From contig CAWHTK010000005.1 in assembly GCA_963832205.1 (NCBI GenBank), positions 44,318 to 108,317 on the forward strand: a DNA stretch of 64,000 bases, given 5' to 3'. The notes beneath the pieces are model-generated. The model did no database searches, was not told the origin of the DNA, and worked only from the letters and a program-made list of their open reading frames with translations. A program made the translations under genes and the position numbers. Positions within the stretch are counted from its first letter, which is position 1. The number at the start of each line of letters is the position of its first letter. Below, in pieces: positions 1 to 64,000 of this stretch. The stretch is from Blastocatellia bacterium (GTDB lineage: Bacteria; Acidobacteriota; Blastocatellia; UBA7656).

Positions 1-4998
<4,998 letters not shown>

Positions 4999-5023
4999 TC
5001 TTCGGCCCTCTTTCCAGGCAGCT

Positions 5024-5063
5024 AAAAAATAGGGGATGGAGCCTGGCTCCATCCCCTTAATTG
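5024..5063. terminator. Bidirectional intrinsic terminator-like hairpin between convergent rpoC and protease gene
   Basis: Perfect 13-bp inverted repeat AGGGGATGGAGCC / GGCTCCATCCCCT (5031-5058) flanked by an A-run upstream and TTAATT downstream. Confidence 0.55.
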
Positions 5064-5085
5064 CTTGGAGGGGGCAGGTATTTAT

Positions 5086-6876
5086 TCAGGGCTCCAGGCT
5101 CGGGGTTAGCTCTCGAATAGTAATATTGTCCACCATGTATTTGAGCGAGCCAATGGTCTCGAAGAAAAGCTCGCTTGCCACATCGGAGCTGTGTGTGAAG
5201 GGAAGCTTCAGAGTGATTTGCTCATTCTCGGAGGCGAAATTCCATTCCAGGCGCTTCAGCTCACTGTGCAGGGTGCCAATGCGCATCAGGGCAGTGTTTG
5301 TGATCGGGCCCGCCACGTGTTTTGCCGTGAAAGTGATTTCATAGTTCCTGTTCCGGCGAAAGCTGACCTGTCTCGACAGGCGGTTAAATAAAAGCACTAT
5401 CCTCCCATCGACGACTCCACTGAAATCATTCGACCCGTTTATCCCCCAGGATGTCACGTAGCATTTGCCGACATAGTTCCACGCGCGGCGGTCGTCGGCA
5501 GTTTCAAAATCCATCGCCTTATCTTCCCGAACTATGGTCACGCTGAATACGTCTATGGGGCCGCCGGGCGAGGCGTTGATCAGCAAGCGATAGTCCGATG
5601 CGTTGCCCAGGGTCACTCGCTCTGTCATCACTGCTCCCGCGAGCCCTGGGTGAAACTTCAATGCTATGTCGCCGGGGCCAAGCCTGTCAGAGCCGGTGTC
5701 GGTCCTGAAGGTTAGATAGCCAGCCTGTTCATCAGAGTTGAGAGCGCGCATATTTACCGTCACCCTGTAGGTTGCTCCCGGCGTAAACGGGGCCGTATTC
5801 CAGAGGGGATCCGACTCGGTGATTCTGCCGCGCCAGGTTCCGCCCTCATTTATAATGAGCCCACCTCCGCCCGAACCGGGCACTACCTCCTGACGCCACT
5901 CGGAGCGTTTAAAAGGTGTGTCAAATCCTATCGTCCTGAAATCTCTGATCGGTCTGGTCATCATCCAGTCATACTCTATGGCATCAATAACCCAATTCCT
6001 GCTGCCAAAAGTATTACAGCTTGCGTCGAACAAGTTCAGGAAGTGATCGGCGTCCGTGGCGCAGCGAACATCATCGTTGCCGCAAGACGTTATGCCTATG
6101 ATCTGATTGTTGCGTTGGGCGAAAACAGGACTGCCCGAGGCCCCACCCCTGTTCTCTATATCATAGTTGGTCATCGGGCCATCAAATCCAGGGTGGATAA
6201 AATGGTCGAGGGCTTTTCCCGGAGAATAGAGTATCGTCGAACTAACCTTATTACCCCTAAAGTTATCTACCGGATTAACCCAGAAGCTGTATGCTTCATC
6301 TCCGATCATTACTGCTACAGGATCAATGTCAAGGTACCCGTACTTGATGCCGGGAGGAACGCCGTCGCTGCCGTTATCGAGCCACCACAACTGCACGTCG
6401 CCGCCGCCGGTCGCGGAATTAAAGACGGTCCACGGAAATGTGCGCGCCTGGTAAGGCTGGCTTTGTCGCTGGGCCAAATCACCAGGGGTGGCCGAGTCTT
6501 CGTCGATCCGAAAGAAGCGCACGTTTGAAGTATGTGCCGGGCCGCCACAGTGGGCAGCCGTCATGAAGATGTGTGGGGATAGCATGACGCCGCTACAGAG
6601 CCCCTGGTCAATCAACCCGATGGCAAAGCTGTTCTGCATGCGATCCGTCTTACTCGGCGCTACACCGCCCTCGTGGAACTCCCACATCGTCATGGTTCTG
6701 GGGCCGGTACTTTCAATAGCCTGGACCGGCCCTTGTTGCCGGGCTTGCGCCGGTATGATGGTGACCGTCAGGGCGATTGCGATTGCAAGATTCAATGCTG
6801 CGCGCAAATGAAATTCTCTTCTCATCCTACACCTCACTTTCTTAGACTCGGAGGTCCTCCCCGGCCTGGCCGGCAT
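5086..6876 (-). CDS. Secreted trypsin-like (S1 family) serine protease with ~300-aa C-terminal extension
   Basis: Signal-peptide-like N-terminus (MRREFHLRAALNLAIAIALTVTIIPAQA, likely true start ~6828); His motif MTAAHCGG; Ser motif GGASGSPVF (GDSGGP-like); long C-terminal domain of unknown function. Confidence 0.6.
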   Translation of the reverse strand: MPARPGRTSESKKVRCRMRREFHLRAALNLAIAIALTVTIIPAQARQQGPVQAIESTGPRTMTMWEFHEGGVAPSKTDRMQNSFAIGLIDQGLCSGVMLSPHIFMTAAHCGGPAHTSNVRFFRIDEDSATPGDLAQRQSQPYQARTFPWTVFNSATGGGDVQLWWLDNGSDGVPPGIKYGYLDIDPVAVMIGDEAYSFWVNPVDNFRGNKVSSTILYSPGKALDHFIHPGFDGPMTNYDIENRGGASGSPVFAQRNNQIIGITSCGNDDVRCATDADHFLNLFDASCNTFGSRNWVIDAIEYDWMMTRPIRDFRTIGFDTPFKRSEWRQEVVPGSGGGGLIINEGGTWRGRITESDPLWNTAPFTPGATYRVTVNMRALNSDEQAGYLTFRTDTGSDRLGPGDIALKFHPGLAGAVMTERVTLGNASDYRLLINASPGGPIDVFSVTIVREDKAMDFETADDRRAWNYVGKCYVTSWGINGSNDFSGVVDGRIVLLFNRLSRQVSFRRNRNYEITFTAKHVAGPITNTALMRIGTLHSELKRLEWNFASENEQITLKLPFTHSSDVASELFFETIGSLKYMVDNITIRELTPSLEP

Positions 6877-6900
6877 GCGGGGAGGACCACGCTCAAGCCG

Positions 6901-9156
6901 CTAGAAGACGACCAGTGTAAAAGCGCTGTCTACGAGCGCCCAACCGGCTGAAGGAGTGGCCCCTATTGACCAGGTCCGAACTTTGATCTGGTTGGGGGCG
7001 AGGAATTCGATTGTGGCCGAAATCCCGAAGTTGCCGCTCGACTGAGGGGTGACGACAACGAAGCGGTCGTTGACCGGAAAAGGAAAAGTGATTATAGATT
7101 CGCCGGGCCCGCCCGGCCCTACCGCGCGGGTGAATCCATTGCAAGTATTAACGGCGGCGGCAAACGTAAACTCGGTAGCCTGAAAACAACTGGGCCCGCT
7201 CGCCTCGTATCGAAACATGGCTTTGACCCATCCGCCTTTCTCCCTGTATTGAATCACATTCCCGTTTGCCCGCACGGCGAATCCGTTTATCGTCGATCCG
7301 AAGACGCCTATACCATTTGTCGATTCGCCTACTACGCCATGTCCGTTGTTGGCCGTGCCTGCCACGCCGGTTCCAACGTCGCTCGTTGTTTCTCCGACGA
7401 TGCCATGCAGACCCGTGCTGCGAGTCCTTATGCCTGTTCCTGAATTATCTATGGTCAGGACAGCGCCGACTGATTGTGCGCTGAGCAATAGCGGAACGGT
7501 GAGTTTTGATCCGCTCACCGACTGTGGCGCAAGTTTTTCGGCAGTCACCGCAAGATTGTCTATCTGTGGTGTCCCTATCGAGAGCGCCCCGAGATGCTCG
7601 CCATGAATCGCGCCGTCGGCAATCTGCTCGCGGCTTATGGTCTTATCGGCAATCTGTTCCTTTCTTATCGTTTTGTCGGCGATCTTATCGCTTGTGACGG
7701 CTTTTGCGCCGAGCTTGCGTACAGTCACAGCCTCATCGGCGAGCTTTGTCACGGTGACGGCATTATCGTCGAGCTTTTCATCGGTTATCGACTTGGGCGC
7801 TATCTTGCGGACGGTCACGGCCTCGTCGGCAAGCTTATCGACCGTGACCGCGCTGTTGTCGAGCTTCTCTTCGGTCACGGCCTTATCGTCGAGCTTTTCC
7901 CTGGTCACAGCTTTGAGCGCGAGCTTCTTGTCGGTCACGGTAGAGTCGGCGAGCTTGTCGGCTGGAATCTCGCCCGCGATGTGTGTGGGGCCGACACTAT
8001 TTTCGGCCAGGTGCATACCTTTGACAGCCCCGCCGCCGATATGCTGCGAGCCTACGGAATTCTCTGCTATGTGTTGGCCTGCGACGGCCGCCGGCGCAAG
8101 ATGCGCGCTCGCGACTGCCTGCGGAGCTATGTGCGTGCCTGCGACGGCCTGGGCGCCAATATGCTGCCCCCGTACTGCTTGCGGAGCTATCTTCGCGGCA
8201 GTCATGGCACTGTCGGCTACCATAAAAGTCTCGACGCCTTGCTCGGCTATTCCGAGCTTAACCATGCCGCCGGTCCCGCCTCCGTCAAGGCCGGTTGACG
8301 CTACAACTCCGGTGACCGACCCATCCGTGTCCCCTATAGCTGCTGTTGTCTGTATGCTCCCGTCGGGGAATTTTATCCCGCCCGTAGTGGAATGAATTAA
8401 TCCCGCTACTTCGAGAAACGAGTTCGGATTACTCGTGCCAATTCCCGTGAGGCCCTCGCTTGTAATCCACAGGCGGTTCTTGTTACCGGTTCTAATCCCG
8501 AGCGGGTGATTCGAGACTGTCCCAAATAGCCCATTTATGTTGTCTTGAAAGATAAGCGCTTCGCCTCCACTTGCGCTCTTGACTACTATGGACGAGCCCC
8601 CTTCCTCCTGCACCATAAGAGTACCGCCGGCCGTCAGCGGCGCGGCCCCTCCGGTTCCTACATGCAGGCGGGCGAGCGGATTCTGTGTGCCCAGCCCCAT
8701 ACGTGGAGTTCTTATCTTGTAAGGGTTATCACCTTGATCTACATCCCAGTCTTCTACTCCCTGCGTTTTTACGGTGGCGGACAGACCGCCCGCGGAAGCG
8801 ACCGACTCGCGCTTGTGGCCGAGTATTATATTGCCGCTCTGTTTCTGTATGCTGCCCGATTCATCAATAAAAGTTATCGTGTAGGAGTAGATGCCTTCAG
8901 CAGCAGGCTCGCCCGTAAGGTCATTCTTTAACCAATCTACAATCTGTGCCTTAACGGTCCCGCTATCATAGACCATATCGCCCGAGGCATTTGACACCTC
9001 TATACGGTGCGCCCGGCTGTTGTCAGGCAAAGCAAAACGAACAATGTTGCGGGATAGCGTAATACTGACTTCTTTACTTTCTGATTGTGAAAAGCCATAG
9101 ATCGAAATCAGCATTACCAATATTAGGCTAAGAACGCATTGTGATTTTCGCATCAT
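6901..9156 (-). CDS. Secreted fibrous/adhesin-like protein with ~23 tandem decapeptide repeats
   Basis: N-terminal signal peptide MMRKSQCVLSLILVMLISIYGFSQS. Central run of 10-aa units, first (I/L)A(P/E)xAVxGxH x7, then xLADxAVTxx x~14 (e.g. KLADEAVTVR, KLGAKAVTSD, KIADKTIRKE). Gly-rich segment and C-terminal globular domain. 24-nt gap to the protease gene on the same strand. Confidence 0.5.
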   Translation of the reverse strand: MMRKSQCVLSLILVMLISIYGFSQSESKEVSITLSRNIVRFALPDNSRAHRIEVSNASGDMVYDSGTVKAQIVDWLKNDLTGEPAAEGIYSYTITFIDESGSIQKQSGNIILGHKRESVASAGGLSATVKTQGVEDWDVDQGDNPYKIRTPRMGLGTQNPLARLHVGTGGAAPLTAGGTLMVQEEGGSSIVVKSASGGEALIFQDNINGLFGTVSNHPLGIRTGNKNRLWITSEGLTGIGTSNPNSFLEVAGLIHSTTGGIKFPDGSIQTTAAIGDTDGSVTGVVASTGLDGGGTGGMVKLGIAEQGVETFMVADSAMTAAKIAPQAVRGQHIGAQAVAGTHIAPQAVASAHLAPAAVAGQHIAENSVGSQHIGGGAVKGMHLAENSVGPTHIAGEIPADKLADSTVTDKKLALKAVTREKLDDKAVTEEKLDNSAVTVDKLADEAVTVRKIAPKSITDEKLDDNAVTVTKLADEAVTVRKLGAKAVTSDKIADKTIRKEQIADKTISREQIADGAIHGEHLGALSIGTPQIDNLAVTAEKLAPQSVSGSKLTVPLLLSAQSVGAVLTIDNSGTGIRTRSTGLHGIVGETTSDVGTGVAGTANNGHGVVGESTNGIGVFGSTINGFAVRANGNVIQYREKGGWVKAMFRYEASGPSCFQATEFTFAAAVNTCNGFTRAVGPGGPGESIITFPFPVNDRFVVVTPQSSGNFGISATIEFLAPNQIKVRTWSIGATPSAGWALVDSAFTLVVF
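7590..8290. repeat. 30-bp tandem DNA repeats (coding decapeptide repeats of the 6901-9156 gene)
   Basis: Units such as gtcacggccttatcgtcgagcttttccctg / gtcacagctttgagcgcgagcttcttgtcg / gtcacggtagagtcggcgagcttgtcggct recur with 30-bp period. Both strands give long repetitive ORFs (7594-8298, 7637-8395 are antisense artefacts). Confidence 0.65.
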
Positions 9157-9490
9157 ATCTTTCTCCTAAGACTCGCCTGGGCAGGCCGGCAATAGAGCGC
9201 GGACGGATGGCCTGCTTTAGGTGGATGGCCTTGTTGCAGGTGATCGAAAATACCGGGCGCATGCCCGATGCATAAGAGCCGCCCGCCGTTGTCGAAGCGG
9301 TTCGGGCGGTTTTTCATATATTCTGAAAGGCAGGTATGTTACATTTGTGGCGCTTTTCTCATCTTTAATTTTCGTCTACATTAAGATGAGGAGCGGCCCA
9401 GCGATCGGTGGTGTTAACTACCCGGCCTCGCTAGGCAGGTTAGTTTATATGTTCTTAGAAGTCCTTAATTAATTCTAAAAGAACCCTAAA

Positions 9491-10964
9491 ATGAATATAA
9501 GAGCACGGGCTGGCTGCCTGTACGAGTTTGGACCCTTCAGACTTAATACCGCGGAGCGATTGCTGATGCGAGACGGTCAGGCTGTGCCGCTTACCGAAAA
9601 AGCCTTTAACGCGCTTGCGATGCTGATAGAAAACAGCGGGCATCTGCTGGAGAGGGAGGAGATGCTGACCGCTATCTGGCACGACAGCTTTGTCGAAGAA
9701 GCAAACCTTACTGTCACTATCTCAGCAGTCAGAAAGGCGCTGGGCGAGCAGGCCGGACGGGCAATCATATATAGAGACAGTGCCGAAACGTGGCTATCGC
9801 TTTGTGGCCGAGGTAAGTCTGCTGGATGAAGGGAGAGAGTTACTTACCCAGAGGCAGCGTGGCCCGGCAGATGATGAGCGCTCAACCGGCAGGCCGGTTA
9901 TGCTCTCCAGCCAGACGACCCTCCCGGCCTGGCACCTGGACCCCGTGGGCGGGGCAATCCGGCTGGATTCAATTTTCTACATTGCTCGCCCCGCTGATCA
10001 TGAATTTCACTGCGCGGTATCGCGCGGCGATAGTATCGTGCTTATCAAAGGCCCGCGGCAGGTCGGGAAAACTTCTCTGCTGGCTCGCACCCTTCAACTG
10101 GCGAGGGATTCCGGGGCCAAAGTCGTCGTGACGGATTTTCAGGCATTCACCTCCAGAGACCTTGAGAGCACGGATAACCTGTTATTAGCCATGGCCAATT
10201 ACATCGCCGAGCAGCTTGATTTGGATGTGCTTCCTGCCCAGGTATGGGTTGCGGAGCGAGGCCCCGGCATAAACTTGGAGCGATATCTAAGGCGCGAAGT
10301 GCTGGGTCGTATATCTTCGCCAATTGTCTGGGGACTGGACGAGATAGACAGGCTTTTTTCGTACAGCTTCGCAAGCGAGGTGTTCGGCCTTTTTCGCTCA
10401 TGGCATAACAAACGCGCACTTGAGCCGGTTGGCCCCTGGCGCAATCTCACGCTGGCAATTGCATACGCCACGGAAGCCCATCTGCTTATCACGGACGTGA
10501 ACCAGTCGCCGTTCAATGTCGGCACCTGTTTCACACTTGAGGATTTTACAATCGAGCAGGTATCTGAACTCAATCGCAGGTACGGCGCGCCGCTTGTGGA
10601 TGCCTCTGATCTGGCGACATTCTTTAACCTCGTGGGCGGCCATCCGTTCTTGTCTCACCGGGGGATATATGAGATGGCCGAGCATGCCATCAAGATTAAT
10701 GAGCTGCAAGAAAGCGGCGCGAGTGACCAGAGTCCATTCGGAGATCACCTGCGCCGGTTGGCCCTCTCTTTGTCGCGCGATTCGAAACTCTTGCAAGCAG
10801 TGCGCGATGTCATTGAAGGGCGGCAGTGTCCCGGCGCCGAGACCTTCTATCGTCTGCGTAGCGCCGGTGTCTTGTCGGGAGAGACGACGCGCGCATGCCG
10901 GCTCCGCTGTCAACTCTACGCTGCTTACTTGCGGAATCACTTTTTCGAGGGCGAACGGCAATGA
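9491..10964 (+). CDS. CadC/OmpR-type winged-helix DNA-binding domain fused to AAA_35-like P-loop NTPase; frame broken near 9755-9765
   Basis: ORF 9491-9829 holds the N-terminal part of a trans_reg_C wHTH (...[54 protein letters not shown]). ORF 9690-10964 in another frame continues with the canonical wHTH end [17 protein letters not shown], then Walker [18 protein letters not shown] and Walker [16 protein letters not shown] stop overlaps the ATG of the next gene (ATGA). Confidence 0.6.
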
Positions 10965-13900
10965 CGAAGCAAGTGCCGTCGATAACCCACGTATCCGCGC
11001 TGCCTTTTTACATCGCGGGTGGCACATTGCGCCACGACGCGGCCTGCTACGTTGTTCGAAGGGCTGATGACTATTTGTATAGCGTGCTGGCGCGAGGAGA
11101 TTTCTGCTATGTGCTCACTTCGCGGCAGATGGGAAAATCTTCCTTGATGGTCCGCACCGCGATGCGGTTCAGGGAAGAATCGGCGGGTGTGGTAGTTTTG
11201 GACCTGACTGCGATCGGGCAGAACATGACAGCCGAACAGTGGTATGACGGATTGCTCGCGATGATGGGAACGCAATTGGACCTGGAGGATGAGCTTGATC
11301 AGTTCTGGAGAACGAGCTACAGGCTAGGCCCAATGCAGCGGTGGGCGCGGGCGATTCAAGAAGTTGTGCTGCCAAGGTATCTGGGGCCGGTGATAATCTT
11401 TATTGATGAGATTGACGCCGTGCTAAGCCTGCCTTTCTCTACCGACGAATTCTTTGCAGGCATACGAGAGTTCTATAACCGCAGAACTCAAAACCGTGAC
11501 CTTGCCCGACTGACGTTCTGCTTGCTGGGCGTAGCTTCACCCTCGGACCTGATACGCGAGACTCGCACAACTCCGTTCAACGTAGGATACCGGATTGAGC
11601 TGACGGACTTCACCGACGGCGAGGCTGCTCCCATCGCGCGCGGGTTCAATCGCCGGGAGCGGTCGGCGGCCGCATTGCTACAGCGCATTCTTTACTGGAC
11701 GGGCGGGCACCCATATCTGACGCAACGGTTATGTCAGGTAGTGGCGAAAGATGCGGAGGCCATGGGCCCGGGCGACATTGATCGTTTTTGTGAAGAATTG
11801 TTCTTCTCGCACCGGGCGCAAGAGCGGGATGATAATCTGCTCTTTGTGCGAGAGCGATTGCTGAGAAGCGAAGCTGATCCCGCAGCTCTGCTCGGAATGT
11901 ATAGCAAAGTGCGCGCGGGCAAGCGGGTGGTTGACGAAGAGGAAAGCGCCCTTGCCGATATACTCAGGCTGTCAGGAGTTGCAAAGGTGGAGGGGGGAGC
12001 GCTTCGAGTCCGAAACCGTATATACGCGCGGGTCTTTGACCAGAAGTGGATCAGGGCCAATATGCCCGATGCCGAGCTGCGCCGACAGCGGGCCGCATAC
12101 CGTCGCGGCCTTGCGCGCGCCGCCGCCATTGCTGCCGTCATTATTCTCATAATAGCCGCGCTTGCGATGGTGGCGCTCAAGCAGCGCGACGAAGCCGAGC
12201 GGGCGCGATTGGAGGCGCAGAGACAGCAGAAAATCTCGAAGTCGCGCGAGCTGGCCGCCCGCTCTATCGCGTTGTTGGCGAGCGATCCCGAGTTGAGCCT
12301 GTTACTGGCTAGCCAGGCAGTTGAACGCTTTGCTTACACGACCGAAGCGGCAGATGCCATGAGGCGGTCGTTGCGTGAATCGCACGTCAGCTTAGTACTG
12401 CGCGGTCACAAGGGATGGGTTTGCAGCGCCTCCTTCAGTCCCGACGGCAAGCTGATAGCCACTTGCGGTGCCGACCGTATGGTGCGGCTGTGGGATGCAA
12501 GCACCGGACAGATGCTTGCGGAAATGAGCGGTCACACGAATCTCGTTTACTCGCTATCTTCAGCCCCGACGGCAAGTTTCTGGTGACGAGCGGATTCGAT
12601 AAGACGGCCCGGCTCTGGGACGTTGGCTCCAGGCGATGTGTAGCCGTGCTGGCAGGGCACACTAGAAACGTGCATCATCCGGTCTTCAGCCCCGATGGCA
12701 GTATCATCGTATCGTGCAGCGTTGACGACACTGCGCGCGTATGGGAGACAAGCACCGGACAAATGCTTGAAGTGCTCAGAGGGCATATAGGGGAAGTGAG
12801 GAAGGCTACCTTCAGTCATGACGGTAAGATACTGATCACGACAGGCTTTGATAAGACGGCGCGAGTGTGGAACGTAAAGACCTGGAAGACGCTGGCGGTG
12901 CTGAAAGGTCATACGGACAACGTTATCAACGCCGATTTCAGCCCCGATGATAAGATGATGATAACGACCAGCACTGATCAGACCGGTCGGGTCTGGGATA
13001 CAAATACCTGGCAATGTATAAGCGTATTGGGCGGACAGGCGGGCGAGATGATGAACGCCTCGTTCAGCTCTGATGGTAAAGTGGCGCTCACCGCAAGTTA
13101 TAGCGATACGGTGAATATATGGAATACAAAGACGTGGCAAAGCGAAAGGGAGTTGAAGGGCCACAAAAGCGGGGTGCGAAGCGTTGTGATAAGTTCCGAC
13201 AACAAGCTTGCCGTGACAGCCAGCGAAGACGGCACGGCGCGAGTGTGGGAGATGAGTACGGGAAAGAGTATTAAAGAGTTGCGCGGGCACACGGGAGGTG
13301 TTACAGAGTGCCACATTCAGCCCGGACAATAGGTTTGTTCTTACCTCTAGCGTTGACGGGACGGCGCGAGTGTGGGACATCGAATGGGGGAGTTTCAGAA
13401 CAGAGATGCTTGGGCACCAGGACAGTATTTTCAGCATAAACTATAGCCCTGATGGCAAGCTCGTTGTTACCTCGAGCGCGGACCAAACGGTGCGGGTGTG
13501 GAATGCCACCATAGGCGAGTCTTTAAGTGTGCTGCGCCACCCGGATTGGGTCTTTACGGCGGATTTCAGCCCGGATGGCAGGTTGTTGGTAACGGCGTGT
13601 CGTGATGGTGTGGCGCGTGTCTGGGAGGTGGATGAAGACCGAATTGTTATGGAACTGCGCGGCCACACAGAGCCATTGATCACCGCCGCATTCAGCCCCG
13701 ACGGGAAACTTATTGTTACTACGAGCCTGGATAAAACGGCGCGAATCTGGGACGCAGCCACCGGAGAGCTATTGCGGGAACTTCGGGGGCACACCCAGCC
13801 GCTTACATTTGCGCAATTCAGCCCCGACCTCAATCTCCTTGCTACTTCGAGCGAGGATTTGACGACCAGGGTATGGGAAGTCGGCACCGGCCAGTGTCTG

Positions 13901-14362
13901 GCCGTACTAGGTGCGCATACGGCCCATGTGTTATCAATGGCTTTCAGTCCTGACGGGCGCTTTATGGCCACCGCGAGCGCTGACAGCACTGCGAGGATAT
14001 GGGACGTGACAACGTGGCAAACATCGGTAGAGTTAACCGGGCACACTCACAATTTAAATAGCATTGTATATGATACCGAGGGCAGATTCATTCTAACGGC
14101 GAGCCTGGACGGCACTGCGCGTGTGTGGGAGGCGCAAACCGGGGAGGCAATCGACGAGATGAGAGTATGGCCCTGGGTTGCGGCATTCAGCCCCGATGGG
14201 CAGTTCGTGGCGACGGCAGGCGGAACTGTTGTGAGGGTATATCCTTGCGAGTTGTGCCGTCCGTTCGATGAGTTGATTGCGCTTGCCCGCTCACGCGTGA
14301 CACGACAATTAACGGCCGAAGAGCAGCAGAAATACCTGAAAGATTCGGTGAGCGACCAATAA
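10961..14362 (+). CDS. AAA_35-like P-loop NTPase / single TM helix / coiled coil / 14-15 WD40 repeats; frame broken near 12560 and 13305
   Basis: [11 protein letters not shown]... start overlaps upstream stop (ATGA). Walker [16 protein letters not shown], Walker [15 protein letters not shown] helix [21 protein letters not shown] then charged coiled coil. Repeated GHTxxVxSxxFSPDGKxLVTxSxDxTARVWD units across ORFs 10895-12586, 12415-13332 and 13298-14362. Single-base corrections (e.g. removing one a in ggtgttacagagtgcc gives ...[14 protein letters not shown]...) join them into one ~1130-aa protein. Confidence 0.6.
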
Positions 14363-14383
14363 GCTTGCCGACGCGGTGGTCTG

Positions 14384-14998
14384 CTATTCTTTGTAAACGG
14401 CGGCCGCAAGCTCTGTTTGCGGGGTGAAGGTGCCAGACGCCGCATCCACTATCCACTCCGCGCGGTGCTCGGTCTCATCAGTTTCGCGGAAGGAGAAGAC
14501 TATGACAAACTTGCCCCCCTGCCTGGAGGTGACGGCCCAGCCCTGATAACTCTGCAGGTTGCCGACCCGCCTCGATCTCTCCACCTCCTTCATCAGCCGC
14601 TGATCGACGCTTAGCCCTTCTTGGAGCGAGGGAGAATTGCGAAGTTTTTCCAACACGGCCATTGACGTCTCCACGTCGGCCTGCTGGCCGGGCAGCAACT
14701 GGTCTCCAAACACGTATAGAACCAGACCGACGACAAGCGCGGCCAGCCCGACCCCTAGCATAAGCGCCAATCTCTTTGCCCGCTTGCTCGTGTCATTGGG
14801 GGCCGGTCCTCGGCCGCTGCGCTCGCCTCGACCTTTAGCCCTTGCCGGTGCGGGGCGCGGGGCATTCTGCTCTTGCAAAGCAGTATTGGTCTTTGGCCTG
14901 GGAAGATTGCAATCGGGACAGTGTGTGTCGTCGGCGGAAAAAACATTCTGGCATCTCGGGCATCTCATTGGCAGACCTCGGCGCAAAATAAACTCCAT
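14384..14998 (-). CDS. Zinc-ribbon / Pro-rich linker / single-TM protein with ~100-aa C-terminal extracytoplasmic domain
   Basis: MRCPRCQNVFSADDTHCPDCNLP (C4 ribbon), Pro/Arg-rich linker, TM helix LALMLGVGLAALVVGLVLYVF; convergent with the WD40 gene. Confidence 0.5.
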   Translation of the reverse strand: MEFILRRGLPMRCPRCQNVFSADDTHCPDCNLPRPKTNTALQEQNAPRPAPARAKGRGERSGRGPAPNDTSKRAKRLALMLGVGLAALVVGLVLYVFGDQLLPGQQADVETSMAVLEKLRNSPSLQEGLSVDQRLMKEVERSRRVGNLQSYQGWAVTSRQGGKFVIVFSFRETDETEHRAEWIVDAASGTFTPQTELAAAVYKE

Positions 14999-15595
14999 AG
15001 ATTATAAGCACGCGCCAGGCCACTTCCCCGGCATCATCGGAATGACCGGTATGGGGAAGATACTGGCGAATACTAAAGTTTTATTGCTCGCCCGACGGCG
15101 CCGAGCCCGCACGGGTGACGGATTCTGTCAGCGAGGGAAGATTTTGTCATTCCGGATCACTCGGCCGAGGCGTTTCAGGCTTGATCGAGTCGAGTCACCG
15201 GTGCCGGGGTTGACAAGATTTTGATCAATCGCTATAGTTTACCGTTTGGTGCGGCAATGCTTTTTGGTTCTGGTATTACTGCGGAGGCGTTGCCGTTGAT
15301 TGAAGCAAGTCTGGATTGAACGTTATTGTGGCGTAAAAGGGGGCGGCAATCACGCTGCCTTCCCGATACCAAATGTTATTCACCTGAGATCACGCCACAG
15401 ATAAGTTAGGCCGAGGGGAGGCCGTATCCGCAGCAGCATTTCAGAACTTCCCCATTAATTAAATCACTTGAGCCCGATAGGGTGGGTGCGCGCATCGCGG
15501 CCCGTTTTGTTATTGCGCGTTCCAAAATCACCCGATGAGGTTCCTCATATTGGAAGGGGCGCTGCCTTGAGCGGCAAGTTGAGAGGAGTTAGAGC
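14999..15595 (+). promoter_or_regulatory. ~600-nt non-coding leader/promoter region upstream of rpsL (str operon)
   Basis: No credible ORF (14637-15224 + ORF overlaps the better-supported minus-strand Zn-ribbon gene); SD-like GAGAGGAG precedes the GTG start of rpsL. Confidence 0.4.
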
Positions 15596-15988
15596 GTGCC
15601 AACACTGAGTCAGCTAGTTCGAAAGGGACGTCAAAACGTAAAGTATAAGACATCGAGTCCGGCCCTGCAGTCTTGCCCGCAGAAGCGCGGCGTCTGCACC
15701 CGCGTTTATACCCAGACGCCGAAGAAGCCGAACTCGGCCCTGCGCAAGGTCGCGCGCGTGAGGTTGACCAATAGCATCGAGGTCACGACCTACATCCCTG
15801 GGATCGGTCATAACCTCCAGGAGCACTCGATCGTGCTCATACGCGGCGGGCGCGTCAAGGACCTGCCCGGCGTTCGCTATCACGTCGTGCGCGGAACTCT
15901 CGATTCGGTCGGCGTTGCCGGCCGTAAGCAGGGGCGCTCTAAGTACGGAGCCAAGCGGCCGAAAGAGGCTGCTCCGGCCAAGAAATAG
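15596..15988 (+). CDS. rpsL: 30S ribosomal protein S12 (GTG start)
   Basis: [52 protein letters not shown]... canonical S12. Confidence 0.95.
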
Positions 15989-15994
15989 GATTGA

Positions 15995-16039
15995 GGACTG
16001 AGGGCCGGCCGAGATAAGAATCGCTCGGCCCTCAGTCCT
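15995..16039. repeat. Hairpin element of the GGACTGAG...GAGGGCCGAG family, directly after the rpsL stop
   Basis: AGGACTGAGGGCCG ... CGGCCCTCAGTCCT 14-bp perfect inverted repeat with inner GCCGAG/CTCGGC pairing. Confidence 0.6.
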
Positions 16040-16058
16040 TCATAGCTTAGGTAAGGTT

Positions 16059-16532
16059 ATGCCAAGAAGAAGAGTCGCAGCTAAGCGGGAAGTCTTGCCG
16101 GACCCGATCTATAACTCCACGATGGTGACGAAGTTCATCAATTCGTTGATGTGGGGCGGCAAGAAGGCGGTGGCCGAACAGATATTCTACGGGGCGATGA
16201 GTTCTATTCAGGATAAGACTCAGGAAGACCCGCTGAAGACATTTAAGCGCGCGATGGACAACGTAAAGCCGAGGGTCGAAGTCAAGTCGCGCCGCGTGGG
16301 CGGCTCGACCTATCAGGTGCCCATCGAAGTTGATCAGAAAACTCGGGGCAACAGCCTTGCCATACGCTGGCTTATAAGCTACGCGCGCTCGCGCGCCGAG
16401 AAGACTATGATGGACCGCCTGGCCAGCGAGATACTCGATGCGGCCAACAATCGCGGCAATGCCGTCAAGAAGAAGGATGATACGCACCGGATGGCTGACG
16501 CTAACAAGGCCTTTGCGCATTACCGGTGGTAA
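16059..16532 (+). CDS. rpsG: 30S ribosomal protein S7
   Basis: [46 protein letters not shown]... Confidence 0.95.
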
Positions 16533-16615
16533 ATAGTCAGGGACCTGGAATCGGGGATCAGGGCCGGCCAGAACGGCCCCGAACTCCGGCTCCCGCCCCC
16601 GACCACTGAAGTCTT

Positions 16616-18715
16616 ATGTCAAAGCAAGCACCACTACAGATGTTTCGGAATATCGGCATCATGGCCCACATCGACGCGGGCAAGACGACGACGACCGAGC
16701 GGATACTCTATTACACAGGCGTCTCTTACAAGATCGGCGAGGTCCACGAAGGCACCGCCGTCATGGATTGGATGGAGCAGGAGCAGGAGCGCGGCATCAC
16801 CATCACTTCGGCCGCCACGACCTGTTTCTGGCCGCGCAACGGCGATGACTATCGCATAAACATCATCGACACGCCCGGCCACGTCGATTTCACCATAGAG
16901 GTCGAGCGCAGCCTTCGCGTCCTTGATGGCGCGGTGGCGGTCTTCGATGCTGTGGCCGGAGTCCAGCCCCAGTCAGAGACCGTGTGGCGTCAGGCCGATA
17001 AGTACAGCGTCCCGCGCATCGCTTTCATCAATAAGATGGACAGGCCCGGCGCGGACTTCGAGCATGCGATTGAGACCATACGCGAGCGCCTCAGCGCAAA
17101 CCCCGTCGCCATTCAGTTCCCGATCGGCGCGGAAGATCGCTTCCACGGGTTGGTTGACCTGATCACGATGCGCGCCATCATCTATAACGTCGAAGATAAG
17201 GGCGCCGAGCCGGACGTAGTTGATATACCAGCCGATATCAGGCCCGATGCCGAAGCGGCGCGCGAGCGCATGATAGAGATGCTTGCGGATGTTGATGACG
17301 CGGTGGCGGAAAAATACCTGGGAGGGGAGCCGGTCAGCGAAGATGAGATTCGCGCGGCACTGCGGCGCGAGACGATTGCCCTGAAGATCGTTCCGGTCGT
17401 CGCGGGTACGGCTTTTAAGAACAAGGGCGTGCAGCCGTTGCTCGACGCGGTCGTCGACTACCTGCCGAGCCCGCTCGATGTGCCCGCCGTCATGGGTATA
17501 AACCCGAGGACCGGCCAGGAGGAAGAGCGGCCGGCCGATCCCAAGGCGCCGTTTTCGGGCCTCGTCTTCAAGATCATGGCCGATAAGCATATCGGCACAT
17601 TGTCCTTCGTCCGCATCTATTCGGGCACGCTGAAGTCGGGCTCTTACACGCAGAATTCAACGCGCGGATCGAAGGAGCGCGTGGGCCGAATAATGCGCAT
17701 GCACGCAAACAAGCGAGAAGACATCGACCAGGCATCCGCGGGAGAGATAGTCGCGGTGGCGGGCCTTAAACAGGTGACTACGGGCGACACGATTTGTGAA
17801 GAGTCGCATCCGGTCATCCTTGAAGCGCTCGAATTTCCGGCCCCGGTCATCGCGCAGGCAATCGAGCCGAAGACGCGTCAGGATCAAGAGAGGCTCGGCA
17901 TCGGCCTTCAGAGGCTTGCGGCCGAAGACCCCAGCTTTAAGGTTAACACCGATCAGGAGACCGGCCAGACGATCATTCAGGGTATGGGCGAACTCCACCT
18001 TGAGATTATCGTTGATCGCCTGAGGCGGGAGTTCAGCGTCGAGGCGAACGTAGGCCGCCCGCAGGTCGCTTACCGTGAAACGATTCGCAAGCAAGCGGAA
18101 GGCGTGGGCAAGTTTGTTCGACAGACCGGCGGTCGCGGACAGTACGGCCATGCCGAAGTCCGCCTTGAGCCGCTTGAGCCCGGCACCGGGTTTGAGTTTG
18201 TAAACGGGATAGTCGGCGGCGTCATTCCCCGCGAATACATCAAGCCGGTCGAAGAAGGAATCAAGGAAGCCATGGAGCACGGCGTGCTCGCCGGCTACGA
18301 GATGGTCAACGTAAAAGCCACGCTGCACTATGGCAGCTTCCACGACGTCGATTCCTCGGAGATGGCATTCAAGATTGCGGGCTCGATGGCGTTCAAGGAC
18401 GCGGCCGCAAAGGCCAGCGCCGTGCTGCTTGAGCCGATTATGAAGGTTGAGATCGTCGCGCCCGAAGAATACATGGGTTCGATTACGGGCGACATAAACT
18501 CGCGCCGCGGCCGCATCGAGAGCATCGACTCGCGGCCGGGGACTTCGGTCATTACGTCGCTTGTGCCTCTGTCGGAGATGTTCGGCTACTCGACAGACCT
18601 GCGCTCGATGACCCAGGGCCGCGCGACATATACGATGCACTTCCATCGTTATGAGGAAGCGCCGCGCAGCGTGCGCGAAGAGATCATAGCTAAGGTGCAG
18701 GGCACCGCGAGGTAA
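16616..18715 (+). CDS. fusA: Elongation factor G
   Basis: [24 protein letters not shown]..., 699 aa, full GTPase plus domains II-V. Confidence 0.97.
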
Positions 18716-18775
18716 TAATTTTCCATCTCAGGTGGGCGCCCCGGAGGGCGCTCGCGGAAAAGGAGCTAGAATAAA

Positions 18776-19963
<1,188 letters not shown>

Positions 19964-20006
19964 TTGATCGGATGCGCACAAGGCGCTCCGGACTGAGAAA
20001 GTAAAG

Positions 20007-20333
20007 ATGCTTAACGAAAAGATTAGAATCAGGCTGAAGGCATATGATTACCGAGTGCTTGACCAGTCAACGGCTGAGATAGTTGACACGGCCAAGCGCA
20101 CGGGCGCGCGCGTCGCTGGCCCGATACCGCTGCCCACGGTCAAGAACAAGTACACCGTGCTGCGGAGCCCGCACGTGGATAAGAAATCGCGCGAGCAATT
20201 TGAGATTCGCACTCATAAGCGGCTCATGGACATACTTGACCCGACGCCGCAGACGGTCGATGCGCTCATGAAGCTCGATCTGCCTGCCGGCGTTGATGTC
20301 GAGATAAAAGCCTTCGGCAAAGACCACAAATAG
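20007..20333 (+). CDS. rpsJ: 30S ribosomal protein S10
   Basis: [44 protein letters not shown]... Confidence 0.95.
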
Positions 20334-20394
20334 GCGACAGGGCTTAGGCGACAGGTCGGGGAATTGACCGCGCGGCGGTCGAAGCCCATTGGCC

Positions 20395-20422
20395 TGCAAC
20401 CTGTAACCTGTAACCTGTAACC
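20395..20422. repeat. CCTGTAA x3 tandem heptamer / CTGTAACCTGT(A/C)ACC motif upstream of rplC
   Basis: gcaacctgtaacctgtaacctgtaaccc; related to the identical 16-mers at 35373-35388 and 63427-63442. Confidence 0.6.
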
Positions 20423-20433
20423 CGAGAGTTATT

Positions 20434-21063
20434 ATGGTCAACGGAATAATTGGTAAGAAGCTCGGAATGACGCAGATTTTTGCGTCGGACGGAACGGTTA
20501 CGCCGGTGACGGTCCTAAAGGCCGGCCCCTGCGTGGTCGTTCAAAAGAAGACCGTCAACAGTGATGGCTATGACGCGGTCCAGTTGGGGTTGGTCGAAGA
20601 GAAGCCGCCCCGCCGCGTTAATAAACCTACCGAAGGTCACTTCAAGCGCGCGGGCGTGCCGCCCACGCGCGTGCTGCGCGAGATCCGTGTAGATACGGGC
20701 GAGGAGGCGACCAATGTCGGCGATAAGATACTCGTCGATATGTTTAACGCCAATGACCTCGTGGAGATTGTCGGCAAGTCGAAAGGGCGCGGTTTCGCGG
20801 GGTTCATCAAACGCCACGGGTTTGCGGGCGGGCGCGCCACGCACGGTTCGATGTTTCACCGCGCGCCCGGAGGCATCGGCGCATCGGCATATCCGTCCCG
20901 CGTCTATAAAGGCACGCGCATGGCGGGCCACATGGGCGTCGAGCGAAAGACCATAAAGAACCTTCGCGTCGTAGCGGTCAACATCGAAAACAATCTGCTG
21001 ATGGTGCGCGGGGCGGTGCCCGGCCCGAACGGCGCATACGTGTTGATTAAGAAGGCGCAATAG
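20434..21063 (+). CDS. rplC: 50S ribosomal protein L3
   Basis: [37 protein letters not shown]... Confidence 0.95.
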
Positions 21064-21180
21064 TGAGAAGTCAGATGACCGAAGCCAGAAGACAGAATGG
21101 AAAAGGAAGTCGGCGCAAAGCGCTTACGCCTTTATTCTGACTCCTGACTTCCGACTCCTGACTCCTGATGGAGCAGAAAC
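21064..21180. repeat. Imperfect hairpin / tandem GACTCCTGA element (GAAGTCAGGAGTCAGAAT family) between rplC and rplD
   Basis: gaagtcag...acagaat ... attctgactcctgacttccgactcctgactcctga; shares the GTCAGGAGTCAGAAT motif with 37801-37884. Confidence 0.55.
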
Positions 21181-21810
21181 ATGCCTGTTGTGAAGGTAAA
21201 GAACCTTAAGAACGAAGAGGTGGGCGAGCTGGAGCTGTCGGACGAAGTGTTCGGCGCGCCGCTCAACAAGTCGCTCATTTACGAAGCGGTCAAGAGCTAC
21301 CTGGCCAATCAGCGCGCCGGCACATCGGCCACCAAGACGCGCGGCGACACGAGCGGGTCGGGCAAGAAGCTCTGGAAGCAGAAGGGCACCGGGCGGGCGC
21401 GCATAGCGAGCCTTCGAAGCCCGCTGTGGAAGGGCGGCGGAAACGTCCACGGCCCTCAGCCGCGCGACTGGTCCTACCGCATACCGAAAAAGATGCGTCG
21501 CGGGGCGATCCGGTCGGTGCTCTCCGAGCGGCTGCGCGAGGGCGGCATCATTATCGTCGAAAACTTCGAGCTTCAGTCGCACAAGACCAAGGACTTTGTC
21601 GCGGCGCTGGCGGGTCTCGGGTTGAGCAGGCGCACGCTGATAGTCGATTCGCTCGATAACAACAACCTGGCGTTGTCGTCGCGCAACCTGCCCAACGTTA
21701 CTTACATTGCGCCGACCGACGTGAACATATACAACCTGCTCACGCACGAGCAGGTTGCATTTACGCGCGAGGCGGCGGCCCAGCTCGAAAAGCAGCTCGG
21801 CAGTAAATAG
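21181..21810 (+). CDS. rplD: 50S ribosomal protein L4
   Basis: [48 protein letters not shown]... Confidence 0.95.
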
Positions 21811-21820
21811 GAGGCGGCTA

Positions 21821-22150
21821 ATGCAGACTATCTGGGATGTAATAAAAGGGCCGGTCATAACAGAGAAGGCGCTCACGATGAAGGACGAGCCCGAGTCGAT
21901 GGGTCGCGCCGGCAACGAGCGGCAGATACTTACGCTCAAAGTTGACGCCCGCGCGAGCAAGCCCGAGATCAAGCGCGCCGTCGAGCAGATCTTCGGCGTG
22001 AAGGTTGACGGGGTGCGAGTCGCCAACTTCCGCGGCAAGATGAAGCGCATACCGACGCGCCGCGAGACGGGCCGCAGACCGGGCTGGAAGAAAGCCTACG
22101 TCACGCTTAAGGCGGGCGAGAGGCCGATTATGTACGAAGACGCAATCTGA
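21821..22150 (+). CDS. rplW: 50S ribosomal protein L23
   Basis: MQTIWDVIKGPVITEKALTMKDE...; GGAGG 6 nt upstream; the longer ORF 21755-22150 overlaps rplD and is not the real start. Confidence 0.9.
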   Translation: MQTIWDVIKGPVITEKALTMKDEPESMGRAGNERQILTLKVDARASKPEIKRAVEQIFGVKVDGVRVANFRGKMKRIPTRRETGRRPGWKKAYVTLKAGERPIMYEDAI

Positions 22151-22241
22151 TTTTTGATTGCGGATTTTAGATTCTGGATTGGAGCGCGACCTCCTTTCCT
22201 TAATCCAAAATCCAAAATCTAAAATCCAAAATGGAAAAGCG
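22151..22241. repeat. Hairpin with AATCC/CCAAAAT pentamer-heptamer tandem repeats between rplW and rplB
   Basis: GGATTTTAGATTCTGGATTGG ... CCAAAATCCAAAATCTAAAATCCAAAATGG; GGATTTTAGATT pairs with AATCTAAAATCC. Confidence 0.6.
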
Positions 22242-23066
22242 ATGGGAATCAGAAAGCTAACACCTACGTCACCCGCGCGGCGCTACCAGACCTATCTCAC
22301 CCGCGAAGAGATAACGACGGACACGCCATACGAGCCGCTGCTTGCGCCCAAGAAGCGTATATCCGGGCGCAACCATCACGGCCACATAACGGTTCGCCGG
22401 CGCGGCGGCGGCGCAAAGCGCCATTACCGCATAATAGATTTCAAGCGCGACAAGACCGGCATTCCGGCCAAGGTAGAGACGATTGAGTATGACCCGAACC
22501 GCTCGGCCCATATCGCGCTGCTCAGCTACCTCGACGGGGAGAAGCGTTATATCATCGCGCCGGTCGGGCTCAAGGTTGGACAGTCTATAATCTCGGGCCC
22601 GGAGTCCGACATCATCCCCGGAAACGCCTTGCCGCTTCGCTTCATACCCCTGGGCACGACAATTCATAACATCGAATTGAGACCGGGCAAGGGGGCGCAG
22701 ATAGTCCGCGCGGCGGGCGGCGCGGCGCAGCTTGTGGCCAAGGAAGGCGACTGGGCGCAGCTCCGGCTGCCGAGCGGCGAAATCCGCCGCGTCAATATCG
22801 AGTGCTACGCCACGGTGGGCCAGATCGGAAACATAGAGCACAGCAACGTGAGCCTGGGCAAGGCCGGGCGCACGCGCTGGCTGGGCCGCCGCCCGAAAGT
22901 GCGCGGCGTGGCGATGAACCCGGTTGACCATCCGCATGGCGGCGGCGAGGGCAAGACTTCCGGGGGGCGAAACCCTGTCACTCCCTGGGGCCAGCCGACG
23001 CGCGGCTATAAGACTCGTAACAACAAGCGCACCGACAAGTTCATCGTGCGCAGAGCTAAAAAGTAA
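22242..23066 (+). CDS. rplB: 50S ribosomal protein L2
   Basis: [17 protein letters not shown]... [14 protein letters not shown]; true start inside ORF 22158-23066. Confidence 0.95.
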
Positions 23067-23138
23067 AGACTGAGCCGTGAGGGTCGGGCGAGAAACATCT
23101 CCCGCTCGGCTCCACAGTACTCAGCACTCGGAAGGGTT

Positions 23139-23426
23139 ATGGCAAGATCAATTAGAAAAGGGCCGTTCATTGATGAACACCTGATGAATAAGATATCGCG
23201 GATGAATTCGGCGAACGAGAAGCGGGTCGAAAAGACCTGGTCGCGCCGCTCGACGATTGTGCCCGAGATGGTGGGTCATACCATCGCCGTGCATAACGGC
23301 AAGAAGTTCATCCCGGTTTACGTTCAGGAGAACATGGTCGGGCACAAGCTCGGGGAGTTCTCGCCCACGCGGACTTTCAAGGGGCACCCCGAGAAGAGCG
23401 ACAAGACCGTAAAGAAAGGGAAGTAA
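23139..23426 (+). CDS. rpsS: 30S ribosomal protein S19
   Basis: [19 protein letters not shown]... Confidence 0.95.
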
Positions 23427-23429
23427 GCG

Positions 23430-23792
23430 ATGAAGGCACGCGCAGTCGCAAAATACATCAAGGGCTCGCCGCAGAAGGCCCGGCTGGTCATTGACCTCAT
23501 TCGCGGTCGCAACGTCAACGAGGCGCTTGCGATGCTGCGCGCGACCAACAAGCGCGCGGCGGGCCCGATTGAGATAACGCTACGGTCGGCCATTGCCAAC
23601 GCGACGCAGAAGGCCGATCAGCTTAACGTCACGATCGATGTTGACCGGCTCAAGGTATCTATGGCCGCCGTCAACCTCGGTCCGACCAAGTGGCGCCGCC
23701 GCGTCAGGCCCGCGCCGATGGGCCGCGCCTACCGCGAGCGAAGGTGGCAAAGCCATATCACCATCGAGGTGGAAACGGAAAAGGAAGATTAA
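23430..23792 (+). CDS. rplV: 50S ribosomal protein L22
   Basis: [36 protein letters not shown]... Confidence 0.95.
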
Positions 23793-23793
23793 T

Positions 23794-24450
23794 ATGGGTC
23801 AGAAAGTACATCCGTATGGCTTCAGGCTGGGGTTCAATCGCGGGTGGCATTCGAACTGGATTGCCAAGCGCGATTACGCGGACCTCTTGCACGAGGACCT
23901 GAAGCTCAAGAAGGAGTTGAAGAGGCGCTTTGCCGGCGCGGGCGTCTCCAACATCGACGTCGAGCGGGCGGCTAACAAGCTCAAGATCATCATCCACACT
24001 TCGCGGCCCGGCATCATCATCGGTCGCAAGGGCGCGGAGATCGACAAGCTGAAGCAAGAGATCAAAGAGCGCACGGGCCGCGAGGTCTATGTCAACATCC
24101 AGGAGATACATAAGCCGGAGCTGAACGCGCAGTTGCAGGCCGAACAGATCGCGCAGCAACTCGAAAAGCGAATCGCTTTCCGCCGCGCCATGCGACGAGC
24201 GGTCGAGAACGCGCAGCGGTTCGGCGCGCAGGGCATCAAAGTGCGCGTCTCCGGGCGGTTGAACGGGGCTGAGATCGCGCGCAGCGAATGGTACCTGCAG
24301 GGGCGGTTGCCGCTTCACACGCTCAGGGCCGACATCGATTACGGGTTCGCGCAGGCTTATACGACCTTCGGTGTCATCGGCGTCAAGGTCTGGATATACC
24401 GCGGCGACGAGTTGAGCATCCGCCGCGCAGCCCCAAGGCGACCTCAATAG
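23794..24450 (+). CDS. rpsC: 30S ribosomal protein S3
   Basis: [24 protein letters not shown]... (KH domain plus S3 C-terminal domain); start inside ORF 23593-24450. Confidence 0.95.
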
Positions 24451-24546
24451 CAGTGGTCTGGGGGCAGCGGTCAGTAGGCGGCGAGGAGGACTTCTCTTCG
24501 CGAAGAACTGACCGGCCGCCGCCGGCCACCGAGCAGTGGTGAAATT

Positions 24547-24987
24547 ATGGCTGAATATAAGATTCCAAAGCGAATGAAGTACCGCAAACAGCAGCGGGGC
24601 CGCATGAGCGGCGTCGCCACTCGGGGGGCGGAAATATCGTTTGGCGAGTATGGGCTCAAGGCGCTCGAGCCCGCCTGGATCACCGGCAAGCAGATCGAGG
24701 CTTCGCGCGTCGCCATGACTCGCTTCATCAAGCGCGGCGGCAAGATTTGGATAAGAGTCTTCCCGGATAAGCCGATCACCAAAAAGCCGGCGGAAACCCG
24801 CATGGGCAAGGGCAAGGGCGCGCCGGAAGGCTGGGTCGCGGTCGTCAAGCCCGGCAGGGTGCTGTTTGAGATGGAAGGCGTCAACGAAAAGACGGCGGCC
24901 GAAGCAATGAGGCTCGCCGCGCAGAAGTTGCCGATCAAGACCAAGTTCATCACGCGCAAGGATCAGGAGTCAGGAGGGTTGGTATGA
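24547..24987 (+). CDS. rplP: 50S ribosomal protein L16
   Basis: [39 protein letters not shown]... Confidence 0.95.
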
Positions 24988-25187
24988 AGGCCGATGAGAT
25001 GAGAGAGCTTTCGGATGAAGACCTGCGCGGCAGGGTGAACGAGCTGAAAGAGCAGATTTTTCGCATGCGGTTCAAGCTGTCGCTCGGGAACACCGACGTA
25101 GTAAAACAGTTGCGCGAATCGCGCAAGGACCTGGCGCGGGTCAAGACCCTGATGCGCGAGCGCGAGATTAACGCGGCGCAAAGCTAA
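24984..25187 (+). CDS. rpmC: 50S ribosomal protein L29
   Basis: [36 protein letters not shown]...; ATGA overlap with the rplP stop. Confidence 0.9.
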
Positions 25188-25211
25188 GGCCAGGGCATAC
25201 GCTTTTGAAGG

Positions 25212-25622
25212 GTGAGTATGGAAGATAATAAGAACGAGAATACGAATGAGAACGCCACGGAGACCAGCGAGGAAGGCGGCCTGCTGATTGACGCGGCTCG
25301 GGCCATCGGCTCGACAATTGGAAAAGTAGCCTCGGCCATAGGCGTGGGCGGCGAAACCGACGCGGCGACGCCGGCCAAGCGGAGGCGGCAGGAGAAGGTC
25401 GGGCTCGTGACGAGCGACAAGATGGAGAAGACGGTCGTCGTGCGCGTGGAGCGCCAGGTCCGACACCAGAAGTACAAGAGGTATATACGCCGCCGGTCGA
25501 AGTTCATGGCGCACGACGAGCTTGGCGCGCGCATAGGCGATACGGTCCGTATTATCGAGACCCGGCCGCTTTCGGCTCGTAAGCGCTGGCGCGTGATCGA
25601 GATTGTTCAAAGAGCAAGATAG
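25212..25622 (+). CDS. rpsQ: 30S ribosomal protein S17 with ~55-aa low-complexity N-terminal extension
   Basis: S17 core KVGLVTSDKMEKTVVVRVERQVRHQKYKRYIRRRSKFMAHDE... preceded by MSMEDNKNENTNENATETSEEGG...; true start uncertain. Confidence 0.8.
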   Translation: MSMEDNKNENTNENATETSEEGGLLIDAARAIGSTIGKVASAIGVGGETDAATPAKRRRQEKVGLVTSDKMEKTVVVRVERQVRHQKYKRYIRRRSKFMAHDELGARIGDTVRIIETRPLSARKRWRVIEIVQRAR

Positions 25623-25694
25623 GTAGCGGGGGACAGGTCATAGGCGGCAGGGGAGCGATTGTCTCACCCCGCCCCTGTTCGCTGGAGGACAGTT

Positions 25695-26063
25695 ATGGTT
25701 CAAATGAGGTCAATCCTTGAGGTCGCGGATAACTCCGGGGCCAAGCGCATTTCGATGATCCTGCCGCTGGGCGGCTCCACGGGGTCAAGGGCCGGACTTG
25801 GTGACATCATCACGGCATCGGTCAAGGAAGCCGCGCCCGACGGAGCGGTCAAGAAGGGGCAGGTGGTGCGCGCCGTCATAGTCCGCGTGCGCAAAGAGAC
25901 GCGCCGCAGGGACGGCACCTATATCCGCTTCGACCAGAACGCGGCCGTGATTATTAAGCCCGACAACGAGCCCGTCGGCACGCGCGTCTTCGGGCCCATC
26001 GCGCGCGAGCTGCGCGATAAGCGGTTTATGAAGATAGTGAGCCTCGCGCCCGAGGTGATCTAG
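25695..26063 (+). CDS. rplN: 50S ribosomal protein L14
   Basis: [22 protein letters not shown]...; start inside ORF 25659-26063. Confidence 0.95.
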
Positions 26064-26093
26064 GGCCGGTGGTCGGAAGTCAGACGAGGGATT

Positions 26094-26426
26094 ATGAACG
26101 TAGAGATCAACGTAAGAAAGAACGACCGGGTGATTGTGATAACGGGCAAGGACCGCGGCAAATCCGGCCGCATCATAGAAGTCCTTCCGCGTAAGCACAA
26201 GGTCATTGTGGAAGGCGTCAACGTCATCAAGCGGCACAGCAAGGCGAACACGAGGCGGGGCGTGCAAGGGGGAATACTTGAGCGCGAGGCCCCGATAGAC
26301 GTGTCGAACGTGATGCTCGTCTGCCCGCATTGCGGCAAGGGCACGCGCGCCGCGCACCAGGTGCTCGAAGACGGCAAGCGGCACCGCGCGTGCAAAAAGT
26401 GCGGCGCGGCTATCGAGAAACAGTAA
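26094..26426 (+). CDS. rplX: 50S ribosomal protein L24 with C-terminal Cys4 zinc-ribbon-like tail
   Basis: KOW region [19 protein letters not shown]; C-terminus ...[37 protein letters not shown]. Confidence 0.9.
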
Positions 26427-26497
26427 CGACGTGGGGCGAATGGTTCTGGCTACTGAAGGCAGCTCCCCACGGCGCATCAGTAGAAAGGGAAGACGGA

Positions 26498-27043
26498 ATG
26501 GCGAATAGGTTAGCGGAACGATACAAGAGCGAAATGATTCCGGCGCTGATGAAAGAGTTTAGCTACAAAAACATCATGGCCGTGCCGAAGATCGAGAAGG
26601 TTATCCTAAACATGGGCGTGGGCCGCGAGGCGCAGACGAACCCGAAGGTCTTCGATCAGGCGGCGATGGAGCTTTCGACCATCTCGGGCCAGAAGCCGGT
26701 GATCACCAAGGCCAAGAAATCGATCGCGGCGTTCAAGCTGCGCGCGGGCATGCCGGTCGGCGTGGCGGTGACGCTGCGCGGCGAGCGTATGTACGAGTTC
26801 CTGGACCGCTTCATCAACGCGGTGCTCCCGCGCGTGCGAGATTTTCGCGGGGTCAGCCCGCGCGCGTTCGACGGGCGGGGCAATTATACGATAGGCATCA
26901 AGGACCAGTTGATTTTCCCCGAGATCGATTTCAACAAAGTTGACCGGACGCGGGGCATGAACATATCGATAGTAACGACGGCACGCACGGATGAAGAGGG
27001 CCGCGCCCTCCTTCGCCAGTTCGGAATGCCGTTCATGAAATAG
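26498..27043 (+). CDS. rplE: 50S ribosomal protein L5
   Basis: [42 protein letters not shown]... Confidence 0.95.
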
Positions 27044-27106
27044 TTGTCAGGGGTCAGCGGCCGGTGACGAGATTACCGCTCGCCGGCCCTCGAACACAGA
27101 GGAACG

Positions 27107-27391
27107 ATGGCAAGATTATCATCAATGCACAAAGCCAATGAGCTGAAGCGCGCTTTGGAGAACGCCAAGGCCCGCGTGAAAGAGCAATATGGTTCGGCGG
27201 GAAAGAAGGCGATTAAGCGCGCGAAGTCGGAAGGCTTGAATTTCAACGTATTCACTTCGCGCGTCCACAACCGCTGCCGCCGCTGCGGCCGCGGCCGCGG
27301 ATACCTGCGCAAGTTCGCGCTGTGCCGAATCTGTTTCCGCGACCTTTCGCTTGAAGGGCACGTCCCGGGCGTAACAAAGTCGAGCTGGTGA
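27107..27391 (+). CDS. rpsN: 30S ribosomal protein S14, zinc-binding (type Z) core with ~33-aa N-terminal extension
   Basis: C-terminus [39 protein letters not shown] (CxxC...CxxC). Confidence 0.85.
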
Positions 27392-27475
27392 AATCGAGGA
27401 CTGAGCGATGAGGGGCGGAGGACTGAGTGAGTCGAAGTCGATGCCCGGTCCCTCGGTCCCGTACTAGGAGAAGCA
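27392..27475. repeat. Hairpin element of the GGACTGAGCGATGAGGG family after the rpsN stop
   Basis: gaggactgagcgatgaggggcggaggactgagtgag...; same motif at 28468, 33968, 23068 and reverse-complemented at 49481-49500. Confidence 0.55.
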
Positions 27476-27868
27476 ATGACAGATCCAATCGCGGACATGC
27501 TGACTCGCATACGCAACGCGTACGCGGCGAAGCACCAGAAGGTCGATGTGCCGCTGTCGAAGCTGAAGATCGAGATAGCGCGCATCCTCAAAGAAGAAGG
27601 GTTCATAAACAATTTTAAGGTGATCGGCGAAGGGCCCCGGCGCAACATTCGCGTTTACCTGCGCTACGGCCAGAAGGGCGAGCAGGTGATCACCGCGCTC
27701 GAGCGCGTGTCGAAGCCCGGCTGCCGCGTTTACGTCGGCAGCCAGACGGTGCCGAAAGTGCTCGGCGGGCTGGGCATAAATATTCTTTCGACCTCGCGCG
27801 GCCTTATGACCGATAGGCGCGCCCGACGCGAACGTGTGGGGGGCGAGATACTCTGCCGGGTCTATTAA
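27476..27868 (+). CDS. rpsH: 30S ribosomal protein S8
   Basis: [31 protein letters not shown]... Confidence 0.95.
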
Positions 27869-27907
27869 AGTCGCGGCACTCTAAACGTGCCGCCCGGAGT
27901 TGATTCG

Positions 27908-28462
27908 ATGTCGAGAATAGGTAAGAAGCCGATAGCTATTCCTAAAGGCGTAACCGTAAACATTAATGACGGCGCCGTCGAGGTGAAGGGGCCGAAGGGG
28001 ACGCTTACGACCCAACTGCCCGAGGGCGTAAAGTTGAGGCAGGAGGACGGCCAGTTGCTCGCCGAGCGCGAGTCGGACGACCACGCCGCGGTGCACGGGC
28101 TCGCCCGCGCGCTCATACAGAATGCGGTCACGGGCGTAACCGAAGGGTTCACGCGTCAGCTCGATATAGTCGGCGTTGGTTACAAGGCTGAGCTTCAGAG
28201 CCGCCGCGTGATATTCAACCTCGGCTATTCGCACCCGATTGAATTCCCGCTGCCTAACGGGATCGACGTAAAGATCGAGCGCGTCAATAAGCCGATCCAG
28301 CAGTATCAAACGACGCTCACGCTTACGGGCATCGACCGCCAGCAGATCGGGCAGGTCGCGGCCGACATGCGCAGCCTGCGCAGGCCCGATCCGTACAAAG
28401 GCAAGGGCGTGCGCTACACCAACGAAGTGCTAAAGCTCAAACCGGGCAAGACCGGGAAGTAA
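27908..28462 (+). CDS. rplF: 50S ribosomal protein L6
   Basis: [31 protein letters not shown]... Confidence 0.95.
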
Positions 28463-28585
28463 CGGGACTGAGCGAAGGGGAGCGGAGCGCTCATCTGTAA
28501 GCGTCCGACTCGGTCCCCGGTTCTCAACTAAGAGGGTTGCTGAAGTGAGGCTACTGGCCCAATCAGCGATCGAAGGTGAAACGAG

Positions 28586-28945
28586 ATGGCAAGAAAGACA
28601 AGCGAAGATATTCGAGAAGCGGTCCATAAGCGGATCAGGAGAAAAATACAGGGGAGCGAAGAGCGCCCGCGCCTGGCCATATTTCGCAGCGTCAATCACA
28701 TCTACGCCCAGGTCATCGACGATTCTAAAGGCGTGACGCTCGTGGCGGCTTCTACGACCGAGTCCGAATGGCGTGGCCGCACCGGCGGCAACATCGCGGC
28801 GGCCCGCGAGATCGGCAAGTCGATTGCCGAGCGCGCCAAAGCGAAGGGAATAAACCGCGTCGTCTTTGACCGCGGCGGTTACATATATCATGGTCGCGTG
28901 CGCAGCCTCGCCGAAGCCGCGCGCGAAGCCGGCCTGGAGTTCTGA
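28586..28945 (+). CDS. rplR: 50S ribosomal protein L18
   Basis: [46 protein letters not shown]... Confidence 0.95.
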
Positions 28946-28949
28946 GATT

Positions 28950-29453
28950 ATGGAACGTATAGATGCGAACGGTCTTGATCTGAAGGATCAAGTCATATCA
29001 ATCAACCGAGTGACCAAGGTGGTTAAGGGCGGTAAGAACCTGTCATTTGCCGCGCTGGTGGTGGTCGGCAACGAGAATGGCATCGTGGGCTTCGGCTCAG
29101 GCAAGGCGCGCGAAGTCCCGCTCGCCATCAAAAAGGGGATAGAAGCGGCCAAGAAGAATCTCATACGGGTGCCGCTGGCGGGCCATACTATACCTCATCA
29201 GATCATCGGCCTGTTCGGGTCGGGGCGAGTAATGCTCAAGCCCGCGCCTGAAGGCACGGGCGTGATCGCGGGCGGAGCGGTCCGCGCCGTCATGCAACTG
29301 GTGGGCGTGCGCGATGTGGTCACAAAGTCTATCGGCACATCGAACCCTCATAACGTAATAAGGGCGACTTTCGAGGGGCTGCGCGATCTTAAGGACCCGG
29401 CGGTCGTCGCGCGGCTGCGCCGTCAGGCCATCGAAGAAGCACAGACGGCATAA
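28950..29453 (+). CDS. rpsE: 30S ribosomal protein S5
   Basis: [41 protein letters not shown]...; start inside ORF 28866-29453. Confidence 0.95.
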
Positions 29454-29519
29454 CTCGAAGGACGAATTTGAGGTTTCAAATCTCAGATCGATCCTTCTGA
29501 ACGCGGAGGAGTCTTAACA

Positions 29520-29720
29520 ATGTCGGCCAATACGGAAGCAACCGGCCAGAAGATAAAGATACAGTGGTACCGCTCAACCATCGCGACACCGAAGGCGCAC
29601 AAGACTATAGTGCGTAGTCTCGGGCTTACGAAACTCAACCAGGTAGTTGAGCGCCCCGACACCCCCTCGATTCGCGGCATGGTCAAAAAGGTTCCGCACT
29701 TGTTGAGGATTATCGAATAG
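29520..29720 (+). CDS. rpmD: 50S ribosomal protein L30
   Basis: KIKIQWYRSTIATPKAHKTIVRSLGLTKLNQVVERPDTPSIRGMV... Confidence 0.9.
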   Translation: MSANTEATGQKIKIQWYRSTIATPKAHKTIVRSLGLTKLNQVVERPDTPSIRGMVKKVPHLLRIIE

Positions 29721-29732
29721 ATGTCGGGTGTC

Positions 29733-29785
29733 GGACGCCGCTTTGAGATTTGACTCTTTGGTTGAAATCTCAAAGCGGCGTCCGA
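29733..29785. repeat. Perfect 20-bp inverted repeat hairpin between rpmD and rplO
   Basis: CGGACGCCGCTTTGAGATTT (29733-29752) / loop gactctttggttg / AAATCTCAAAGCGGCGTCCG (29766-29785). Confidence 0.8.
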
Positions 29786-29806
29786 GTCCGCCATTCGGAG
29801 TCAATC

Positions 29807-30325
29807 ATGGCAATAGGCATACACAGCATCGGGGCGCCGAAAGGCGCGAATCGTAACAAGAAGCGGGTGGGGCGCGGTCCCGGCTCGGGGCTGGGCAAGA
29901 CGGCGGGGCGCGGCCACAAGGGGCAGAAATCGCGATCCGGTTATTCGAGCCGCCCTGGGTTTGAAGGCGGGCAGATGCCGCTGCAGCGGAGACTCCCGAA
30001 GCGCGGGTTCACCAACATCTTCAAGAAGCAGTGGCTCGAAGTGAAGCTGTCAGAGCTTGAGAAGAGGTTCGAGGCCGGCGAAGATATTACGCCGGAGCTT
30101 ATGAGCGAGCGCGGGATGATAAAGAAGAGTCACCTGACGCGCTTTTACGGCGTGGTTGTGCTCGGCGGCGGCGAGCTTACGAAGGCGCTCAACGTAACCG
30201 CGCATCGCTTCAGCCGCGGCGCGCGTGAGAAGATAGAAGGCGCGGGCGGACGGGCCACCCTTGTTGAGGGAGCGGCCTCGGCCGACGAATCGGCCGGCGA
30301 GGCTGCGCCGCAGACGGAACAATGA
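29807..30325 (+). CDS. rplO: 50S ribosomal protein L15
   Basis: [45 protein letters not shown]... Confidence 0.95.
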
Positions 30326-30415
30326 TAGATTAAATGGCGCGGGGCAAAAGCGGTTTTTCAGGCCCCGCTTTTGCCCGCCCGGGTTGTGTCATTGTAGTAA
30401 AGGGGTTTCAAGCTG

Positions 30416-31870
30416 ATGATCGAGAATTTCTTCAACAGTATTCGCAACGTCTTTTCCATTCCTGATCTGAGGAAGCGCGTGCTGTTCACCCTCTCCATGC
30501 TTGCGATCTACCGAATCGGGTCGCACGTTGACTCGCCGGGGCTTGACCGCACGGTGCTGGGGAATTTGTGGGAGACTGGCGCGCTGCACCAGAGCCTCGC
30601 CGGCGTCATGGACCTTTTTTCGGGGGGGAACTTTAAGGTCGTCTCGATCTTCGCGCTTGGGATCACTCCCTACATAACCGCTTCGATCATCCTGCAGTTG
30701 ATGACGGTCGTCAGCGCTCGCTTGAAAGCGCTTCAGGAAGAGGGCGAACTCGGCCGCCGCAAGATAAACCAGTACACGCGCTACCTGGCCGTCGTTCTGT
30801 GCGCCGTCCAATCCTTCGGCATCGCGGTATGGTTGCAGAACCAGTACGTCGGCGCGAGCCCGCTCGTCCCGAACCGGGGCATCGCCTTCGTCGCGATGAC
30901 GATGCTGACGCTTACGACCGGCACGACCTTCATAATGTGGCTCGGAGAGCAGATAACCGAGCGGGGCGTGGGCAACGGCATAAGCTTGATAATATTCGCG
31001 GGCATAGTGCTGAGACTGCCGTCGGCGGCCCAGACGGTTTACGAAAAGCTTGCCAGCGGGGGAACCGCGCAGGCGCTTGGCGTCATCCTGCTCGTGGTGG
31101 TGATGATATTCATCATCGCCGCGATAGTCTTCGTCGAGCGAGGCTTCCGCAAGATCCCGATCAATCACGCGCGCCGTCTGGTCGGTCGCCAGACCGTGCC
31201 GCAGCAGCAGACCCACATGCCGCTGAAGGTCAACATGGGCGGCGTCATCCCGGTGATCTTCGCGTCTTCCATCCTCGCCTTCCCGCAGACGATTCTGACC
31301 TTTGTCGTCAACGACCCGAATGCGACCGAAGGATGGCAGGGCTGGCTCGTGCGCCTGGCGAGCGAGGTGAGCGGGCAGGGCCATCCGCTCCATTATCTGA
31401 TTTACTCGGCCGCGATCATATTCTTCACCTTCTTCTACGTGTCGATCATCTTCAACACGGACGAAGTGGCGAACAATCTGCGCAAGAACGGCGCGTTCAT
31501 TCCCGGCATACGACCCGGCAAGCGCACGGCCGATTACCTGAACGAAATCCTGACGCGGCTTACGACCGTGGGCGCGCTCTACCTGGCGGTCGTGGCGTTG
31601 CTGCCGCAGTTCCTGCTATCGGGCTTCCAGTTCCAGTACCTGCCGTTCATAGGGCCATCGCTTGATGAGATGCTTAGGGGAAACCCGATCACGGCGTGGA
31701 TGGCCACCGGCATCGGCGTAGATTTCTTCTTCGGCGGGACGAGTCTGCTGATCGTAATAGGCGTGGCGATGGACACGATGAACCAGATCGAATCCCAGCT
31801 CATAATGCGCCACTACGACGGGTTCCTCGGGCCGCGCGGGCGCAGGTTGCGGGGCCGCCGCAGCTTCTAG
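30416..31870 (+). CDS. secY: Preprotein translocase subunit SecY
   Basis: 484 aa, 10 TM segments; [26 protein letters not shown]...; GCGGGGCAAAAGCGG...CCGCTTTTGCCC hairpin in the 90-nt spacer upstream. Confidence 0.97.
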
Positions 31871-31879
31871 CGAGGGCTT

Positions 31880-32578
31880 ATGCCGGAAATCATTGTCTTG
31901 ATGGGGCCACAAGGTGCGGGCAAGGGGACGCAGGCCAAGGCGCTGGCCGACCGATTAAACCTCCGAATAATCGCGACCGGAGACATGCTGCGCGAGATCG
32001 CGCAGGATGATACGCCGCTGGGGCGTCAGGTGCGCGAGGTACAGGCCGCGGGACAGCTTGTTTCCGACGACATATTGGCGGAAGTCGTGCGCGAGCGGCT
32101 CTGCCGCAGCGATTGCGAAGGCGGCTGCGTTCTCGACGGTTTCCCGAGGACGCTCCCGCAGGCGCGGTTGCTTGAGCAAATCGCCCAGGAGCGCGGCGCC
32201 CGCCTCGTCCCAATTGAAATAGGAGTCCCACGCGACATGCTCTTTAAACGGCTGACGGGGCGGCGGACCTGCTCGGCTTGCGGAGCGACGTATCACGTCG
32301 ACTTCAAGCCGCCGCGGGAGCGGGACGTCTGCGATCTGGATGGCTCGCCGTTATTTGTCCGCTCAGACGATACGGAAGACGCCATCAGGCAGCGGCTCGC
32401 GCTTTACGACGAAAAGACCCGGCCTATTCTCGATTACTACGCAGAGTCGGGCCGACTCTTGAATGTCAACGGCACCGGGACGCCGGACGATGTGGCCGAC
32501 CGCATCGCTTCCGTAATCAGAAGGCAGGGCGCGGCGGAAGGCGAGCGCCGGCTGGCGAATGAAGATTTGCAAAGCTGA
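31880..32578 (+). CDS. adk: Adenylate kinase (LID with Cys3-Asp metal site)
   Basis: MPEIIVLMGPQGAGKGTQAKALADRL... LID CSACGATYHV...CDLDGSPL. Confidence 0.95.
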   Translation: MPEIIVLMGPQGAGKGTQAKALADRLNLRIIATGDMLREIAQDDTPLGRQVREVQAAGQLVSDDILAEVVRERLCRSDCEGGCVLDGFPRTLPQARLLEQIAQERGARLVPIEIGVPRDMLFKRLTGRRTCSACGATYHVDFKPPRERDVCDLDGSPLFVRSDDTEDAIRQRLALYDEKTRPILDYYAESGRLLNVNGTGTPDDVADRIASVIRRQGAAEGERRLANEDLQS

Positions 32579-32596
32579 TGACTCGCCGGGGCGCGG

Positions 32597-33370
32597 GTGG
32601 ATTTTATGATCATCCGAAAATCAAAGGCCGAAATCGAAAAGATGCGCCATGCCGGTCAGATCGTGGCGCGGGTTTTGAGGCGACTCTCCTCTATGGTCGA
32701 GCCCGGCATCACGACGCAGGAACTCGATTTTGAGGCCGAGCGAATGATCCGCGAGGCAGGCGCCGTCCCTACCTTCAAGGGGTATCACGGCTACCCGGCT
32801 TCGATATGCGCGTCGGTCAATGACGAGGTGGTCCACGGGATTCCGGGCAACCGCAAGCTCCGCGAGGGCGACATTATCGGGATAGATTGCGGGGCCACAT
32901 ACCTGGGGTACGTGGGCGATTCGGCCGTCACTGTTCCGGTCGGCCATGTGAATGACGAAGTTACGCGGTTGATGGACGTCACCCGCGAATCGCTTCAACA
33001 GGCGATAGAGAAGTGCCGCGTCGGCAACCGGCTCGGGGATGTATGTAACGCCGTGCAGGCATATGTGGAACCGCAGGGGTATTCGGTCGTAAGAAACTAC
33101 TGCGGTCACGGGATAGGTCGCGCCATGCACGAAGAGCCGCAGATCCCGAACTACGGCAGGCCCGGGACCGGCCCGATCCTGCGCGAAGGCTGGGTAATTG
33201 CCATCGAGCCGATGATCAACCTCGGGCGTCACGACGTAAAGGTTCTGGCTGATGGCTGGACCGTGATTACGCTGGACGGGAGGCCCTCGGCCCACTTCGA
33301 GCACACGGTGGCGATCACCGCGGACGGTCCGCAGGTCTTAACCGCGCTCGATCACGCGGCGCAGGGCTGA
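32597..33370 (+). CDS. map: Methionine aminopeptidase type I
   Basis: ...[23 protein letters not shown]...[17 protein letters not shown]... Confidence 0.95.
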
Positions 33371-33469
33371 CGCGCGGTTGCGCCATGAGAGATCGAATGT
33401 TAAAATAACTGTTTCTTGTGCGCGAGATTTTCTTATCCTATCGCTTATGTCACGGGAAGGAAGAGTGAG

Positions 33470-33583
33470 ATGAAAGTCAGGGCATCAGTAAAGAAAATGT
33501 GTGATAACTGCAAGATCATCCACCGCCGAGGCGTGGTTCGGGTGATCTGCACCAACCCGAAGCATAAACAGCGTCAAGGGTAA
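33470..33583 (+). CDS. rpmJ: 50S ribosomal protein L36 (37 aa; absent from ORF track because below the length cutoff)
   Basis: Manual translation [37 protein letters not shown], preceded by GGAAGGAAGAG SD. Confidence 0.85.
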
Positions 33584-33601
33584 GCAGCTTACGGAGGAGC
33601 G

Positions 33602-33985
33602 ATGGCACGCATATCAGGTGTAAACCTGCCGGCGAATAAGAGGGCCGAGATCGGTCTTACATACATTTATGGGATCGGGCGTTCGCGCGCCAACAAGATA
33701 CTCGAAGAGGCCGGGGTTAGCATTGACAAGCGGGTTCGCGAGTTGAGCGAAGAGGAAGTCAATCGCATCCGCGGCGTAATTGATCAGCAGGGGATGGTCG
33801 AAGGCGATCTTCGCAAGCAGATCCAGATGGATATCAAGCGGTTGATGGACATAGGCTGCTACCGCGGCCTGCGCCATCGTCGCGGGCTTCCCGTCCGCGG
33901 CCAGCGCACGCACACAAACGCGCGCACCCGGAAGGGACCGCGCCGCGCCACCATCGCCAAGAAGAAAGCACCCGGCAAGAAGTAA
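33602..33985 (+). CDS. rpsM: 30S ribosomal protein S13
   Basis: [35 protein letters not shown]... Confidence 0.95.
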
Positions 33986-34055
33986 GACCTGAGCGATGAG
34001 GGCCGAGTAAAAGGATAAACGCTCGGTCCTTCGTTCTTCAGCACTCGGAAGGATT
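33986..34055. repeat. Hairpin element (GACCTGAGCGATGAGGGCCGAG family) plus conserved leader CAGCACTCGGAAGGATTATGGC upstream of rpsK
   Basis: cctgagcgatgagggccgag...ctcggtcc hairpin; the 3' part tcagcactcggaagg(a)ttatggcaa is near-identical to the sequence upstream of rpsS (23112-23145). Confidence 0.55.
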
Positions 34056-34463
34056 ATGGCAAAAGCACAAGCAAAAGGCGGAAAGAAGAAGACCTTCAAA
34101 CGCAAAGAGCGGCGTTCCGTGCCACAGGGGATAGTCCACATACAGGCAAGCTTTAATAACACGCTTGTTTCGATCACCGACCTGGAAGGCAATCTCATCA
34201 GCCAGTCTTCGTCCGGGGCTCTCGGCTTTCACGGCTCTCGCAAGGGGACCCCGTTTGCGGCCCAGCAGGCCGCGAGCCGCGCCGCCCAGGCCGCGCGCGA
34301 TGTCGGCATGCATTCGGCCGAGGTCCGCGTCAAAGGGCCCGGTTCGGGGCGCGAGTCCGCCGTCAGGGCGATCCAGTCGTCGGGCATCAACGTGTCGGTC
34401 ATTCGCGACGTGACGCCGATCCCGCACAATGGATGCCGGCCGCCCAAACGCCGCAGAGTATAA
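34056..34463 (+). CDS. rpsK: 30S ribosomal protein S11
   Basis: [46 protein letters not shown]... Confidence 0.95.
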
Positions 34464-34664
34464 CTATTCTTTTCGGGCCCAGGTAGATGACGCACCGCCT
34501 CGGCCCGGTCTCATTAAAGGCTCAAGCGTAATCTTGCGCTTTAAAGGAAGAAGGGCATTCAATCGATGATAGCGGAGAGCAATCCGCGGATCGCATGCCT
34601 GTAAACTTTTGCTTGCCGCACATCAACTTTTGATCTGCGGCGATAGTAGATGGAGGGATAAGAG
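34464..34664 (+). promoter_or_regulatory. 200-nt untranslated leader upstream of rpsD (possible S4 autoregulatory leader)
   Basis: Unusually long spacer inside the alpha operon with no ORF; by analogy with S4-regulated leaders. Confidence 0.3.
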
Positions 34665-35303
34665 TTGGCTAGATATCGTGGGCCGGTGTGCCGCTTGTGC
34701 CGCCGGGAAGGTCTGAAGCTTTTTTTAAAGGGCGAGCGCTGCTATAAGCCGAGCTGCCCAATCGAGAAACGCGGCACCCAGCCGCCCGGCCAGCACGGCC
34801 GTAACGTTCGCCGCGCGAAGCTAGTCGGCTACGGCGAACAGCTCCGCGAAAAGCAGAAGGTCAAGCGAATATACGGGATGCTGGAGCGCCAGTTCCGGCT
34901 CTACTTCGAGCGCGCCGTTCGCATGAAAGGCGTGACGGGCGAGAACCTGCTCGCGCTGCTTGAGCGCCGTCTCGATAATGTGGTTTATCGCCTTGGCCTC
35001 GCCACCTCGCGCCCGCAGGCGCGCCAGCTCGTCAATCACGGCCACATCCTTGTCAATGGAAAGAAAGTCGATATACCGAGCTTTCAGGTCAAAATCGGCG
35101 ACGAGGTTTCGGTGGCCGAAGGCAGTCGCTCCAACGGTCACATCGAAAGCGCCTGGCAGACAGCTTCGGGCCGCGGCCGGCCGGGCTGGCTCGAAATCCT
35201 ATCGCAGGATGGCATGCGCGGCCGCGTGAGCGCACTGCCGAGGCGCGAAGATATAGGCCAGAACATAAATGAACAACTTATCGTCGAGCTTTATTCGAAG
35301 TAG
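34665..35303 (+). CDS. rpsD: 30S ribosomal protein S4 (non-ATG start)
   Basis: (L/M)[36 protein letters not shown]... Confidence 0.95.
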
Positions 35304-35405
35304 CCGTTGAAGGTTCCAAGGAGCAGGTTACAGGGCGCGGGGACCGTATGCTCCCCACTCTGTCATCTGTAACCTGTCACCTCTAACCTTATTTGAGAGG
35401 AAGCA

Positions 35406-36416
<1,011 letters not shown>

Positions 36417-36503
36417 AAAAAATACCGGGTCGCGGGCATTGCCTGATGAGTCAACTCATCGAGCAATATTCGCGACCCGACCTTGATTTATAAGAGGCTT
36501 GAT

Positions 36504-37157
36504 ATGCGACATAAAGTGGCTCATAGAAAACTGGGGCGCACCAGCGAGCACCGGCGCGCGCTGCTGCGCAACCTCTGCTCGTCGCTCATCGTCAACGAGC
36601 GGCTAATAACAACGCTTCCGAAAGCCAAAGAGCTTCGGCCTTTTGCCGAGCGCGCCATCACGCTGGGCAAGCGTGCGCTTCAGGCGGATGCTCCGGAGGC
36701 CGCGCTGCATGCGCGACGCCTTGCCGCCGCGTACTTTTACACCGGCAACACCAATCGCATACCAGACGGCGGCTACAAGCGCCCGCGCGCCCCGCGAACC
36801 GGCGGGATCGCGGCGCTGGAAAAGCTGTTCGGTGACATCGCGACGCGTTTTGCGGACAGACCCGGAGGGTACACCCGAATCCTGAAGCTCGGCGCGCGGC
36901 GCGGCGACGGCGCGGAGATGGCGCTGATCGAACTGATCGGCAGCGATCAGAAGGCTCCGGTCAAAGAAGATAATAAAGAAGAGAAGAAGGGCCGCCGCCT
37001 CTTCGGTCGTCGCAAGAAGGCTGAGCTTAAAGAGGGCGTCCCCCAGGAACAGCCCGCAAAGAAATCGGCCGCGGCCGGCAAGAGCGGGGGCAAGAAACAG
37101 GGTCAGGGCGAAGCCAAGCCTAAAGCGCGGCGGGCTAAGAAGGAAGAGAGCAAGTAG
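36504..37157 (+). CDS. rplQ: 50S ribosomal protein L17 with ~80-aa Lys/Glu/Ala-rich C-terminal tail
   Basis: [49 protein letters not shown]...; tail ...[57 protein letters not shown]. Confidence 0.9.
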
Positions 37158-37318
37158 TTGCGCTCGCTTCACTGGTGCTTGCGAGAGCCTCAGCCGTGTA
37201 TGGTTGAGGCTTTCGTTTGTTTTGGTGGCGCGGTATAGTTTCTGGTCTCCGGCCGGTGGTTCGAGAGGCGGGCCACAGGCTTGAGGCCAGAAGAGAGAGA
37301 CTAAATCGTGAGGCCGGC

Positions 37319-37801
37319 ATGAATTTGAAAGAACTCAAAGAACTGATCGAGCTTATCAGTGAGAAAGGGTTTGCGGAGTTCGAGATCGAGCGCCAGGGGT
37401 TTCGCTTGCGAATCTGCCGCTTCCAGGAGGCGGCGCCACAACTTTTTCAGCCTGCGCCCGCCCCGGTCATAATCTCTCAGGCGATACCCGCCGGCGCGCC
37501 CGTCATGCACGAGCCCGGAAAACAAGAGACGCCGCCACCCGCACAGCCTGAGCCCGCGCCACAACTCCACGTCATCAAGTCGCCCATCGTAGGGACGTTT
37601 TATCGCTCGCCTTCGCCGTCAAGCCCGCCATTCGTAAACGTCGGCGACCGCATCGAGCCGGAAACGGTCGTCTGTATCATCGAAGCGATGAAGCTTATGA
37701 ACGAGATACAGGCCGAGATAAGCGGCGTGATCGCGGAAATCTACCCCCAGAACGGGCAGGCGGTCGAGTATGGCCAGCCGCTGTTCGGGATAAAAACCTA
37801 G
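37319..37801 (+). CDS. accB: Biotin carboxyl carrier protein of acetyl-CoA carboxylase
   Basis: Pro/Ala-rich linker then biotinyl domain [20 protein letters not shown]. Confidence 0.9.
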
Positions 37802-37884
37802 AAGTCAGGAGTCAGAATAAAAGAAAAAGCGTTTCGCGCTGACTTCATTTTCATTCTGTCTTCTGAATTCTGACTCCTGACTCC
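37801..37884. repeat. 18-bp inverted repeat GAAGTCAGGAGTCAGAAT / ATTCTGACTCCTGACTCC hairpin between accB and accC
   Basis: 17/18 complementary arms at 37801-37818 and 37867-37884; same motif family as 21064-21180. Confidence 0.75.
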
Positions 37885-37896
37885 CGACCATATCAT

Positions 37897-39289
37897 ATGT
37901 TCAAGAAGATTCTCATAGCGAACCGCGGGGAGATAGCGACACGCATAATATGGGCCTGCAAAGAGCTGGGCATAAAGACCGTCGCGATTCACTCGGAAGC
38001 GGACCGGGACTCCCTGCATGTGCGCTTCGCCGACGAGGCGATCTGCATCGGGCCGCCCCCGTCGTCTAAGAGTTACCTGAACATCCCCTCGGTCATCTCG
38101 GCCGCCGAAATCAGCAATGTCGATGCCATTCACCCCGGCTACGGATTTCTGGCCGAAAATGCTTACTTCGCCGAGGTGTGCGAAGCATGCAATATAAAAT
38201 TCATTGGCCCAACCCCCGACAGCATTCGCCTGATGGGCGATAAGGCCCAGGCGCGCGCCGCGATGAAGCAGGCAGGGGTGCCGATCACGCCCGGGTTCGA
38301 CGGCATAATCGAGGACGAAGATCAGGCGGTTGGAGATAGCCGAACAGATCGGCTATCCCGTCATCATAAAGGCTTCGGCCGGGGGCGGCGGGCGCGGCAT
38401 GCGCATAGTCCGCGATCGCGGAGAATTGCTCGCCGATTTACCGGCGGCCCAGCACGAGGCGCAGCTCGCCTTCAATAACCCCGCGGTCTACATAGAAAAA
38501 TATATCGAGGTCGCGCGCCATATAGAGATACAGGTCCTCGGCGATGTGCACGGAAACGTCGTGCATCTTGGCGAGCGCGAATGCTCGATACAGCGCCGCC
38601 ACCAGAAGCTGATCGAAGAGTCGCCTTCGCCCGCGCTTACGTCGGAACTCAGACAGCAGATGGGCGAGGTGGCCATGCGAGCCTGCCGCGAGATAGGCTA
38701 CGTCAGCGCCGGCACGATGGAATTCTTGCTTGACGAGAACTCGAACTTTTACTTCATGGAGATGAACACTCGCATACAGGTCGAGCACCCGGTGACCGAG
38801 ATGGTCACCAACACCGACCTCGTGCGCGAGCAGATACTGGTCGCGGCGGGCGAGCGATTGGAGTTCGGCCAGGAGGATATAGTCTTTAGCGGCCACGCCA
38901 TCGAGTGCCGCATCAATGCCGAATCGCCTCTGACCTACGCCCCGTCGCCGGGGTTAATCACCGCGATGAATCTCCCCGGGGGGCCGGGCGTGCGAGTCGA
39001 TACAGCGGCCTACCCCGGCTGGTTCGTGCCGCCGCATTACGATTCGTTAATCGCGAAGCTCATAGTTCACCATCGCACACGCGAGATGGCGATAGCGCGT
39101 ATGAAGCGCGCGCTTGAGGCTTTCATCGTCGAGGGCATCGAGACATCAGTCCAATTGCACCAGCGCATCCTCTCCGACCCTGATTTCGTGGCAGGACGCC
39201 TGTCAACAAAATTCATGGAGCGATTTATCGCCCCTCGACCCGCCGGCAAGGGGCGGGCGCAAGAGGCGTCACTGGGCGTCCCCGAATAA
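37897..39289 (+). CDS. accC: Biotin carboxylase; frame broken by 1-nt indel near 38320-38330
   Basis: ORF 37897-38478 = [42 protein letters not shown]... to ...IEDEDQAV, then out of frame. ORF 38330-39289 = [26 protein letters not shown]... Removing one g from gcggttggagatagcc gives AVEIAEQ and a contiguous ~450-aa AccC. Confidence 0.9.
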
Positions 39290-39295
39290 TCGCAA

Positions 39296-39916
39296 ATGCT
39301 CGCCTCACTCCCCAGGCTTTATCCAATAACCGACACCCGGCAATCGGGACTCTCGCACGCGGAGCAGGTCCGGAGGCTGGCGGCGTCGGGCGCGACCCTT
39401 GTGCAGTTGCGCGAAAAGCATGCCTCGCCGCGAGAGTTTTACGCCGAAGCGCTCAGCGCCGTTCAAGCGGCAAGGAGTCTGGGCGTGCAGATAATAATAA
39501 ACGACCGGGTCAACATCGCCATCGCCGTCAAAGCAGATGGCGTTCACCTCGGGCAGGAGGATCTGCCCCCGAGTAAGGCGCGGTTGCTGCTGGGCGACAG
39601 CGCGATCATAGGCTACTCCACTCACAGCTTGAAACAGGCCATGGAAGCCAGTTTCGAGCCGGTCGATTATGTAGCCATCGGTCCCGTGTTTCAGACCGGT
39701 ACCAAAGAGAACCCCGACCCGGTGGTCGGGCTCGAGGGGTTGGCCGAGGTAAGACCGCGAGTATCTGTGCCGCTTGTCGCAATCGGTGGCATCACCCTTG
39801 ACCGCGCGCGCGCTGTGATCGAGGCCGGGGCCGATAGCCTCGCCGTAATATCCGACCTCTATCGTACGAGAGATATCGAAGGCCGGGTGCGCGCTTATTT
39901 GCAAGAGCTCGCCTGA
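39296..39916 (+). CDS. thiE: Thiamine-phosphate synthase
   Basis: ...RLYPITDTRQ...GATLVQLREKH...IIINDRVNIAIAVKADGVHLGQEDL... Confidence 0.8.
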   Translation: MLASLPRLYPITDTRQSGLSHAEQVRRLAASGATLVQLREKHASPREFYAEALSAVQAARSLGVQIIINDRVNIAIAVKADGVHLGQEDLPPSKARLLLGDSAIIGYSTHSLKQAMEASFEPVDYVAIGPVFQTGTKENPDPVVGLEGLAEVRPRVSVPLVAIGGITLDRARAVIEAGADSLAVISDLYRTRDIEGRVRAYLQELA

Positions 39917-39950
39917 GATTATCCTGGCCGCCGCCGCCGCCATAATCATA

Positions 39951-39994
39951 AAAAGCGAAGGGCCGGAACACTGTTCCGGCCCTTCGCTTTTCTC
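39951..39994. terminator. Bidirectional intrinsic terminator between convergent thiE and the DUF1573 gene
   Basis: AAAAGCGAAGGGCCGGAACA c TGTTCCGGCCCTTCGCTTTTCTC: 16-bp perfect stem, A-tract 5' and T-tract 3'. Confidence 0.8.
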
Positions 39995-40027
39995 GCTATA
40001 CCCTATGATCTTTTGCCAGACGGAGTA

Positions 40028-41134
40028 TTAGTTGAAAGTCGCCTTGATCGGGACTTCGAGCACAGGCGTTTCAGGGTCGTTCGTTTCAATGCGAACCTTG
40101 CCCTGATGCTCGCCCGCTTTTATCTTCGACTGGTCCAGCTTGAGTTTTATCATATAGACTTCGCCTTCTTTTTCGGTGACAAGCTCAAGCTGAAGGAAGG
40201 GAAGCGTCGATTTGTACGAGTTGATCTTTAGCCCGCCTTTGCGCACCTTGCGGACGTAAATTGCCGGCCAGTTGATCGAAGAGAGATCGGACGAAGCGGG
40301 CAGCGTAGGCATAATGATCGAAGTCGGCATCGCGAATATGCGCGGGAAGATCGTGGCCTCAAGCTCGACGGTCATCTCGGGCTGCTTCGGGCTGTCGGTT
40401 ATTAGTCGCACCGATTGGCGGTACTGTCCCGGCTTGAGCGCGGAGTTAGTCGCGACATGCAGCTCATACCTCTTGCCGTCCTGAATGGGGTGAAGCGTAG
40501 CCGTAAATTTAGTCCCGCCGGGTATGACCTTTTTTATGCGGACTGGCTTTGCTTCGGGGTTGTAGAGGTAAAGCCGGCTCGCCGAGCTGGTGCCCGCCAG
40601 GACGCTTGTCACCCAGCGGTTGACCGGCTCTATGACAAAGGGTCCGACCTGTTTTACAGGGACCATCGGGGCCGATGTGTGAGTCGGCGTCGGCGCGGGC
40701 TCCATCTTAAACCGGGCGCGAAGTACGAGGCCGAAGCTGGCCTGTTGCGGATCGTTGGTCGTCACGCTGGCTGACTTGACTATCTCTCCGACGTAGCCCT
40801 GCGTATTGTCTATTCTCAGTTCGATCTTTCCCTCCTTACCAGGAGGCACGACTTTGTCGTAGTCGCCTTTTGTGCATCCTCAGCCAGGGCTTACGTTTTT
40901 GATAAGCAGATCGCCTTTGCCCATGTTCTTCAGCTTGAAGACGTGAACCAGGGGTACGCCCGCTTTTACTTCGCCAAAGTCATGACTGAGAGAGTCGATA
41001 ACCATTTTCGGAGCCGGCGGCGCATCAGCCGGCGATTGCCCCGGCTCTAGCTGCGAACGAGTGGTTTGCGCCAGGGCCGCAACCGCCAGGAAGAGCGCGA
41101 GGATCGGCGCTGAAATATGCCTGATAAATCTCAT
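40028..41134 (-). CDS. Secreted DUF1573-family protein with in-frame TGA (40880-40882) at the first Cys of the conserved CGC motif (selenocysteine candidate or premature stop)
   Basis: Signal peptide MRFIRHISAPILALFLAVAALAQT. DUF1573-like HDFGEVKAGVPLVHVFKLKNMGKGDLLIKNVSPG-TGA-GCTKGDYDKVVPPGKEGKIELRIDNT. ORFs 40880-41134 and 40028-40849 are in the same frame, separated only by the TGA. Confidence 0.6.
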
Positions 41135-41208
41135 GTGACAATTGCTCCAGGACCTATATTGTATGCATCGGAGAGTTTACCAGATGCCACTATGGCTGTC
41201 AGCCTCTT

Positions 41209-42171
41209 TTGCAAGGCGGGTATTATGGCCGCTCACCGGTGTGGTATTGTAAGTATCGGATGAAGGTAATACCGCTTGGTACGAGTTCAGGAAAGCCAAC
41301 TCTAAGGCGCAACGTCAGCGCGCTGGCCGTCGTGCGCGAGGCCGAGTGGCTGCTGTTTGATTGCGGCGAAGGGACACAGATGCAGATCCCGCGGGCGGGG
41401 CTGAACCCCAGCCGCCTCGACGCTATTTTCATCACCCATCTTCACGGCGATCACTTCAACGGCGCGAGCGGTCTGCTTTCGACTATGGGTCTTGACCGCC
41501 GGGCGCGCAGGCTCGCCATGGCCGGCCCCACGGGGATTCGCGAATACCTGGATACGCTAGCCAGGCTGAAGATTCTATTCATAAACTATCCGCTCGCGCT
41601 CACCGAGTATGATTATTTTGAGGAGCCGACGGCCGTGTATGAGGCCGAGCAGTTCGTCGTGACGGCGCTTCCGCTCGATCACCGGATATTCGCGCTCGGC
41701 TATCGCCTCGACGAGCGGCCGCGCCCCGGGCGCTTCAACCTTGAAAAAGCGCGGGAGCTTGGCGTTCCTGAAGGCCCGCTCTACGGCCGCTTGCAGTCGG
41801 GCAATGAAGTGGCGCTTCCGGGCGGCCGCGTGGTGCGCCCCGCGGACGTGCTTGGGGAGCCGAGGCCCGGAAAATCTGTCGCCTATTGCACCGACACGCG
41901 CCCGTGCAATGCGGCCGTAGAGCTTGCGCGCGGCGTTGACCTGCTCATACACGAAGCGACTTACCTAGAGGAGCTTAAGGAGGAAGCGCGCGAATACGGC
42001 CACTCCACGGCGGCCGGCGCGGCGCGCGTTGCGCTCGAAGCCGGCGCGCGCCGGCTGCTCATAACTCATTTCAGCACGCGCTACCCGGACCCCTCGCCGC
42101 TTCTGGCCGAAGCGCGCGCGATCTTTCCGGAGACCTATCTGGCGCAGGAACTTTCCGAGGTCGAAGTCTAG
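41209..42171 (+). CDS. rnz: Ribonuclease Z (tRNA 3' endonuclease, MBL fold)
   Basis: LLFDCGEGTQMQ, HxHxDH (ITHLHGDHFNG), C-terminal EYGHSTAAGA; likely start at MKVIPLGTSSG (~41257). Confidence 0.8.
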   Translation: MQGGYYGRSPVWYCKYRMKVIPLGTSSGKPTLRRNVSALAVVREAEWLLFDCGEGTQMQIPRAGLNPSRLDAIFITHLHGDHFNGASGLLSTMGLDRRARRLAMAGPTGIREYLDTLARLKILFINYPLALTEYDYFEEPTAVYEAEQFVVTALPLDHRIFALGYRLDERPRPGRFNLEKARELGVPEGPLYGRLQSGNEVALPGGRVVRPADVLGEPRPGKSVAYCTDTRPCNAAVELARGVDLLIHEATYLEELKEEAREYGHSTAAGAARVALEAGARRLLITHFSTRYPDPSPLLAEARAIFPETYLAQELSEVEV

Positions 42172-42549
42172 ATGATCATAGCGACCGGGATCGATCTGGT
42201 AGAAATCTCGCGCATCGGAGAGGTCTTCGCGCGGCGAGGCGAGCGTTTCCGGCGTCGGGTCTTCACGCCGGCCGAGATCGAATACTGCGAGCGGCGGCAG
42301 ACGAGACTCGAAAGCTATGCCGCGCGCTTTGCGGCGAAAGAGGCCGCCATGAAGGCGCTCGGGACGGGCTGGGCGGAAGGCGTGGGATGGAAGGACATAG
42401 AGATTGTACGCGAGCCGGAGGGCAGCCCACGGCTTGAGCTGCGAGGCCGCGCGCTTGAGCGATTTCGCGAGCTTGGCGCAACGCGCTCACACCTGTCGCT
42501 TACTCACTCGCGCGACCTTGCGATGGCCCAGGTGATATTAGAATCCTGA
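42172..42549 (+). CDS. acpS: Holo-[acyl-carrier-protein] synthase
   Basis: MIIATGIDLVEISRIGEVF...FAAKEAAMKALGTG...; ATGA overlap with the rnz stop. Confidence 0.85.
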   Translation: MIIATGIDLVEISRIGEVFARRGERFRRRVFTPAEIEYCERRQTRLESYAARFAAKEAAMKALGTGWAEGVGWKDIEIVREPEGSPRLELRGRALERFRELGATRSHLSLTHSRDLAMAQVILES

Positions 42550-42602
42550 TGCTGAAATAGCTTTGCACAACGGGAACCCCTGAGAAAAAAGAAACGCACA
42601 AA

Positions 42603-44304
42603 ATGGCCCCTGTCGCTCTTGACCATAAACTAACCCGGCTCGAAGAAGCCAAACATCGCTTTGACCCAAAGAGCAAAGCGCTCGTCAAAAAGCTTCTCTC
42701 CGCAATCGCGCGGGCCAAATTCTCGGATGCGGATCAGCTCATTCGGTTTCACGAAGCACTCCTCTTCTTGCGGGCGCACCCTCACAGCCGGGAAGTATTG
42801 CGCGAGGTTGAGAAACTTCTTTCATCCTTCGCTCATCGCGTCGTGCAACTCGGTCAATCGGGCGTAGATATGATTGCGTTCGACTATATAGAGTATTCGG
42901 GCATTGCGGGGACAATAATGTCCGGAGAGTTCAGTTACGCGATCGTCCGATGGCTCGCGGATCGCTATCCCGACAGCGTTTCCATAGACTGGGAGAAGTA
43001 CGAAAAGAGAGAGCGGCTTGCCCGCGTGTTGCAACGGTTCTTGCCGCTGCTTTATGAGGATACGCTTGTCGAAGCAAACATCCCATATCTCGACTGGCTT
43101 CGCGCGGCGGGTGCGCGCCCGGATAGAGACCTTCACTGGTTGCTGCGCCGCTTCGATCAAATGCCGATCTCTGATAGAGAGAAAGCGGACCTTTACGAGA
43201 GCCTGGAGTTAAAGATTCAATATGCCCTCAATAATTCTAAAGGCACTCGCACAAATTTAGTCCGGCCACCAGAGAAGGTTTATTATCACACCGGCCCGCT
43301 CATACGGCGAAGCGATGTTTCACTCGAAAAAGAGATTAATGCGCCGCCGATACCATTGAAGAGACTCTCACGCATCCGGGGGCAGGAGATGATCGATATG
43401 CTGCGCGATGCGGTAACCGTCCGCTACCGCGAGTTGTACGGCATTACCCACGGCGATCCGGATAGCGTAGTGCACGCGAGCCGTCGGGCGCGGGGTCGAG
43501 CTTTACCTGTGGGGGTTGCCGCCGCGGCGCCGGTTGCCGCTTCGCGCATATCACGCCGGCTTTACTCTAAAAAACGGAGTGCCGATTAACTATATAGAAG
43601 GTATCTCGCTCTTTGACCGGATGGAGATCGGCTTTAATCTTTTCTACACGTTTCGCGACGGAGAATCTGCGTGGGTATATGCGCAAGTGCTTCGACTGCT
43701 CCACCAGGTATCGGGCGTGACCTGTTTTTCGGTCGACCCTTATCAGATCGGCTTTAATAACGACGAGGCCATCGAGTCGGGGGCCTTCTGGTTTTATCGC
43801 AAGCTTGGTTTCAGGCCCGCGCGCCCTGAGCTTGCAAAGCTGGTCGAAGCAGAAGAGAGGAAGATGGCCCGGTTGCCCGGATACAGGTCCTCGGCTCGCA
43901 TGCTCCGACGGCTCTCCCGCGGCAATATCGTTTATGAAGTATCCGGCTCGACGAGCGGCTATTGGGACGGGTTTCATATACGCAATCTTGGGCTCGCCGT
44001 ACAACACAAGATGGGGAAACGGTTTGGTGGTGATTCTTTAAAGATTCGGAGCGCATCAAGAGAAAAGGTGGCGCGGGCGCTTGAGGCCGACCCCTCGAAA
44101 TGGAAAGAGTCAGAGAGATACGCTTTCGACAACCTCGCGCTGGTCCTGGCGCTCATCCCCGATCTCGCGGAATGGACGGATACCGAGAAGCGAGACGTAG
44201 TTCAAATCATACGCGCGAAGATGAGCGCGGACGAATCAAGATACCTGCGATTGCTTCAGCGCCATGCGAAGCTGCGCGATGCCATACGCAAGATTGGTTC
44301 ATGA
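42603..44304 (+). CDS. Hypothetical protein (~565 aa) split by an apparent frameshift near 43480-43530
   Basis: ORF 42603-43589 ends in an Arg/Ala-rich out-of-frame-looking tail. ORF 43516-44304 (other frame) continues a coherent sequence (GFTLKNGVPINYIEGISLFDRMEIGFNLFYTF...AFWFYRKLGFRP, GNAT-like flavour). No confident family assignment. Confidence 0.4.
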
Positions 44305-44419
44305 ATGCCGCGGCCTGGCGAAAAAAAATCCCCGCCGAGGTGAGCCGTTCGACTCATTGCCTTGCGGGGATTGCTATATCAGCCTTTCCGACTATCCGCT
44401 CAACTGCATGAAGTATTTA

Positions 44420-45961
44420 TTAGGCAACCGTTAAAAACTCGCGCAGCCAGTTTTCGTCATCCATCTGGCGCAGCTTGGCGAACGCGCCGGCCTCTATTTG
44501 CCGCACCCGCTCGCGGGTGACCGCGAGGTCCTGTCCTATCTCTTCCAGCGTGCGCGGCTCGCTTCCGGAATCGAGCCCGTAATGCATCCTCAAAATCTTG
44601 GCCTCGCGCGGAGTAAGGTGCGCGAGCGCCTTCTGTATGGCGTTGCGCCGCGACCAGTTCAGCGCGGCCATGAAGGGGTTGGCCGCGTCACCATCGTCGA
44701 TGAAATTGACCGCGGTCTCTCCGTTATCGTTGGCCGGAGCGTCGAGCGTAACCGAGTACTGCGCGTAGCCCATCGCCTCGCTTATGCGCTCGCTCGCGAC
44801 GTCGAGCCGCTCGGCAATCTGATCGCTCGTCGCGTCGGTGAAATTCTCTTTGCCGATCATGCGTGACGCGCGCGCGACCTTGTTGATCAGCGTTAGCTCC
44901 GAAGCCGGCAACCGCACGGTCCGGCTCTGGGTGTCGAGCGCGCGCGCCATCGACTGGCGTATCCACCACATCGCGTATGTCGAAAAGCGAAACCCACGGC
45001 GCCAATCGAATTTCTCGACCGCGCGCATCAACCCGACATTACCTTCCTGTATCAGGTCGAGGAAGGGAAGTCCGCGCTTCGTAAATTGGCGGGCGACCGA
45101 GATGACAAGCCTCAGATTTGCCTCCGTCATACGCTGCTTCGCGTCGCTTAGCTCGGCCATCGCGGAGACTGACTGCGCGGCGGACTTGTAGAGTGCGGCC
45201 GCGCTCAAAATATCGCTCTCGATCAGGCTCGAAACCCTCGTATGCAGGTCGAACCCCTCGCGCAAATCGGACTTGTCATTCCCGTGCGACGCCTGCCCCT
45301 TCGCCCCCCGGCGTATGGTCGCGGCCGCGCTTTCCAACATCGACACCATCCCGCGCTCCGCCGCAGGCGTGAAATGAATCGCCCTTATTGCGCGCGAAAG
45401 CGTGATTAGCGCGCGCGCGTTGCGGCTGTTTGAAATGGACTTTCTGGCTTTCGCCCGCGCCCCCTGCGACTTTCTCCCTCCCCGCTTCTTTATCAGTTCC
45501 GAATGAGCCGATTCGACACGGCCGAGCGCGCCGTCGGCGATCTCGGATGCAGGCAGCGCCTTCTGATCGCCGCCTGCCGCCGTGAGCCCTTCGATTATGT
45601 CGGCGGCGGTCTCATCGCCGACCGCAATAGCCCTCCTCAGATGGATGCAATACTCGGCAATAATGGGCGAGCGCGAAAGGCGCTTCATCAAAGTTTTTCT
45701 CGCGCGCTCGATCCTCTTGGCCGCGCTTACCTCTCTGGCCGCATCCAGCATGGGCGTGCGGCTCGCTTCGCGCAGGTAGAGTTTTAATAGATCCGTTCTG
45801 TCGACGTCTTCCGCCTCTTCGAATTCTTGATAGCCGTCATCCGAGTCTGGCGTTTGATCCTCGTCGAAATTCTCATCTTCGATTGTTACGTCCAACTCTT
45901 CGGTTATCATTGCCTGCTCCTGGCTTGTGCCGCTAGTTCCGGCACCTGATAAAACAATCAA
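44420..45961 (-). CDS. rpoD: RNA polymerase primary sigma factor (sigma-70)
   Basis: Acidic N-terminus, region 2 [35 protein letters not shown], region 4 [15 protein letters not shown]...[20 protein letters not shown]. Confidence 0.95.
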
Positions 45962-46046
45962 TCGGACTTTGACCCTTACTCTGGCCCCGATGATAGCAAA
46001 TGCTTTCTAGCGCGAAAAATTAATAATCTTAATACAATCGCAACAA

Positions 46047-46061
46047 TTAACTAATAGTTAA
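46047..46061. promoter_or_regulatory. 15-bp near-perfect palindrome TTAACTAATAGTTAA in AT-rich divergent promoter region of rpoD / ubiB-like gene
   Basis: ttaactaAtagttaa (one central mismatch to its reverse complement); surrounded by more GTTAAC-like half-sites (caattaac, gggttaac). Confidence 0.4.
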
Positions 46062-46156
46062 ATAGTTGAATCAATTGGGTTAACTCGTACAGGACGCGCC
46101 CCCGTGGCGTGCTCGAAATTTGAGCCGCGCCCGCGGATGACGTTAGAATTGAATAG

Positions 46157-47569
46157 ATGCAAATAAGCCGCTTGAGAAGACTATCGCGCCGCCTATACAT
46201 GTTGTGGGCGCTTTCTACTTTTGCCCTGTACGTTTTCCTCGATTCAAAGGGCTGGATAAACCGCCGCGAATCGAGCCGCGAAGCGAGGAGGCGTTTGCAG
46301 GCCGCGAGACTGCGCGACCGGCTTGTGCGGCTCGGCCCGACATTTATCAAAATGGGGCAGATGCTTGCGACGCGCGCCGACCTGCTGCCGCTCGAATACA
46401 TAAAGGAGCTTAGCCAGTTGCAGGACCGCGTGCCCGCCTTCTCTAACCGCCAGGCGCTAGAGATTCTTGAAGCGGAGATGGCCTGTCCGCTGGGGGAAGT
46501 ATTTTCGGTTATCGATGATGAGCCGATTGCCGCGGCGAGCCTCGGACAGGTCTATCACGCGCGGCTCGTTTCCGGCGAAGATGTGGCCGTCAAGGTGCAG
46601 CGGCCCGCGCTCGAAGAGACTATAAGCTCTGACCTGGATTCGCTAAGGTGGATCGGCGGCATGCTCGACAGGTACCCGAATCTCTTTCCGGGCGCGGAAT
46701 GGCTCGGGGCGGTTGATGAATTCGACCGCGTCATCCACGAGGAGATGGACTACAGGCGCGAGGCCGCGAACGCCGAAGAGTTCAGCCTGAATTTCAAAGA
46801 GTGGCGATCCGTTTACGTCCCCCGCGTTTATAAAGAGCTTTCGACCGGGCGCGTCATGGTCATGGAGTTTATCGAAGGGGTGAAGGTCACGGACCTCGAT
46901 GAGCTGCGCGCAAACGGGCACGACCCCCGGCGGATAAACGAGCTACTTTATCGCGCGTACTTCAAGCAGCTTCTTGAGGACGGCTTTTTTCATGCGGACC
47001 CGCATCCGGGAAACCTGCTTGTAATGCGCGACGGGCGGCTCGCCATATTCGATTTCGGGATGGTCGGGCGCATATCCGATGAGTTGAAACGTCAGATGAT
47101 CGAGGCATTCTTTCATCTTTATAACCGCGACGTGAACGCGATAGTCAACGACCTGGTAAGTCTCGGATTCCTCGCGCCCCAGGCCGACATGGTCACCTTG
47201 AGGGGGCTCGTCGCCGAAGTCTTCACCCGCAAGCTCAATCTAAAGCTGAGCGAGGTCCGCTTCAAAGACCTCACGTATGACTTCGCGCCTATTGTCTATG
47301 AGCACCCGATCACCACGCCCGCGCGATTCACTTACCTCATCCGCGCCATCATGACGCTTGAAGGCATCAGCATAGTGATGAATCCGGACTTCAACTTCTT
47401 CGACGTGGCCCGGCCTTACGTGCGCGATTTTCTTTTCAAGCGCGAATCGTCGCGCCTGAGACAGATGGCGCTCGAATCGCTCAGGGACGCGAAGACCGGG
47501 CGGTTGGATTTTGGGCGGGTGTGGAGCATGGCAAAGATGGCCTACTCGCTCTACTTCGGCAGGATTTGA
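46157..47569 (+). CDS. ABC1/UbiB-family atypical protein kinase
   Basis: ...AAASLGQVYHARLVSGEDVAVKVQRP...FFHADPHPGNLLV...IFDFGMVG... Confidence 0.85.
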   Translation: MQISRLRRLSRRLYMLWALSTFALYVFLDSKGWINRRESSREARRRLQAARLRDRLVRLGPTFIKMGQMLATRADLLPLEYIKELSQLQDRVPAFSNRQALEILEAEMACPLGEVFSVIDDEPIAAASLGQVYHARLVSGEDVAVKVQRPALEETISSDLDSLRWIGGMLDRYPNLFPGAEWLGAVDEFDRVIHEEMDYRREAANAEEFSLNFKEWRSVYVPRVYKELSTGRVMVMEFIEGVKVTDLDELRANGHDPRRINELLYRAYFKQLLEDGFFHADPHPGNLLVMRDGRLAIFDFGMVGRISDELKRQMIEAFFHLYNRDVNAIVNDLVSLGFLAPQADMVTLRGLVAEVFTRKLNLKLSEVRFKDLTYDFAPIVYEHPITTPARFTYLIRAIMTLEGISIVMNPDFNFFDVARPYVRDFLFKRESSRLRQMALESLRDAKTGRLDFGRVWSMAKMAYSLYFGRI

Positions 47570-47607
47570 TCAAATCGAACTCTGTCTGAATAAATACGAG
47601 CCTGCTT

Positions 47608-49089
<1,482 letters not shown>

Positions 49090-49101
49090 TTAAAAGAACC
49101 G

Positions 49102-49435
49102 CTACGCTCCCAGATGGCGGTCTATCATGCGAGCTATGTTCTCTTTCGAGGTTGCCCCGACGACACGGTCTGCCTCGTTGCCGTCCTTGAAAAGAATCAG
49201 CGTGGGAATACCTTTTATGCCATAACGCTGCGCCGTTTGATTATTACTGTCGACGTCCAGTTTTACGACCCTGGCTTTGCCTTGATACTCCTGGGCTACC
49301 TTTTCGACCGTCGGCGCGAGCGCCTTGCACGGCCCGCACCACTCGGCCCAGAAGTTCTACGAGCACCGGCTGCTCGGCCTTCAAAACATCCTGCTCAAAA
49401 CTTTTATCGCTAACTTCGTTCACAAATTCACTCAT
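49102..49435 (-). CDS. trxA: Thioredoxin; frame broken by 1-nt insertion near 49360
   Basis: Minus-strand translation [27 protein letters not shown] then shifts. Dropping one base in gtagaaCttctgggcc yields ...[83 protein letters not shown]. Confidence 0.85.
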
Positions 49436-49533
49436 TACATCCTCCAGTTAAAAGGACTGAGCAGCGGAGGAGCGGAGGACTGAGTAAGAAACGTGTTCTG
49501 CTCAGTGCTCAGCCCTCATCGCTAAGTCCTGAA

Positions 49534-51012
49534 TTAGACCGTTGCCGATGCGCCGCGCTGCACCAGCCTTTCGTATAACTCGACGTACTTACGCGCTGAG
49601 GCGTCCCACGAAAAATCGGAGTGCATCCCGTTGAGCATAAGCGACCGCCAGAGCTCGCGGTTGTCATAGACCATCAGCGCCTCGTATATCTTTTCGAGCA
49701 ACTGCCTTGAGTCATAATCATAAAACTTGAACCCGTTGCCCTCGCGCGCGCTGCGGTCGAAGTTCTGTATAGTGTCGTCTAGCCCGCCGGCGGCCCGGAC
49801 TATCGGGACCGTCCCATACTTTAGAGAGTACATTTGATTGAGCCCGCAAGGCTCGAAACGCGACGGCATCAAGAACATGTCCGCCCCGGCCTCTATCTTG
49901 TGCGCCAGTTCGTTTGAAAAACCGAGGTAGACGCCGACGCGATCCGCGCGCGAGTCGCGCAGAGACTGGAAAGCCCGCTCGTAGACTTCAGCGCCCGACC
50001 CGAGCAGCACGAAGGCGACATTGCGATCAAGCATGCGGGCCGCCACATCGAGTATCAGGTCAAAGCCTTTCTGGTCCGAGAGGCGCGATATGCAGCCTAT
50101 TAGCGGACGGTCGAGGTTTTCGGGGAGCTGAAAAGCGCTGAGCAGACTGCGCTTGCACTCGCGCTTGCCCGCGAGATTTTCGGGCGAGAAATTCGCGGCT
50201 ATAAACTTGTCGGTCGCCGGGTTCCACTCGTCGTAATCGACGCCGTTCAATATGCCGAACAGGTCCCCGGCGCGCGCGCGGAGCAACCCGTCGAACCGCT
50301 CGCCAAACTCGGGCGTCTGTATCTCTCGCGCGTATTTCGGGCTCACGGTCGAGATGGCGTCGGAGAAAACCAGACCCGCCTTGAGGGTACTCGCCGCACC
50401 GTAGAACTCTACCCCACCTTCGGTGCGATAGAGCCACTCGGGCAGGCCGAATTTCGCGAGGTCCCCCGGCAAAAAGAGGCCGGGGAAGGCCATATTGTGA
50501 ATAGTAAACAGGGTCTTGGTGCTTGCGACCTGCGGGTCGCCGGCGTAAACGGTCTTCATGTATGCGGGCACGAGACCCGTCATCCAGTCGTTGAGGTGGA
50601 ACAGGTCGAATCCTCCGCCAAGCGCCTTCGCAAGCTCCAGGATCGCGCGGCTGAAGAAGGCGAACCGCTCGACATCGTCTGCCTGCTCGTAGAGCTTGCC
50701 GCGGGAATAATACTGAGGGTTGTCTATAAAATAGACGGGCACTTCACCCGAGCGATCGACATAAACGTCAGTTTGAATCGTGCTGAAATTGAAAGGCACC
50801 TGTAATGTGCCATTTAGTTTTTGGCCGCGGCTCGTGATCTTCTCGACGTTATAGCGAGGCATCACTACCGATACGTCGTGGCCGAGTTTTGCGAGTGCTT
50901 TCGGCAGGGCGCCTGCCACGTCGGCAAGCCCGCCAGTCTTTGCATAGGGCACAACTTCCGATGCCGCCAGTAGAATCTTCAAATCTCGACTCCCATAATC
51001 AAAAATATACAA
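49534..51012 (-). CDS. glgA: Glycogen (starch) synthase, GT5/GT1
   Basis: KILLAASEVVPYAKTGGLADVAGALPKALAKLGHDVSVVMPRY... Confidence 0.9.
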   Translation of the reverse strand: MYIFDYGSRDLKILLAASEVVPYAKTGGLADVAGALPKALAKLGHDVSVVMPRYNVEKITSRGQKLNGTLQVPFNFSTIQTDVYVDRSGEVPVYFIDNPQYYSRGKLYEQADDVERFAFFSRAILELAKALGGGFDLFHLNDWMTGLVPAYMKTVYAGDPQVASTKTLFTIHNMAFPGLFLPGDLAKFGLPEWLYRTEGGVEFYGAASTLKAGLVFSDAISTVSPKYAREIQTPEFGERFDGLLRARAGDLFGILNGVDYDEWNPATDKFIAANFSPENLAGKRECKRSLLSAFQLPENLDRPLIGCISRLSDQKGFDLILDVAARMLDRNVAFVLLGSGAEVYERAFQSLRDSRADRVGVYLGFSNELAHKIEAGADMFLMPSRFEPCGLNQMYSLKYGTVPIVRAAGGLDDTIQNFDRSAREGNGFKFYDYDSRQLLEKIYEALMVYDNRELWRSLMLNGMHSDFSWDASARKYVELYERLVQRGASATV

Positions 51013-51155
51013 ACATCAAATCAAAAAAATAGTATGTGACTGCTCAAGACATTGTCAAGAAAGGCCCCGCGTGCGCATCGGCTATGAAGCGAGGAAAAAA
51101 ATGGGAGCCCGAAGGCTCCCGGAGGTTCACGAGGAAGATCAATCGAACGTGAAGC

Positions 51156-54100
51156 CTAGAAGATAAACTTAACCGCAAGCTGAACGTTGCGGCGGTCCTG
51201 TGATCCGTCATTCCTCAGCCCGCGCACCGCGGGGATGAACTCCTGCGCGCTTATGTCGGTCTGGGTGGTGACAACATACAGGTTCGAGTGGTTGAAGATG
51301 TTAAAGAACTCGCCGCGCAGTTGCAGCGACTTGGTCTCGCTGATGCGGAAGTTCTTATAGATGCCCGTATCGAGGTTCCAGAAGCCCGGCCCGCGGAAGG
51401 CGTTGCGCCCCGTCATATTCGACGGGAAGGGGCCGAACTCCGAGTTGCCGGTATTCGGGTTGAGGAAGAACCCCGGAGTCAGCCCGGTGATGGGCAGATA
51501 CTGGAAGAGGTTCGGGGTCGAGGGATCGGCCGCCGGATTGTCCGAGCCTCTCGAAATCTGCTGCCCGGTCAGAGAAGCCCGAGGGCAGACAGCGAATACT
51601 GCGTTCGTGCAGTCGAAGACGGTAAACGGCGTGCCGGTGTGCGCGCTGAATATACCGTTTACGCTCCACCCGCCGAGCACCTTCCCGAGCAGACCTTCCT
51701 GGCTCTTGTAAGCCGGAATCTGCCATACGAAGCTCGATACGAACCGGTGCCTTATGTCGAAGTCGGCGTCGCCGCGATCAAGCTCAGGATTGAACGGATC
51801 GAGCAGGCCGAGGTTGTTGTTGTTCAGTGAATCGCTGAACGTAGAGCTGAGATTGTCAATGGCGTGCGACCAGGTGTATCGCGCCGTCAACTGGAGCCCG
51901 ATGTTTTCGAGCAGCGGGCTCTCGTACCCGAGCGTCAGGCCGTTGTAGTTCGAGAATCCAAGATTCCCGCGCGTGTTGAGGTTCGAGTACTGAGTGTTCA
52001 ATCGCGCCGAGCAGCTCGCGATGTTTGTCGGGTCGCATGGAATGCCGAGGTACACGTTGCCCATGCCGGGACGGTTCGGGTCCGTCAGGTCGTAAAGGTC
52101 GCGACCCGCCGAGCCGGAATACTCTGCCGATACCACTCCGCGAAACATCCTGCGCTCGACCGCCAGGCTCCAGAAGTGGGCGTAGGCGTTGACTATGTCC
52201 GGGTTGACCATGCGGAGGCTCGTGCGCGGGAGCACCTTGCTGCCGGTGCCCGCGAGCGGCCCCGCGTTGCTGCGGGTGATGAACAACTCGTTGACGTCGG
52301 ACCCGGCCGTCAGCGAAACCACCGCGTAGTTGGGCGGGTTCTGTATGACGTTGAAGGTCACGTTTCCGAAGTTGCGCTCGTAGGCCATGCCGTAGCCGCC
52401 GCGGAGGCTGGTGTTGCCGTCGCCGAATATGTCCCAAGCAAAACCGACTCGCGGCGCGAAGTTATTCTTATCCGGTTTCCAGAGCGCGCCGATCGGAGAG
52501 TCAGGGGCCCTGAAGACCTGGCCGTTTGCGATTCGCTCCTGGATCGTAGCGCCGGACCCAAGATAGAAGTTTGCGTCGAGCTCTTCCTTGTTGTTGTGCT
52601 GCACGCCGTAGTACTCGTAGCGCAGCCCAAGGTTTAGCGTGAAGGTCGGGCGCACCTTCCAGGAATCGTTGAAGTAGGCCGCCCACTCGTGGTAGCGGTT
52701 CGAGCGGCTGAAGCTGGGCGGCCCGGCCGGAAGTGTGACTTCCTCGCCGGGGAACTTGCCCTGCGGGTCAATCGCCCCCTGGAAGCTGAGCAGGTTTCCG
52801 GTGATCAGGTTATCGAGCGCGTTGCCAAGATTGCTGCCCAGCGTCTGGACAGAGTTGAGGAACGCGCCGAACGTGCGGTTCGACTGGATATAAACGTACT
52901 GCCCGCCGAATCGAAACGTGTGCGCCCCGCGAGAGTAGTTCAAATCCTCGTTCAACTGTATGAGGTTCTGCGGGCCGCCCGATGGGATCGCGAGTCCGGG
53001 CGAGAACGGCAGGTACCCCGGCAGCGCAATCGGCACGCCGTTCACGCTCGTCGAGGCCGCCCTCAGATAGAGGGTCGGGCCGGGGGCCTGCTCGCCCAGG
53101 GGCGACTGCGAGTTCTGGCGGCTGTAGGCCACCTTCGATTGAGAGACCCATCGCGGGTTGATCGTGTGGGTAACCGACAGGAGTATGTTGTCGTTTCGCG
53201 CCGTGCCGCCGGTGTCGAATCCCGCGTAGGGGCTGAAGCCGACCGTGCCCGCGAAAAAGTCCTGCCCCTGTAGCGCGTACCGGCCATAAAGCTGTGTCTT
53301 GTCGCTTATGTTCCAGTCGCCTCGGCCTAAGAGCAGGTAAGTATTCTGAGGCAGTCCGCCGCCGGCATCTGCCGGGAGCTGGCGGATGACTTCGCCAAAT
53401 ATGGGTAGGCTCGCCGGCAGGTTCGCGAAAGGCCCCGTGGCGTTCGCGCCGGTGATGTCGCTACGACGGAAGGTGCGCCCGTTTATCGGCGTGCCGAGCT
53501 GGTAGGCGCTAAAGAAGTCGCGCGTGGTCGCCGATGTCCGGGCCAGGAATTCCGGCGTGGGGACGAGCGAGCTGAAAGGCGTTGTGCTGCGCACCCGAAT
53601 CCATTCCGTGCTGTTGAAGAAGAAGACCTTGTCCCTTATGACGGGACCGCCTACCGAATAGCCGAACTGATTGCGGGTGAATACGCCCTTCTCGGCCCCG
53701 ATGGCGTTGTCGTTGAACCCGGTGGCCGCAAGCGCCGAGATGCGATTGAACTCGTATATGGTCCCGTGGAAATCGTTCGTACCCGACTTGGTCGCCACGT
53801 TTACCACGCCGCCCGTGGCTCGCCCGAACTCGGCCGAAAAGTTTCCGGTGATGACCTGAAACTCCTGTACGGCGTCGAGCGGGACGCTCTGGCCCACGGT
53901 GGCGGTGAACTGATCGTTATTGTCCGTCCCGTCGAGCAGTATGTTCGTGCTCGCCGAGCGCTGTCCGTTGATGGCAAACCCCGCGCCTCGGCCGGCCGCG
54001 CCGTCCGGGTCGCTCTCGTCGCCGGGCGATACGTTGCCCGCGATCTGGACGAGCGCATACGGGTTGCGGGTGAGCGTCGGCAATTCGACAATCTGACGCT

Positions 54101-54563
54101 CGGAGACTACGCTCGAAAGCATCTGCGTCTCGGTGTTGACCGCGACGCCGCTCTCGCCGGCTATGACGGTGACCTGCTCGGACGCGGCCTGCGCCGAGAG
54201 GTCGAAATCAAGGGCCAGCGGGGTGCCGACCGTAATCTGCGCCCTCTTTGTATTAGCGGAAAAGCCGGAGGCTTCGATCGTCACGTCATAGAGCCCCGGC
54301 TTCATGTTTGAAAGTGTGTAGGTGCCTTCGTCTGTTGTCGTAGTACGTCGCTCAGCGCCGGTGTCAACCGATTTCGCCAGGACTGTTGCGCCGGATACGA
54401 CCGCCCCTTGCGGGTCGGTTACGGTCCCCCGTAATGATCCGGTTTCATTCTGGGCGAAAGCGGCCGTCGCGCCTTGCGACAGCAGAAGAGAGAATACAAG
54501 GACGCTCACCTTTAGCGCGTCCATTACTCTCCTCGCTTTCTTGCTCAATTTGAAAACACTCAT
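51156..54563 (-). CDS. TonB-dependent outer-membrane receptor with N-terminal carboxypeptidase-regulatory-like domain (Acidobacteria-type)
   Basis: Signal peptide, NETGSLRGTVTDPQGAVVSGATVLAKSVDTGAERRTTTTDEGTYTLSNMKPGLYDVTIEASGF, plug and barrel, C-terminal ...LAVKFIF; start ambiguous (54647/54563/54524). Confidence 0.8.
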   Translation of the reverse strand: MSVFKLSKKARRVMDALKVSVLVFSLLLSQGATAAFAQNETGSLRGTVTDPQGAVVSGATVLAKSVDTGAERRTTTTDEGTYTLSNMKPGLYDVTIEASGFSANTKRAQITVGTPLALDFDLSAQAASEQVTVIAGESGVAVNTETQMLSSVVSERQIVELPTLTRNPYALVQIAGNVSPGDESDPDGAAGRGAGFAINGQRSASTNILLDGTDNNDQFTATVGQSVPLDAVQEFQVITGNFSAEFGRATGGVVNVATKSGTNDFHGTIYEFNRISALAATGFNDNAIGAEKGVFTRNQFGYSVGGPVIRDKVFFFNSTEWIRVRSTTPFSSLVPTPEFLARTSATTRDFFSAYQLGTPINGRTFRRSDITGANATGPFANLPASLPIFGEVIRQLPADAGGGLPQNTYLLLGRGDWNISDKTQLYGRYALQGQDFFAGTVGFSPYAGFDTGGTARNDNILLSVTHTINPRWVSQSKVAYSRQNSQSPLGEQAPGPTLYLRAASTSVNGVPIALPGYLPFSPGLAIPSGGPQNLIQLNEDLNYSRGAHTFRFGGQYVYIQSNRTFGAFLNSVQTLGSNLGNALDNLITGNLLSFQGAIDPQGKFPGEEVTLPAGPPSFSRSNRYHEWAAYFNDSWKVRPTFTLNLGLRYEYYGVQHNNKEELDANFYLGSGATIQERIANGQVFRAPDSPIGALWKPDKNNFAPRVGFAWDIFGDGNTSLRGGYGMAYERNFGNVTFNVIQNPPNYAVVSLTAGSDVNELFITRSNAGPLAGTGSKVLPRTSLRMVNPDIVNAYAHFWSLAVERRMFRGVVSAEYSGSAGRDLYDLTDPNRPGMGNVYLGIPCDPTNIASCSARLNTQYSNLNTRGNLGFSNYNGLTLGYESPLLENIGLQLTARYTWSHAIDNLSSTFSDSLNNNNLGLLDPFNPELDRGDADFDIRHRFVSSFVWQIPAYKSQEGLLGKVLGGWSVNGIFSAHTGTPFTVFDCTNAVFAVCPRASLTGQQISRGSDNPAADPSTPNLFQYLPITGLTPGFFLNPNTGNSEFGPFPSNMTGRNAFRGPGFWNLDTGIYKNFRISETKSLQLRGEFFNIFNHSNLYVVTTQTDISAQEFIPAVRGLRNDGSQDRRNVQLAVKFIF

Positions 54564-54801
54564 CTGTGCCTCCTGAAGTGTGCTTGTGCTTTCGGCCGCG
54601 GCCCGGGTCTTGACACTGCAATCCCTTCTGGCCGAGACCAAGAGCAACGGGCTGTTCGCAATACGGAATCGTTGAGCAAGTTTAGGTGTAGCTTCGCCAG
54701 GGCCGTAATAGATTTGGGATGAATCAATCGACGGTTGTGACGAGCGGGCCGAAATTCATGACGGGCCGCTTCAGAGTTTTGCGTCCCGCTCGCCCGAATC
54801 T

Positions 54802-55401
54802 TCATTCAATCCTTTTGGCAATAGCGCCCTCCCACTTCCGAGCGTCAAGCCAATCAACGCCGCCGACGACCATGCTCGTCCTTCTCGTCGAAGGGTCGTA
54901 AACCCACATCCCCCGAGACGTGACGGTGAAGACCGGTATGCCGTACTTTATCGCGACCCTGATGTCATCGGGCTGGGGCCTGGGGTCCGACGTGTTGGGG
55001 TGTGTGTGGACGAGCGCGATTGCGGCCGGGTGCCATTTGAAGGTGAATCTCTTAAACTCGTTGGTCGTCCCCTGAGACCTCGCGGTGTATGTGCCGTCCA
55101 CCATCCTCAGGATCAGGACCACGCCTTCGGTCTGTCCTGCGCCGTTGCCGGATTGCCTCCATATCTTGCCGAACTCTTTTACGACTTCCGGGTTGAACTT
55201 CGAGATCGCATACGCGGCGTTGATGATCGCGGGCGCGGGGGGCGCAAGCAGTCTCGCGCGCTCTGCTTCGGCGGTTAATAAACCTTTCGCGCCGCCTATA
55301 TTCCCGAGCAGCAGAATGAACCCGGCGCTCGATACCTGCCCATTAACCGCGTTGCCGGTCAGCAAAAAAGAGCAGACTACGACCTGAACCAATCGCTTCA
55401 T
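54802..55401 (-). CDS. Secreted hypothetical protein with degenerate RadC/JAB-like HTHPNTSDPRPQPDD motif
   Basis: Signal peptide MKRLVQVVVCSFLLTGNAVNGQ; no confident family match. Confidence 0.35.
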   Translation of the reverse strand: MKRLVQVVVCSFLLTGNAVNGQVSSAGFILLLGNIGGAKGLLTAEAERARLLAPPAPAIINAAYAISKFNPEVVKEFGKIWRQSGNGAGQTEGVVLILRMVDGTYTARSQGTTNEFKRFTFKWHPAAIALVHTHPNTSDPRPQPDDIRVAIKYGIPVFTVTSRGMWVYDPSTRRTSMVVGGVDWLDARKWEGAIAKRIE

Positions 55402-55593
55402 GGTTGCCCCCCCCGTGGCCGACCTATCCGGATGGCACGGATGGCGGCCATTATTTTTTCTCTATTCCGCCCCGAAGTGGTGAAGTGATACGGCGCAAGT
55501 TTAGTTTAATGTCTTGTGCGCGAGAACAGGTTTGGGATGAATAAGGCGCGGGTTGGGACGAGTGACGCAAAAGAGATGACGAGCCGCCGCAGT

Positions 55594-56373
55594 TTACAGC
55601 GGCCGTCCCAGTATCTCGTGCAGTTTTTCCTTGTAGCTGCGCGACAGCGTGAGCTGTACGCCTTCGCGCAGTATTATGCGGTATTCGCCGTGGAACCACG
55701 GCTGAAGCTCTTGTATGCGGTCTATGTTGACTATGGCGGAGCGGTGGACGCGGACGAATCGCCGCGGGTCTAGCTGCGATTCCAGAGCGCTGATCGTGTC
55801 GCGTAGCAGGTAGGACTCTTTACCCGTGTGCAGTCGGACATAATTGCCCTCGGCTTCGAGCCAGTCGATCTCTTCGGCCCGGACAAAAAAGATGTGCCCG
55901 TTCATCTTTATGACGAGTCGTTCCAGGTGTGTGGGCTTGCTCTTTATCTGTTCCAGGGCGTCGAGTATTCGGCGGCTTACGTTCTCGCTCTTTTCGGTCA
56001 CGATGTGGGCTTTCGCCCGTTCGAGCGCCTTCTCGAATCGCTCCCTGTCGAATGGTTTTAGCAAATAGTCGAGCGCATAAACATCAAACGCGCGGACCGC
56101 ATACTGGTCGTAAGCGGTGACGAAAACAATGGCGGGCATGCTTTCGGCGTCGAGCTCCTCAATCACCGAGAACCCATCCATGCCCGGCATCTCGACGTCA
56201 AGAAATATCAGGTCCGGCAGATGTTTCTGTATGGCTTCGAGCGCTTCTTCGCCGCTCGCGCATTCTTCGATTATCTGTATCTCCTGATCTTCTGCCAGCA
56301 TGTCGCGGATTCGCTCGCGCGCAAGAGATTCGTCATCAACTATCAGAGTACGAATACACTTTGAGCCTGTCAT
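55594..56373 (-). CDS. LytTR-family two-component response regulator
   Basis: REC domain LIVDDESLARERIRDML...PDLIFLDVEMPGMDGF... plus C-terminal LytTR DNA-binding domain. Confidence 0.9.
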   Translation of the reverse strand: MTGSKCIRTLIVDDESLARERIRDMLAEDQEIQIIEECASGEEALEAIQKHLPDLIFLDVEMPGMDGFSVIEELDAESMPAIVFVTAYDQYAVRAFDVYALDYLLKPFDRERFEKALERAKAHIVTEKSENVSRRILDALEQIKSKPTHLERLVIKMNGHIFFVRAEEIDWLEAEGNYVRLHTGKESYLLRDTISALESQLDPRRFVRVHRSAIVNIDRIQELQPWFHGEYRIILREGVQLTLSRSYKEKLHEILGRPL

Positions 56374-56451
56374 GTGAACGCTCCCCTGGCTCTTTAACGA
56401 AGGAACGTTCGAGGAGGTTCGATTTTGTATGATTTCGTATTTCCGGCGCGC

Positions 56452-57606
56452 TCAATCCTTGTTAAAAGGTATCTCCAGGATTACCGTCAGCCCGCCCCTG
56501 GAGGTATTCATAAGGTCAAGCCGGTGAGAATCCCCGTAGAGCTGTCTGAGCCTTGCTTCAGTGTTCGCGAGCCCTACACCCTGCTTAACTATCCCGCCCG
56601 TGCCGCCGTTCATGGGGATGCCGGGCCCGTTGTCGGTCACCATGATGTGGAGGTATTCGTCGAAGCGTTTCGCCTCGATCTCGATCCGGCCCGCGTCTTT
56701 TCGCGGCGCGATCCCATGTTTTATCGCGTTTTCGACAATCGGTTGCAGAATCAGGTTCGGCAGCCTCGCGCTGAGCGCCTGGGGGTCGATCTTTAAATCG
56801 ACCGTCAGCCGGTCGCGAAAGCGTATGCGCTCGATTTCGAGGTAGCACCTCAAGAACTCGATCTCCTGTTGAAGCGAAACCTCCTGCGTGCCGGCGTTGT
56901 CGAGCGTGAGGCGAAGAAAATCGCCCAGCTTTGCGATCATCTTTTCGGCGGAGTCCGGGTTCTTATGAACGAGCGCCGATATGGAATGGAGCGTATTGAA
57001 GAGGAAATGCGGGTGGAGCTGCATCTTCAGCGCCTGAAGCTGTGCCTGCGCAAGTTGCGCCTCCAGGCGCGAGGCCAGTATCTCGCCTTCGCGCGCGCGC
57101 CGGTAATAATTCATCGCGTAGCTGATCAGTAGTATCAGCCAGTAGATCATCGCGCCGTAGTCGAAAAAGAAATAGACGTTGAGGATCAGCCTCGACAAGG
57201 GTATCCACATGTCCATCTCAAGGACGTAGTATATGAACATAAGGTCGCGAAGCAAGCGCGTGGCGAACCCTATTATCAGAGAGGCGAGCACGTGAATCCC
57301 TACGCCGCGCAGCCAGTTCGTGCGTTCGAGCGGGAATCGATGCGCGAGCCACAGCGTCAGCGGCGTAAGCGCCGCCCATACGTATGCGAACGACATCTCG
57401 GCTATGAGAATCTTGAGCCAGCTTACGGGCTGTTCGCGCCGGCTGTAGGCAAGCGTGGTCTGGCTCCACAAAAATAGCCCGAAGATCGTCCATATCAAAA
57501 TAATCAGCAGGACGCGGACCCAGCGGCGGTCTAAGAGTCTGTTTGATTCCATCTTTATCTCTGCGGGAGAGGCCGTTACACGCACCCCGTATTCACAAAA
57601 TAGCAC
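56452..57606 (-). CDS. LytS/YehU-type sensor histidine kinase
   Basis: Multiple TM helices, His_kinase motif LQAQLHPHFLFNTLHSISALV, HATPase_c (IVENAIKHGI...DNGPGI). Confidence 0.85.
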   Translation of the reverse strand: MLFCEYGVRVTASPAEIKMESNRLLDRRWVRVLLIILIWTIFGLFLWSQTTLAYSRREQPVSWLKILIAEMSFAYVWAALTPLTLWLAHRFPLERTNWLRGVGIHVLASLIIGFATRLLRDLMFIYYVLEMDMWIPLSRLILNVYFFFDYGAMIYWLILLISYAMNYYRRAREGEILASRLEAQLAQAQLQALKMQLHPHFLFNTLHSISALVHKNPDSAEKMIAKLGDFLRLTLDNAGTQEVSLQQEIEFLRCYLEIERIRFRDRLTVDLKIDPQALSARLPNLILQPIVENAIKHGIAPRKDAGRIEIEAKRFDEYLHIMVTDNGPGIPMNGGTGGIVKQGVGLANTEARLRQLYGDSHRLDLMNTSRGGLTVILEIPFNKD

Positions 57607-58056
57607 AAAGACGCGCGTTCTAGCCGCTTAAAAACGAGTGATCTGAATGGCCTAGACTATCGGCGGGCGCGCGCGGGACAAAAGGCTCGAAAGCCCATTG
57701 CCGCCGCCGGCCCGTTCTGGCAGGCGGTCTGGCGTTGCCTCGCCGCCTCACACAAGACAACACGCTGAAACTACAGCCTGTCATTCTTATGTAAGAAAGA
57801 TTCTTTACAAACATAACTGTGACGAAGCGGCCTGATAAAATGACGAAACGGCCTGATCTCATTTAGGAAGGCCGGCGTGCCGCCGAAATTGGCGCAGGAG
57901 CGCGATCTTTTTACATGCCGCCCCTGTGCGGATTGGCATTAGATTCAACCCGTTTCTATAAACATCGCACCGCTTGCTTACCTTTCCGCCGCCCCGCGCT
58001 GTAGAATAGATGCGGGGACGGCATTGAATTGAATTTGGGAGGCAGAGCGCCAGAGC

Positions 58057-58911
58057 TTGCAACGACAAATAGCGCAGATAGGCAAGGAAGCCGGTGCCGA
58101 AGCAGTAGCGGCCGCCTTCTACGATTACGAGACCGAAACATCCTGGAGTTATCACGGCGACCGCTGGTTTCATGCCGCAAGTACCATAAAGGTCGCAGTG
58201 CTGGCCTCGGTATTCCGCGCCGTCAACGACGGAGTTTTTCAATTAAGCTCGCGCGTGCATGTCCGCAATCGCTTTTTGAGCGTGGTCAACGGCGAGCCCT
58301 ATCGCATCCCGACGACGCGCGACGCCAACTCAAAAGTCCACGCTTCGCTCGGCCGCACGATGAACGTGCAGGAGCTCGCCTTTCATATGATCGTCACCAG
58401 CAGCAACCTAGCGACGAACCTGCTGCTCGATTTAGTGGGCGTCGAGCGGGCCGGGCGTCTCGCCCAGGAGATAAAGCCGGACGGCATAAAGCTCAAGCGC
58501 GGCGTCGAAGACGACAAGGCTTTTGAAGCGGGCATAAACAACACCGTCACCGCCAACGGCCTCCTCAGCCTCTTCCGCGCGATACAGGATGAGCGGGGCT
58601 TTACGCACGATTCCTCGCAAAAGATGCTGAGCATACTCAACCAGCAGGAGTTCAACGGCGGCATCCCGGCCGGGCTCCCCGCGCGCGTGCGCGACGTGGC
58701 CCGCATCGCGCACAAGACGGGGGAGATTTCGACCGTCGCGCACGACGCAGGTGTCGTCTTGATACCTAAACGAAAGCCCTACGTCGTCGCCATCCTCACC
58801 GAATGGGGCGAGGAGACCAGTTCGGGGAGGCAGGAGACTCTGGCCGGAATATCGAAGGCCATATACACGGAACTGATCGAACAGGAACACGCGGGGGCTC
58901 GCAATGAGTAG
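58057..58911 (+). CDS. Class A beta-lactamase-like serine hydrolase
   Basis: SxxK (STIKV), SDN-like (SSNLATN), KTG (AHKTGEIS); 8-nt overlap with the next gene. Confidence 0.7.
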   Translation: MQRQIAQIGKEAGAEAVAAAFYDYETETSWSYHGDRWFHAASTIKVAVLASVFRAVNDGVFQLSSRVHVRNRFLSVVNGEPYRIPTTRDANSKVHASLGRTMNVQELAFHMIVTSSNLATNLLLDLVGVERAGRLAQEIKPDGIKLKRGVEDDKAFEAGINNTVTANGLLSLFRAIQDERGFTHDSSQKMLSILNQQEFNGGIPAGLPARVRDVARIAHKTGEISTVAHDAGVVLIPKRKPYVVAILTEWGEETSSGRQETLAGISKAIYTELIEQEHAGARNE

Positions 58912-59506
58912 CGACCGCGCGCTCCCGTTGAGGATCGTCGATGGACTGACCCTGGACGAAAAGTACCGCGCCGTGTTGCGCCCCGGCGAGATACTGGAGG
59001 ACCGGCAGGGCCGCGCGCGAAGGCTCCCGCGATTCTTCTACGAGGTGGATTCGAGGCAGACGGCGCAGGAGACCGAGCTTGCGCCGCACTTCGCGCTCTG
59101 GGAGTTCATCGACACGGATGTGCGCGAGGCCGAGGTGCTCCGGAGGTTTCCCCGCTACATACCCTGCGCGGTGACGCTTCTGGCGCTCCACCTTGAGCTG
59201 TTCCGGCAAGAGGTGAATACGATCGTGCGCATCGCCGCAAACGGGGGATACCGCTCGCCCGGCCACGCAATTTCAAGGTATGCCTCCCCCCATAACTGGG
59301 GCACGGCGGCGAACATTTATCAGATAGGCGACGAGTACCTGGACGAGCAGGAGAAGATCGAGCGGTTCAATTCAATCGCGGCAAGGGCGCTGCCCGGCGT
59401 ATGGACGCGGCCCTATGGGCACAACGTCGGCTATGCGGACGACCACATCCATCTGGATATTGGCTATGTCACGGTGGTCCCGCGCGACGCGCCGGGCGAG
59501 GAGTAG
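58904..59506 (+). CDS. Peptidase M15-like (VanY/DUF882-type Zn D,D- or L,D-peptidase fold)
   Basis: GYRSPGHAISRYASPHNWGTAANI ... DDHIHLD resembles the SxHxxGxAxD / DxxH zinc site of M15 peptidases (Asp replaced by Asn). Confidence 0.5.
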   Translation: MSSDRALPLRIVDGLTLDEKYRAVLRPGEILEDRQGRARRLPRFFYEVDSRQTAQETELAPHFALWEFIDTDVREAEVLRRFPRYIPCAVTLLALHLELFRQEVNTIVRIAANGGYRSPGHAISRYASPHNWGTAANIYQIGDEYLDEQEKIERFNSIAARALPGVWTRPYGHNVGYADDHIHLDIGYVTVVPRDAPGEE

Positions 59507-59525
59507 CGACCGCGGGCGTTTGTGA

Positions 59526-60812
59526 GTGCGAGCACAGGGAAGTGGGTTGGCAGTGATCGACAAAGTAAAACAGTCGCCTCTTGGCGATAAATCATCACCC
59601 GCGGTCGAGCGCGCGGCTCTGTTGGAGCTTGCCGCGATCGGGATGGAGTCGGAGTTTTCGCTCGTCATAAACGGCGAGCCGGTGACGCCGGAAGAGGCAT
59701 TCGGCGACCCGCGTGCTTTTATGAGCAGACCCTTGATGCACAGGCAGGGGACTTCTTATCACCTCCCGACGGGCGGCGCGGTCTATTTTGATACCGGGGT
59801 CATAGAGGTGGCGACCCCGGTCATCGAGATTGAGCGCGGGTGCGCGGCGCGCGCCGGGAGGTCGCTTTGGGAGGCGATTCTCTTCGTCCGGGCCGAGCTG
59901 GACGAATGGGAGCGCCGCACCGGAAACGACGCCCGGCTCGTAGGGTTCAGCGCCCATTACAATATCTCATTCGAGATACCGGCGGCCCGGCAGGGCGCGA
60001 ACCGGACGATTGAAAAGCTCGCGCTGTTGCTCTCCTACATACTGCCTATCCCTGTGATGCTGCTTGCGACCAACCGCCGCTCGACCGGCGTGGGCGTGCG
60101 CCCGCGCGGCGACCGCGTGGAGATAACCGTGGACTTCACGCCAAGCTCGTCGCTTATGATAGCGACCGCCACGCTCATCACCGGCATCGTGCGCGACGTG
60201 ATGAGATGGCCCTCGTTCGAGTTAGCCGCGCTCAAAGAGAAGGGCGTGCCGGTCATTCGCGGCTACCGCCCCATGCCTCATACGACGCGGAAGGGATGGC
60301 TCGGCCGCTTTGACTGCTACCCGGCCAACCCCTTTTCCTCGTGCGTTGACGATTCGCGCTGGGAGCTTGACGGCGGCTGCGATAATGAGCGAGCGAGCGA
60401 GCACTCGGTCGCGAGCCTCCGCGAGATAGCGGAGAGTATATTCAAAAGGTTCTGGCGGCCCATCGCCCGGATGTCAGACCCGTTCACCTTCAAGCTGATA
60501 GAATCGGTCATCAGCGGCCGCGCGCCTTCGCTGCTCGATCTGGACGACCGCCCGCCTGAATACGAGGACGTCGGCAGGCTCTGCGCGTGGGACAACCTCT
60601 TCCCCGAAAGCGTGCTGGCGCGCTCTCGCTACGAGCGGGTGCTCATGCGCGCAATATCGGGCCGCAAGCTCATACTCGGCGGCGCGCGTTACAGGCCGGT
60701 GGGGATGCGCGGGTGGTCCGAAGTCGTATTCCGGCGCGACGAAGACGGAACACGCCACGTCTTTTCGATTGACGTTCTCGTTAAGTACCTGGATAAATGG
60801 GAACGTTGCTGA
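59526..60812 (+). CDS. Hypothetical protein, possibly GCS2/YbdK-like carboxylate-amine ligase (amidoligase)
   Basis: N-terminal AIGMESEFSLVINGEPVT resembles the G-[IV]-E-x-E-[FM] start of GCS2 ligases; weak, unconfirmed. Confidence 0.3.
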   Translation: MRAQGSGLAVIDKVKQSPLGDKSSPAVERAALLELAAIGMESEFSLVINGEPVTPEEAFGDPRAFMSRPLMHRQGTSYHLPTGGAVYFDTGVIEVATPVIEIERGCAARAGRSLWEAILFVRAELDEWERRTGNDARLVGFSAHYNISFEIPAARQGANRTIEKLALLLSYILPIPVMLLATNRRSTGVGVRPRGDRVEITVDFTPSSSLMIATATLITGIVRDVMRWPSFELAALKEKGVPVIRGYRPMPHTTRKGWLGRFDCYPANPFSSCVDDSRWELDGGCDNERASEHSVASLREIAESIFKRFWRPIARMSDPFTFKLIESVISGRAPSLLDLDDRPPEYEDVGRLCAWDNLFPESVLARSRYERVLMRAISGRKLILGGARYRPVGMRGWSEVVFRRDEDGTRHVFSIDVLVKYLDKWERC

Positions 60813-60819
60813 TGCGGCG

Positions 60820-61254
60820 ATGATACTGAATAACCAAAAAAGGCGGCCGACAGACGTCGCGCTGCCCGACCATGCCATAGAGATGCTCGGCTCGTATTTT
60901 CCGGGGCTCGATTTGAAGAGGGTCTGCATCCGCGAGGGCGTCCCGTGGTATGTGCCTCTGAGCGCATCGGCATATACGGACAGGGCAGTGATCTACTTCA
61001 AGCCCGGCACGTATGACCCCAATTCGGCGGCCGGGCTGGCACACATAGCGCACGAGCTTGCGCACACGGCGCAGTACACCGAGCACGGCAAATGGCGCTT
61101 CAGGGCGCTTTATATCGGCTCCTGGCTCCGCAACCTTTTCAGGCACCGCTCGTTCGTGCCCGCCTATCGGGAGAATAGATTCGAGGAAGAGGCGCGCCGC
61201 CTGGCGGAGGTCGTCTTTAATGACCTGTGTAAAAAGTTCGGGGGCCAGTATTAA
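60820..61254 (+). CDS. DUF4157-family putative Zn-metallopeptidase (HExxH)
   Basis: LPDHAIEMLGSYFPGLDLKRVCIREG...YTDRAVIYFKPGTYDPNSAAGLAHIAHELAHTAQY matches the DUF4157 pattern ending in lAHELtHvvQ; start MILNNQKRRP just after upstream stop. Confidence 0.7.
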   Translation: MILNNQKRRPTDVALPDHAIEMLGSYFPGLDLKRVCIREGVPWYVPLSASAYTDRAVIYFKPGTYDPNSAAGLAHIAHELAHTAQYTEHGKWRFRALYIGSWLRNLFRHRSFVPAYRENRFEEEARRLAEVVFNDLCKKFGGQY

Positions 61255-61274
61255 CTTTATGGAGGATTCGATCA

Positions 61275-61769
61275 ATGACGCGACGAAAGTTTATAAAGGG
61301 GACGGGCGCGACCGCCGTCGGCGCGGCAGTTGTCACGAAACCGGCCCTGGGAGCCGCTTCCAGGGCAAGCAGCTCGCAGTCTAAGGGAAAGGCGTCGAAA
61401 AAAATCATCTCGACCGACCGCGCTCCCAAACCCATCGGCCCTTACTCGCAAGCCGTGGTAGCGGGCAATACGGTCTATGTCGCGGGGCAGGGGCCTTTCG
61501 ACCCCGTCACGCGCAAGCTCATAGAAGGGGGTTTCGAACAACACGCCGTGCAGACTTTTGAAAACGTGAAGGCGATACTCGAAGGGGCCGGGGCGACGCT
61601 CGGCGACGTGGTCAAGGTAAACGTATACCTGGCGGACCTTACGAACTTCGCGAAGATGAACGAAATCTACACGCGTTACTTCAAGTCCGACTTTCCGGTT
61701 CGCACGACCGTCGGCACCGCGCTTCTCGGCGGGATGTTAATCGAAGTCGACTGCATCGCGGCGATTTAA
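61275..61769 (+). CDS. RidA/YjgF/L-PSP family enamine/imine deaminase with twin-arginine (Tat) signal peptide
   Basis: MTRRKFIKGTGATAVGAAVVTKPALGAAS; RidA core APKPIGPYSQAVVAGNTVYVAGQ... Confidence 0.8.
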   Translation: MTRRKFIKGTGATAVGAAVVTKPALGAASRASSSQSKGKASKKIISTDRAPKPIGPYSQAVVAGNTVYVAGQGPFDPVTRKLIEGGFEQHAVQTFENVKAILEGAGATLGDVVKVNVYLADLTNFAKMNEIYTRYFKSDFPVRTTVGTALLGGMLIEVDCIAAI

Positions 61770-62284
61770 TGTGGATTATTCGGTGGGCGAAGTCGCTAAG
61801 CAAATCAAACGAATTTGAGATACCCATACGAAACTTCGGTAAGGTCGATGGCTGGCTCTACCGCGGGGCGCTTCCGGACCGGCGAGGTTATGAATCGCTC
61901 CGCGACAAGCTCGGCATCCAGAGGGTTGTCAGCCTGATAGAGCACCAGACGGAGCTTGATCGCGACCTCGCGCTCGGCTCGGGCGTAAAGGAGTGGGTGC
62001 ATATACCATTCTCCGACCGCCACGCGCCCGACCCTTTGAAGGTGAAAGAGTGGCTCCAGGTCATCGCGACCGCAAAGACCGGAGGATTGATCTACACGCA
62101 CTGCCGCGGAGGGCGTCACCGGACAGGTTTTCTGGTCGCGGTCTATCGCGTGCTGGAGTACGGGTGGAGCAAGCAGCAGGCGTATGAAGAGATGAAAAGA
62201 TACGGCTGGTATGGGGCGCTGGGGCACCGGCCTATCCTCGAATGGTTCTTGAATGATTTTGACCCGGAGAGTTTTCGCCGTTAG
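61769..62284 (+). CDS. Dual-specificity / tyrosine protein phosphatase (CX5R)
   Basis: HCRGGRHRTGFLVAVY P-loop; 1-nt overlap (TAATG) with the RidA gene. Confidence 0.75.
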   Translation: MWIIRWAKSLSKSNEFEIPIRNFGKVDGWLYRGALPDRRGYESLRDKLGIQRVVSLIEHQTELDRDLALGSGVKEWVHIPFSDRHAPDPLKVKEWLQVIATAKTGGLIYTHCRGGRHRTGFLVAVYRVLEYGWSKQQAYEEMKRYGWYGALGHRPILEWFLNDFDPESFRR

Positions 62285-62336
62285 AAGTCCGGGGCGAAGT
62301 TGTAGCAATAGGCCACTCGCGATAGTAGAATGATGG

Positions 62337-62600
62337 GTGAGTATGATCAGGACCGTGCGCGTAGGCGACATAGTAGGCTTCAGGACATTTTCGGGCGCGA
62401 TACGATACGGCGAAGTCGTGGAGTTGCTGATGCGCGGCAGCGACGGGCGCGCGACGCGCAAGGATGAAGTCAGCGTGCGGCTCAAACCCGACGGGCATGT
62501 TGTAATGGTCCAGCGGTGGCGGCTGGCCGAGCGGTATGACGGCAAAAAGATTGCGCGGGCGGCGCAACCGGCTGAGCCGCTCGAACGTAAGGGCAAGTGA
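62337..62600 (+). CDS. Small hypothetical protein (87 aa)
   Basis: ORF only; MSMIRTVRVGDIVGFRTFSGAIRYGEVVELL... Confidence 0.3.
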   Translation: MSMIRTVRVGDIVGFRTFSGAIRYGEVVELLMRGSDGRATRKDEVSVRLKPDGHVVMVQRWRLAERYDGKKIARAAQPAEPLERKGK

Positions 62601-62616
62601 GGAGAGGTAAAAGATA

Positions 62617-63369
62617 TTGATCGGCAGGCGACTTACACTGCTTATAATTCTGACGCTCGGGCTTACCTGCGCAAACATTCATGCGCAGAAGAAGAAGCCT
62701 CCGCGCGAATCTCTTGCCACGCTTGAAAAGCGCGAATCCGAAGCGCGGGGCGAGCTGATCAAGGCCGCCGAGGAGTATAAGAAATCGCTTGAGCGACTGC
62801 TCGTGCTTCAAGAGCGCGATGTCAAGGAGGCTCAGGAATTATTCGAGCGGCGCAAGGCGCTTTTCGAGCAGAAGATCATATCGAAGCGCGACCTTGACGC
62901 GGGCGAGCAAATACTCGCGACGGCCCGCACAAAAGCTGAAGTGACGCGCAAGGAGATGAAAGGGACCGACACGCTCGTGGCCGAGGTCAAGGCCGAGGAG
63001 CAGCTTGCCAGAATGCCGAAGCCGCGAGTAAACGCGTACCAGGCGACGGCCGCGCTCATCCGTTACAGCGGCGCGGGCCGGTGGTCGATTAGCGACGCCT
63101 CAAAAGTACAATCTTTCTTCGCCTCTCGCTTCGGCCGCTCGCTGCCGGTGAGCGCATACGGCCAGACATCGGTTCATGACCGGCTGGGTTTTGATCATCG
63201 CAACTCGGTCGACGTGGCGGTTCATCCCGACAGCGCCGAAGGGCAGGCGCTAATCGCTTATCTTCGCAGCATGGGAATACCGTTTCTGGCGTTCCGTCAC
63301 GCCATACCGGGCTCGGCCACCGGGGCTCACATACACATCGGCCGTCCGTCCCACAGGATCGCCCGATAA
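62617..63369 (+). CDS. Secreted coiled-coil protein with C-terminal domain weakly resembling M15/VanY peptidase Zn site
   Basis: Signal peptide MIGRRLTLLIILTLGLTCANIHAQ; charged helical region; C-terminal SVHDRLGFDHRNSVDVAV ... GAHIHIG. Confidence 0.4.
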   Translation: MIGRRLTLLIILTLGLTCANIHAQKKKPPRESLATLEKRESEARGELIKAAEEYKKSLERLLVLQERDVKEAQELFERRKALFEQKIISKRDLDAGEQILATARTKAEVTRKEMKGTDTLVAEVKAEEQLARMPKPRVNAYQATAALIRYSGAGRWSISDASKVQSFFASRFGRSLPVSAYGQTSVHDRLGFDHRNSVDVAVHPDSAEGQALIAYLRSMGIPFLAFRHAIPGSATGAHIHIGRPSHRIAR

Positions 63370-63479
63370 AGCGGAGCGCCCGAGAGATAAAGATGCGCCG
63401 CGCGCTTGCGCCCGCTCGCCCCTCGACTGTAACCTGTCACCTACTCACGCTGCGTCATGCATAGAAAGTGTGAGTCGTC

Positions 63480-63917
63480 GTGTCGCCGACTTTCAATGAG
63501 GACACTGCCAGAATGAACGTAGGAAGCGAGTGGATAGTTGATGCCGAAGGCTGTTCAGCCGATCTTCTTGCGCAGACCGAAGCGGTCGACCGAGTCTGCG
63601 CGGAGATTATTAAAGACCTTGAGCTTCAGGTGATCGGCAGTCCGGCCTGGCACAAGTTTCCGGGGCCGGGCGGTGTAACCGGTCTGTTTTTGCTTACCGA
63701 ATCTCACCTGGCATGCCACACCTACCCTGAGACAGGAATCGCCACGTTTAACCTTTACTGCTGCCGCGCGCGCCCCGAGTGGCCATGGCAGGAGCGGCTC
63801 GCGCGCTCGCTCGGCGCGACGCGCGTGAGCGTGCGACAGGTGACGCGCGGGCAGGCCGATAAATCGCCTCAGACGATGAACCATTTTCTCGTGGCAACTG
63901 AGCCGGAGGTCAGATAG
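63480..63917 (+). CDS. S-adenosylmethionine decarboxylase proenzyme-like (pyruvoyl-dependent, SpeH/SpeD small class)
   Basis: LFLLTESHLACHTYPETGIATFNLYCC matches the E-S-H / S-x-H-T-[WY]-P-E self-cleavage motif; start may be the internal MNVGSEW (63513). Confidence 0.55.
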   Translation: MSPTFNEDTARMNVGSEWIVDAEGCSADLLAQTEAVDRVCAEIIKDLELQVIGSPAWHKFPGPGGVTGLFLLTESHLACHTYPETGIATFNLYCCRARPEWPWQERLARSLGATRVSVRQVTRGQADKSPQTMNHFLVATEPEVR

Positions 63918-64000
63918 CGTTGAGCCCCGTAGAGATTTCCTGCCCCGCCTGCGGCGCGCCTATAACTTTTAAGATAGGCTCGTCCATCGTAACGATATGC

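Follow-up and report, generated by a model that had tools for sequence, protein, structure and literature searches.

The gene block that separates the ribosomal protein genes from those of RNA polymerase in this Blastocatellia contig has at its core two adjacent NTPase genes, N1 and N2, which probably encode a split, STAND-type transmembrane signalling module controlling transcription, with N2 as the sensor and N1 as the output (we put the probability of this reading at about 0.6). The window, that is the whole stretch of 64,000 nucleotides analysed here, begins with the tail of rpoB (3-668) and rpoC (762-4998). The accessory block itself spans 5086-14362, approximately 9 kb, and rpsL starts at 15596, followed by rpsG, fusA and tuf. 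The source of the block is a soil Blastocatellia bacterium. All genes described in an earlier note on this DNA were recovered where it had placed them, and their positions are given in Table 1 together with those of the other features.

Table 1. Features of the accessory block and its edges, in window coordinates.
Feature	Position	Strand	Evidence or remark
rpoC terminator hairpin, GGGGATGGAGCC...GGCTCCATCCCC	5031..5057		T-run on minus strand; folding -24 to -25 kcal/mol, z ~ -4
Trypsin-like (S1) serine protease, secreted	5086..6876	-	PF00089, PF13365, signal-peptide-like N-terminus
Secreted repeat protein, phage tail-fibre-like	6901..9156	-	phrog_892 tail fibre, E 9e-40
Terminator-like strong hairpin with U5	9274..9319	+	Divergent intergenic region, 175 nt 5' of N1; -25.8 kcal/mol, z -4.9
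Conserved candidate cis-element: AGTCCTTAA followed by the direct repeats CTAAAAG and CTAAAAT, 11 bp apart	9460..9492	+	Abuts N1 start codon
N1, winged helix (wHTH) and AAA_35	9491..10964	+	Trans_reg_C 48.1 bits, AAA_35 253.6 bits
N2, AAA_35, juxtamembrane motif, TM, helical stalk and ~15 WD40 blades	10961..14362	+	AAA_35 106.5 bits
Single TM helix of N2 (residues 387-406)	12119..12178	+	Peak hydropathy 3.1
WD40 region of N2, two propellers	12410..14300	+	Pfam WD40 stretches
Zn-ribbon (CxxC...CxxC) and TM protein	14384..14998	-	Profile search; empty-site comparison

N1 comprises an OmpR/CadC-type winged helix (approximately 9491-9820), a disordered linker and an AAA_35 NOD module (approximately 9912-10961). 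The gathering thresholds for the two Pfam families are 26.2 bits for Trans_reg_C and 27 bits for AAA_35 (PF14516); the Trans_reg_C score was obtained on the fragment that precedes the frameshift described below. Residues 11 to 114 match the NCBIfam models CadC (E 3.5e-14), HilA and OmpR, in agreement with the N-terminal CadC/OmpR winged helix that had been proposed, and NCBIfam gave no known family beyond this domain. The Walker A and Walker B motifs are GARQVGKT (GxxxxGKT) and WGLDEVD, respectively. No BTAD or NB-ARC match was returned by Pfam for the N1 of the window, which falls outside the SARP/AfsR family.

N2 carries the Walker A motif TSRQMGKS and the Walker B motif FVDEID, the first Walker A glycine being replaced by threonine in its clade. 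In the AlphaFold model, a continuous 70-residue helix (residues 371 to 440) encloses the TM segment and is followed by a second helix (residues 443 to 473). Pfam identified 14 WD40 stretches distributed over three fragments (1+6+7), a 15th, degenerate blade was recognised by eye, and the PF00400 units are sufficient in number for propellers. The TM helix and the 14-15 blades in two propellers that the earlier note had read from the sequence are thus both present. Among N2 homologues, a TM helix is found at the equivalent position in 65 of 67, and lysine and arginine residues are more numerous before the helix than after it (5.7 vs 3.9), a positive-inside bias that is modest because both flanks are basic. 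We predict that the propellers are extracytoplasmic, because the alternative C-terminal domains of the N2 clade (see below), the presence of the TM helix and the K/R bias all fit this orientation. PEGA, CarboxypepD_reg and TonB_C domains are typically extracytoplasmic. Against it, bacterial WD40 repeats of the PF00400 type are usually cytoplasmic.

The two NTPases are paralogues, with 31% identity over 290 residues (E 1e-25), and their genes are coupled through an ATGA at 10961-10964 in which the stop codon of N1 overlaps the start codon of N2, as had been noted from the sequence. The Walker A, Walker B DE and GGHP motifs are invariant in both NODs (27-37 and 32 homologues). The extended GGHP(Y/F)L motif is invariant in both clades and may correspond to the GxP motif in the helical domain of STAND NTPases (GLPL in NB-ARC). 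Both NTPase modules model as NOD folds, with the nucleotide-binding, helical and winged-helix domains of a tripartite NOD, and the N2 model gives the same top matches as that of N1. The modelled fold is common to Avs, CED-4 and NLRs, and the archaeal structures 2qen and 2fna share 12-16% identity with it. As far as the models go, the module therefore deserves the description STAND-style that it had been given, at the level of the fold. Its layout is not that of a single STAND chain with effector, NOD and repeat sensor: at every paired locus the output lies on N1 and the repeats on N2.

The pair recurs widely. In 67 of the 75 species-level loci that could be evaluated, the next gene downstream of N1 is N2 (median gap, 2 nt), and at three more the two genes are adjacent in another orientation, which brings adjacency to 70/75. 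Five of the 75 N1 genes have no adjacent N2, and one N1 gene is accompanied by two N2 genes at loci L055, L074 and L087. The N1 and N2 distance matrices are strongly correlated (mirror-tree r = 0.85 vs a permutation maximum of 0.20). The earlier note had made its case depend on the two NTPase genes co-occurring elsewhere, and these figures show that they do: the N1/N2 pair is a widespread, conserved Blastocatellia module belonging to an abundant paralogous family and not a one-off. Several copies of the pair occur per genome, each with its own conserved chromosomal context. Sequence searches of the PDB with both NODs gave no meaningful match, a literature search for the AAA_35 family gave none, and the main text of the eLife 2020 conflict-systems paper and of the 2026 STAND census does not name AAA_35. 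Together with the lack of a match in the defence database, this agrees with the statement that the pairing is not a named system.

In the N1 clade the NOD is always C-terminal and the N-terminal domain is swapped. The N-terminal domains are a winged helix in 49 cases, a kinase in 15, a kinase with TIR in 13 and a cyclase-containing arrangement in 4; BTAD/SARP-like members also exist, one of them paired with an AAA_35-WD40 gene. Such output domains are activated by dimerisation or oligomerisation. Among representatives of the wider N1 clade at 50% identity, TIR is the commonest N-terminal domain (37/72), and there are caspase and CHAT forms as well; behind one TIR-only relative lies an RsbW-like HATPase_c_2 gene in place of N2. 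Members of the N2 clade have no output domain and consist of the NOD and TM helix with WD40, TPR, PEGA, CarboxypepD_reg or TonB_C domains. Immediately 5' of the kinase-only N1 versions lies a gene for an ECF sigma factor (PF07638), and sigma factors of this type are activated through phosphorylation by the adjacent kinase (PMC8999054). We found no conserved target gene beside the pairs, and upstream neighbours cluster only within orthologous contexts. By crude ORF calling, the nearest upstream ORF is divergent in approximately 25 of 37 wHTH-type loci, and several of these ORFs encode secreted proteins (Hcp, HYR adhesins, S8 or S1 proteases). The upstream secreted genes were considered as a regulon and set aside as too inconsistent.

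Comparison of the rpoC-rpsL junction revealed that the block is a true accessory insert. The five closest relatives, whose rpoC C-termini are 86-92% identical, have the order rpoC, terminator, Zn-ribbon gene, rpsL and lack the pair; their rpoC-rpsL gap is 1.3-1.7 kb and contains the Zn-ribbon gene only. This gap is 200-360 nt in more distant Acidobacteria, and two further relatives harbor an orthologous N1/N2 pair at the same site. Since rpoC and rpsL are neighbours in relatives and empty sites are known, the block has been inserted into a junction that is syntenic; this adjacency was the point on which the insertion had been staked. Three of the five empty-site relatives (L091-L093) have a hairpin of the GGGATGGAG...CTCCATCCC type behind rpoC; in the other two, L089 and L090, the hairpin at this place has another sequence. 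The rpoC terminator hairpin forms the left edge of the block. The earlier note had both ends bounded by hairpin terminators; this is true of the rpoC side, but the hairpin folding scan gave none comparable 3' of N2. An Rfam scan of 4900-15700 gave no non-coding RNA matches. The ORFs and profile search gave no integrase or transposase genes in the block, and no flanking direct repeats of at least 8 nt were found at its boundaries. It thus lacks the hallmarks of a mobile island, yet the insert/empty-site polymorphism exists.

The remaining genes of the region are of two kinds. The protease and the repeat protein are variable cargo of the block, and at the orthologous loci L002 and L003 other genes take the place of the protease and the secreted cargo differs. 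The protease match is marginal (Trypsin PF00089, 25.8 bits vs a cut-off of 20.6), with TAAHC and GGASGSP (GxSGSP) motifs and the catalytic Asp not located; the score above threshold and the His and Ser motifs agree with the secreted S1 protease first described. Its C-terminal domain of approximately 300 residues belongs to no recognised family. The repeat protein has a signal peptide, a 30/60-nt tandem periodicity and 10-11-residue repeats, and with its tail-fibre match (Table 1) corresponds to the decapeptide-repeat, fibre-like protein reported on the minus strand. The Zn-ribbon gene, which the earlier note had counted within the block, does exist on the minus strand but is not part of the insert. 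It occurs with 33-42% identity in all five empty-site relatives (L089-L093) and was not found at any other N1/N2 locus, and it was rejected as a third component of the module. In this lineage it resides at the rpoC-rpsL junction and forms the right edge, outside insert and module. The stretch between the rpoC terminator and the resident Zn-ribbon gene is thus an optional slot, filled here by the N1/N2 module and its variable secreted cargo.

The sequence AGTC[CT]TT[AT] is found 31-95 nt upstream of N1 in 20 of 45 wHTH-type loci, whereas 0.35 would be expected (approximately 58-fold), and it has no consistent placement at kinase/TIR-type loci. The element was detected only after 46 paralogous upstream regions had been compared; three orthologous N1 promoters share only one 9-mer. 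The AGTCCTTAA/CTAAAAG element is a candidate operator of the N1 winged helix, or may be a 5' leader. Its core is common to paralogues within one genome, which would predict cross-talk or else recognition by something other than N1.

The favoured mechanism can be set out as follows. The AAA_35 NOD of N2 would lie in the cytoplasm, while the TM helix and helical stalk would hold the double WD40 propeller at the outer face of the inner membrane; N1 would be a soluble, paralogous NOD headed by its OmpR/CadC-type winged helix. A ligand would bind the propellers, and the TM and juxtamembrane helix would relay the signal to the NOD of N2, causing it to exchange nucleotide and open. N2 may then nucleate NTP-dependent co-oligomerisation with the N1 NOD, an interaction that we infer, as we do the nature of the signal and the DNA target. 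Placed side by side in this way, the N1 winged helices would bind direct repeats, among them probably the AGTCCTTAA/CTAAAAG element before N1, and thereby change transcription.

The opposite logic, in which N2 would hold N1 inactive at the membrane through NOD-NOD contacts, in the manner of an anti-sigma factor, until a signal frees an AfsR-like N1, is unlikely. Coupling and co-variation fit it equally well, some N1 genes lack an N2 so that N1 may act alone, and it has a precedent in AfsR, where ATP binding relieves the inhibition that the NOD and TPR domains exert on the DNA-binding domain (PMC10936776). However, an active co-assembly cycle would more easily account for the invariant Walker A and B motifs of both proteins, mere release would not suffice for the kinase, TIR and cyclase outputs, which must come together, and the loci where one N1 is accompanied by two N2 genes fit a single output fed by several sensors. 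Very improbable is the idea that N1 and N2 are decaying pseudogenes or unlinked neighbours. Adjacency and co-variation argue against the latter. Decay would be suggested by the three frameshifts of the window, which break N1 near 9757 and N2 near 12553-12559 and 13301, but rpoC is likewise frameshifted, near 1865, and contig L001, at 99.6% identity, is free of the 9757 indel but has indels of its own where the window is intact. Because the rpoC and L001 indels lie elsewhere, the frameshifts are, judging from these alignments, assembly errors: a spurious extra base in N1 and spurious indels in N2. The orthologues at L002 and L003 are full length, and genuine pseudogenisation is thereby effectively refuted.

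A role in anti-phage defence or conflict, with N2 sensing an invader-derived molecule and N1 as the effector arm whose winged-helix version would induce a toxic or protective regulon in an abortive-infection type of response, appears somewhat less likely than inhibition by N2. The NOD fold is that of Avs, CED-4 and NLRs, the TIR, caspase and CHAT outputs of the wider N1 clade are a signature of conflict-type STANDs, the block is accessory and patchy among close relatives, and tail-fibre-like protein, Hcp and secreted proteases are found as neighbours. Nevertheless, PADLOC-DB 2.0 holds no matching model (no match for N2, and P-loop-local matches only for N1, E 3.6e-4 or weaker), and a search of viral contigs gave no relatives. 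In the STAND defence systems known from bacteria, phage proteins are bound by cytoplasmic sensors, whereas the N2 sensor is predicted to point outward. N1 has a DNA-binding domain as its output, the kinase versions couple to ECF sigma genes, and several paralogous copies per genome with their own contexts are the pattern of a signal-transduction family. The suggestion of a STAND-style module possibly related to conflict or defence is thus upheld in its STAND part, and for the wHTH version the evidence leans towards transcriptional signalling over defence.

The proposed split sensor and output resemble several known systems in part. As in AfsR and the large SARPs of Streptomyces (wHTH-BTAD-NOD-TPR), an OmpR-type winged helix heads a NOD NTPase that would gate transcription activation, and BTAD-bearing members occur in the N1 clade; the DNA-binding domains of AfsR act side by side on direct repeats (PMC10936776). 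AfsR, however, is a single cytoplasmic chain with an NB-ARC-type NOD and its own TPR sensor, whereas the NOD of the window belongs to the AAA_35 family and N1, devoid of BTAD or sensor, would depend on a sensor carried by its membrane-anchored paralogue. CadC/ToxR one-component regulators share the winged-helix family and tie a periplasmic sensor to transcription across one TM helix, but CadC combines winged helix, TM and sensor in one chain with no NTPase; N1/N2 places two NTPase modules in between and has a soluble DNA-binding subunit. The kinase-type N1 paralogues directly after a PF07638 gene recall the ECF sigma/Ser-Thr kinase pairs EcfP-PknT and EcfK-PknS (ECF43-like; PMC8999054), although neither a NOD module nor a NOD-TM-WD40 partner is reported there for those kinases, and the module of the window has neither kinase nor sigma factor. 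Avs1-5 and bNACHT are single proteins with cytoplasmic phage-protein sensors and nuclease, NADase or protease effectors, unlike the split, membrane-anchored N1/N2 with its wHTH output and no PADLOC model match. The archaeal Walker-type ATPases PABY2304 and SSO1545 (PDB 2qen and 2fna; ATPase_2, PF01637), at the low identity given above, are stand-alone proteins that lack output or sensor domains. In NAIP-NLRC4 and the plant sensor/helper NLR pairs, paralogous NODs likewise divide ligand repeats from output, and hetero-oligomerisation is the shared proposal; the plant pairs are also encoded by adjacent genes. Those pairs are eukaryotic, cytosolic and immune, with NACHT or NB-ARC NODs, whereas N1/N2 comes from bacteria, with a TM helix that separates NOD from sensor, a transcriptional output and a proposed interaction of its two proteins.

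More tentatively, and with the odds somewhat against so broad a claim, the AAA_35 pairs may constitute an undescribed class of transmembrane signalling systems, in which an outward-facing sensor NOD would nucleate a cytoplasmic hetero-oligomer with a paralogous output NOD and, through induced proximity, activate the attached output, be it a winged helix, a SARP, a cyclase, a TIR domain or a kinase-to-ECF-sigma relay. If true, the class would be a bacterial, membrane-spanning counterpart of NAIP-NLRC4 and the plant sensor/helper NLR pairs. Bacterial signalling is mostly described in terms of one-component, two-component, ECF/anti-sigma and Ser/Thr kinase systems, and proteins of the NOD/STAND kind are regarded as cytoplasmic switches made of one chain, which serve as regulators (for example MalT and AfsR) or as immune sensors (for example Avs). 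Members of the AAA_35 pair family number in the thousands within a class that is dominant in soil, with several copies per genome, and neither a structure nor a defence-database match was found for it. The swappable outputs and the conserved upstream element make the N1/N2 system directly testable. The family would add a split, membrane-spanning NOD relay to these systems, a natural bacterial sensor/helper NOD pairing whose logic has so far been studied in plant and animal immunity, and an entry point to environmental sensing in uncultivated Acidobacteria.

The rpoC-rpsL junction of the window encodes two minus-strand proteins, a plus-strand pair of NTPases (N1 and N2) and a Zn-ribbon membrane protein. 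By ORF listing and Pfam, the 596-aa protein begins with a signal-peptide-like sequence and contains TAAHC and GGASGSP motifs. The 751-aa protein carries a signal peptide followed, mid-protein, by 10-11-residue repeats, seen as a 30/60-nt periodicity and matching tail-fibre families of phages (phrog_892, E 9e-40). N1 joins a winged helix (wHTH) to an AAA_35 nucleotide-binding oligomerisation module (NOD), and N2 joins an AAA_35 NOD to a transmembrane (TM) helix, a stalk and WD40 repeats. The N2 start overlaps the N1 stop in the ATGA at 10961-10964, and the two proteins share 31% identity across 290 residues (E 1e-25). The earlier note had read these genes as a decapeptide-repeat, fibre-like protein and two paralogous AAA_35 NTPases joined by an ATGA overlap, with a winged helix on N1 and 14-15 WD40 blades on N2, and the domain searches bear this out. 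No second copy of N1 or N2 was found in the window. The G+C content of the block (0.50-0.58) is slightly below that of the flanking core genes (0.58-0.63). The rpsL-rpsG-fusA-tuf genes follow about 600 nt past the Zn-ribbon gene; the near-consensus promoter in that gap (TTGACA-17-TATAGT) lies about 360 nt 5' of rpsL, which would give the str operon a long leader. A strong intrinsic-terminator-like hairpin (U5 tail, -25.8 kcal/mol, z -4.9) stands 175 nt 5' of N1, between the divergent genes; it has no Rfam match and no plus-strand gene upstream to terminate.

Features of the rpoC-rpsL junction, in window coordinates
Feature	Position	Strand	Basis
rpoB tail	3-668		ORF listing, Pfam
rpoC	762-4998		ORF listing, Pfam
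Hairpin after rpoC, 12-bp stem	5031-5057		
Trypsin-like protease, 596 aa	5086-6876 (within the 5086-9156 pair)	minus	Marginal Trypsin matches
Intrinsic-terminator-like hairpin	9274-9319	plus	
N1	9491-10964	plus	Trans_reg_C 48 bits, AAA_35 254 bits
N2	10961-14362	plus	AAA_35 106 bits, 14 scored WD40 units and one degenerate blade
N2 pre-TM motif, residues 372-386	12074-12118		
Zn-ribbon/TM gene	14384-14998	minus	ORF listing, Pfam
Sigma-70-type promoter	15210-15238	plus	11/12 to consensus

Scanning metagenomes with the C-terminus of rpoC as query yielded 80 loci. In the five closest (L089-L093, rpoC 86-92% identical), rpoC is followed by a terminator hairpin, a homologue of the Zn-ribbon gene (33-42% identity) and, within 1.3-1.7 kb, rpsL; the hairpin of L091-L093, like that of the window, is of the GGGATGGAG...CTCCATCCC type, and the NTPase pair is found in none of the five junctions. 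Two Blastocatellia MAGs (L002 and L003, rpoC 87-88% identical) carry an orthologous N1-N2 pair at the exact site, 5' of the Zn-ribbon gene, with identities of 56-60% for N1, 69-73% for the N2 NOD and 65-70% for the TM-stalk region. Comparison of these empty and occupied junctions places the insert at ~5058-14383, beginning just past the rpoC hairpin and ending 21 nt short of the Zn-ribbon stop, and leaves the Zn-ribbon gene outside it as a resident. Insertion into this junction, as the earlier note proposed, thus stands, since the relatives without the pair are syntenic and rpoC and rpsL lie 200-360 nt apart in more distant Acidobacteria (65-71%). Its count of five non-core genes is reduced to the protease, the fibre-like protein, N1 and N2. 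The cargo between rpoC and N1 differs in the two MAGs (one has Hcp, the second HYR and DUF3466-like proteins), the insert is patchily present among relatives of equal closeness, and the block showed neither an integrase or transposase nor flanking repeats. Other junctions carry 3.5-8.8 kb of unrelated genes, including radical SAM, DNA ligase, AMP-binding and MFS transporter genes, and the rpoC-rpsL junction is a general variable slot in Acidobacteria. Such unrelated cargo in Acidobacteria was seen at L099 (2346-10822), L105 (11446-18079), L110 (4103-7628) and L122 (10896-19685), and comprises B12/radical SAM, Crp-family regulator, ATP-dependent DNA ligase, FAD oxidoreductase, AMP-binding/PP-binding/acyltransferase and MFS genes.

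Single-base indels occur about every 3-4 kb of the assembly (window 1855-1875, 9757, 12553-12559 and about 13301), splitting rpoC near 1865, N1 near 9757 and N2 near 12553 and 13301. A 7.6-kb ENA contig (L001), 99.6% identical to the window with eight indel differences, lacks the extra A at 9757 and is itself broken at window positions 5247, 5840, 10420 and 11221, where the window reads intact. At 12553-12559, the window and L001 (7552-7555), an independent contig, are both wrong, differently (CTATCTTCAGC vs CTAGTCGTTCAGC), which suggests that long reads err systematically in a particular sequence context. Orthologous N1/N2 are uninterrupted in two NCBI MAGs (498/1137 aa and 509/1131 aa). The frameshifts in N1, N2 and rpoC are errors, and stitched, indel-corrected proteins of 490 aa (N1) and 1134 aa (N2) were therefore analysed.

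Structures were modelled as single chains. In the N1 model (pLDDT 83, pTM 0.75) the predicted P-loop core is Rossmann-like and is joined by a helical domain and, at the C-terminus, a winged helix. In the N2 model (pLDDT 78.5) the NOD is as in N1, with the same top Foldseek matches, and a single 70-residue helix runs through juxtamembrane motif, TM segment and stalk, ahead of the first WD40 blades. This shared predicted fold agrees with the STAND-style NTPase pair suggested earlier. The Walker A lysine/serine, the Walker B DE and the (S/T)PFN(V/I)G and GGHP(Y/F)L motifs are invariant in both clades, and the first Walker A glycine is a T in the N2 clade. Given the invariant motifs, both proteins are probably active NTPases. 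With a cytoplasmic NTPase and a single TM helix, called like the topology by hydropathy only, the C-terminal region of N2 is predicted to lie outside. The charge bias around the helix (K/R 5.7 before vs 3.9 after; D/E 1.2 vs 2.2) modestly supports this orientation. The PEGA, CarboxypepD_reg and TonB_C domains that stand at the C-terminus of other N2-clade proteins are typical of exported proteins; canonical WD40 repeats in bacteria are usually cytoplasmic, which counts against an outside placement.

Searching with N1, 6,897 of the 8,000 proteins scored reached E <= 1e-10; all 120 among the matches listed combine Trans_reg_C with AAA_35, and the named ones are from Blastocatellia or other Acidobacteria. 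A further scan, of a single genome for each GTDB species, gave 562 relatives; the best 80 loci, hence skewed to close relatives of N1 and mostly on MAG contigs, are nearly all from Blastocatellia or Pyrinomonadaceae MAGs, which often hold two or three loci each. In 67 of 75 evaluable loci (tblastn and ORF analysis, with crude ORF calls taking the longest start) the gene directly downstream, on the same strand, belongs to the N2 clade, at a median estimated gap of 2 nt (<= 100 nt in 59 loci); N2 is adjacent in another orientation in three loci, and five have no adjacent N2. The co-occurrence that the pairing idea called for is thus widespread. Pairwise distances of the N1 NOD and its partner N2 NOD are correlated (r = 0.85; maximum 0.20 in 999 permutations), partly from shared species history and with paralogues within a genome included. 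The nearest relative is at the same locus for both proteins in 41/66 loci, and each paralogous lineage keeps its own chromosomal context. Two tandem N2-type genes stand behind a single N1-type gene in L055, L074 and L087, and the tandem sensors of L055 differ (WD40 vs CarboxypepD_reg). Literature searches covering few subscription journals found nothing on this AAA_35 pair family.

The NOD is always C-terminal in N1-clade proteins, and the N-terminus is variable. The 82 N1-type genes of the loci carry a winged helix (49), a Ser/Thr kinase (15), kinase+TIR (13), cyclase+kinase+TIR (2), cyclase+TIR (2) or TIR (1). An exhaustive HMMER search returned 8,636 clusters (50% identity) at E <= 1e-3, or 1,722 at the stricter E <= 1e-30, with TIR_2 (37), Pkinase (19), SARP-type BTAD (18), Trans_reg_C (5) and single cases of caspase, CHAT and cyclase among the top 72 representatives. 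A BTAD-AAA_35 gene abuts an AAA_35-WD40 gene on a 1.25-Mb contig. Pairing is a property of only part of the N1 clade, since a TIR-only relative, TIR-AAA_35 (L169 2240-4381; L170 431-2572), has behind it, in place of an N2 gene, one for a 149-aa HATPase_c_2 protein, an RsbW-like anti-sigma kinase. N2-clade proteins have no output domain. They comprise the NOD, a conserved pre-TM motif, one strongly hydrophobic helix (65/67) and a sensor, which is WD40 in most and otherwise TPR (found very often in the protein database), CarboxypepD_reg, PEGA or TonB_C. The pre-TM motif (E[LV]...), directly before the helix, is near-invariant whatever the sensor type and is a candidate for transmitting the signal or contacting N1. 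A PF07638 ECF sigma gene lies immediately 5' of N1 in eight kinase-only loci (L056 8106-8684, L067 8071-8676, L074 7793-8554, and L071, L075, L079, L080 and L087), making a three-gene unit of sigma, kinase-AAA_35 and AAA_35-TM-WD40. ECF sigmas encoded beside Ser/Thr kinases are activated by phosphorylation (PMC8999054).

Alignment of 46 regions upstream of wHTH-type N1 genes revealed the element AGTC[CT]TT[AT] in 20/45 loci vs 0.35 expected from density, placed 31-95 nt ahead of the N1 start and on the coding strand; a relaxed form of the pattern occurs in 31/46. A single 500-nt bin 5' of N1 holds 24 of its 80 occurrences (both strands, 1.48 Mb searched), and no consistent placement was found at kinase/TIR-type loci (2/32). 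After the element come A/T-rich direct repeats whose period is 10-12 bp, and 12-16 nt upstream there is often a TATAC/TATAT-like hexamer. The window has AGTCCTTAA at 9460-9468, then CTAAAAG (9475) and CTAAAAT (9486), which abut the N1 ATG; the locus L012 has three GGAAATTCTTTGG units. Because it is confined to wHTH-type modules, the element is a good candidate for an N1 operator serving autoregulation; alternatively, it may be part of a 5' leader. The only other match to the AGTCYTTAA 9-mer in the window lies inside N2, and no regulon can be proposed. Genes for secreted or surface proteins (Hcp, HYR/PKD adhesins, S8 and S1 proteases and the fibre-like protein) lie divergently upstream of several transcription-factor-type pairs (L002 8705-9349, L003 5325-9407, L006 1-9208, L172 1004-7694 and window 5086-9156), an arrangement suggestive of a local regulon and not consistent across loci. 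A homologue of the fibre-like protein (38% identity; L026 290-1678, minus strand) lies ~8 kb 5' of a wHTH-type pair in a different genome.

The most economical reading of the pair is a split STAND relay. The outward-facing sensor subunit, N2, would activate the output subunit, N1, through NTP-dependent NOD-NOD assembly, and this assembly would bring the N1 N-terminal domains together. OmpR-type winged helices, SARPs, Ser/Thr kinases, class III cyclases and TIR domains, the output types seen, are all switched on by dimerisation or oligomerisation, so that these outputs would be exchangeable on one scaffold. The closest analogue of the pairing logic is found in NAIP-NLRC4 or plant sensor/helper NLR pairs, and the closest characterised one of the output half is AfsR, whose SARP dimer binds direct repeats and whose NOD and TPR inhibit until ATP binds (PMC10936776). 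That N1 and N2 are pseudogenes or unrelated neighbours was excluded.

Sequestration and release is a serious, if rather unlikely, rival on mechanism. A role in defence, to which the TIR and caspase relatives in the N1 clade and the accessory, patchy nature of the block would point, appears improbable: PADLOC gave no match for the pair, no relatives were found on the viral contigs searched, the sensor is predicted to face outward, the outputs are transcriptional, and the distribution is one of several copies in stable contexts.

Follow-up and report, generated by a model that had tools for sequence, protein, structure and literature searches.

In Blastocatellia (Acidobacteriota), the hairpins that separate ribosomal-protein genes have arms consisting of inverted arrays of tandem heptanucleotides. 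This architecture recurs throughout the 64-kb stretch of DNA analysed here (the window) and in related genomes. The explanation we favour, with a probability of roughly 55%, is that the spacers are filled by dispersed palindromic heptamer-array repeats, which form a class-wide system with an STRR-like build and a REP-like placement.

An earlier sequence-only reading had reported long spacers with strong inverted repeats at many junctions, and this was borne out: from rpsL to rplQ, 22 of the 33 junctions carry spacers of at least 40 nt, with gene identities confirmed by Pfam (S12, S7, L2, S19, S14, S8, L6, L18, S13, S11). When 21 window spacers were folded, each against 200 dinucleotide shuffles, the mean MFE z-score was −2.8 compared to −0.41 for 85-nt control windows, and z fell below −2 in 12/21 spacers versus 6/51 control windows. 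Among the additional hairpins proposed earlier, those at rpsC–rplP and rplE–rpsN are real (Table 1), whereas the whole-spacer folds were weak at rpsQ–rplN, rplO–secY and rplX–rplE (71 nt, z = +0.87). The rplO–secY spacer contains a perfect 12-bp local stem despite its weak overall fold. The same elements also occur outside the coordinates given in that reading, at rpoB–rpoC, accB–accC, rpsD–rpoA and rpoA–rplQ.

The GGACTGAGCGATGAGGG-type hairpin (TGAG-type) is present in six copies in the window, directly 3′ of stop codons; in the alignment, the copies begin 0–6 nt past the stops of rpsL, rplB, rpsN, rplF, rpsM and, on the minus strand, glgA. The motif was found at 3 sites with at most 3 mismatches, compared to none in 100 shuffles. 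The recurring post-stop hairpin described earlier stands, except that its rpsM copy starts at 33986 and not at 33968; the reverse-complement copy near trxA/glgA is likewise present, with coordinates corrected to 49453–49530. The rplB–rpsS and rpsM–rpsK spacers are 73% identical, and this identity extends through the Shine-Dalgarno sequence. Nor is the family peculiar to the window: it was found at 38 metagenome loci (∼24 of them true arrays), and elements occur in ∼50 related genomes.

Table 1. Spacer hairpins of the window, in whole-stretch positions (z, MFE z-score of the spacer against shuffles).
Feature	Positions	Strand	Details
rpoB–rpoC spacer hairpin	669–742	+	3′ arm period-7, CGGACCC units at 718–736
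rpsL–rpsG hairpin, TGAG-type	15993–16040	+	arms 15994–16012, 16021–16039; spacer 70 nt; z = −5.2
rpsG–fusA hairpin	16536–16603	+	degenerate heptamer arms GGACCTG GAATCGG GGATCAG; spacer 83 nt; z = −1.9
fusA–tuf hairpin	18721–18765	+	GC-rich, no heptamer period; z = −2.4
rpsJ–rplC hairpin and array	20337–20422	+	CCTGTAA ×4.3 at 20393–20422; spacer 100 nt; z = −2.9
rplC–rplD heptamer hairpin	21066–21168	+	AGAAGAC ×4.6 (21066–21097) vs CTGACTC ×4.6 (21137–21168); spacer 117 nt; z = −3.7
rplW–rplB heptamer hairpin	22151–22238	+	GGATTTT / AATCCAA ×4.4; spacer 91 nt; z = −4.4
rplB–rpsS hairpin, TGAG-type	23067–23124	+	starts at +1 past stop; spacer 72 nt
rpsC–rplP hairpin	24453–24529	+	28 bp; spacer 96 nt; z = −3.9
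rpsQ–rplN weak hairpin	25627–25684	+	G-rich 5′ arm; spacer 81 nt; z = −0.84
rplE–rpsN hairpin	27045–27096	+	lag-7 0.45; spacer 63 nt; z = −1.8
rpsN–rpsH hairpin, TGAG-type	27395–27461	+	motif 27398–27419; spacer 84 nt
rplF–rplR hairpin, TGAG-type	28464–28517	+	5′ half of spacer; spacer 123 nt
rpsE–rpmD hairpin	29455–29500	+	TTTGAGG / AAATCTC type; spacer 66 nt
rpmD–rplO hairpin	29721–29794	+	21-bp perfect arms 29731–29751, 29765–29785; spacer 86 nt; z = −7.5
rplO–secY hairpin	30329–30398	+	perfect core 30342–30353, 30365–30376; no heptamer period; spacer 90 nt; z = −0.74
rpsM–rpsK hairpin, TGAG-type	33986–34046	+	starts at +1 past stop; motif 33986–34007; spacer 70 nt; z = −2.4
rpsD–rpoA hairpin	35305–35395	+	CTGTAAC ×3.3 arms at 35310–35333, 35367–35390
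rpoA–rplQ hairpin	36426–36479	+	not clearly heptameric; z = −8.0
accB–accC heptamer hairpin	37803–37882	+	AGTCAGG / CTGACTC; same family as rplC–rplD element
glgA–trxA hairpin, TGAG-type	49453–49530	−	sense-strand motif GGACTTAGCGATGAGGGCTGAG begins 4 nt past glgA stop

The heptameric build emerged from autocorrelation: at lag 7 it reached 0.372 in the window spacers compared to a shuffle mean of 0.254 (z = 11.4), and 0.459 over 762 Blastocatellia spacers, with an accompanying peak at lag 14; coding DNA in the same analysis had a 3-nt period only. TRF detected period-7 arrays at 718, 20393, 21066, 21137, 22202, 35367 and 37870, all window arrays lying inside spacers. This periodicity of the arms had gone unnoticed in the first reading. 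It sets in at the stop codon, and the general layout is an array of 3–4 (usually about four) heptamers, a ∼20-nt loop and then the complementary heptamers, the whole element (about 60–90 nt) spanning the gap from the stop codon almost up to the Shine-Dalgarno sequence. Across 382 strong hairpins, the 5′ arm begins a median of 4 nt (mode 0) past the stop codon and the 3′ arm ends a median of 15.5 nt before the next start codon, leaving the Shine-Dalgarno sequence free; the median stem is 26 bp (18–32 bp in the window), the median loop 20 nt and the median element 72 nt. The units are diverse (142 distinct heptamers across 483 spacers). The arms are polar, the 5′ arm being G/T-rich and the 3′ arm complementary and C/A-rich, with G exceeding C in the 5′ arm in 86% of cases and the same polarity for either transcribed strand. 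Sense-strand mismatches are G:T in 356 cases and A:C in 382, which argues that the complementarity obeys DNA rules and not RNA wobble rules.

On the favoured reading, the repeat system is genome-wide and class-wide in Blastocatellia, and especially in Pyrinomonadaceae. The closest relatives of the window are Blastocatellia/Pyrinomonadaceae MAGs, and in ∼50 Blastocatellia genomes the heptamer-hairpin architecture is found at 40–87% of ribosomal-protein junctions; it is absent from the outgroups. Median spacer lengths are roughly 60–90 nt at most junctions of the Blastocatellia loci, as opposed to 3–20 nt in Vicinamibacteria, another Acidobacteria MAG, Actinomycetota and most Flavobacteriales. 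In dozens of Pyrinomonadaceae species occupancy reaches 70–87% at a near-constant length of ∼88 nt; in a relative available in culture, Pyrinomonas methylaliphatogenes K22, the spacers are shorter and lack heptamers. We found no earlier description of class-wide heptamer-armed hairpins in the literature searched.

Turnover of families by gain, loss and replacement greatly outpaces the divergence of the flanking genes, and whole composite elements are copied from junction to junction. A single heptamer may recur at many junctions of one genome (ACCTATC at 13 in L022, AAAACTG at 11 in L025), and single genomes carry several families, with at least 10 different units in some. For 341 of the 574 spacers with a BLAST match, the best match lay at a non-orthologous junction, and orthologous spacers share sequence in just 1–17% of genome pairs, depending on the junction, rpsK–rpsD being the sole spacer widely conserved between genomes (58% of pairs). 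The rplW–rplB element of the window has 33/33 nt in common with the rpsE–rpmD element of L002, a genome that carries an identical ∼110-nt composite element, nested 30-nt module included, at three junctions. Between the close relatives L002 and L003 (90.3% coding identity), and again between L011 and L013 (93.5%), the same junctions differ in family or in presence/absence. Empty junctions in such relatives look normal, both arms change in concert even where the heptamer family differs, and one family is swapped for another without change of length.

The elements are not restricted to ribosomal-protein operons, of which they had been considered a property. They are enriched there, judging from small samples (∼14/33 ribosomal-protein junctions versus 3/∼17 others in the window; 3/∼9 and 1/∼12 non-ribosomal junctions in relatives), but they also lie at rpoB–rpoC, accB–accC and glgA–trxA and in non-ribosomal regions of relatives, and on metagenome contigs the window's family follows the stops of aminotransferase, FtsX, LysM, EF-G, ABC-ATPase, hydrogenase-like and nitroreductase genes. 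All occur after stop codons in co-directional transcribed gaps, and none was found in any divergent or convergent gap examined. Recurrence at many junctions, differences at 90–94% coding identity and sites beside unrelated genes together argue that these are dispersed, rapidly turning-over repeats.

Inverted heptamer arrays that combine the build of cyanobacterial STRR with the placement of REP/BIME are a more apt description than the REP/MITE-like elements initially suggested; what holds of that suggestion is that dispersed repeat families occupy transcribed post-stop spacers. Promoters lack the REP/BIME/REPIN elements of Enterobacteria and Pseudomonas, for which roles in mRNA stabilisation have been proposed. 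Akin to these, ours are multicopy, short, imperfect palindromes dispersed over transcribed extragenic gaps, whether between cistrons or at 3′ ends; unlike them, they have 7-nt periodic arms and neither a conserved head nor a single consensus. One end of a REP bears a conserved tetranucleotide, GTAG or CGTC (Di Nocera et al., PMC3733652), whereas our elements (the six TGAG-type copies and others) share no such head and start with GGAC, AGAC, GATT etc. No RAYT gene was seen within the 64-kb window, a span too small to be informative. MITEs were rejected, as comparison of filled and empty L002/L003 junctions (rplW–rplB, rpsH–rplF, rpsE–rpmD) revealed no target-site duplication; the element ends are the heptamer arrays themselves and not IS-derived terminal inverted repeats. 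As far as they are summarised in PMC4692102 and PMC4679880, which cite Mazel et al. 1990 and Mrazek et al. 2007, STRR or heptameric long simple-sequence repeats are, like ours, intergenic tandem arrays of an exact 7-nt unit with several families per genome and rapid variation of length and sequence among close relatives. Relative to those summaries, our arrays differ in nearly always pairing with a reverse complement to give 20–30-bp hairpins, in filling most intra-operon junctions and in comprising more than 140 distinct units, and their host is an acidobacterium and not the (heterocystous) cyanobacterium of the original definition.

Other heptamers offer partial parallels. GGGAATC of Xanthomonas and GGGGAYT of Nostoc, studied as G-quadruplex formers, are G-rich and intergenic, some of them intra-operon (pecE–pecF) and some in inverted pairs that give stem-loops (PMC4692102), but they are mostly direct and of a single unit type, whereas our arrays are mainly inverted, of many units and generally not G4-prone. 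TAACTGA, patchily distributed as direct repeats in Beggiatoaceae, Cyanobacteria and Bacteroidetes, is likewise an intergenic TGA-containing heptamer that sometimes overlaps the upstream stop and provides stops in three frames (PMC4679880), a property of just ∼10–30% of our spacers; in contrast to our inverted arrays, which abut the stop and leave the Shine-Dalgarno sequence free, it consists of one unit in direct orientation just upstream of starts, often in place of the Shine-Dalgarno sequence. Geobacter metallireducens has multicopy sites of 4–5 tandem heptanucleotides, GGACCGG and MTYCTGA, the latter drawn in a figure as looping back and switching strands (PMC2700814). Their CTGA units resemble GGACTGA and CTGACTC of the window, but by description they are regulator-binding sites or regulatory RNAs in a few dozen copies, with no saturation of operon junctions reported.

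In line with the earlier suggestion of processing sites, the hairpins could instead be positively selected intercistronic RNA structures that cut or insulate polycistronic ribosomal-protein mRNAs, either as 3′-exonuclease barriers or, as in the early region of phage T7, as RNase III sites, with structure and geometry being selected and not sequence. This would account for near-saturation and uniform geometry in more than 40 genomes, for the covariation of arms across family changes, for the confinement to co-directional gaps, for the free Shine-Dalgarno sequence and for a polarity that follows the transcribed strand. Occupancy of 70–87% at ∼88 nt is more uniform than purely neutral or selfish insertion predicts, family replacement at constant length likewise speaks against such insertion, and the 86% arm polarity hints at RNA-level selection or a specific generating mechanism. 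Stems of ∼26 bp are long enough for the double-strand-specific RNase III, a site calling for a largely continuous stem of at least ∼20 bp. T7 early mRNA similarly has hairpins between nearly all cistrons of a highly expressed polycistronic transcript, but those hairpins are conserved and specific, contain internal loops and have been shown to be cleaved, whereas ours are unconserved repeats and putative cleavage sites. Selection for structure is also hard to square with presence/absence at the same junction in close relatives whose empty junctions are normal, with G:U-compatible mismatches that are not favoured over A:C, with the same families beside unrelated genes and with the heptamer-free K22 spacers, and we regard it as possible but somewhat doubtful. 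It is improbable, in our view, that dedicated machinery in Blastocatellia makes and renews a standard module (four heptamers, loop, four complements, always with the G/T-rich arm 5′), perhaps by synthesising a G/T-rich heptamer array on a template and then copying it by fold-back, and that the cells use such modules for segmenting or insulating mRNAs from their most highly expressed operons; if true, the 7-nt period, fixed geometry and strand-symmetric polarity would be signatures of machinery and not of slippage plus selfish spread.

The elements are neither ribosomal-protein-specific regulators nor intrinsic terminators. Gene-specific autoregulatory leaders, attenuators (as once suggested) or terminators would fit strong hairpins within ribosomal-protein operons, and conservation is indeed seen in two separate structures, the rpsK–rpsD spacer and a hairpin upstream of rplR. 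However, a terminator scan of 15500–35499 gave 20 sites versus 20.3 expected, none at a spacer hairpin, Rfam gave no match at gathering thresholds (and one spurious match at E ≤ 1), orthologous spacers, rpsK–rpsD excepted, are rarely alike and identical families lie at many different genes; the autoregulatory leader was rejected, and we hold this whole group of explanations to be very unlikely. There is also little to recommend the arrays as sites at which a cold-shock/OB-fold protein, a global regulator or some other protein reads 7-nt units: the strict period despite variable sequence would suit it, and protein binding has been proposed for TAACTGA in Beggiatoaceae (PMC4679880) and for MTYCTGA of Geobacter metallireducens (PMC2700814), but the diversity of units, overall and within single genomes, excludes one sequence-specific binder, and arrays always paired with their complement would be double-stranded in RNA and not single-stranded ligands. 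Several frameshifts in the window suggest indel errors and could raise the suspicion of an assembly artefact, yet the architecture is found in ∼50 independently assembled genomes, from short and long reads, and in JGI metagenome contigs. Since shuffle controls for motif, folding energy and lag-7 periodicity were all exceeded, the elements are not low-complexity chance matches, and the odds of chance or artefact are negligible.

If the spacers are indeed filled by dispersed heptamer-array repeats, we infer that the arms grow and homogenise through 7-nt replication slippage and that copy-paste or gene conversion, driven by some agent, spreads the elements; the 64-kb window and the ∼20-kb pieces of relatives yielded neither a mobilising enzyme nor a target-site duplication or insertion intermediate. 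They may be tolerated in essential operons because the transcript would fold into one long stem, holding the stop codon near the next ribosome-binding site and exposing no unstructured C-rich RNA. Any action on mRNA would probably be a REP-like, generic punctuation, as a 3′-exonuclease barrier or a substrate for a double-strand RNase.

Few bacterial gene arrays are as compact and conserved as the ribosomal-protein operons. Spacers of ∼90 nt at almost every junction, across a whole abundant soil class and filled with a hairpin of standard shape and variable sequence, revise what is normal operon architecture for Blastocatellia and provide a natural system for studying how translationally linked genes put up with long structured inserts between them. 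The unexplained preference of bacterial tandem repeats for 7 nt gains dense comparative data, which comprise hundreds of arrays, over 140 units and close genome pairs that differ by replacements. The elements probably make Blastocatellia MAGs harder to assemble and their genes harder to call, and they might serve as fast-evolving strain markers.

The long, structured spacers that the sequence-only reading had reported in the ribosomal-protein operons of the window proved genuine. With start codons corrected first, 22 of the 33 cluster junctions from rpsL to rplQ measured at least 40 nt, and when 21 of these spacers (all except map-rpmJ) were folded and compared with 200 dinucleotide shuffles, the mean z-score was -2.8 and 12 spacers fell below -2, as opposed to a mean of -0.41 and 6 of 51 for 85-nt control windows from the same region. 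An ungapped inverted-repeat scan at a score of at least 10 was barely over shuffle background (24 versus 8-22); we relied on scores of at least 12 and on the MFE z-scores. The 22-mer hairpin motif that had been singled out is recurrent (three matches at up to 3 mismatches versus none in 100 shuffles), and six related copies could be aligned 0-6 nt past the stop codons of rpsL, rplB, rpsN, rplF, rpsM and, on the minus strand, glgA, the rpsM copy lying at 33986 instead of 33968 and the reverse-strand copy at 49453-49530. Three of the other hairpins listed by the same reading (rplX-rplE, rpsQ-rplN and rplO-secY) were weak when the whole spacer was folded. Taken together, spacer lengths, folding z-scores, motif matches and the six-copy alignment confirm what had been observed, while the interpretation put on it is partly supported.

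The arms of the hairpins are period-7 arrays (for example GGACTGA-GCGATGA-GGGCCGA, CTGACTC in 4.6 copies, CCTGTAA in 4.3 and AATCCAA in 4.4), so that each element has the form (unit)n - loop - (complementary unit)n. TRF detected period-7 arrays in the spacers of the window only, the lag-7 autocorrelation of these spacers was 0.372 where shuffles averaged 0.254 (z = 11.4), and coding DNA displayed a 3-nt period only. Among 382 strong hairpins, the element comprises a 26-bp stem and a 20-nt loop, 72 nt in all; its 5' arm starts a median of 4 nt past the stop codon (mode 0), and a median of 15.5 nt separates its 3' arm from the start codon downstream, which leaves the Shine-Dalgarno region outside the stem. 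The onset of the 7-nt periodicity coincides exactly with the stop codon. Stop codon and array share the same phase in ~5% of spacers versus ~1.5-2% at most other offsets, too minor an effect for the arrays to have been seeded by the stop codon.

The comparison covered the 33 junctions in 80 loci, each with rpsQ at its centre. In the roughly 50 Blastocatellia loci the median spacer was mostly 60-90 nt (13-40 nt in a handful of lineages with sparse occupancy), 40-87% of junctions were at least 40 nt long, and the pooled lag-7 autocorrelation was 0.459 (762 spacers). Vicinamibacteria, another Acidobacteria MAG, Actinomycetota and most Flavobacteriales had the usual gaps of a few nt, the cultured Pyrinomonas methylaliphatogenes K22 had shorter spacers without heptamer signal, and four junctions (rplD-rplW, rplP-rpmC, rplN-rplX and rplR-rpsE) were tight nearly everywhere. 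Flavobacteriales MAGs of high GC content (60-64%; L047, L052, L058, L063 and L066) carried like heptamer-armed hairpins, with CAGTTGY and GACAACN units, at a few junctions (rpsM-rpsK, rpsD-rpoA and rpoA-rplQ), and the architecture therefore recurs across phyla, beyond the Acidobacteria.

Within a genome one heptamer family can occupy many junctions (ACCTATC at 13 in locus L022, AAAACTG at 11 in L025), and the ACTCAGG/ACTCAGC family recurs in both L002 and L003; the family at a given junction differs from genome to genome. By BLAST, the best match lay at a non-orthologous junction for 341 of the 574 spacers having any match, and the rplW-rplB element of the window matches the rpsE-rpmD element of L002 at 33 of 33 nt. 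Turnover is visible between close relatives: L002 and L003, whose coding DNA is 90.3% identical, differ by presence or absence at rplW-rplB (125 versus 15 nt), rpsH-rplF (22 versus 84) and rpsE-rpmD (160 versus 42), and at rpsC-rplP one family has been replaced by another, while L011 and L013 (93.5% identical) have unrelated heptamers at most junctions, with length almost unchanged. Three junctions of L002 harbour one and the same composite element of ~110 nt, in which a GC-rich palindromic module of 30 nt, CATGGCGGATGATGCGCTTGCGCGCACCGC, is nested; a fourth junction has the module alone. This shows directly that sequence has been copied from one site to another. The module recalls the small dispersed repeats reported within Nostoc heptamer repeats.

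Elsewhere in the window, elements are found at rpoB-rpoC, accB-accC and glgA-trxA. The 22-mer family is not unique to the window either: a metagenome scan placed it at 38 loci, ~24 of them genuine heptamer arrays on contigs of 46-69% GC, and GGACTGAGCGATGAGGGCTGAG was present unchanged in thirteen loci. At several (e.g. L081, L082, L083, L087, L091 and L092) the array starts 0-5 nt past the stop codon of the preceding gene or overlaps it. The genes beside the arrays are mutually unrelated (aminotransferase, FtsX permease, LysM protein, EF-G paralogue, ABC ATPase, hydrogenase-like, BamB-like, nitroreductase), and the EF-G next to the motif in L087 is only ~46% identical to FusA of the window. 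In two non-ribosomal regions of relatives, heptamer hairpins occupied 3 of ~9 (L119) and 1 of ~12 (L121) co-directional gaps and none of the divergent or convergent gaps. In these small samples the elements are enriched in the ribosomal-protein cluster and not confined to it. Another co-directional gap of L121 holds a near-perfect hairpin that lacks the 7-nt period and is thus a different kind of palindromic element from the same clade.

Heptamer repeats are known from other bacteria. In cyanobacteria, heptamer tandem repeats are known as STRR; heptamer repeats, inverted pairs among them, occur in Xanthomonas and Nostoc (PMC4692102), TAACTGA repeats in Beggiatoaceae, Cyanobacteria and Bacteroidetes (PMC4679880), and multicopy sites of 4-5 tandem heptamers, GGACCGG and MTYCTGA, in Geobacter metallireducens, where a figure draws the MTYCTGA sites as strand-switching loops (PMC2700814). 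Polymerase slippage has been proposed to account for the excess of 7-nt units in bacterial repeats (Mrazek et al. 2007, as cited in PMC4692102 and PMC4679880). Searches of open-access papers turned up no account of such elements in Acidobacteria, nor of operon junctions nearly saturated with inverted arrays of heptamers.

Two separate structures in the cluster are conserved. The rpsK-rpsD spacer is the only junction widely conserved among Blastocatellia genomes, its sequence being shared by 58% of genome pairs versus 1-17% at other junctions; it is ~120-300 nt long in Blastocatellia versus 11-83 nt in most outgroups, has no Rfam match at E <= 1, and may act as an S4 leader or an internal promoter. 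Directly upstream of rplR (L18), a non-repeat hairpin, GCUGAAGUGA...CAAUCAGC, is conserved in five genomes of the window's clade, with compensatory changes at three base pairs of its variable inner stem, and is possibly an L18-related leader or a kink-turn-like motif.

Ten proteins of the cluster were verified by Pfam; rpoB and rpoC lie at the window start, accB and accC past rplQ, and purA, trxA and glgA further on. Among one-genome-per-species GTDB contigs, the nearest relatives are Blastocatellia/Pyrinomonadaceae MAGs (Acidobacteriota), the best S17 match being 75% identical. The frameshifts in rpoC, accC and trxA affect essential genes and are most likely assembly indel errors rather than pseudogenes. 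No infA was found by tblastn anywhere in the 64-kb window, the map-rpmJ spacer included; IF-1 is encoded in the 336-527-nt map-rpmJ gap of the Pyrinomonadaceae loci L010, L016 and L032. Many MAG contigs among L001-L045 stop ~5-6 kb upstream of rpsQ, near the position of tuf, which suggests a recurrent assembly break, perhaps caused by a duplicated tuf. The 68-nt direct repeat may represent a regulatory region or leader common to the two genes that it precedes.

Coordinates of features in the window (unless a locus is named)
Feature	Position	Remark
str/S10/spc/alpha cluster (rpsL, rpsG, fusA, tuf, rpsJ ... rpsD, rpoA, rplQ)	15596-37157	from translations
rplR-upstream hairpin	28535-28571; L001 8277-8320; L002 8601-8630; L004 9074-9109; L007 3950-3975	in the window, 3' half of rplF-rplR spacer
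rpsK-rpsD spacer	34464-34664	201 nt
map-rpmJ spacer	33371-33469	
30-nt module	L002 2269, 4680, 5875, 9532	within heptamer arrays
Hairpin without 7-nt period	L121 17646-17792	~40 bp; MFE -86 kcal/mol for the 147-nt gap
mir-335 Rfam match	37782-37893	
rpoC	762-1916 / 1861-4998	frameshift; resumes in another frame
accC	37897-38475 / 38330-39289	frameshift; resumes in another frame
trxA	49244-49435, minus strand	by reading the sequence, one apparent extra A before a 10-residue motif
rpsQ, 5' part	25218-25380	S17 N-terminal extension, ~55 residues, acidic, Asn-rich; common to closest relatives (tblastn matches span query residues 1-134 in L001-L004, L007)
rplX	26094-26426	L24 C-terminal extension with two CxxC pairs (CPHCG...CKKCG); zinc-ribbon look
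AAA_35 NTPase with WD40 repeats	10895-14362	large; ~126-nt periodic DNA repeats, 9 or more copies; frame seemingly interrupted between 12586 and 13298
30- and 60-nt tandem repeats	7616-8190	in or adjoining ORF 7637-8395
68-nt direct repeat	54707-54774, 55525-55592	72% identical; upstream of two consecutive minus-strand genes

Several explanations of the elements could be set aside. Terminator-like sites between 15500 and 35499 match the shuffle expectation and none falls on a spacer hairpin, which speaks against intrinsic terminators and, together with the lack of any relevant Rfam match at gathering thresholds or E <= 1, against the attenuators that had been proposed; the mir-335 match reflects hairpin shape alone. 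Nor are the elements gene-specific leaders, given how seldom orthologous spacers other than rpsK-rpsD share sequence. A role in closing all three reading frames fails because no more than 11-29% of spacers close them within 21-45 nt; stop trinucleotides overall are not enriched (0.057 versus 0.059 shuffled), and TGA and TCA are enriched as units. One sequence-specific binder is ruled out by unit diversity, with 142 distinct heptamers among 483 spacers. Of the REP/MITE-like character suggested by the sequence-only reading, dispersed palindromic repeats and REP-like placement stand, whereas the conserved REP head motif and the MITE target-site duplication are absent.

We favour, at a probability of roughly 55%, the reading that the elements are dispersed, quickly renewed palindromic repeats of heptamer arrays, STRR-like in build and REP-like in placement, which have colonised transcribed post-stop gaps and are tolerated in essential operons. 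The main rival, which we consider less likely, is selection for the hairpin structure as such, with a part in processing or stability between cistrons: the uniform geometry and the nearly saturated junctions of Pyrinomonadaceae are in its favour, but the presence/absence differences between relatives argue against it, as does the wobble test. Stem mismatches on the sense strand comprised 382 A:C and 356 G:T, without wobble bias, and since A:C is as frequent as G:T, the complementarity follows DNA rules, as is expected for recently copied palindromes and not for the product of long-term selection on an RNA helix. The polarity of the arms points the opposite way on mechanism. G outnumbers C in the 5' arm of 327 of the 382 hairpins (86%; arm composition 32% T, 29% G, 26% A and 13% C), and this polarity, being the same after reverse complementation, belongs to the element and not to its orientation. 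It could come from an RNA-level filter: if the C-rich arm were the first to be transcribed, it would lie exposed as single-stranded RNA, and a G/T-rich arm beside the next gene would resemble a Shine-Dalgarno sequence and start codons. Another possible origin of the polarity is the way in which the elements are made.

Dispersed repeats and a selected structure are compatible with each other. As dispersed repeats, the elements would settle in transcribed gaps 3' of stop codons, and essential operons would tolerate them because each would form a single compact stem, with the stop codon on one side and the following ribosome-binding site on the other. Their putative function, if any, is likely generic mRNA punctuation.

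Follow-up and report, generated by a model that had tools for sequence, protein, structure and literature searches.

Heptamer-array hairpins conserved in place but not in sequence between genes of ribosomal-protein operons in a Blastocatellia bacterium, and a separate promoter-like AdoMetDC leader

Introduction

Cyanobacteria reportedly carry heptanucleotide short tandemly repeated repetitive (STRR) sequences, said to have been described by Mazel et al. in 1990, an article that PMC4692102 lists as its ref. 39. Palindromes of the REP/BIME (bacterial interspersed mosaic element) type are found in enterobacteria, and RNase III hairpins lie between the early genes of phage T7. In marine Beggiatoaceae, TAACTGA direct repeats form intergenic heptamer repeats adjoining start codons, including those of L3, S4 and fusA, and a post-transcriptional role has been proposed for them (MacGregor 2015, PMC4679880). 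Heptameric simple-sequence repeats (SSRs) are over-represented in some bacteria (PMC4692102), and long SSRs of 5-11 nt were treated by Mrazek et al. 2007, a study represented here by its citations in PMC4679880 and PMC4692102. The papers searched on such repeats contain no mention of Acidobacteria.

We are concerned here with a 64,000-nt stretch of DNA (the window) from a member of the Blastocatellia (Acidobacteriota, 59% GC). The first-pass annotation had singled out an identical 16-mer before rpoA and before a gene for an S-adenosylmethionine decarboxylase (AdoMetDC), together with a related tandem repeat before rplC, and had treated all three as a common functional motif: a protein or RNA operator, a direct-repeat binding site or a mini-repeat element.

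Results

Heptamer-array hairpins at operon junctions

Each junction of the window was inspected individually. In the rpoBC, str, S10, spc, alpha and accBC clusters, most gaps of at least 40 nt carry a hairpin whose paired arms are arrays of 3-5 heptanucleotide units. The features are listed below, with Tandem Repeats Finder (TRF) and folding results where these define them.

669..761, + strand: rpoB-rpoC heptamer hairpin, TCCGAAA TCCGAAA ... CGGACCC CGGACTC (TRF 718-736; fold -51.8 kcal/mol, z -5.5; flanking genes identified by Pfam)
15989-16058, + strand: rpsL-rpsG hairpin, weak or decayed heptads
16533-16615, + strand: rpsG-fusA hairpin, weak or decayed heptads
20332..20423, + strand: rpsJ-rplC intercistronic hairpin (TRF, fold, orthologous gaps in relatives)
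21064..21180, + strand: rplC-rplD heptamer hairpin (TRF, fold z -4.0, junction inspection)
22151..22242, + strand: rplW-rplB heptamer hairpin (TRF, fold z -3.2, junction inspection)
23067-23138, + strand: rplB-rpsS hairpin, weak or decayed heptads
24451-24546, + strand: rpsC-rplP hairpin, weak or decayed heptads
25623-25694, + strand: rpsQ-rplN hairpin, weak or decayed heptads
27044-27106, + strand: rplE-rpsN hairpin, weak or decayed heptads
27392-27475, + strand: rpsN-rpsH hairpin, weak or decayed heptads
28463-28585, + strand: rplF-rplR hairpin, weak or decayed heptads
29454-29519, + strand: rpsE-rpmD hairpin, weak or decayed heptads
29721-29806, + strand: rpmD-rplO hairpin, weak or decayed heptads
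33986-34055, + strand: rpsM-rpsK hairpin, weak or decayed heptads
35319..35391, + strand: rpsD-rpoA intercistronic hairpin, containing one 16-mer copy (TRF, fold, junction inspection)
36417-36503, + strand: rpoA-rplQ hairpin, weak or decayed heptads
37802..37896, + strand: accB-accC heptamer hairpin, AGTCAGG AGTCAGA ... CTGACTC CTGACTC (TRF, fold z -5.7)
63386..63513, + strand: conserved AdoMetDC leader with the second 16-mer copy inside (Pfam AdoMet_dc, leader alignment)

TRF places period-7 arrays at 718, 20393, 21137, 22202, 35367 and 37870. The long hairpins at heptamer junctions fold with z from -3.2 to -5.7, that of rpoA being weaker, while the hairpins with weaker or decayed periodicity, all between 15989 and 36503, come from spacer-by-spacer folds. 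Among 23 window spacers, 74% have z < -2.

The 5' arm of the rpsJ-rplC hairpin reads AGGCGAC AGGGCTT AGGCGAC AGG (~20332-20360), and is followed by an apical stem-loop (~20364-20382) and by a 3' arm of CCTGCAA/CCTGTAA x4.3 at 20393-20423, which is the motif first noticed before rplC. TRF reports this array at 20393-20422 with period 7 and 4.3 copies, CCTGCAA included. The tandem proper, cctgtaacctgtaacctgtaaccc, is indeed present, at 20400-20423, and ends 10 nt rather than 14 nt before the ATG at 20434. The whole folds at -45.7 kcal/mol (z -3.5), with helices of 4-5 bp every 7 nt. In the rpsD-rpoA hairpin, a 5' arm GGAGCAGGTTACAGGGCG leads into an apical GGGGA...TCCCC stem and a 3' arm CTGTCAT CTGTAAC CTGTCAC CTCTAAC CT, whose array ends at ~35391, 14 nt before the ATG at 35406; the fold (-35 kcal/mol, a weak z of -1.5) exceeds shuffled sequence in stability by a narrow margin. 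At rplC and at rpoA alike, the motif forms the C-rich 3' arm of a heptamer-array intercistronic hairpin. Among the earlier proposals the mini-repeat element came closest, in that both sites are tandem heptanucleotide repeats; the AdoMetDC site differs.

At rplC-rplD, a 5' arm of (A)GAAGTCAG type pairs with a 3' arm of CTGACTC x4.6 (21137-21168); at rplW-rplB, GATTTTA/GATTCTG faces AATCCAA x4.4 (22202-22232). Within 22 kb of the window there are ten or more different units, and the arrays of the window as a whole include CTGACTC, AATCCAA and CGGACCC. The hairpins match no Rfam family, and scans class them neither as intrinsic terminators nor as consensus promoters.

The placement of the hairpins is regular: they begin 0-2 nt (median 2 nt) after the stop codon and end about 12-14 nt (median 14 nt) before the next ATG, just upstream of the Shine-Dalgarno (SD) sequence. 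A stretch matching at 12 or more of 14 positions with period 7 is found in 62 of 199 spacers and in none of the coding controls, and the same test at the other periods within 4-11 yields 0-2 spacers; 102 of 108 periodic arms have period 7. The divergent intergenic region of one related locus also holds a heptamer hairpin, so that the class is not strictly intercistronic. We found no earlier description of the heptamer-repeat intercistronic hairpin form in the literature searched.

Chance expectation for the shared 16-mer

The exact 16-mer CTGTAACCTGTCACCT occurs twice in the window, both times on the + strand. The copy at 63427-63442 lies where it was first reported, whereas the other occupies 35367-35382 rather than 35373-35388, a difference of 6 nt, and its 3' end is 23 nt, not 18 nt, upstream of the rpoA ATG. 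Such an identity had been held to exceed chance. Per 64 kb, however, shuffled windows contain exact 16-mer pairs at ~0.9 in direct and 1.0 in inverted orientation, and the real window contains several unrelated pairs besides (20658/48088 and 38527/43880, for example); one 16-nt identity alone is therefore not improbable. Near matches with at most three mismatches, on the other hand, number 7 against 0.14 expected, and none of 100 shuffles reaches 7. Thus, the near-match family and the period-7 structure exceed chance, while the single exact pair is weak evidence. A second exact pair of heptamer-array 16-mers, ATTCTGACTCCTGACT at 21134 and 37867, had been overlooked; the accB-accC and rplC-rplD arrays have 16-21 nt of identity in common.

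Orthologous gaps in related genomes

We compared 80 related metagenomic loci with L3 at 74-89% identity. The rpsJ-rplC gap usually bears a hairpin, with a unit that differs completely between loci: CCTGTAA, CATCCTT, CTCAGCA, GACTACG, TTGTCAC, TTCATCA, CACCAAC, AATCCAA and others. The 97 arrays fall into at least 27 unit clusters, CTGTAAC/CTGTCAC being one of them. AATCCAA, the rplW-rplB unit of the window, builds the rpsJ-rplC hairpin in L185 and L195, and the rplC-rplD orthologues in L127, L128, L133 and L134 are AGAAGTCAG/CTGACTCCT hairpins of differing copy number. At the rpsD-rpoA place the hairpins of relatives are either GGTCAGT/ACTGACC or non-periodic, and the conserved ribosome-binding site TTTGAGAGGAAGCAATG comes after them as it does in the window; one relative (L217) has a C-rich-first hairpin. 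One Blastocatellia metagenome-assembled genome (MAG) carries a different heptamer hairpin at most r-protein junctions, and in some relatives the hairpins are non-periodic. Spacer folds have median z of -2.3 to -3.6, with 54-74% below -2. Across these relatives, position and architecture are conserved and unit sequence is not.

Genomes whose RpoA proteins are identical (rpoA nucleotide identity 89-100%) differ in the accB-accC hairpin, which is built of GTAGTCC in some and of AAAATTG in others. Their coding flanks are almost the same, hairpin type is incongruent with flank similarity, and replacement is cassette-like, with sharp breakpoints at ORF ends. CTGTAACCTGTCACCT sits in heptamer arrays of Nostocales, Acidobacteriota, candidate phyla radiation (CPR) bacteria and Chloroflexota. 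Since the units at the rplC and rpoA gaps are replaced in relatives and so many unit families exist, the 16-nt identity is best read as common heptamer vocabulary plus chance, with no common operator.

The AdoMetDC leader

The AdoMetDC start is the ATG at 63514, set by a 100%-identical database protein of 134 aa, and the 16-mer therefore lies 71 nt upstream of it. The leader has the promoter-like blocks TTGCGC (63403-63408), 18 nt, TAACCT (63430-63435), and downstream of TAACCT a hairpin CTCACGCTG...AGTGTGAG. Its heptamers are unpaired in the fold (z +0.2) and form no heptamer hairpin. The leader keeps an identity of 0.86-0.91 in relatives whose protein is 79-87% identical; at 69% protein identity just cTTG..-18-TAA(C/T)CT survives, blocks that look like a -35/-10 promoter. 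The promoter scan scores the leader below the consensus threshold, and Rfam yields no match to it. Judged from these alignments, the leader is a slowly evolving element different from the rplC and rpoA sites, and to read it as cis-regulatory is plausible, a promoter or leader being the likeliest form. Of the supposed motif common to three sites, then, the AdoMetDC copy is conserved in sequence, and the other two belong to a different kind of element.

Discussion

We assign a probability of about 0.72 to the overall explanation that the window carries heptamer-array intercistronic hairpins, free in sequence but conserved in place, with the AdoMetDC leader as a separate promoter-like element. 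Arrays would expand, contract and homogenise through replication slippage inside each arm, which would produce mismatches recurring once per heptad, and whole hairpins would be swapped or replaced, as the sharp breakpoints suggest. The arrays would be transcribed within polycistronic mRNAs, where an insertion of ~90 nt at a cistron junction may be tolerated or favoured provided that it folds upon itself.

From this arrangement we infer three possible functions: translational coupling, mRNA protection and Rho avoidance. First, the base of the helix would join the stop codon to the next ribosome-binding site, preserving termination-reinitiation coupling, and a terminating ribosome would melt the outer 12-15 bp and so free the A/C-rich tract beside the SD. 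Second, the hairpin could protect or punctuate the message, as an exonuclease barrier or possibly an RNase III substrate. Third, with the G-rich arm transcribed first, the C-rich arm would never be exposed as an unstructured Rho-loading tract, and SD-like G runs would be kept distant from the true ribosome-binding site.

It is possible, though we think it the less probable account, that the hairpins are a neutral or selfish by-product: a mutational process of the lineage, combining heptamer slippage with quasi-palindrome template switching, would inflate tolerant spacers, leaving filler between stop codon and ribosome-binding site with no selected role. The very fast turnover of units fits this account, as do arrays that end exactly at functional boundaries (stop codon, SD), and polymerase slippage has been held responsible for the excess of heptamer SSRs (Mrazek 2007, as cited in PMC4679880 and PMC4692102). 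Mismatches do recur once per heptad, which points to homogenisation within each arm, and some arms, such as those of L128 and L134, have homogenised independently and lost complementarity. A selected RNA helix should show an excess of wobble pairs; among non-Watson-Crick appositions in stems, G.T + T.G number 111 and A.C + C.A 175 (counts that are non-independent, as mismatches repeat per heptad and some loci are related), so that there is no direct sign of pairing selection. On alignable GTAGTCC hairpins RNAalifold finds covariation in 2 pairs out of 21, and the covariation term is positive, which is no useful signal.

Polarity, however, tells against neutrality. The G content is 0.34 in 5' arms and 0.19 in 3' arms; 73 of 85 hairpins have the G-rich arm in front, and around CTGTAACCTGTCACCT across phyla this order prevails by 29 to 1. 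Strand-symmetric DNA processes could not yield such an order, because either strand of a palindrome reads identically; it suggests selection that depends on position. L162 and L172, relatives that lack heptamers, nevertheless retain a small GC hairpin behind rpsJ. The hairpins also appear to cluster in the rpoBC, r-protein and acc operons, and the other co-directional gaps of the window have none; in this window and a few loci they appear to prefer highly expressed operons.

Rather unlikely is a single-stranded element, in which the A/C-rich 3' array matters, not the hairpin, as a translational enhancer, a standby site or a binding site of S1/Csp/CsrA-like type, a role of the kind put forward for the TAACTGA repeats of Beggiatoaceae. 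The 3' arms are A/C-rich and incapable of self-pairing, arrays stop shortly before the SD or ATG, accC has no SD upstream of its ATG and its array abuts that ATG, and repeats occur at the same kinds of gene (L3, S4, fusA) in PMC4679880. Yet the array here is nearly always paired, as against the predominantly direct sets of the Beggiatoaceae genome in the available text of PMC4679880, and such diversity of units is at odds with one sequence-specific binder.

Less probable still is a mobile palindromic element of REP/REPIN or MITE type that owes its dispersal to a transposase, for instance RAYT (REP-associated tyrosine transposase). Hairpin form, intergenic location and cassette-like replacement with sharp breakpoints would suit it, as would the recurrence of units: CTGACTC is found at both rplC-rplD and accB-accC, and AATCCAA, the rplW-rplB unit here, is found at rpsJ-rplC in L195. 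But the genome has no single conserved sequence, copy number varies in the tandem arrays of the arms where copies of fixed length would be expected, terminal inverted repeats and target duplications are not evident, and a non-exhaustive search of the window showed no transposase.

That CTGTAACCTGTCACCT is an operator bound by one regulator, protein or RNA, co-controlling rplC, rpoA and the AdoMetDC gene is very improbable. Two exact copies and one related array do lie upstream of genes on the sense strand, and the motif before AdoMetDC is conserved in relatives; but that copy lies outside any hairpin and evolves completely differently, and the exact pair is no more than chance predicts. Orthologous rpsJ-rplC and rpsD-rpoA gaps keep the hairpin architecture with unrelated heptamers, the motif being absent there from most relatives; where it does recur, in some relatives and in further phyla, it does so as a common heptamer unit. 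Within the window, six or more other junctions carry different units, and a direct-repeat binding site with CTGTAACC/CTGTCACC half-sites is not supported at rplC or rpoA. Non-conservation at orthologous sites thus largely refutes the operator reading, and unrelated accB-accC hairpins despite identical RpoA would rule out a sequence-specific operator. Equally remote is the notion of internal promoters, with the CCTGTAA array supplying repeated -10-like TAACCT before rplC and rpoA as for AdoMetDC: TTGGCC-16-TAACCT can be read by eye before rplC and TTGCGC-18-TAACCT is conserved at AdoMetDC, but the scan finds none at any junction, with a total count equal to that of shuffles, and the relatives' units at the same junctions lack a -10-like hexamer.

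Comparison with known systems

If the functions proposed for the place-conserved hairpins are right, they would resemble REP/BIME and T7 hairpins in being intercistronic stem-loops that stabilise upstream segments or mark processing. Compared with those two classes, they belong to neither: REPs form one conserved sequence family per genome and are associated with RAYT transposases, the T7 hairpins are conserved sites for RNase III, and neither is made of tandem heptamers or shows such sequence turnover. STRR sequences share the tandem 7-nt units in intergenic DNA and the several unit families per genome. Indeed, 49 of 120 fetched CTGTAACCTGTCACCT loci are from Nostocales, 36 clearly inside long heptamer arrays, and some of these arrays have an upstream G-rich inverted partner. 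Unlike the arrays here, STRR arrays are often long (tens of copies) and AT-richer, and have not been described as forming systematic stop-to-start hairpins between the cistrons of r-protein operons.

In the long SSRs of Mrazek and the GGGAATC repeats of Xanthomonas, as far as PMC4692102 presents them, heptamers are likewise the over-represented class, intergenic, and variable in length and sequence between close relatives at conserved positions. The GGGAATC repeats have occasional inverted arrangements (PMC4692102), but in that account these repeats are G-rich G-quadruplex candidates without a systematic hairpin or operon-junction pattern. The TAACTGA repeats are likewise forward heptamers a few nt before starts inside r-protein operons (L3, S4, fusA and others), with translation genes over-represented and a canonical SD often absent. 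In the available text of PMC4679880, their genome has one dominant heptamer, with 169 sets in direct and a single set in inverted arrangement. The units here number in the dozens, almost always stand as inverted pairs that fold into a hairpin, and lack sequence conservation among relatives. The closest known relatives of these hairpins are the cyanobacterial STRR sequences and the Beggiatoaceae TAACTGA repeats.

The repeated 16-mer

The first-pass annotation had singled out an exact 16-mer, CTGTAACCTGTCACCT, repeated upstream of rpoA and of an AdoMetDC gene, together with a related CCTGTAA array upstream of rplC. The three sites are as follows.

20393-20422, before rplC: CCTGTAA array, 4.3 copies according to TRF
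35367-35382, plus strand, before rpoA: exact copy of CTGTAACCTGTCACCT, ending 23 nt before the ATG at 35406
63427-63442, plus strand, in the AdoMetDC leader: second exact copy of CTGTAACCTGTCACCT

There is an array before rplC, and the 16-mer does occur twice. Its copy before rpoA lies 6 nt from where it had been placed, and the distance of 18 nt to the rpoA ATG does not hold; the array that contains this copy (CTGTCAT CTGTAAC CTGTCAC CTCTAAC CT) ends about 14 nt before that ATG. The annotation had also held that a 16-nt identity is not expected by chance. This is true only in part: in shuffled versions of the window, exact 16-mer pairs number about 0.9 (direct) and 1.0 (inverted), and the window itself has several others that are plainly unrelated. 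Two things do exceed chance, the near matches taken as a family (7 in the window, against 0.14 expected) and the 7-nt periodicity. The observation is real but mis-coordinated and statistically over-read.

One of the annotation's candidate readings, an operator, meets with a different difficulty before rplC and rpoA: the sequence is not kept at the orthologous rpsJ-rplC and rpsD-rpoA gaps, and it is conserved at orthologous sites in the AdoMetDC leader only. Judged by sequence comparison, an operator interpretation of the rplC and rpoA sites is not supported. There is a lesson here for annotators, which is that in such genomes exact repeats before essential genes are not regulon motifs.

A second exact repeat pair of the same type, ATTCTGACTCCTGACT, occurs in the rplC-rplD and accB-accC arrays (21131-21151 and 37801-37821 / 37867-37882). 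The two spacers share a 21-nt inverted identity and have similar loops (AAAAG..GCG...CGC), and they may be paralogous copies.

Heptamer hairpins between genes of the window

The period-7 arrays found by TRF in the window contain 4.3, 3.3, 4.6 and 4.4 copies, that is, at least three tandem head-to-tail units, as in repeats of the SSR/STRR kind. Both TRF and direct reading reveal other units in nearby gaps: CTGACTC before rplD and accC, AATCCAA before rplB, and CGGACCC before rpoC. Again as in SSR/STRR-like repeats, all the arrays sit in gaps between ORFs, with several unit families in one genome; all are operon-internal, and the str promoter region contains no array.

In each case a hairpin results: the array itself provides the 3' arm, and an imperfect inverse array provides the 5' arm. 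The folds range from -33 to -52 kcal/mol, with z (stability relative to shuffled sequence) between -3.2 and -5.7 in five gaps, and their helices are often 4-5 bp long and recur every 7 nt. The rpoA hairpin is weaker (z -1.5), and at the AdoMetDC site the heptamers are unpaired in the fold (z +0.2). In a gene map that covered all genes from rpsL to accC, most junctions of at least 40 nt carry a strong hairpin extending from just past the stop codon to just before the SD, many with residual heptad periodicity, and no such hairpin occurs at junctions of 30 nt or less.

The same junctions in relatives

RpoA places the window in the Blastocatellia, Acidobacteriota; the closest RpoA relatives (97%) lie outside the set of DNA that was compared. 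A metagenome scan with L3 gave 80 loci at 74-89% identity. In most of these the rpsJ-rplC gap is a two-array heptamer hairpin, and the unit is wholly different from locus to locus; among the units are CCTGTAA, CATCCTT, CTCAGCA/CTCAGGA, GACTACG, TTGTCAC, TTCATCA, ACGCATC, CACCAAC, AATCCAA and GATCCTC, with one case of a 9-mer. Loci without heptamers (for example L162 and L172) retain a small GC hairpin after rpsJ. In L201, a gene-called Blastocatellia MAG, the stretch between L14 and accC has heptamer hairpins, with about ten different units, at the majority of its longer junctions. At rpsD-rpoA some relatives have arrays of GGTCAGT/ACTGACC and others hairpins of weak periodicity, and one has a hairpin with the C-rich arm first; in all of these relatives an identical conserved RBS, TTTGAGAGGAAGCAATG, follows. 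With regard to the canonical STRR1-3 consensus units of Calothrix and Nostoc, units resembling TGACCAA were noticed by eye in L143 and L152.

When the spacers are pooled, they prove much more structured than shuffled sequence: median z lies between -2.3 and -3.6, with 54-74% of values below -2. A stretch in which at least 12 of 14 positions match at period 7 is present in 62 of 199 spacers; other periods from 4 to 11 yield 0-2, and the coding controls yield none. By a gapped fold-back alignment, chosen because periodic internal loops hide hairpins from an ungapped inverted-repeat finder, only 85 of the 199 spacers exceed the threshold. Among periodic arms, 102 of 108 have period 7, and the 97 arrays fall into at least 27 unit clusters, several of which recur across junctions and genomes. 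In the pooled set the median distance from stop codon to hairpin is 2 nt, and that from hairpin to ATG is 14 nt. The motifs before rplC and rpoA belong to a lineage-wide class of heptamer-repeat intercistronic hairpins, for which we infer a function.

Turnover of hairpin sequence

The RpoA protein is the same in ten contigs (L207-L216, considered at the accB-accC and rpsM-rpsK gaps), whose rpoA genes are 89-100% identical in nucleotides, and yet they contain two unrelated accB-accC hairpin 'alleles', one built of GTAGTCC units and the other of AAAATTG units. Between L210 and L209, for example, rpoA is 97.8% identical and the first 80 nt of accC nearly so, whereas their spacers share nothing. 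The breakpoints are sharp: one falls where accB ends and the other on the accC ATG. Hairpin type is not congruent with flank similarity. The two alleles also differ in the accB stop codon and in C-terminal length, and accC has no SD in these contigs.

A similar pattern is found at rpsJ-rplC, where the CCTGTAA type is common to the window and to six loci whose L3 is 82-83% identical (L145-147, L150, L154 and L159), while the closest L3 relatives (86-89%) do not have the window's type. Orthologous rplC-rplD arrays vary in copy number and in unit variants, and some of their arms have each been homogenised to their own variant, which leaves one mismatch per heptad. Such variation among close relatives is the kind produced by slippage in SSR/STRR-like repeats. 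Taken as a whole, the turnover is what slippage-prone simple-sequence repeats show, to which replacement or recombination of entire hairpins is added now and then.

Arm polarity and the question of mutational origin

Of 85 hairpins, 73 have their G-rich arm on the 5' side, with a G content of 0.34 as against 0.19 in the 3' arm. The same polarity is seen at cross-phylum 16-mer loci: among the matches listed, the G-rich inverted partner lies upstream in 29 arrays and downstream in 1. Because a palindrome is identical on both strands, strand-biased mutation cannot create an asymmetry between its arms, and the asymmetry implies position-dependent selection. One may suppose that a C-rich arm, if it came first in the transcript, would lie open and unstructured as a tract of the Rho-loading kind, and that a G-rich arm beside the RBS would offer competing sequences that resemble an SD. 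In agreement with this, 4-mers of the SD type abound in 5' arms and are scarce in 3' arms; comparison of the 5' arms with the complement of the 3' arms (14 versus 10 hairpins) gives no significant depletion.

A largely mutational origin of the hairpins is a serious rival, which we regard as possible rather than probable. The polarity argues for selection on position, but two tests at the RNA level gave no signal of selection. Appositions of the G.T type in stems (111) are not in excess of those of the A.C type (175), and RNAalifold on the alignable GTAGTCC hairpins, whose register is ambiguous, gave no usable covariation. We therefore infer the RNA structural role from geometry, stability and polarity.

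The hairpins were also compared with known classes of element. REP and REPIN elements consist of one conserved palindrome in many copies; here at least ten different hairpin sequences occur within 22 kb, and CTGACTC is the only type present twice. Terminator-like sequences are as numerous as in shuffles, the stems of the main junction hairpins correspond to none of them, and no U/T tract was seen after arrays or hairpins. A promoter scan likewise gave the same count as shuffles, with nothing at the junctions. Rfam 15 returned no match at the gathering threshold in the whole window, r-protein leaders and riboswitches included, none at E up to 10 in 63300-63560, and in 15-38 kb mir-335 alone (E 0.065), which is spurious.

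CRISPR-like arrays, small peptide ORFs within the arrays, and phase-variation switches (the genes being essential) were also considered and rejected, each without a supporting feature.

The AdoMetDC leader

The second copy of the 16-mer belongs to a different setting. The leader of the AdoMetDC gene (Pfam PF02675, start ATG 63514) occupies 63386-63513 and is conserved over about 110 nt, here and in L219, L220, L222, L224 and L225, at least as well as the coding sequence: its identity is 0.86-0.91 to relatives with 79-87% protein identity, which is the opposite of what the operon spacers exhibit. In relatives at 69% protein identity the only surviving blocks are cTTG(CGC/TCA/CAT) and, 18 nt on, TAA(C/T)CT. 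This arrangement, TTGCGC/TTGTCA/TTGCAT-18-TAACCT/TAATCT, is kept at 69-100% protein identity while the spacer bases vary, and its hexamers fall below the consensus threshold of the promoter scan. The leader further holds a downstream hairpin and a CGTCGTGT block. The block pattern carries the signature of a putative -35/-10 promoter, and the leader could be a promoter together with a regulatory 5' UTR. Heptad periodicity (NNACCTG, 3-4 copies) surrounds the blocks in all relatives, so that the promoter may have arisen from a heptamer array, or may simply overlap one. The promoter or leader is unannotated, and it is unrelated to the junction hairpins.

Other features of the window

The map-rpmJ gap (33371-33469; 7829-7940 in L201) has no heptamer hairpin but a conserved segment, GAATGTTAAAATA...GTTTCTTGTGC.CGAGATTTTCTT. 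We read it as TTGCGC/TTGCAA-17-TAAAAT with TG upstream, which makes it a likely internal promoter of the alpha operon. The remaining features are listed below.

34464-34664: rpsK-rpsD gap, unusually long (201 nt) and highly structured; 320 nt in L201 (8975-9294), where it includes a GTTTCTA heptamer hairpin
762-1916 and 1861-4998: ORFs of an apparently frameshift-split rpoC
37897-38478 and 38330-39289: ORFs of an apparently frameshift-split accC
39951-39991: perfect 19-bp palindrome between an A run and a T run, G-rich arm first
7616-8190: tandem periods of 30 and 60 nt within the minus-strand ORF 6901-9156
12855-13362: 16-17-mers, three copies each, in ~12.8-13.4 kb
19471-19640: 20-mer duplicated inside tuf

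The rpsK-rpsD gap, which has no Rfam match, may be an S4 autoregulatory leader. In relatives accC is a single ORF of 453-486 aa; the splits in the two genes, both essential, are probably assembly indels, not biology. The palindrome has the form of a bidirectional intrinsic terminator; it lies just past the 3' end of the minus-strand ORF 39305-39949 and before the minus-strand ORF 40028-40849, ~660 nt from the end of accC (39289). The last three repeats in the list are unrelated to the heptamers.

Wider distribution

A scan of 596 Gb of genomes with the 16-mer gave at least 120 loci; by our own estimate about 280 chance matches are expected, and so this count means little by itself. Among the matches listed, Nostocales contribute 49 loci and Acidobacteriota 26, and CPR, Chloroflexota, Gemmatimonadota and Planctomycetota are represented as well. 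Most of the matches listed lie inside longer period-7 arrays. This concentration by group, mostly in such arrays, makes CCTGTAA/CCTGTCA a widespread heptamer 'word'. ORF-based orientation over the cross-phylum loci is noisy, since arrays open and close frames and high GC produces spurious ORFs; qualitatively, the Acidobacteriota matches listed often lie 0-32 nt before long co-oriented ORFs. The habit of placing hairpins at junctions may reach well beyond the Acidobacteriota.

Two observations from other phyla may be recorded here. In the S10 operon of a Candidatus Paceibacterota MAG of the CPR (L096, 7060-7190), tuf and rpsJ are separated by a heptamer hairpin with GGTTACA/CTGTAAC units. In Anabaena and Dolichospermum (L025, L045, L111) a constant insert of ~14-17 nt, CCCGTGGCGTAGCA(CC), repeatedly breaks the CCTGTAA/CCTGTCA arrays; it resembles the small dispersed repeats that Elhai et al. 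are said to have found in 2008 inside Nostoc heptamer arrays.

Discussion

We assign a probability of about one in five to the following joint claim: that heptad-repeat hairpins would be a general 'punctuation' of polycistronic mRNAs in Blastocatellia, and perhaps in Nostocales, some CPR and Chloroflexota. Hairpins of obligatory G-rich-first polarity would span the distance from each stop codon to the start codon that follows. They would be devices for coupling or shunting, RNase III or Rho-insulation devices, or both at once. A mechanism that generates heptamers, either dedicated to this or strongly biased, would keep rebuilding the hairpins, and strains would exchange them like cassettes through recombination.

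STRR, LSSR and TAACTGA heptamers have been known in bacteria for decades without an accepted origin or role, and the punctuation claim, if true, would supply both a function and a mechanism for heptanucleotide repeats that have been unexplained since 1990. This lineage is an unusually clean natural experiment, since hundreds of metagenomic relatives allow a comparison of the same junctions. What stays fixed is where the hairpins lie, their form, the 7-nt period and the polarity of the arms, whereas the sequence changes completely, even at identical RpoA; architecture is therefore separable from sequence. Testable predictions follow on translational coupling, Rho avoidance and mRNA processing.

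In the searchable literature, which lacks most subscription-journal papers, we found no description of heptamer repeats in Acidobacteria or Blastocatellia. Among known phenomena, those nearest to the present case are the cyanobacterial STRR repeats, long simple-sequence repeats of the heptanucleotide class, the GGGAATC repeats of Xanthomonas (PMC4692102) and, above all, the TAACTGA repeats of Beggiatoaceae, which stand shortly before start codons within r-protein operons, those of L3 and S4 among them (PMC4679880). The latter resemble the arrays described here in being forward direct repeats near start codons and operon-internal, as are our hairpins with their median of 14 nt to the ATG. They differ in that one dominant heptamer, unpaired, is used there, in contrast to the many unit clusters paired into hairpins here. 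Compared with all of these systems, the Blastocatellia junctions have many units rather than one, their arrays are systematically paired as stop-to-start hairpins of fixed polarity, and their sequence is replaced between very close relatives.

Follow-up and report, generated by a model that had tools for sequence, protein, structure and literature searches.

How should an in-frame TGA be read when it falls inside a conserved protein domain? We asked this of a minus-strand gene in a 64,000-nucleotide stretch of contig CAWHTK010000005.1 from a Blastocatellia bacterium (Acidobacteriota), referred to below as the window. The original prediction held that two open reading frames (ORFs), 40880-41134 and 40028-40849, share one frame with only a TGA between them, and that this TGA puts selenocysteine (Sec) in place of the first Cys in the C-G-C motif of a DUF1573 protein. 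The shared frame is confirmed by reading the strand: from 41134 to 40028 there is one minus-strand frame of 369 codons, including the final TAA, and its sole internal stop is the TGA at 40882..40880, the codon that closes the listed ORF 40880-41134. Such a codon could be decoded as Sec, could be read through with some other amino acid, could be a true stop, or could be an error or a recent mutation. As set out below, comparison with homologous sequences makes it very probable that the TGA is a genuine Sec codon in a protein of the DUF1573 (OS_HP2) family.

A DUF1573 gene interrupted by TGA

The peptide around the stop reads …LIKNVSPG-TGA-GCTKGDYDKVVPPGK…. Public gene calls divide the frame into two ORFs, one of 84 aa (40880-41134) and one of 273 aa (40028-40849) that begins at an internal GTG start, and both fragments are present as separate database proteins, P0121 and P0001. 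When the TGA is bridged with Cys, the resulting protein matches the Pfam DUF1573 profile (PF07610) with an E-value of 1.3e-24 and 86.5 bits against a cut-off of 26.1. Because this match covers residues 46-131, the domain spans the TGA. The bridged protein also matches NCBIfam NF041425, named "OS_HP2 family (seleno)protein", over residues 49-140 with 108.3 bits (curated cut-off 100) and an E-value of 1.8e-31. The position assigned to the TGA in the original prediction is borne out by alignment of the homologues, as the TGA column coincides with the first Cys of an invariant C-G-C-T in every full-length homologue. The only Cys-type residues in the window protein would be Sec85 and Cys87. Features of the gene and its surroundings are collected in Table 1.

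Table 1. Features of the interrupted DUF1573 gene and its flanks, in window coordinates. Plus signs count nucleotides after the UGA.
Feature	Coordinates	Strand	Remarks
Proposed complete selenoprotein gene	40028..41134	-	368 residues including Sec85; ATG at 41134; TAA at 40030..40028
In-frame TGA (putative Sec, residue 85)	40880..40882	-	First position of the U-G-C motif, codons 40882..40874
Candidate N-terminal signal peptide, MRFIRHISAPILALFLAVAALA, followed by Q	41069..41134	-	By inspection: basic n-region, hydrophobic core, A-L-A before Q
DUF1573/OS_HP2 beta-sandwich domain with U-G-C	40715..40999	-	First of three tandem Ig-like domains; profile matches and AlphaFold
Hairpin H1, GCGAC(U)/(A)GUCGU	40848..40866	-	+14..+32, 5-6 bp
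Hairpin H2, CCUCCU-GGUA-AGGAGG	40831..40846	-	+34..+49, 6 bp, loop GGU[A/C]; proposed SECIS core
Possible promoter, CTGACA-17-TAAACT	41202..41174	-	Promoter-like consensus match only; weak
Possible ribosome-binding site, GGAG	41148..41145	-	Read from the sequence ahead of the ATG; weak
Intrinsic terminator	39950..39992	-	36 nt past the TAA; 20-bp G+C-rich stem, then UUUUU

An AlphaFold model of a Cys homologue (P0004) consists of three tandem beta-sandwich domains with a mean pLDDT of 82.6; in the first domain its C-G-C occupies a turn that joins two strands, where pLDDT is about 90. Foldseek matches were limited to generic tandem Ig-like or ASH-type domains, including ciliary central-pair proteins, cadherins and RTX adhesins, together with PDB entry 2qsv; none of these fold matches offered a functional lead, and a sequence search of the PDB with the protein returned no match. 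The 2qsv entry is an uncharacterised protein of Porphyromonas gingivalis whose likeness to the present protein is one of fold. The signal peptide, read by eye, predicts that the protein is exported through the cytoplasmic membrane.

On the minus strand the gene has no companions: its neighbours are plus-strand housekeeping genes, namely rpoA, rplQ, accC and thiE to one side and, to the other, acpS and the genes for an MBL-fold hydrolase and a sigma-70 factor. Its surroundings give no functional clue. The terminator hairpin downstream of the gene folds at -38.9 kcal/mol (z -9.2) and is absent from the output of a consensus terminator scan; it sits between the convergent thiE and DUF1573 genes and could serve both. 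Two further plus-strand loci of the window show overlapping frames. The accC gene is split over window positions 37867-39289, with 37867-38478 encoding Biotin_carb_N and 38330-39289 encoding the ATP-grasp and C-terminal domains. An indel in the assembly is the probable cause of this split, which agrees with the earlier remark that errors elsewhere in the window are indels. At the other locus, ORFs 42603-43589 and 43471-44304 share ~118 nt in different frames and neither has a Pfam match; they may be two genes of unknown kind or a further gene that an indel has split.

Conservation of the TGA among homologues

A protein search returned 191 relatives, and lengths are described here for the best 120 of these. 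About 100 of the 120 are proteins of ~270 aa that align with only the C-terminal 74% of the query. This limited coverage indicates that they are cut at the same place as the window gene. Full-length proteins, of 353-368 aa, number about 15 among the same 120. We compared the gene across 79 loci of species-representative genomes, of which almost all are bins of Blastocatellia or of other Acidobacteriota. Homologous genes were found in 77 of the 79 fetched loci, giving 78 genes and, with that of the window, a set of 79 whose protein identity extends down to ~30%.

At the motif column TGA is found in 70 of the 79 homologous genes and TGC or TGT in the other 9; TAA, TAG and non-Cys sense codons occur there in none of the 79. 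At L030, L048-L052, L056 and L062 the Cys form is the sole one present. On a neighbour-joining tree, parsimony places Sec as the ancestral state, with about 8 independent changes from Sec to Cys, all of them at tips. Every homologue has a Met and an N-terminus of the signal-peptide type upstream of the TGA, and variability at the three codon positions in this upstream stretch (0.34/0.25/0.58) follows a coding pattern. Between the window gene and its closest relative (L001), dN/dS is 0.151 over the 45 codons before the TGA and 0.151 over the 283 codons after it. The two halves around the TGA are thus under equal purifying selection.

Several loci have features of their own. At L042 (JACQTD010000201.1, positions 8850-11200) there are tandem paralogues, in which a Cys form (TGC at 9141) is directly followed by a Sec form (TGA at 10333). 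Two bins of Terriglobia carry a short, single-domain version with the same U-G-C, downstream hairpins and a genuine stop (L078, 9941-10381, and L079, around 5426); the version in L078 has 146 residues. From these two loci it appears that the Sec domain and its SECIS also occur outside the three-domain architecture and outside Blastocatellia. Thirteen loci (L003, L014, L030, L037, L039, L048, L050-L052, L062, L064, L066 and L076) come from records titled 'uncultured Clostridia', 'Heliomicrobium' or 'Heliobacteriaceae'. Since their gene copies cluster among those of Blastocatellia and other Acidobacteriota, these bin labels look wrong. A scan of the window and the related loci for other families with a conserved in-frame TGA found none, and only the DUF1573 family passed; the other clusters of in-frame TGA across the loci were off-frame shadows or gene boundaries.

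RNA structure downstream of the TGA

We examined codon usage on either side of the TGA in the 70 TGA forms and found that several codons downstream of it are nearly frozen: GAC at +6 (69/70), GTC at +10 (69/70), CCT at +12 (68/70), CCT at +13 (65/70), GGT at +14 (64/70) and GAG at +16 (65/70). Flanking synonymous sites (-2, +1, +17 and +18) use two to four codons freely in these same genes, and the 9 Cys forms vary at all of the codons that are frozen in the TGA forms. Third-position diversity is 0.29 over codons +1..+19, compared with 0.58 upstream and 0.65 further downstream. There is therefore a constraint at the RNA level downstream of the TGA, and it is present in TGA forms only. Fisher tests of codon choice between TGA and Cys forms are descriptive only, because composition and relatedness confound them and the control codons -2, +1 and +17 differ too.

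The constrained stretch can form two adjacent hairpins, H1 and H2 (Table 1). H1 is paired in 97% of cells without covariation, and alone it folds at -5.6 kcal/mol. In the Cys forms 3-5 of its 5 pairs are kept, in part because the Asp codon GAC and the Val codon GUC are complementary; H1 probably serves as a spacer or as an accessory stem. On its own, H2 folds at -9.1 kcal/mol, a value that none of 200 shuffled sequences reached, and it is encoded by the codons of a conserved peptide, P-P-G-[K/Q]-E-G. All 6 of its pairs are present in 60 of the 70 TGA forms, whereas the 9 Cys forms retain 2-5 of the 6. Given that H2 is broken in the Cys forms and H1 is largely kept there, it is H2 that appears to be the element specific to the Sec forms. 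Together the two hairpins fold at -16.8 kcal/mol (z -3.6), and Cys-form sequences lack such a fold. At the SECIS-like element, the sequence of the window does not depart from the consensus.

The case for these hairpins rests on conservation rather than covariation. Pairing is kept in 98% of cells, and among the 70 near-invariant sequences there is a single compensatory pair (in L033, CUUCC/GGAAG); the observed score was reached by 44 of 500 shuffles. Rfam gave no match, either for the whole window at gathering thresholds or for 40760-40920 at E-values up to 10. The original prediction had named a different hairpin, UACGAC-AAA-GUCGUG at +19..+33. It does form in a 91-nt fold of the window sequence, but its pairing is not conserved, and because it cannot form in most relatives we reject it as a functional element.

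We compared H2 with the consensus bacterial SECIS (bSECIS) using the rules of the bSECISearch model as given in PMC13188914. In this model an apical loop of 3-9 nt is carried on an upper stem of 4-16 bp, at least one G occupies the first two loop positions and is usually followed by G or U, the loop is spaced 16-37 nt from the UGA, and the free energy is -7.5 kcal/mol or lower (PMC13188914). The 6-bp stem and 4-nt loop of H2 fall within these ranges, as does its free energy, and all but a few of the 70 TGA forms have GGUA or GGUC as the loop. The spacing falls outside: the loop starts at +40 and so leaves 39 nt between it and the UGA (38 without the U39-A44 pair), against 16-37 in the model. 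Like the bSECIS of the E. coli fdhF type, H2 would be a stem-loop within the coding sequence soon after the UGA, and its loop starts with G-G-U. The present element differs from the consensus in that a second conserved hairpin, H1, fills the gap between the UGA and H2, and in that the stem arms of H2 are the anti-Shine-Dalgarno-like CCUCCU and the Shine-Dalgarno-like AGGAGG. Judged by its sequence and predicted fold, the element resembles a bSECIS without matching the consensus model strictly.

In the 70 TGA genes, these two arms bear what we take to be a resemblance to the anti-Shine-Dalgarno tail of 16S rRNA and to a Shine-Dalgarno site. We note this resemblance as a curiosity, which may or may not have a role of its own, for example in pausing the ribosome at the UGA.

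Decoding of the UGA and its implications

The proposal that Sec replaces the first Cys of the motif draws support from several directions: the codon is TGA in 70 of 79 genes and otherwise only a Cys codon, purifying selection is equal on both sides of it, the downstream RNA is constrained in TGA forms only, NF041425 is matched above its cut-off, and a DUF1573 family with a U-G-C motif is listed in the literature. Under this reading, the gene at 41134..40028 would yield one exported protein of 368 residues, with a signal peptide, a DUF1573/OS_HP2 domain bearing U-G-C and two further Ig-like domains. At the UGA, SelB carrying Sec-tRNA(Sec) would be recruited to the ribosome by structure in the coding sequence just downstream. 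The recruiting structure would comprise H1 at +14..+32 and, directly after it, the 6-bp H2 at +34..+49, to which SelB would presumably bind.

The best-surviving alternative, though an improbable one, is that the UGA is read through without Sec, and that residue 85 is Cys, Ser, Trp or Gly supplied by a suppressor or near-cognate tRNA. Such a tRNA could be, for instance, an acidobacterial allo-tRNA(UCA) or a SelC*-like tRNA-Cys, and the hairpins would then promote read-through rather than bind SelB. Allo-tRNAs that are possible nonsense suppressors have been described from Acidobacteria, as have tRNA-Cys species that mimic tRNA-Sec (Mukai et al., PMC5389517), and the spacing of H2 outside the consensus range would suit this explanation. 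So would the outcome of our search for the Sec machinery: selA and selD (by tblastn) and tRNA-Sec (by aragorn) were not found in the window and the 79 loci, which together hold ~1.2 Mb of related flanking sequence. The tblastn queries were E. coli SelD and SelA sequences, of which only SelD was validated, with a score of 620 bits against the NCBIfam SelD profile. ARAGORN found no tRNA in the 64-kb window and 1 tRNA in 1.26 Mb overall, fewer than expected, which makes the tRNA-Sec negative for the loci weak. Because the DNA searched covers only about a quarter of one percent of the genomes concerned, as estimated from typical genome sizes, a negative result for the Sec machinery was to be expected by chance and carries no weight. 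Read-through without Sec would also have to accommodate the existing record of the family as a selenoprotein with the motif UGC, the fact that the sole replacement seen is Cys, in the classic Sec/Cys pairing, and an H2 whose stem and G-G-U loop are those of a bacterial SECIS. Finally, TGA ends 37 of the 81 stop-to-stop frames of at least 200 codons in the window (not all of which are genes), including that of the neighbouring thiE. UGA is therefore not reassigned genome-wide, and a general suppressor would be costly where TGA is a common genuine stop.

Less probable still is that the TGA is a true stop that ends an 84-residue secreted peptide, with a separate 273-residue protein encoded downstream. 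Translation would restart at the internal GTG (40849) or at an Ile codon past AAGGAGG, and AAGGAGG would then be a Shine-Dalgarno sequence rather than an arm of a SECIS. Gene callers do annotate two products, and the 3' arm of H2 is indeed a perfect Shine-Dalgarno-like AAGGAGG. However, no canonical start codon lies at a usable distance past this sequence, and the downstream product would have no signal peptide. Either product would also comprise only half of a beta-sandwich, as the DUF1573 domain extends across the stop. Moreover, the stop is always TGA (70/70), never TAA or TAG, and it is replaced only by Cys, which fuses the halves. This conservation, together with the coding pattern upstream of the TGA and the dN/dS shared by both halves, makes two independent genes very unlikely.

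The remaining explanation, that a TGC or TGT was miscalled in sequencing or assembly, or that a recent nonsense mutation has produced a pseudogene copy, could appeal to the likely assembly indels in the window, such as that which spreads accC over two frames, but it is excluded by the occurrence of the same TGA in 69 homologous genes from independently assembled genomes of many projects and by the coding pattern and dN/dS of 0.15 on both sides of the TGA, and is further at odds with the SECIS-like sequence of the window matching the consensus; the genuine nonsense mutation that had been named earlier as the other possibility is thereby effectively refuted.

We return to the Sec reading and to the family in which it places the gene. 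OS_HP2 was first reported as a new selenoprotein in the symbionts of Olavius algarvensis in 2007 (Zhang & Gladyshev, PMC1976440), and the prokaryotic selenoprotein families listed in the reviews PMC9312934 and PMC13188914 include a DUF1573 domain-containing protein (PF07610) with the motif UGC. The present gene shares with this OS_HP2/DUF1573 family the same domain and the same U-G-C with Sec at the position of the first Cys, and Cys homologues exist in both. It differs in host and in architecture: OS_HP2 was first described from deltaproteobacterial symbionts of a marine worm, whereas the present gene is from Blastocatellia (Acidobacteriota), and unlike OS_HP2 as first described, its OS_HP2 domain is followed by two extra Ig-like domains. 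The selenoprotein family and its U-G-C motif are thus already catalogued, and the present gene is an unannotated member from a different phylum with a longer architecture. The Cys-type DUF1573 proteins (PF07610) resemble it in the beta-sandwich fold and the C-G-C-T turn; they differ in having Cys for Sec, in lacking the frozen synonymous sites and in lacking H2 downstream.

Acidobacteriota (formerly Acidobacteria) have been known since 2006 to include Sec users. In the literature we searched, no paper links Blastocatellia with selenocysteine, and no characterised DUF1573 protein was found. As to what the site might do, we can offer a low-confidence guess that U-G-C forms a selenenylsulfide redox site, or binds a metal or metalloid, on a protein of the cell envelope.

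We also consider, tentatively and as a proposal that we think is rather doubtful in its entirety, that an exported selenoprotein with three Ig-like domains is both ancestral in Blastocatellia and common there, and that its UGA is decoded through a two-hairpin element with a SelB-binding loop 39 nt downstream, beyond the 16-37 nt of the model, on a stem whose arms mimic anti-Shine-Dalgarno and Shine-Dalgarno sequences. If this were true, the two-hairpin element with its 39-nt spacing would constitute a distinct class of bacterial SECIS, and an envelope-located selenoprotein would exist in a major lineage of soil bacteria whose use of selenocysteine is not reported in the literature we searched. 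The SECIS-like spacing outside the consensus could be used to probe how strict the spacing rules of SelB are outside E. coli.

These findings leave the accepted picture of selenoprotein biology as it is; both the family and the motif had been catalogued before. There are gene calls to correct, in that annotation divides the present gene, and about a hundred of its relatives in the databases, into a stray ORF of 84 aa and a truncated protein of 270 aa, where the product should probably be a single secreted selenoprotein of ~368 residues. The U-G-C site is a good entry point to the function of the DUF1573 domain. By implication, decoding of selenocysteine would be shared by many Blastocatellia, which are abundant among Acidobacteriota and are known for the most part as metagenome bins, and Sec would have persisted in this envelope protein through a long stretch of evolution, giving way to Cys only now and then.

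What the first reader, a model, noticed from the sequence alone, without database searches (positions are those of the whole stretch)
58057..61254. Tightly coupled four-gene operon: beta-lactamase-like serine hydrolase, M15-like Zn peptidase, GCS2-like amidoligase candidate, and DUF4157 HExxH metallopeptidase
The genes overlap or abut (58911/58904; 59506>59526; 60812>60820). They combine two peptide-bond hydrolase families, a possible carboxylate-amine ligase and a stand-alone DUF4157 domain (HELAHTAQY). DUF4157 is usually an N-terminal module of polymorphic-toxin or eCIS-associated proteins. Ligase-plus-peptidase operons have been proposed to make or remodel peptide metabolites and cell-wall-like linkages. 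This exact combination is not a described system that I recognise. A Tat-secreted RidA, a DSP phosphatase and a secreted M15-like protein follow downstream.
Basis: partly seen in the sequence, partly recalled or inferred. Interest (0 to 1): 0.65.

Follow-up and report, generated by a model that had tools for sequence, protein, structure and literature searches.

The report
Three-enzyme cassette, probably cell-wall peptide processing

Summary
The four ORFs are real and abut as described. g1 is class-A beta-lactamase/PBP-A-like. g2 has an M15A/LAS peptidase fold. g3 (428 aa, no Pfam, NCBIfam or PDB sequence hit) folds as a glutamine-synthetase-type carboxylate-amine ligase. Its nearest solved structures are PafA and Dop, and all Mg/ATP/catalytic positions are invariant.

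The conserved unit is three genes, not four. g1-g2-g3 occur in this order in 77 of 81 related loci (Gemmatimonadota, Acidobacteriota, a few Bacteroidota), out of at least 568 loci that encode a g3 relative. The DUF4157 gene follows the trio only in the closest relative. Elsewhere it heads its own block (DUF4157-RidA-x-250aa-SAM decarboxylase) with no g3 upstream.

All three proteins lack signal peptides. In Gemmatimonadota the trio lies next to mpl (murein peptide ligase) in 33 of 56 informative loci. In 33 loci it directly follows a peptide ABC-importer binding protein and permease. Distant g3 homologs pair with a different LAS peptidase (M74).

Best reading, about 0.37: a cytoplasmic module that trims or remodels peptidoglycan stem peptides, or other D-amino-acid peptides. 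g3 would perform an ATP-dependent step on a glutamyl-type carboxyl or amide. No paper I could find describes it. The function is inferred, not shown.

The parts
58057..58911 (+). g1: cytoplasmic class-A beta-lactamase / PBP-A-like serine acyl-hydrolase (284 aa), first gene of the conserved trio
   Evidence: PF13354 Beta-lactamase2, E 2.9e-43. The NCBIfam class A beta-lactamase model scores 101 bits against a cutoff of 200, so it is not a bona fide beta-lactamase. The best solved homolog is Tll2115 (PBP-A) of Thermosynechococcus elongatus, E 4e-18; PBP-A is a DD-carboxy/endopeptidase (PMC11189452). Family-invariant motifs among 58 orthologs: AAS42TIK45, TS115S116N117, R148GVE151D152, K220TG. 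The protein starts where the mature domain of the secreted enzymes starts, so it has no signal peptide.
58904..59506 (+). g2: LAS / M15A-fold metallopeptidase-like protein (200 aa) with the Zn-ligand Asp mostly replaced by Asn
   Evidence: The window protein has no Pfam or NCBIfam hit. 11 of 33 family members weakly hit PF08291 Peptidase_M15_3, best E 0.0017. The AF2 model has pLDDT 85.8. Foldseek against BFVD gives phage 'Peptidase M15A C-terminal' proteins at E 3.7e-5 to 1e-3, prob 1.0, TMq 0.42-0.47. Against PDB only LdcB 4ox3 appears, at E 0.95. Invariant residues: NGGYRSPxH121, H130, D180, H181, H183, D185. Position 137 is N in 64, D in 2 and H in 1 of 67 orthologs, and D in the divergent trio of L090.
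59526..60812 (+). g3: unannotated GS-fold carboxylate-amine ligase superfamily enzyme, nearest PafA/Dop (428 aa; the public call is 419 aa, implying a start at 59553)
   Evidence: No Pfam, NCBIfam or PDB sequence hit, even for 36 members or as a profile. The AF2 model has pLDDT 83.4 and pTM 0.83. Foldseek against PDB: PafA 4bjr E 1.7e-8, Dop 7oyh/5lrt TMq 0.50-0.53, then YbdK 1tt4/1r8g, GS and plant GCL. The GhExE motif is G39-M-E41-S-E43. Y87-F-D89-TGVI-E94-VA-T97-P98 has the same spacing as Dop Y92-x-D94-x4-E99. H144, R192, R194, R197 and E199 are all invariant (residue roles from PMC8599861 and PMC7947786).
60820..61254 (+). g4: stand-alone DUF4157/eCIS_core HExxH protein. It is NOT part of the conserved trio; it is the first gene of a separate block (DUF4157-RidA-...-250aa-SAM decarboxylase) that abuts the trio here
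   Evidence: PF13699, E 2.9e-11. Only 9 homologs were found. It lies next to the trio only in L005. In L091, L093 and L094 it is followed by RidA, and in L091 and L093 also by the g7-like gene and SAMdc; none has a g3 relative in the 350-1200 nt of upstream sequence held.

Best explanation
g1-g2-g3 is a self-contained, translationally coupled, cytoplasmic three-enzyme cassette that acts on short peptides containing D-amino acids and a gamma-glutamyl linkage. The most likely substrates are peptidoglycan stem peptides (L-Ala-gamma-D-Glu-mDAP-D-Ala-D-Ala and its trimmed or amidated forms), either imported or released during cell-wall turnover.

Proposed division of labour (inferred):
- g1, a PBP-A-like serine DD-peptidase, removes or exchanges the terminal D-Ala.
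- g2, an LAS/M15A-fold enzyme of the family that contains the LD-carboxypeptidase LdcB, VanX/VanY and L-Ala-D-Glu endolysins, cuts a second D-centred bond. An example is mDAP-D-Ala, which would supply the LdcA-type trimming that any Mpl-using cell needs.
- g3 binds ATP/Mg and activates a glutamyl-type carboxylate or carboxamide as an acyl-phosphate, as GS, GCL, PafA and Dop do. It then either hydrolyses it (Dop-like: deamidation of D-iGln, or cleavage of the gamma-D-Glu-mDAP amide) or ligates an amine to it. The direction cannot be decided from sequence.

The products would feed Mpl-dependent re-use or amino-acid catabolism.

Shown: the folds, the invariant catalytic residues, the absence of signal peptides, the conservation of the trio, and the genomic links to mpl, to a peptide importer and to LAS peptidases. 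Inferred: the substrate and every reaction.
For: (1) The trio occurs in the same order in 77 of 81 non-redundant related loci, with overlapping or nearly abutting ORFs. It persists in a relative whose g3 is only 46% identical (L090).
(2) Both hydrolase partners belong to families whose characterised members act on D-Ala/D-Glu bonds of peptidoglycan. The nearest solved relative of g1 is PBP-A, a DD-carboxy/endopeptidase specific for D-iGln-amidated muropeptides (PMC11189452). g2 has the M15A/LAS fold.
(3) g3 has the GS-type beta-sheet cradle fold, nearest PafA/Dop. It keeps GhExE and every Mg-ligand or catalytic equivalent of Dop (E8, E10, Y92, D94, E99, H155, H241->E199, R227), all invariant (PMC8599861, PMC7947786). 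From my own knowledge, the characterised members of this superfamily I am aware of activate a glutamate gamma-carboxyl or carboxamide.
(4) mpl (TIGR01081, 433 bits against a cutoff of 388.7) lies convergently within 6 kb downstream in 33 of 56 informative loci. The breakdown is Gemmatimonadaceae 19/19, other Gemmatimonadales 6/8, Longimicrobiaceae 2/5 and Longimicrobium 2/8. Spacings vary from 70 nt to 4.9 kb and the intervening genes differ.
(5) In 33 loci a family-5 peptide-binding protein and a DppB/GsiC-like permease sit directly upstream on the same strand, with a gap of 51-133 nt to g1.
(6) Distant g3 homologs (34-41% identity) pair convergently with a different LAS enzyme (Peptidase_M74/MepA-like, 29.6 bits against a cutoff of 25). 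One of them also has a CHAP-like protein nearby. The g3-LAS partnership therefore recurs in a second architecture.
(7) Mpl-using cells need cytoplasmic trimming of tetrapeptides, and unrelated peptidases replace LdcA in some lineages (PMC13046382).
Against: - No biochemical or genetic datum exists for any of the three families.
- The mpl and importer links are confined to Gemmatimonadota and may be partly inherited synteny. mpl is on the opposite strand. In the window itself and in other Blastocatellia (0/4) and Bacteroidota (0/2) there is no mpl within reach.
- g1 is only about 25% identical to PBP-A, and PBP-A is periplasmic.
- The canonical Zn-binding Asp of g2 is Asn in about 95% of orthologs, so g2 may bind metal differently or not be a peptidase.
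- The TM-score of g3 to PafA/Dop is only about 0.5. hhalign gives E 0.0024 and 12% probability, over the N-terminal motifs only.
- No known PG-recycling pathway uses a GS-fold enzyme.
- Some g3 homologs stand alone (L014; L089).
- Sequence conservation across phyla is unusually high (63-74% for g3). This would also fit recent horizontal spread of a module with some other role.
Confidence: 0.37

Rival explanations
1. Precursor or peptide remodelling in the manner of vancomycin-resistance operons, or synthesis of a small D-amino-acid-containing peptide. Two hydrolases remove a normal terminus (as VanX and VanY do) and the ATP-dependent ligase g3 installs an alternative amine or amino acid on a peptide carboxylate. 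The result would be a modified cell-wall precursor or a small peptide metabolite.
For: The enzyme logic is the same as VanA+VanX+VanY: ligase, M15 dipeptidase and DD-carboxypeptidase, all cytoplasm-facing (established knowledge). g3 keeps all ligase-type catalytic residues. From my own knowledge, most members of the superfamily are ligases and Dop is the only hydrolase. The genes are tightly translationally coupled.
Against: No conserved regulator, exporter, racemase or dehydrogenase accompanies the trio. The ligase fold is GS-type, not the ATP-grasp Ddl type. There is no adjacent precursor peptide. The link to mpl and a peptide importer fits salvage better than de novo remodelling.
Confidence: 0.2
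2. A pupylation-like conjugation system. g3 ligates the C-terminal glutamate of a protein or peptide tag to target amines (PafA-like) or removes it (Dop-like). g1 and g2 act as processing or deconjugating hydrolases.
For: PafA and Dop are the top structural matches for g3. The Y-x-D-x4-E spacing is identical to Dop. The very strong sequence constraint (more than 120 invariant positions) would fit a macromolecular substrate.
Against: No conserved small ORF lies next to the trio in any lineage. No proteasome, Mpa/ARC ATPase or Pup-like gene was seen in the neighbourhoods examined. No Pup_ligase Pfam hit appears for any of 36 members. Beta-lactamase-fold and LAS enzymes are not known deconjugases.
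Confidence: 0.08
3. A detoxification or resistance module against a beta-lactam-type or peptide antimetabolite, for example tabtoxinine-beta-lactam-like glutamine-synthetase inhibitors delivered as dipeptides. A peptidase, a beta-lactam-ring hydrolase and a GS-fold protein would bind, phosphorylate or sequester the toxin.
For: The combination of a beta-lactamase-fold enzyme, a dipeptidase-like enzyme and a GS-fold enzyme in the cytoplasm matches the chemistry of GS-targeting beta-lactam pro-toxins (own knowledge; no tool result bears on it). The trio is distributed in soil phyla. Distant g3 homologs sit in islands that carry Dnd/Dpd and MqsA-like genes.
Against: There is no hit in PADLOC and none on plasmids. 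g1 is far below the beta-lactamase equivalog thresholds. g3 is closer to PafA/Dop than to GS. The trio is chromosomal and vertically stable in Gemmatimonadaceae.
Confidence: 0.05
4. One reading: a four-gene system in which the DUF4157 HExxH protein works together with the two hydrolases and the ligase.
For: In the window g4 starts 8 nt after g3, with no terminator between them. The same arrangement occurs in L005.
Against: g4 is absent from 80 of 81 related trio loci. Its orthologs in L091, L093 and L094 sit in front of RidA (L091 and L093 also carry the g7-like gene and SAMdc) with no g3 in the upstream sequence held.
Confidence: 0.03

Closest known systems
PafA (Pup ligase) and Dop (depupylase/deamidase) of the actinobacterial Pup-proteasome system
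   Same: They are the best structural matches to g3 (Foldseek E 1.7e-8 to 1e-6, TMq 0.48-0.53). g3 shares the GhExE motif, the Y-x-D...E-x2-T-P strand, H-x-N and the Arg cluster, all invariant. The Y-x-D-x4-E spacing is identical to Dop. ATP/Mg-dependent acyl-phosphate chemistry on a glutamyl carboxyl or carboxamide is therefore expected.
   Different: Sequence similarity is detectable only by weak profile-profile alignment (E 0.0024). There is no PF03136 hit. g3 is about 420 aa against 450-500 aa. No Pup, proteasome or Mpa genes lie nearby and there is no Dop-loop. The partners are a PBP-like hydrolase and an LAS-fold protein. The phyla differ (Gemmatimonadota, Acidobacteriota, Bacteroidota), and a published BLAST survey did not list these among PafA/Dop-bearing phyla (PMC7947786).
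YbdK / GCS2 carboxylate-amine ligases, glutamine synthetase and glutamate-cysteine ligase
   Same: They have the same superfamily fold (1tt4/1r8g at E 1e-5 to 1e-4; GS and plant GCL at E 1e-4 to 1e-2) and the same metal- and ATP-binding motifs.
   Different: They are weaker structural matches than PafA/Dop. There are no Pfam GCS2, Gln-synt or GshA hits. These enzymes act on free glutamate and are not paired with peptidases.
PBP-A (Tll2115) of Thermosynechococcus elongatus, a class-A-beta-lactamase-like DD-peptidase
   Same: It is the best solved homolog of g1 (E 4e-18). The SxxK, SxN and KTG motifs are shared. By HMMER alignment g1, like PBP-A, has no Glu in the exact Glu166 register of true class A beta-lactamases. 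PBP-A is a DD-carboxy/endopeptidase with a preference for D-iGln-amidated stems (PMC11189452).
   Different: g1 lacks a signal peptide and is predicted to be cytoplasmic, whereas PBP-A works in the periplasm. Identity is low. g1 has its own invariant RGVED motif in the omega-loop region.
LAS / M15 metallopeptidases (M15A phage endolysins, LdcB LD-carboxypeptidase, VanX/VanY, MepK; also M74 MepA)
   Same: g2 has this fold. It has the GYRSP...SxHxxGxAx[D/N] and DxxHxD motifs, with His130, Asp180 and His183 invariant. LdcB appears as a weak PDB match. An M74 LAS protein partners the distant g3 homologs.
   Different: g2 is below all Pfam thresholds. The Zn-ligand Asp is Asn in about 95% of orthologs. 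g2 has an extra N-terminal module of about 60 residues. It has no signal peptide or cell-wall-binding domain.
E. coli cytoplasmic murein-peptide recycling (AmpD, LdcA, Mpl, MpaA, Opp/MppA)
   Same: Genomic linkage of the trio to mpl and to a peptide ABC importer in Gemmatimonadota. There is a logical need for cytoplasmic D-Ala trimming before Mpl acts (PMC13046382). The predicted location is cytoplasmic.
   Different: None of the trio is homologous to LdcA (S66) or MpaA (M14). No GS-fold enzyme is known in that pathway. The linkage is absent in the Acidobacteriota, including this window.

Membership tests
Class A beta-lactamase (functional beta-lactamase) | Score above the curated equivalog threshold | tested here: not met
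   NF033103 bla_class_A scores 101.5 bits against a cutoff of 200. All named families are far below their cutoffs.
Class A beta-lactamase / PBP-A-like serine acyl-hydrolase fold (PF13354) | Pfam domain plus the SxxK, S-x-N and K-T-G active-site motifs | tested here: met
   PF13354, E 2.9e-43, 148 bits against a cutoff of 22. S42-T-I-K45, S115/S116-N117 and K220-T-G are conserved in at least 95% of 58 orthologs.
Class A beta-lactamase (functional beta-lactamase) | Omega-loop Glu166 general base in register (R164-x-E166-x-x-x-N170) | tested here: inconclusive
   g1 has an invariant R148-G-V-E151-D152 ... N162. The Glu is one position out of register. The HMMER alignment to PBP-A places a Phe opposite the Leu158/Glu166 position. 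This cannot be resolved without a g1 structure model.
Class A beta-lactamase / periplasmic PBP | Secretion signal (the enzyme acts outside the cytoplasm) | tested here: not met
   g1 begins at the start of the mature domain. Orthologs of 273-309 aa have no hydrophobic N-terminus. This was judged by inspection; no signal-peptide predictor was run.
Peptidase M15 / LAS metallopeptidases | LAS (Hedgehog / DD-peptidase) fold | tested here: met
   Foldseek against BFVD: phage Peptidase M15A proteins at E 3.7e-5 to 1e-3, prob 1.0, TMq 0.42-0.47 and TMt up to 0.64.
Peptidase M15 / LAS metallopeptidases | Pfam gathering threshold for an M15 model | tested here: not met
   The window protein has no hit. 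11 of 33 relatives hit PF08291 with best E 0.0017, and 2 hit PF13539. The L090 ortholog scores 17.3 bits against a cutoff of 23.2.
Peptidase M15 / LAS metallopeptidases | Zn ligands H-x6-D plus a distal H, with an acidic residue three positions before the distal H | tested here: inconclusive
   H130, D180 and H183 are invariant. The Asp ligand position (137) is N in 64, D in 2 and H in 1 of 67 orthologs, and D in L090. Metal binding cannot be tested here.
Carboxylate-amine ligase superfamily (GS / GCL / GCS2 / PafA-Dop) | Curved antiparallel beta-sheet cradle fold | tested here: met
   The AF2 model (pLDDT 83) matches PafA, Dop, YbdK, GS and GCL with probability 0.98-1.00. 13 PDB chains score at E <= 1e-3 and all are from this superfamily.
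Carboxylate-amine ligase superfamily (GS / GCL / GCS2 / PafA-Dop) | GhExE ATP/Mg motif and the further Mg-ligand and catalytic residues | tested here: met
   G39-M-E41-S-E43 is invariant and aligns by hhalign to PafA GIETE, as do Y87, D89 and E94 to the PafA/Dop Y-x-D...E strand. H144, R192, R194, R197 and E199 are invariant but were assigned by motif inspection only. Residue roles come from PMC8599861 and PMC7947786.
Pup ligase / depupylase family (PafA, Dop; PF03136) | Sequence-level family membership | tested here: not met
   No Pfam hit for any of 36 members at E <= 10. No PDB sequence hit with a single sequence or a profile. hhalign gives 12% probability.
Pup ligase / depupylase family (PafA, Dop; PF03136) | Genomic association with pup, proteasome or Mpa genes, or any small tag gene | tested here: not met
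   None was seen in the annotated neighbourhoods or among recurrent neighbour clusters. No small ORF is conserved across lineages.
Pup ligase / depupylase family (PafA, Dop; PF03136) | [quoted passage not shown] | not testable with these tools
   Model coordinates and residue-level structural alignments were not available. The g3 C-terminus (residues 368-428) is predicted to be a small beta-rich domain.
DUF4157 / eCIS_core (g4) | Pfam domain with HExxH | tested here: met
   PF13699, 43.8 bits against a cutoff of 22. HELAH is present.
   g4 lies next to the trio in 1 of 81 related loci. g4 orthologs occur in a different conserved block with no g3 in the upstream sequence held.
Mpl-linked murein peptide recycling pathway | Genomic linkage to a bona fide mpl | tested here: inconclusive
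   mpl (TIGR01081, above cutoff) lies within 6 kb in 33 of 56 informative loci, all of them Gemmatimonadota. The count is 0 of 7 for Acidobacteriota and Bacteroidota loci, and there is none in the 64-kb window. The orientation is convergent, so it is not the same operon.

The most novel reading that the evidence does not exclude
g3 founds a previously unrecognised branch of the PafA/Dop-GS superfamily that uses ATP/phosphate-driven acyl-phosphate chemistry on peptidoglycan stem peptides. One possibility is Dop-like cleavage or deamidation of the protease-resistant gamma-D-glutamyl linkage or of D-iso-glutamine. It would work in a fixed three-enzyme complex with a cytoplasmic PBP-like DD-peptidase and an Asn-variant LAS peptidase. 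This would be a new route for cell-wall peptide salvage, or for scavenging of necromass peptides, in Gemmatimonadota and Acidobacteriota, and it would be the first non-pupylation function for a PafA/Dop-like enzyme.
Probability: 0.22. Interest if true: 0.78.

Novelty: new variant of a known kind. Interest (0 to 1): 0.55.

Why it matters
- PafA and Dop are the only studied enzymes of their branch and are thought of as specific to pupylation. A structurally nearest relative with intact catalytic residues is found here in at least 568 loci of poorly studied soil phyla. It is locked to two peptidoglycan-peptidase-like partners. That points to an unexplored use of acyl-phosphate chemistry on small peptides.
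- If the cell-wall-peptide reading is right, it would identify the missing peptide-trimming step upstream of Mpl in Gemmatimonadota. It would also show how abundant soil oligotrophs handle D-amino-acid peptides.
- None of g2 and g3 has a family annotation. Defining them would annotate thousands of "hypothetical proteins".
- If the reading is wrong, the trio is still a clean, testable, strongly constrained three-enzyme module of unknown function.

Tried and rejected
- Sequence searches of g2 and g3 against PDB chains, single sequence and profile: only chance-level hits.
- Pfam and NCBIfam on the window proteins g2 and g3: nothing. Pfam on all 36 g3 relatives: nothing relevant.
- PADLOC defence models: no hit for any of the four proteins.
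- Rosetta-stone fusions: the apparent g2+g3 and g1+g2+g3 fusion proteins (P0254, P0343) contain garbled stretches and look like frameshifted gene calls. They were rejected as evidence.
- Adjacent precursor or Pup-like small ORF: clustering of 406 small ORFs flanking the trio found only lineage-restricted out-of-frame artefacts.
- LytS/LytTR two-component genes upstream of g1: present only in the two closest relatives, so this is local synteny rather than a conserved regulator.
- Rfam on 57000-64000: no RNA element.
- Promoter and terminator scan: no excess over shuffles.
- Plasmid search with g3: no match.
- Literature: five full-text searches found nothing on this trio. The Iyer et al. 2009 amidoligase survey could not be retrieved, so I cannot exclude that it mentions this family.
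- The look-up of encoding contigs for the window's own g3 (P0001) returned nothing.

Full report
OBSERVATION. The four + strand ORFs exist as stated.
- g1 is 58057-58911 (284 aa).
- g2 is 58904-59506 (200 aa) and overlaps g1 by 8 nt.
- g3 is 59526-60812 (428 aa). The public gene call is 419 aa (P0001), which implies a start at GTG 59553.
- g4 is 60769-61254. Its real start is almost certainly ATG 60820, 8 nt after the g3 stop. That start gives the 144-aa protein that matches database entry P0391 at 100%.
No convincing terminator-like site lies on the + strand between g1 and the phosphatase gene. Downstream are a RidA with a Tat-type N-terminus, a DSP-type phosphatase, a 250-aa protein and SAM decarboxylase. 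Upstream and divergent is a LytS-like kinase with a LytTR regulator. The closest relative found is a Blastocatellia MAG with 86% identity for g3 (L005), so the window is from an acidobacterium of that class.

WHAT THE PROTEINS ARE.

g1 is a Beta-lactamase2 domain protein (PF13354, E 3e-43).
- It scores half the threshold of the curated class A beta-lactamase model.
- It has no signal peptide. It begins where the mature domain of the secreted enzymes begins.
- Its best solved relative is Tll2115 (PBP-A) of Thermosynechococcus elongatus (E 4e-18). PBP-A is a DD-carboxypeptidase/endopeptidase with a strong preference for muropeptides amidated on D-iso-glutamate (PMC11189452).
- Among 58 orthologs the motifs SxxK (S42, K45), S-S-N (115-117) and KTG (220-222) are conserved in at least 95%, as is a family-specific RGVED (148-152).

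g2 has no Pfam, NCBIfam or PDB sequence match of its own.
- 11 of 33 close relatives give weak hits to Peptidase_M15_3.
- Its AlphaFold model (pLDDT 85.8) matches predicted structures of phage "Peptidase M15A C-terminal domain" proteins (E 3.7e-5 to 1e-3, probability 1.0).
- The alignment shows the M15A signature GYRSP..H...SxH130xxGxAx[N137] and D180-H-x-H183-x-D185.
- The residue that is the Zn-binding Asp in canonical LAS enzymes is Asn in 64, Asp in 2 and His in 1 of 67 orthologs. It is Asp in a divergent trio (L090).

g3 has no hit in Pfam, NCBIfam or PDB sequences. This holds when all 36 aligned relatives are scanned and when a profile is used.
- Its model (pLDDT 83.4, pTM 0.83) matches the Pup ligase PafA (4bjr, E 1.7e-8) and the depupylase Dop (7oyh, 5lrt; TMq 0.50-0.53). 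YbdK/GCS2, glutamine synthetases and plant glutamate-cysteine ligase follow. All 13 matches at E <= 1e-3 belong to this one superfamily.
- A weak profile-profile alignment (E 0.0024) puts g3 G39-M-E41-S-E43 on the PafA GIETE motif. This is the GhExE ATP motif of the superfamily (PMC7947786). The same alignment puts Y87-F-D89-TGVI-E94 on the PafA/Dop Y-x-D...E strand.
- In Dop the Mg ligands are E8, E10, Y92, E99, H155 and H241. D94 activates water and R227 holds phosphate (PMC8599861).
- The g3 counterparts are E41, E43, Y87, E94, H144 and E199 (Glu in place of H241), with D89 and the cluster R192/R194/R197. All are invariant in the family.
- The Y-x-D-x4-E spacing equals that of Dop (one search gives the Dop numbering).
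- g3 is thus predicted to be a catalytically competent, ATP/Mg-dependent enzyme that forms an acyl-phosphate.

g4 is a stand-alone DUF4157/eCIS_core HExxH protein.

WHAT IS CONSERVED.
- Among 81 non-redundant fetched loci, g1, g2 and g3 are present in this order in 77. One locus lacks g1 only because the contig ends. One is uninformative. Two Acidobacteriota loci have g3 alone (L008, and L014 examined).
- ORFs overlap by 1-8 nt in other lineages too.
- The trio persists at 46% g3 identity (L090).
- The carriers are Gemmatimonadota (Gemmatimonadaceae, Longimicrobiaceae), Acidobacteriota (Blastocatellia and others) and a few Bacteroidota MAGs.
- Conservation is unusually high: g3 is 63-74% identical between phyla, with more than 120 invariant positions.
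- The family is compact. Only 396 of 1.84 billion 50%-identity representatives match at E <= 1e-3, and most of those are fragments.
- There is no plasmid copy.

By contrast, g4, RidA, the 250-aa protein and SAM decarboxylase accompany the trio only in L005.
- g4 has only nine detectable homologs.
- In L091, L093 and L094 its orthologs are followed by RidA, and in L091 and L093 also by the 250-aa protein and SAM decarboxylase, exactly as in the window.
- None of the three has a g3 relative in the upstream sequence held, which is only about 350-1200 nt. L094 has a pseudopilin gene there.
- The window therefore shows two independent modules that happen to abut.

CONTEXT THAT BEARS ON FUNCTION.
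- Clustering of the neighbouring ORFs and NCBIfam identified a bona fide mpl (TIGR01081, 433 bits against a cutoff of 388.7). Its product is the ligase that re-attaches recycled L-Ala-gamma-D-Glu-mDAP to UDP-MurNAc.
- mpl lies convergently downstream of g3 in 33 of 56 loci with enough flank. The breakdown is Gemmatimonadaceae 19/19, other Gemmatimonadales 6/8, Longimicrobiaceae 2/5 and Longimicrobium 2/8. Distances range from 70 nt to 4.9 kb and the intervening genes differ.
- In 33 loci a family-5 peptide-binding protein and a DppB/GsiC-type permease sit directly upstream on the same strand, 51-133 nt from g1.
- Neither link exists in the Acidobacteriota loci or in this window.
- Two distant g3 homologs (34% and 41% identity) lack g1 and g2. 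Each is paired convergently with another LAS enzyme, a Peptidase_M74 (MepA-like) protein (29.6 bits against a cutoff of 25). One also has a CHAP-like protein nearby. These sit in islands that carry MqsA/ParA-like or Dnd/Dpd genes.
- The partnership between g3 and an LAS peptidase is therefore seen in two architectures.
- No small ORF is conserved next to the trio. There is no RNA family and no defence-system model.

MECHANISM. What is shown:
- three cytoplasmic enzymes with intact, or for g2 nearly intact, catalytic signatures;
- obligate co-occurrence and translational coupling;
- two partners from families whose characterised members cut D-Ala or D-Glu bonds of peptidoglycan;
- a third partner from a superfamily whose characterised members, to my knowledge, all activate a glutamyl gamma-carboxyl or carboxamide as an acyl-phosphate;
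- linkage in one phylum to mpl and to a peptide importer.

What I infer, at about 0.37: the cassette processes peptidoglycan stem peptides, or similar D-amino-acid and gamma-glutamyl peptides, in the cytoplasm.
- g1 acts as a DD-peptidase.
- g2 acts as a second D-specific peptidase. It may supply the LD-carboxypeptidase trimming that Mpl-using cells need to avoid toxic UDP-MurNAc-tetrapeptide. That function is known to be taken over by unrelated peptidases in some bacteria (PMC13046382).
- g3 does an ATP-dependent step on the D-Glu/D-iGln (or mDAP) carboxyl. This could be Dop-like hydrolysis or deamidation, or PafA-like ligation. The direction cannot be read from sequence.

Rivals, in order of weight:
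- a Van-like remodelling or ligase module (0.20);
- a pupylation-like tagging system (0.08; no tag gene, no proteasome genes);
- an antimetabolite-resistance module (0.05);
- the four-gene reading (0.03).
The remaining probability is "something else".

COMPARISON AND NOVELTY.
- g3 works like a member of the GS/GCL/PafA-Dop superfamily and passes the fold and active-site tests. It fails sequence-level membership of the Pup-ligase family and lacks that family's genomic hallmarks. It is best called a new family in that superfamily.
- g1 is a PBP-A-like hydrolase and not a beta-lactamase.
- g2 is an LAS-fold variant.
- Five full-text searches found no description of the trio. A BLAST-based survey of PafA/Dop homologs does not list these phyla (PMC7947786). 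I could not retrieve the 2009 amidoligase survey by Iyer et al..
- I rate it a new variant of a known kind: known folds in an undescribed, very widespread and strongly constrained combination.
- Interest is 0.55. The finding is real and offers a testable biochemical question. The function is inferred from context that is absent in the window's own lineage.

Noticed in passing
window 60820-63917 (also L005, L091, L093, L094): A separate conserved block begins at the DUF4157 gene. It runs DUF4157 (HExxH), RidA with a Tat-type N-terminus, then a small or variable gene (a DSP phosphatase in the window, a 72-74-aa ORF elsewhere), a 250-aa protein, SAM decarboxylase and, in L091, a DUF4178 protein. 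Its function is unknown. A Tat-exported RidA is unusual.
   Followed up: partly
L085 6001-9410; L086; L087 6001-7577: Distant g3 homologs (34-41% identity) are paired convergently with a Peptidase_M74 (MepA-like) LAS protein that has no obvious signal peptide. In L085 there is also a CHAP-like protein. They sit in islands that carry MqsA-like, ParA/CbiA-like and NRPS genes (L085) or DndB/QueC/QueD (Dpd-like) genes (L087). This may be a conflict-system version of the g3-LAS pair. The M74 gene in L087 is truncated to 87 aa.
   Followed up: partly
proteins P0243, P0244, P0249, P0252 (loci L088, L089): A g3 subclade (46-53% identity) carries an Arg-rich, low-complexity insertion of about 100-150 residues before the C-terminal beta domain. 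On the short contigs available it appears without g1 and g2.
   Followed up: partly
window 62617-63369 (+): This 250-aa protein has a hydrophobic N-terminus, a coiled-coil-like middle and a C-terminal H-x5-D ... H-I-H-I-G pattern. It has no Pfam or NCBIfam family hit, only weak coiled-coil and efflux-adaptor noise. It is conserved with the DUF4157 block.
   Followed up: no
window 55594-57606 (-): A LytS-like histidine kinase and a LytTR response regulator lie divergently upstream of g1. The arrangement is kept only in the two closest relatives (L005, L006), so it is probably not a dedicated regulator of the trio.
   Followed up: yes
L080 and L083 (both from MAG DATFHK01, SMAG_U8687): Two separate copies of the whole trio, each with the upstream permease and downstream mpl context, occur on two contigs of one MAG. 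This is either a duplication or strain heterogeneity in the bin.
   Followed up: no
proteins P0254, P0343: Database 'fusion' proteins that span g2+g3 or g1+g2+g3 contain long garbled stretches and look like frameshifted gene calls. They should not be used as Rosetta-stone evidence.
   Followed up: yes
Gemmatimonadaceae loci, e.g. L048 7411-7932: A DUF1697 protein (PF08002, E 1e-26) sits between g3 and mpl on the trio strand in about 22 loci. Its function is unknown and it may be a fourth operon member in that family.
   Followed up: partly
window 51156-54647 (-) and 54802-55401 (-): A 1163-aa ORF lies upstream; by eye it looks like an acidobacterial TonB-dependent receptor with a carboxypeptidase-regulatory-like N-terminal domain, but it was not searched against any family library. 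Next to it is a 199-aa secreted protein with a weak DUF4329 match. Neither is related to the finding.
   Followed up: no
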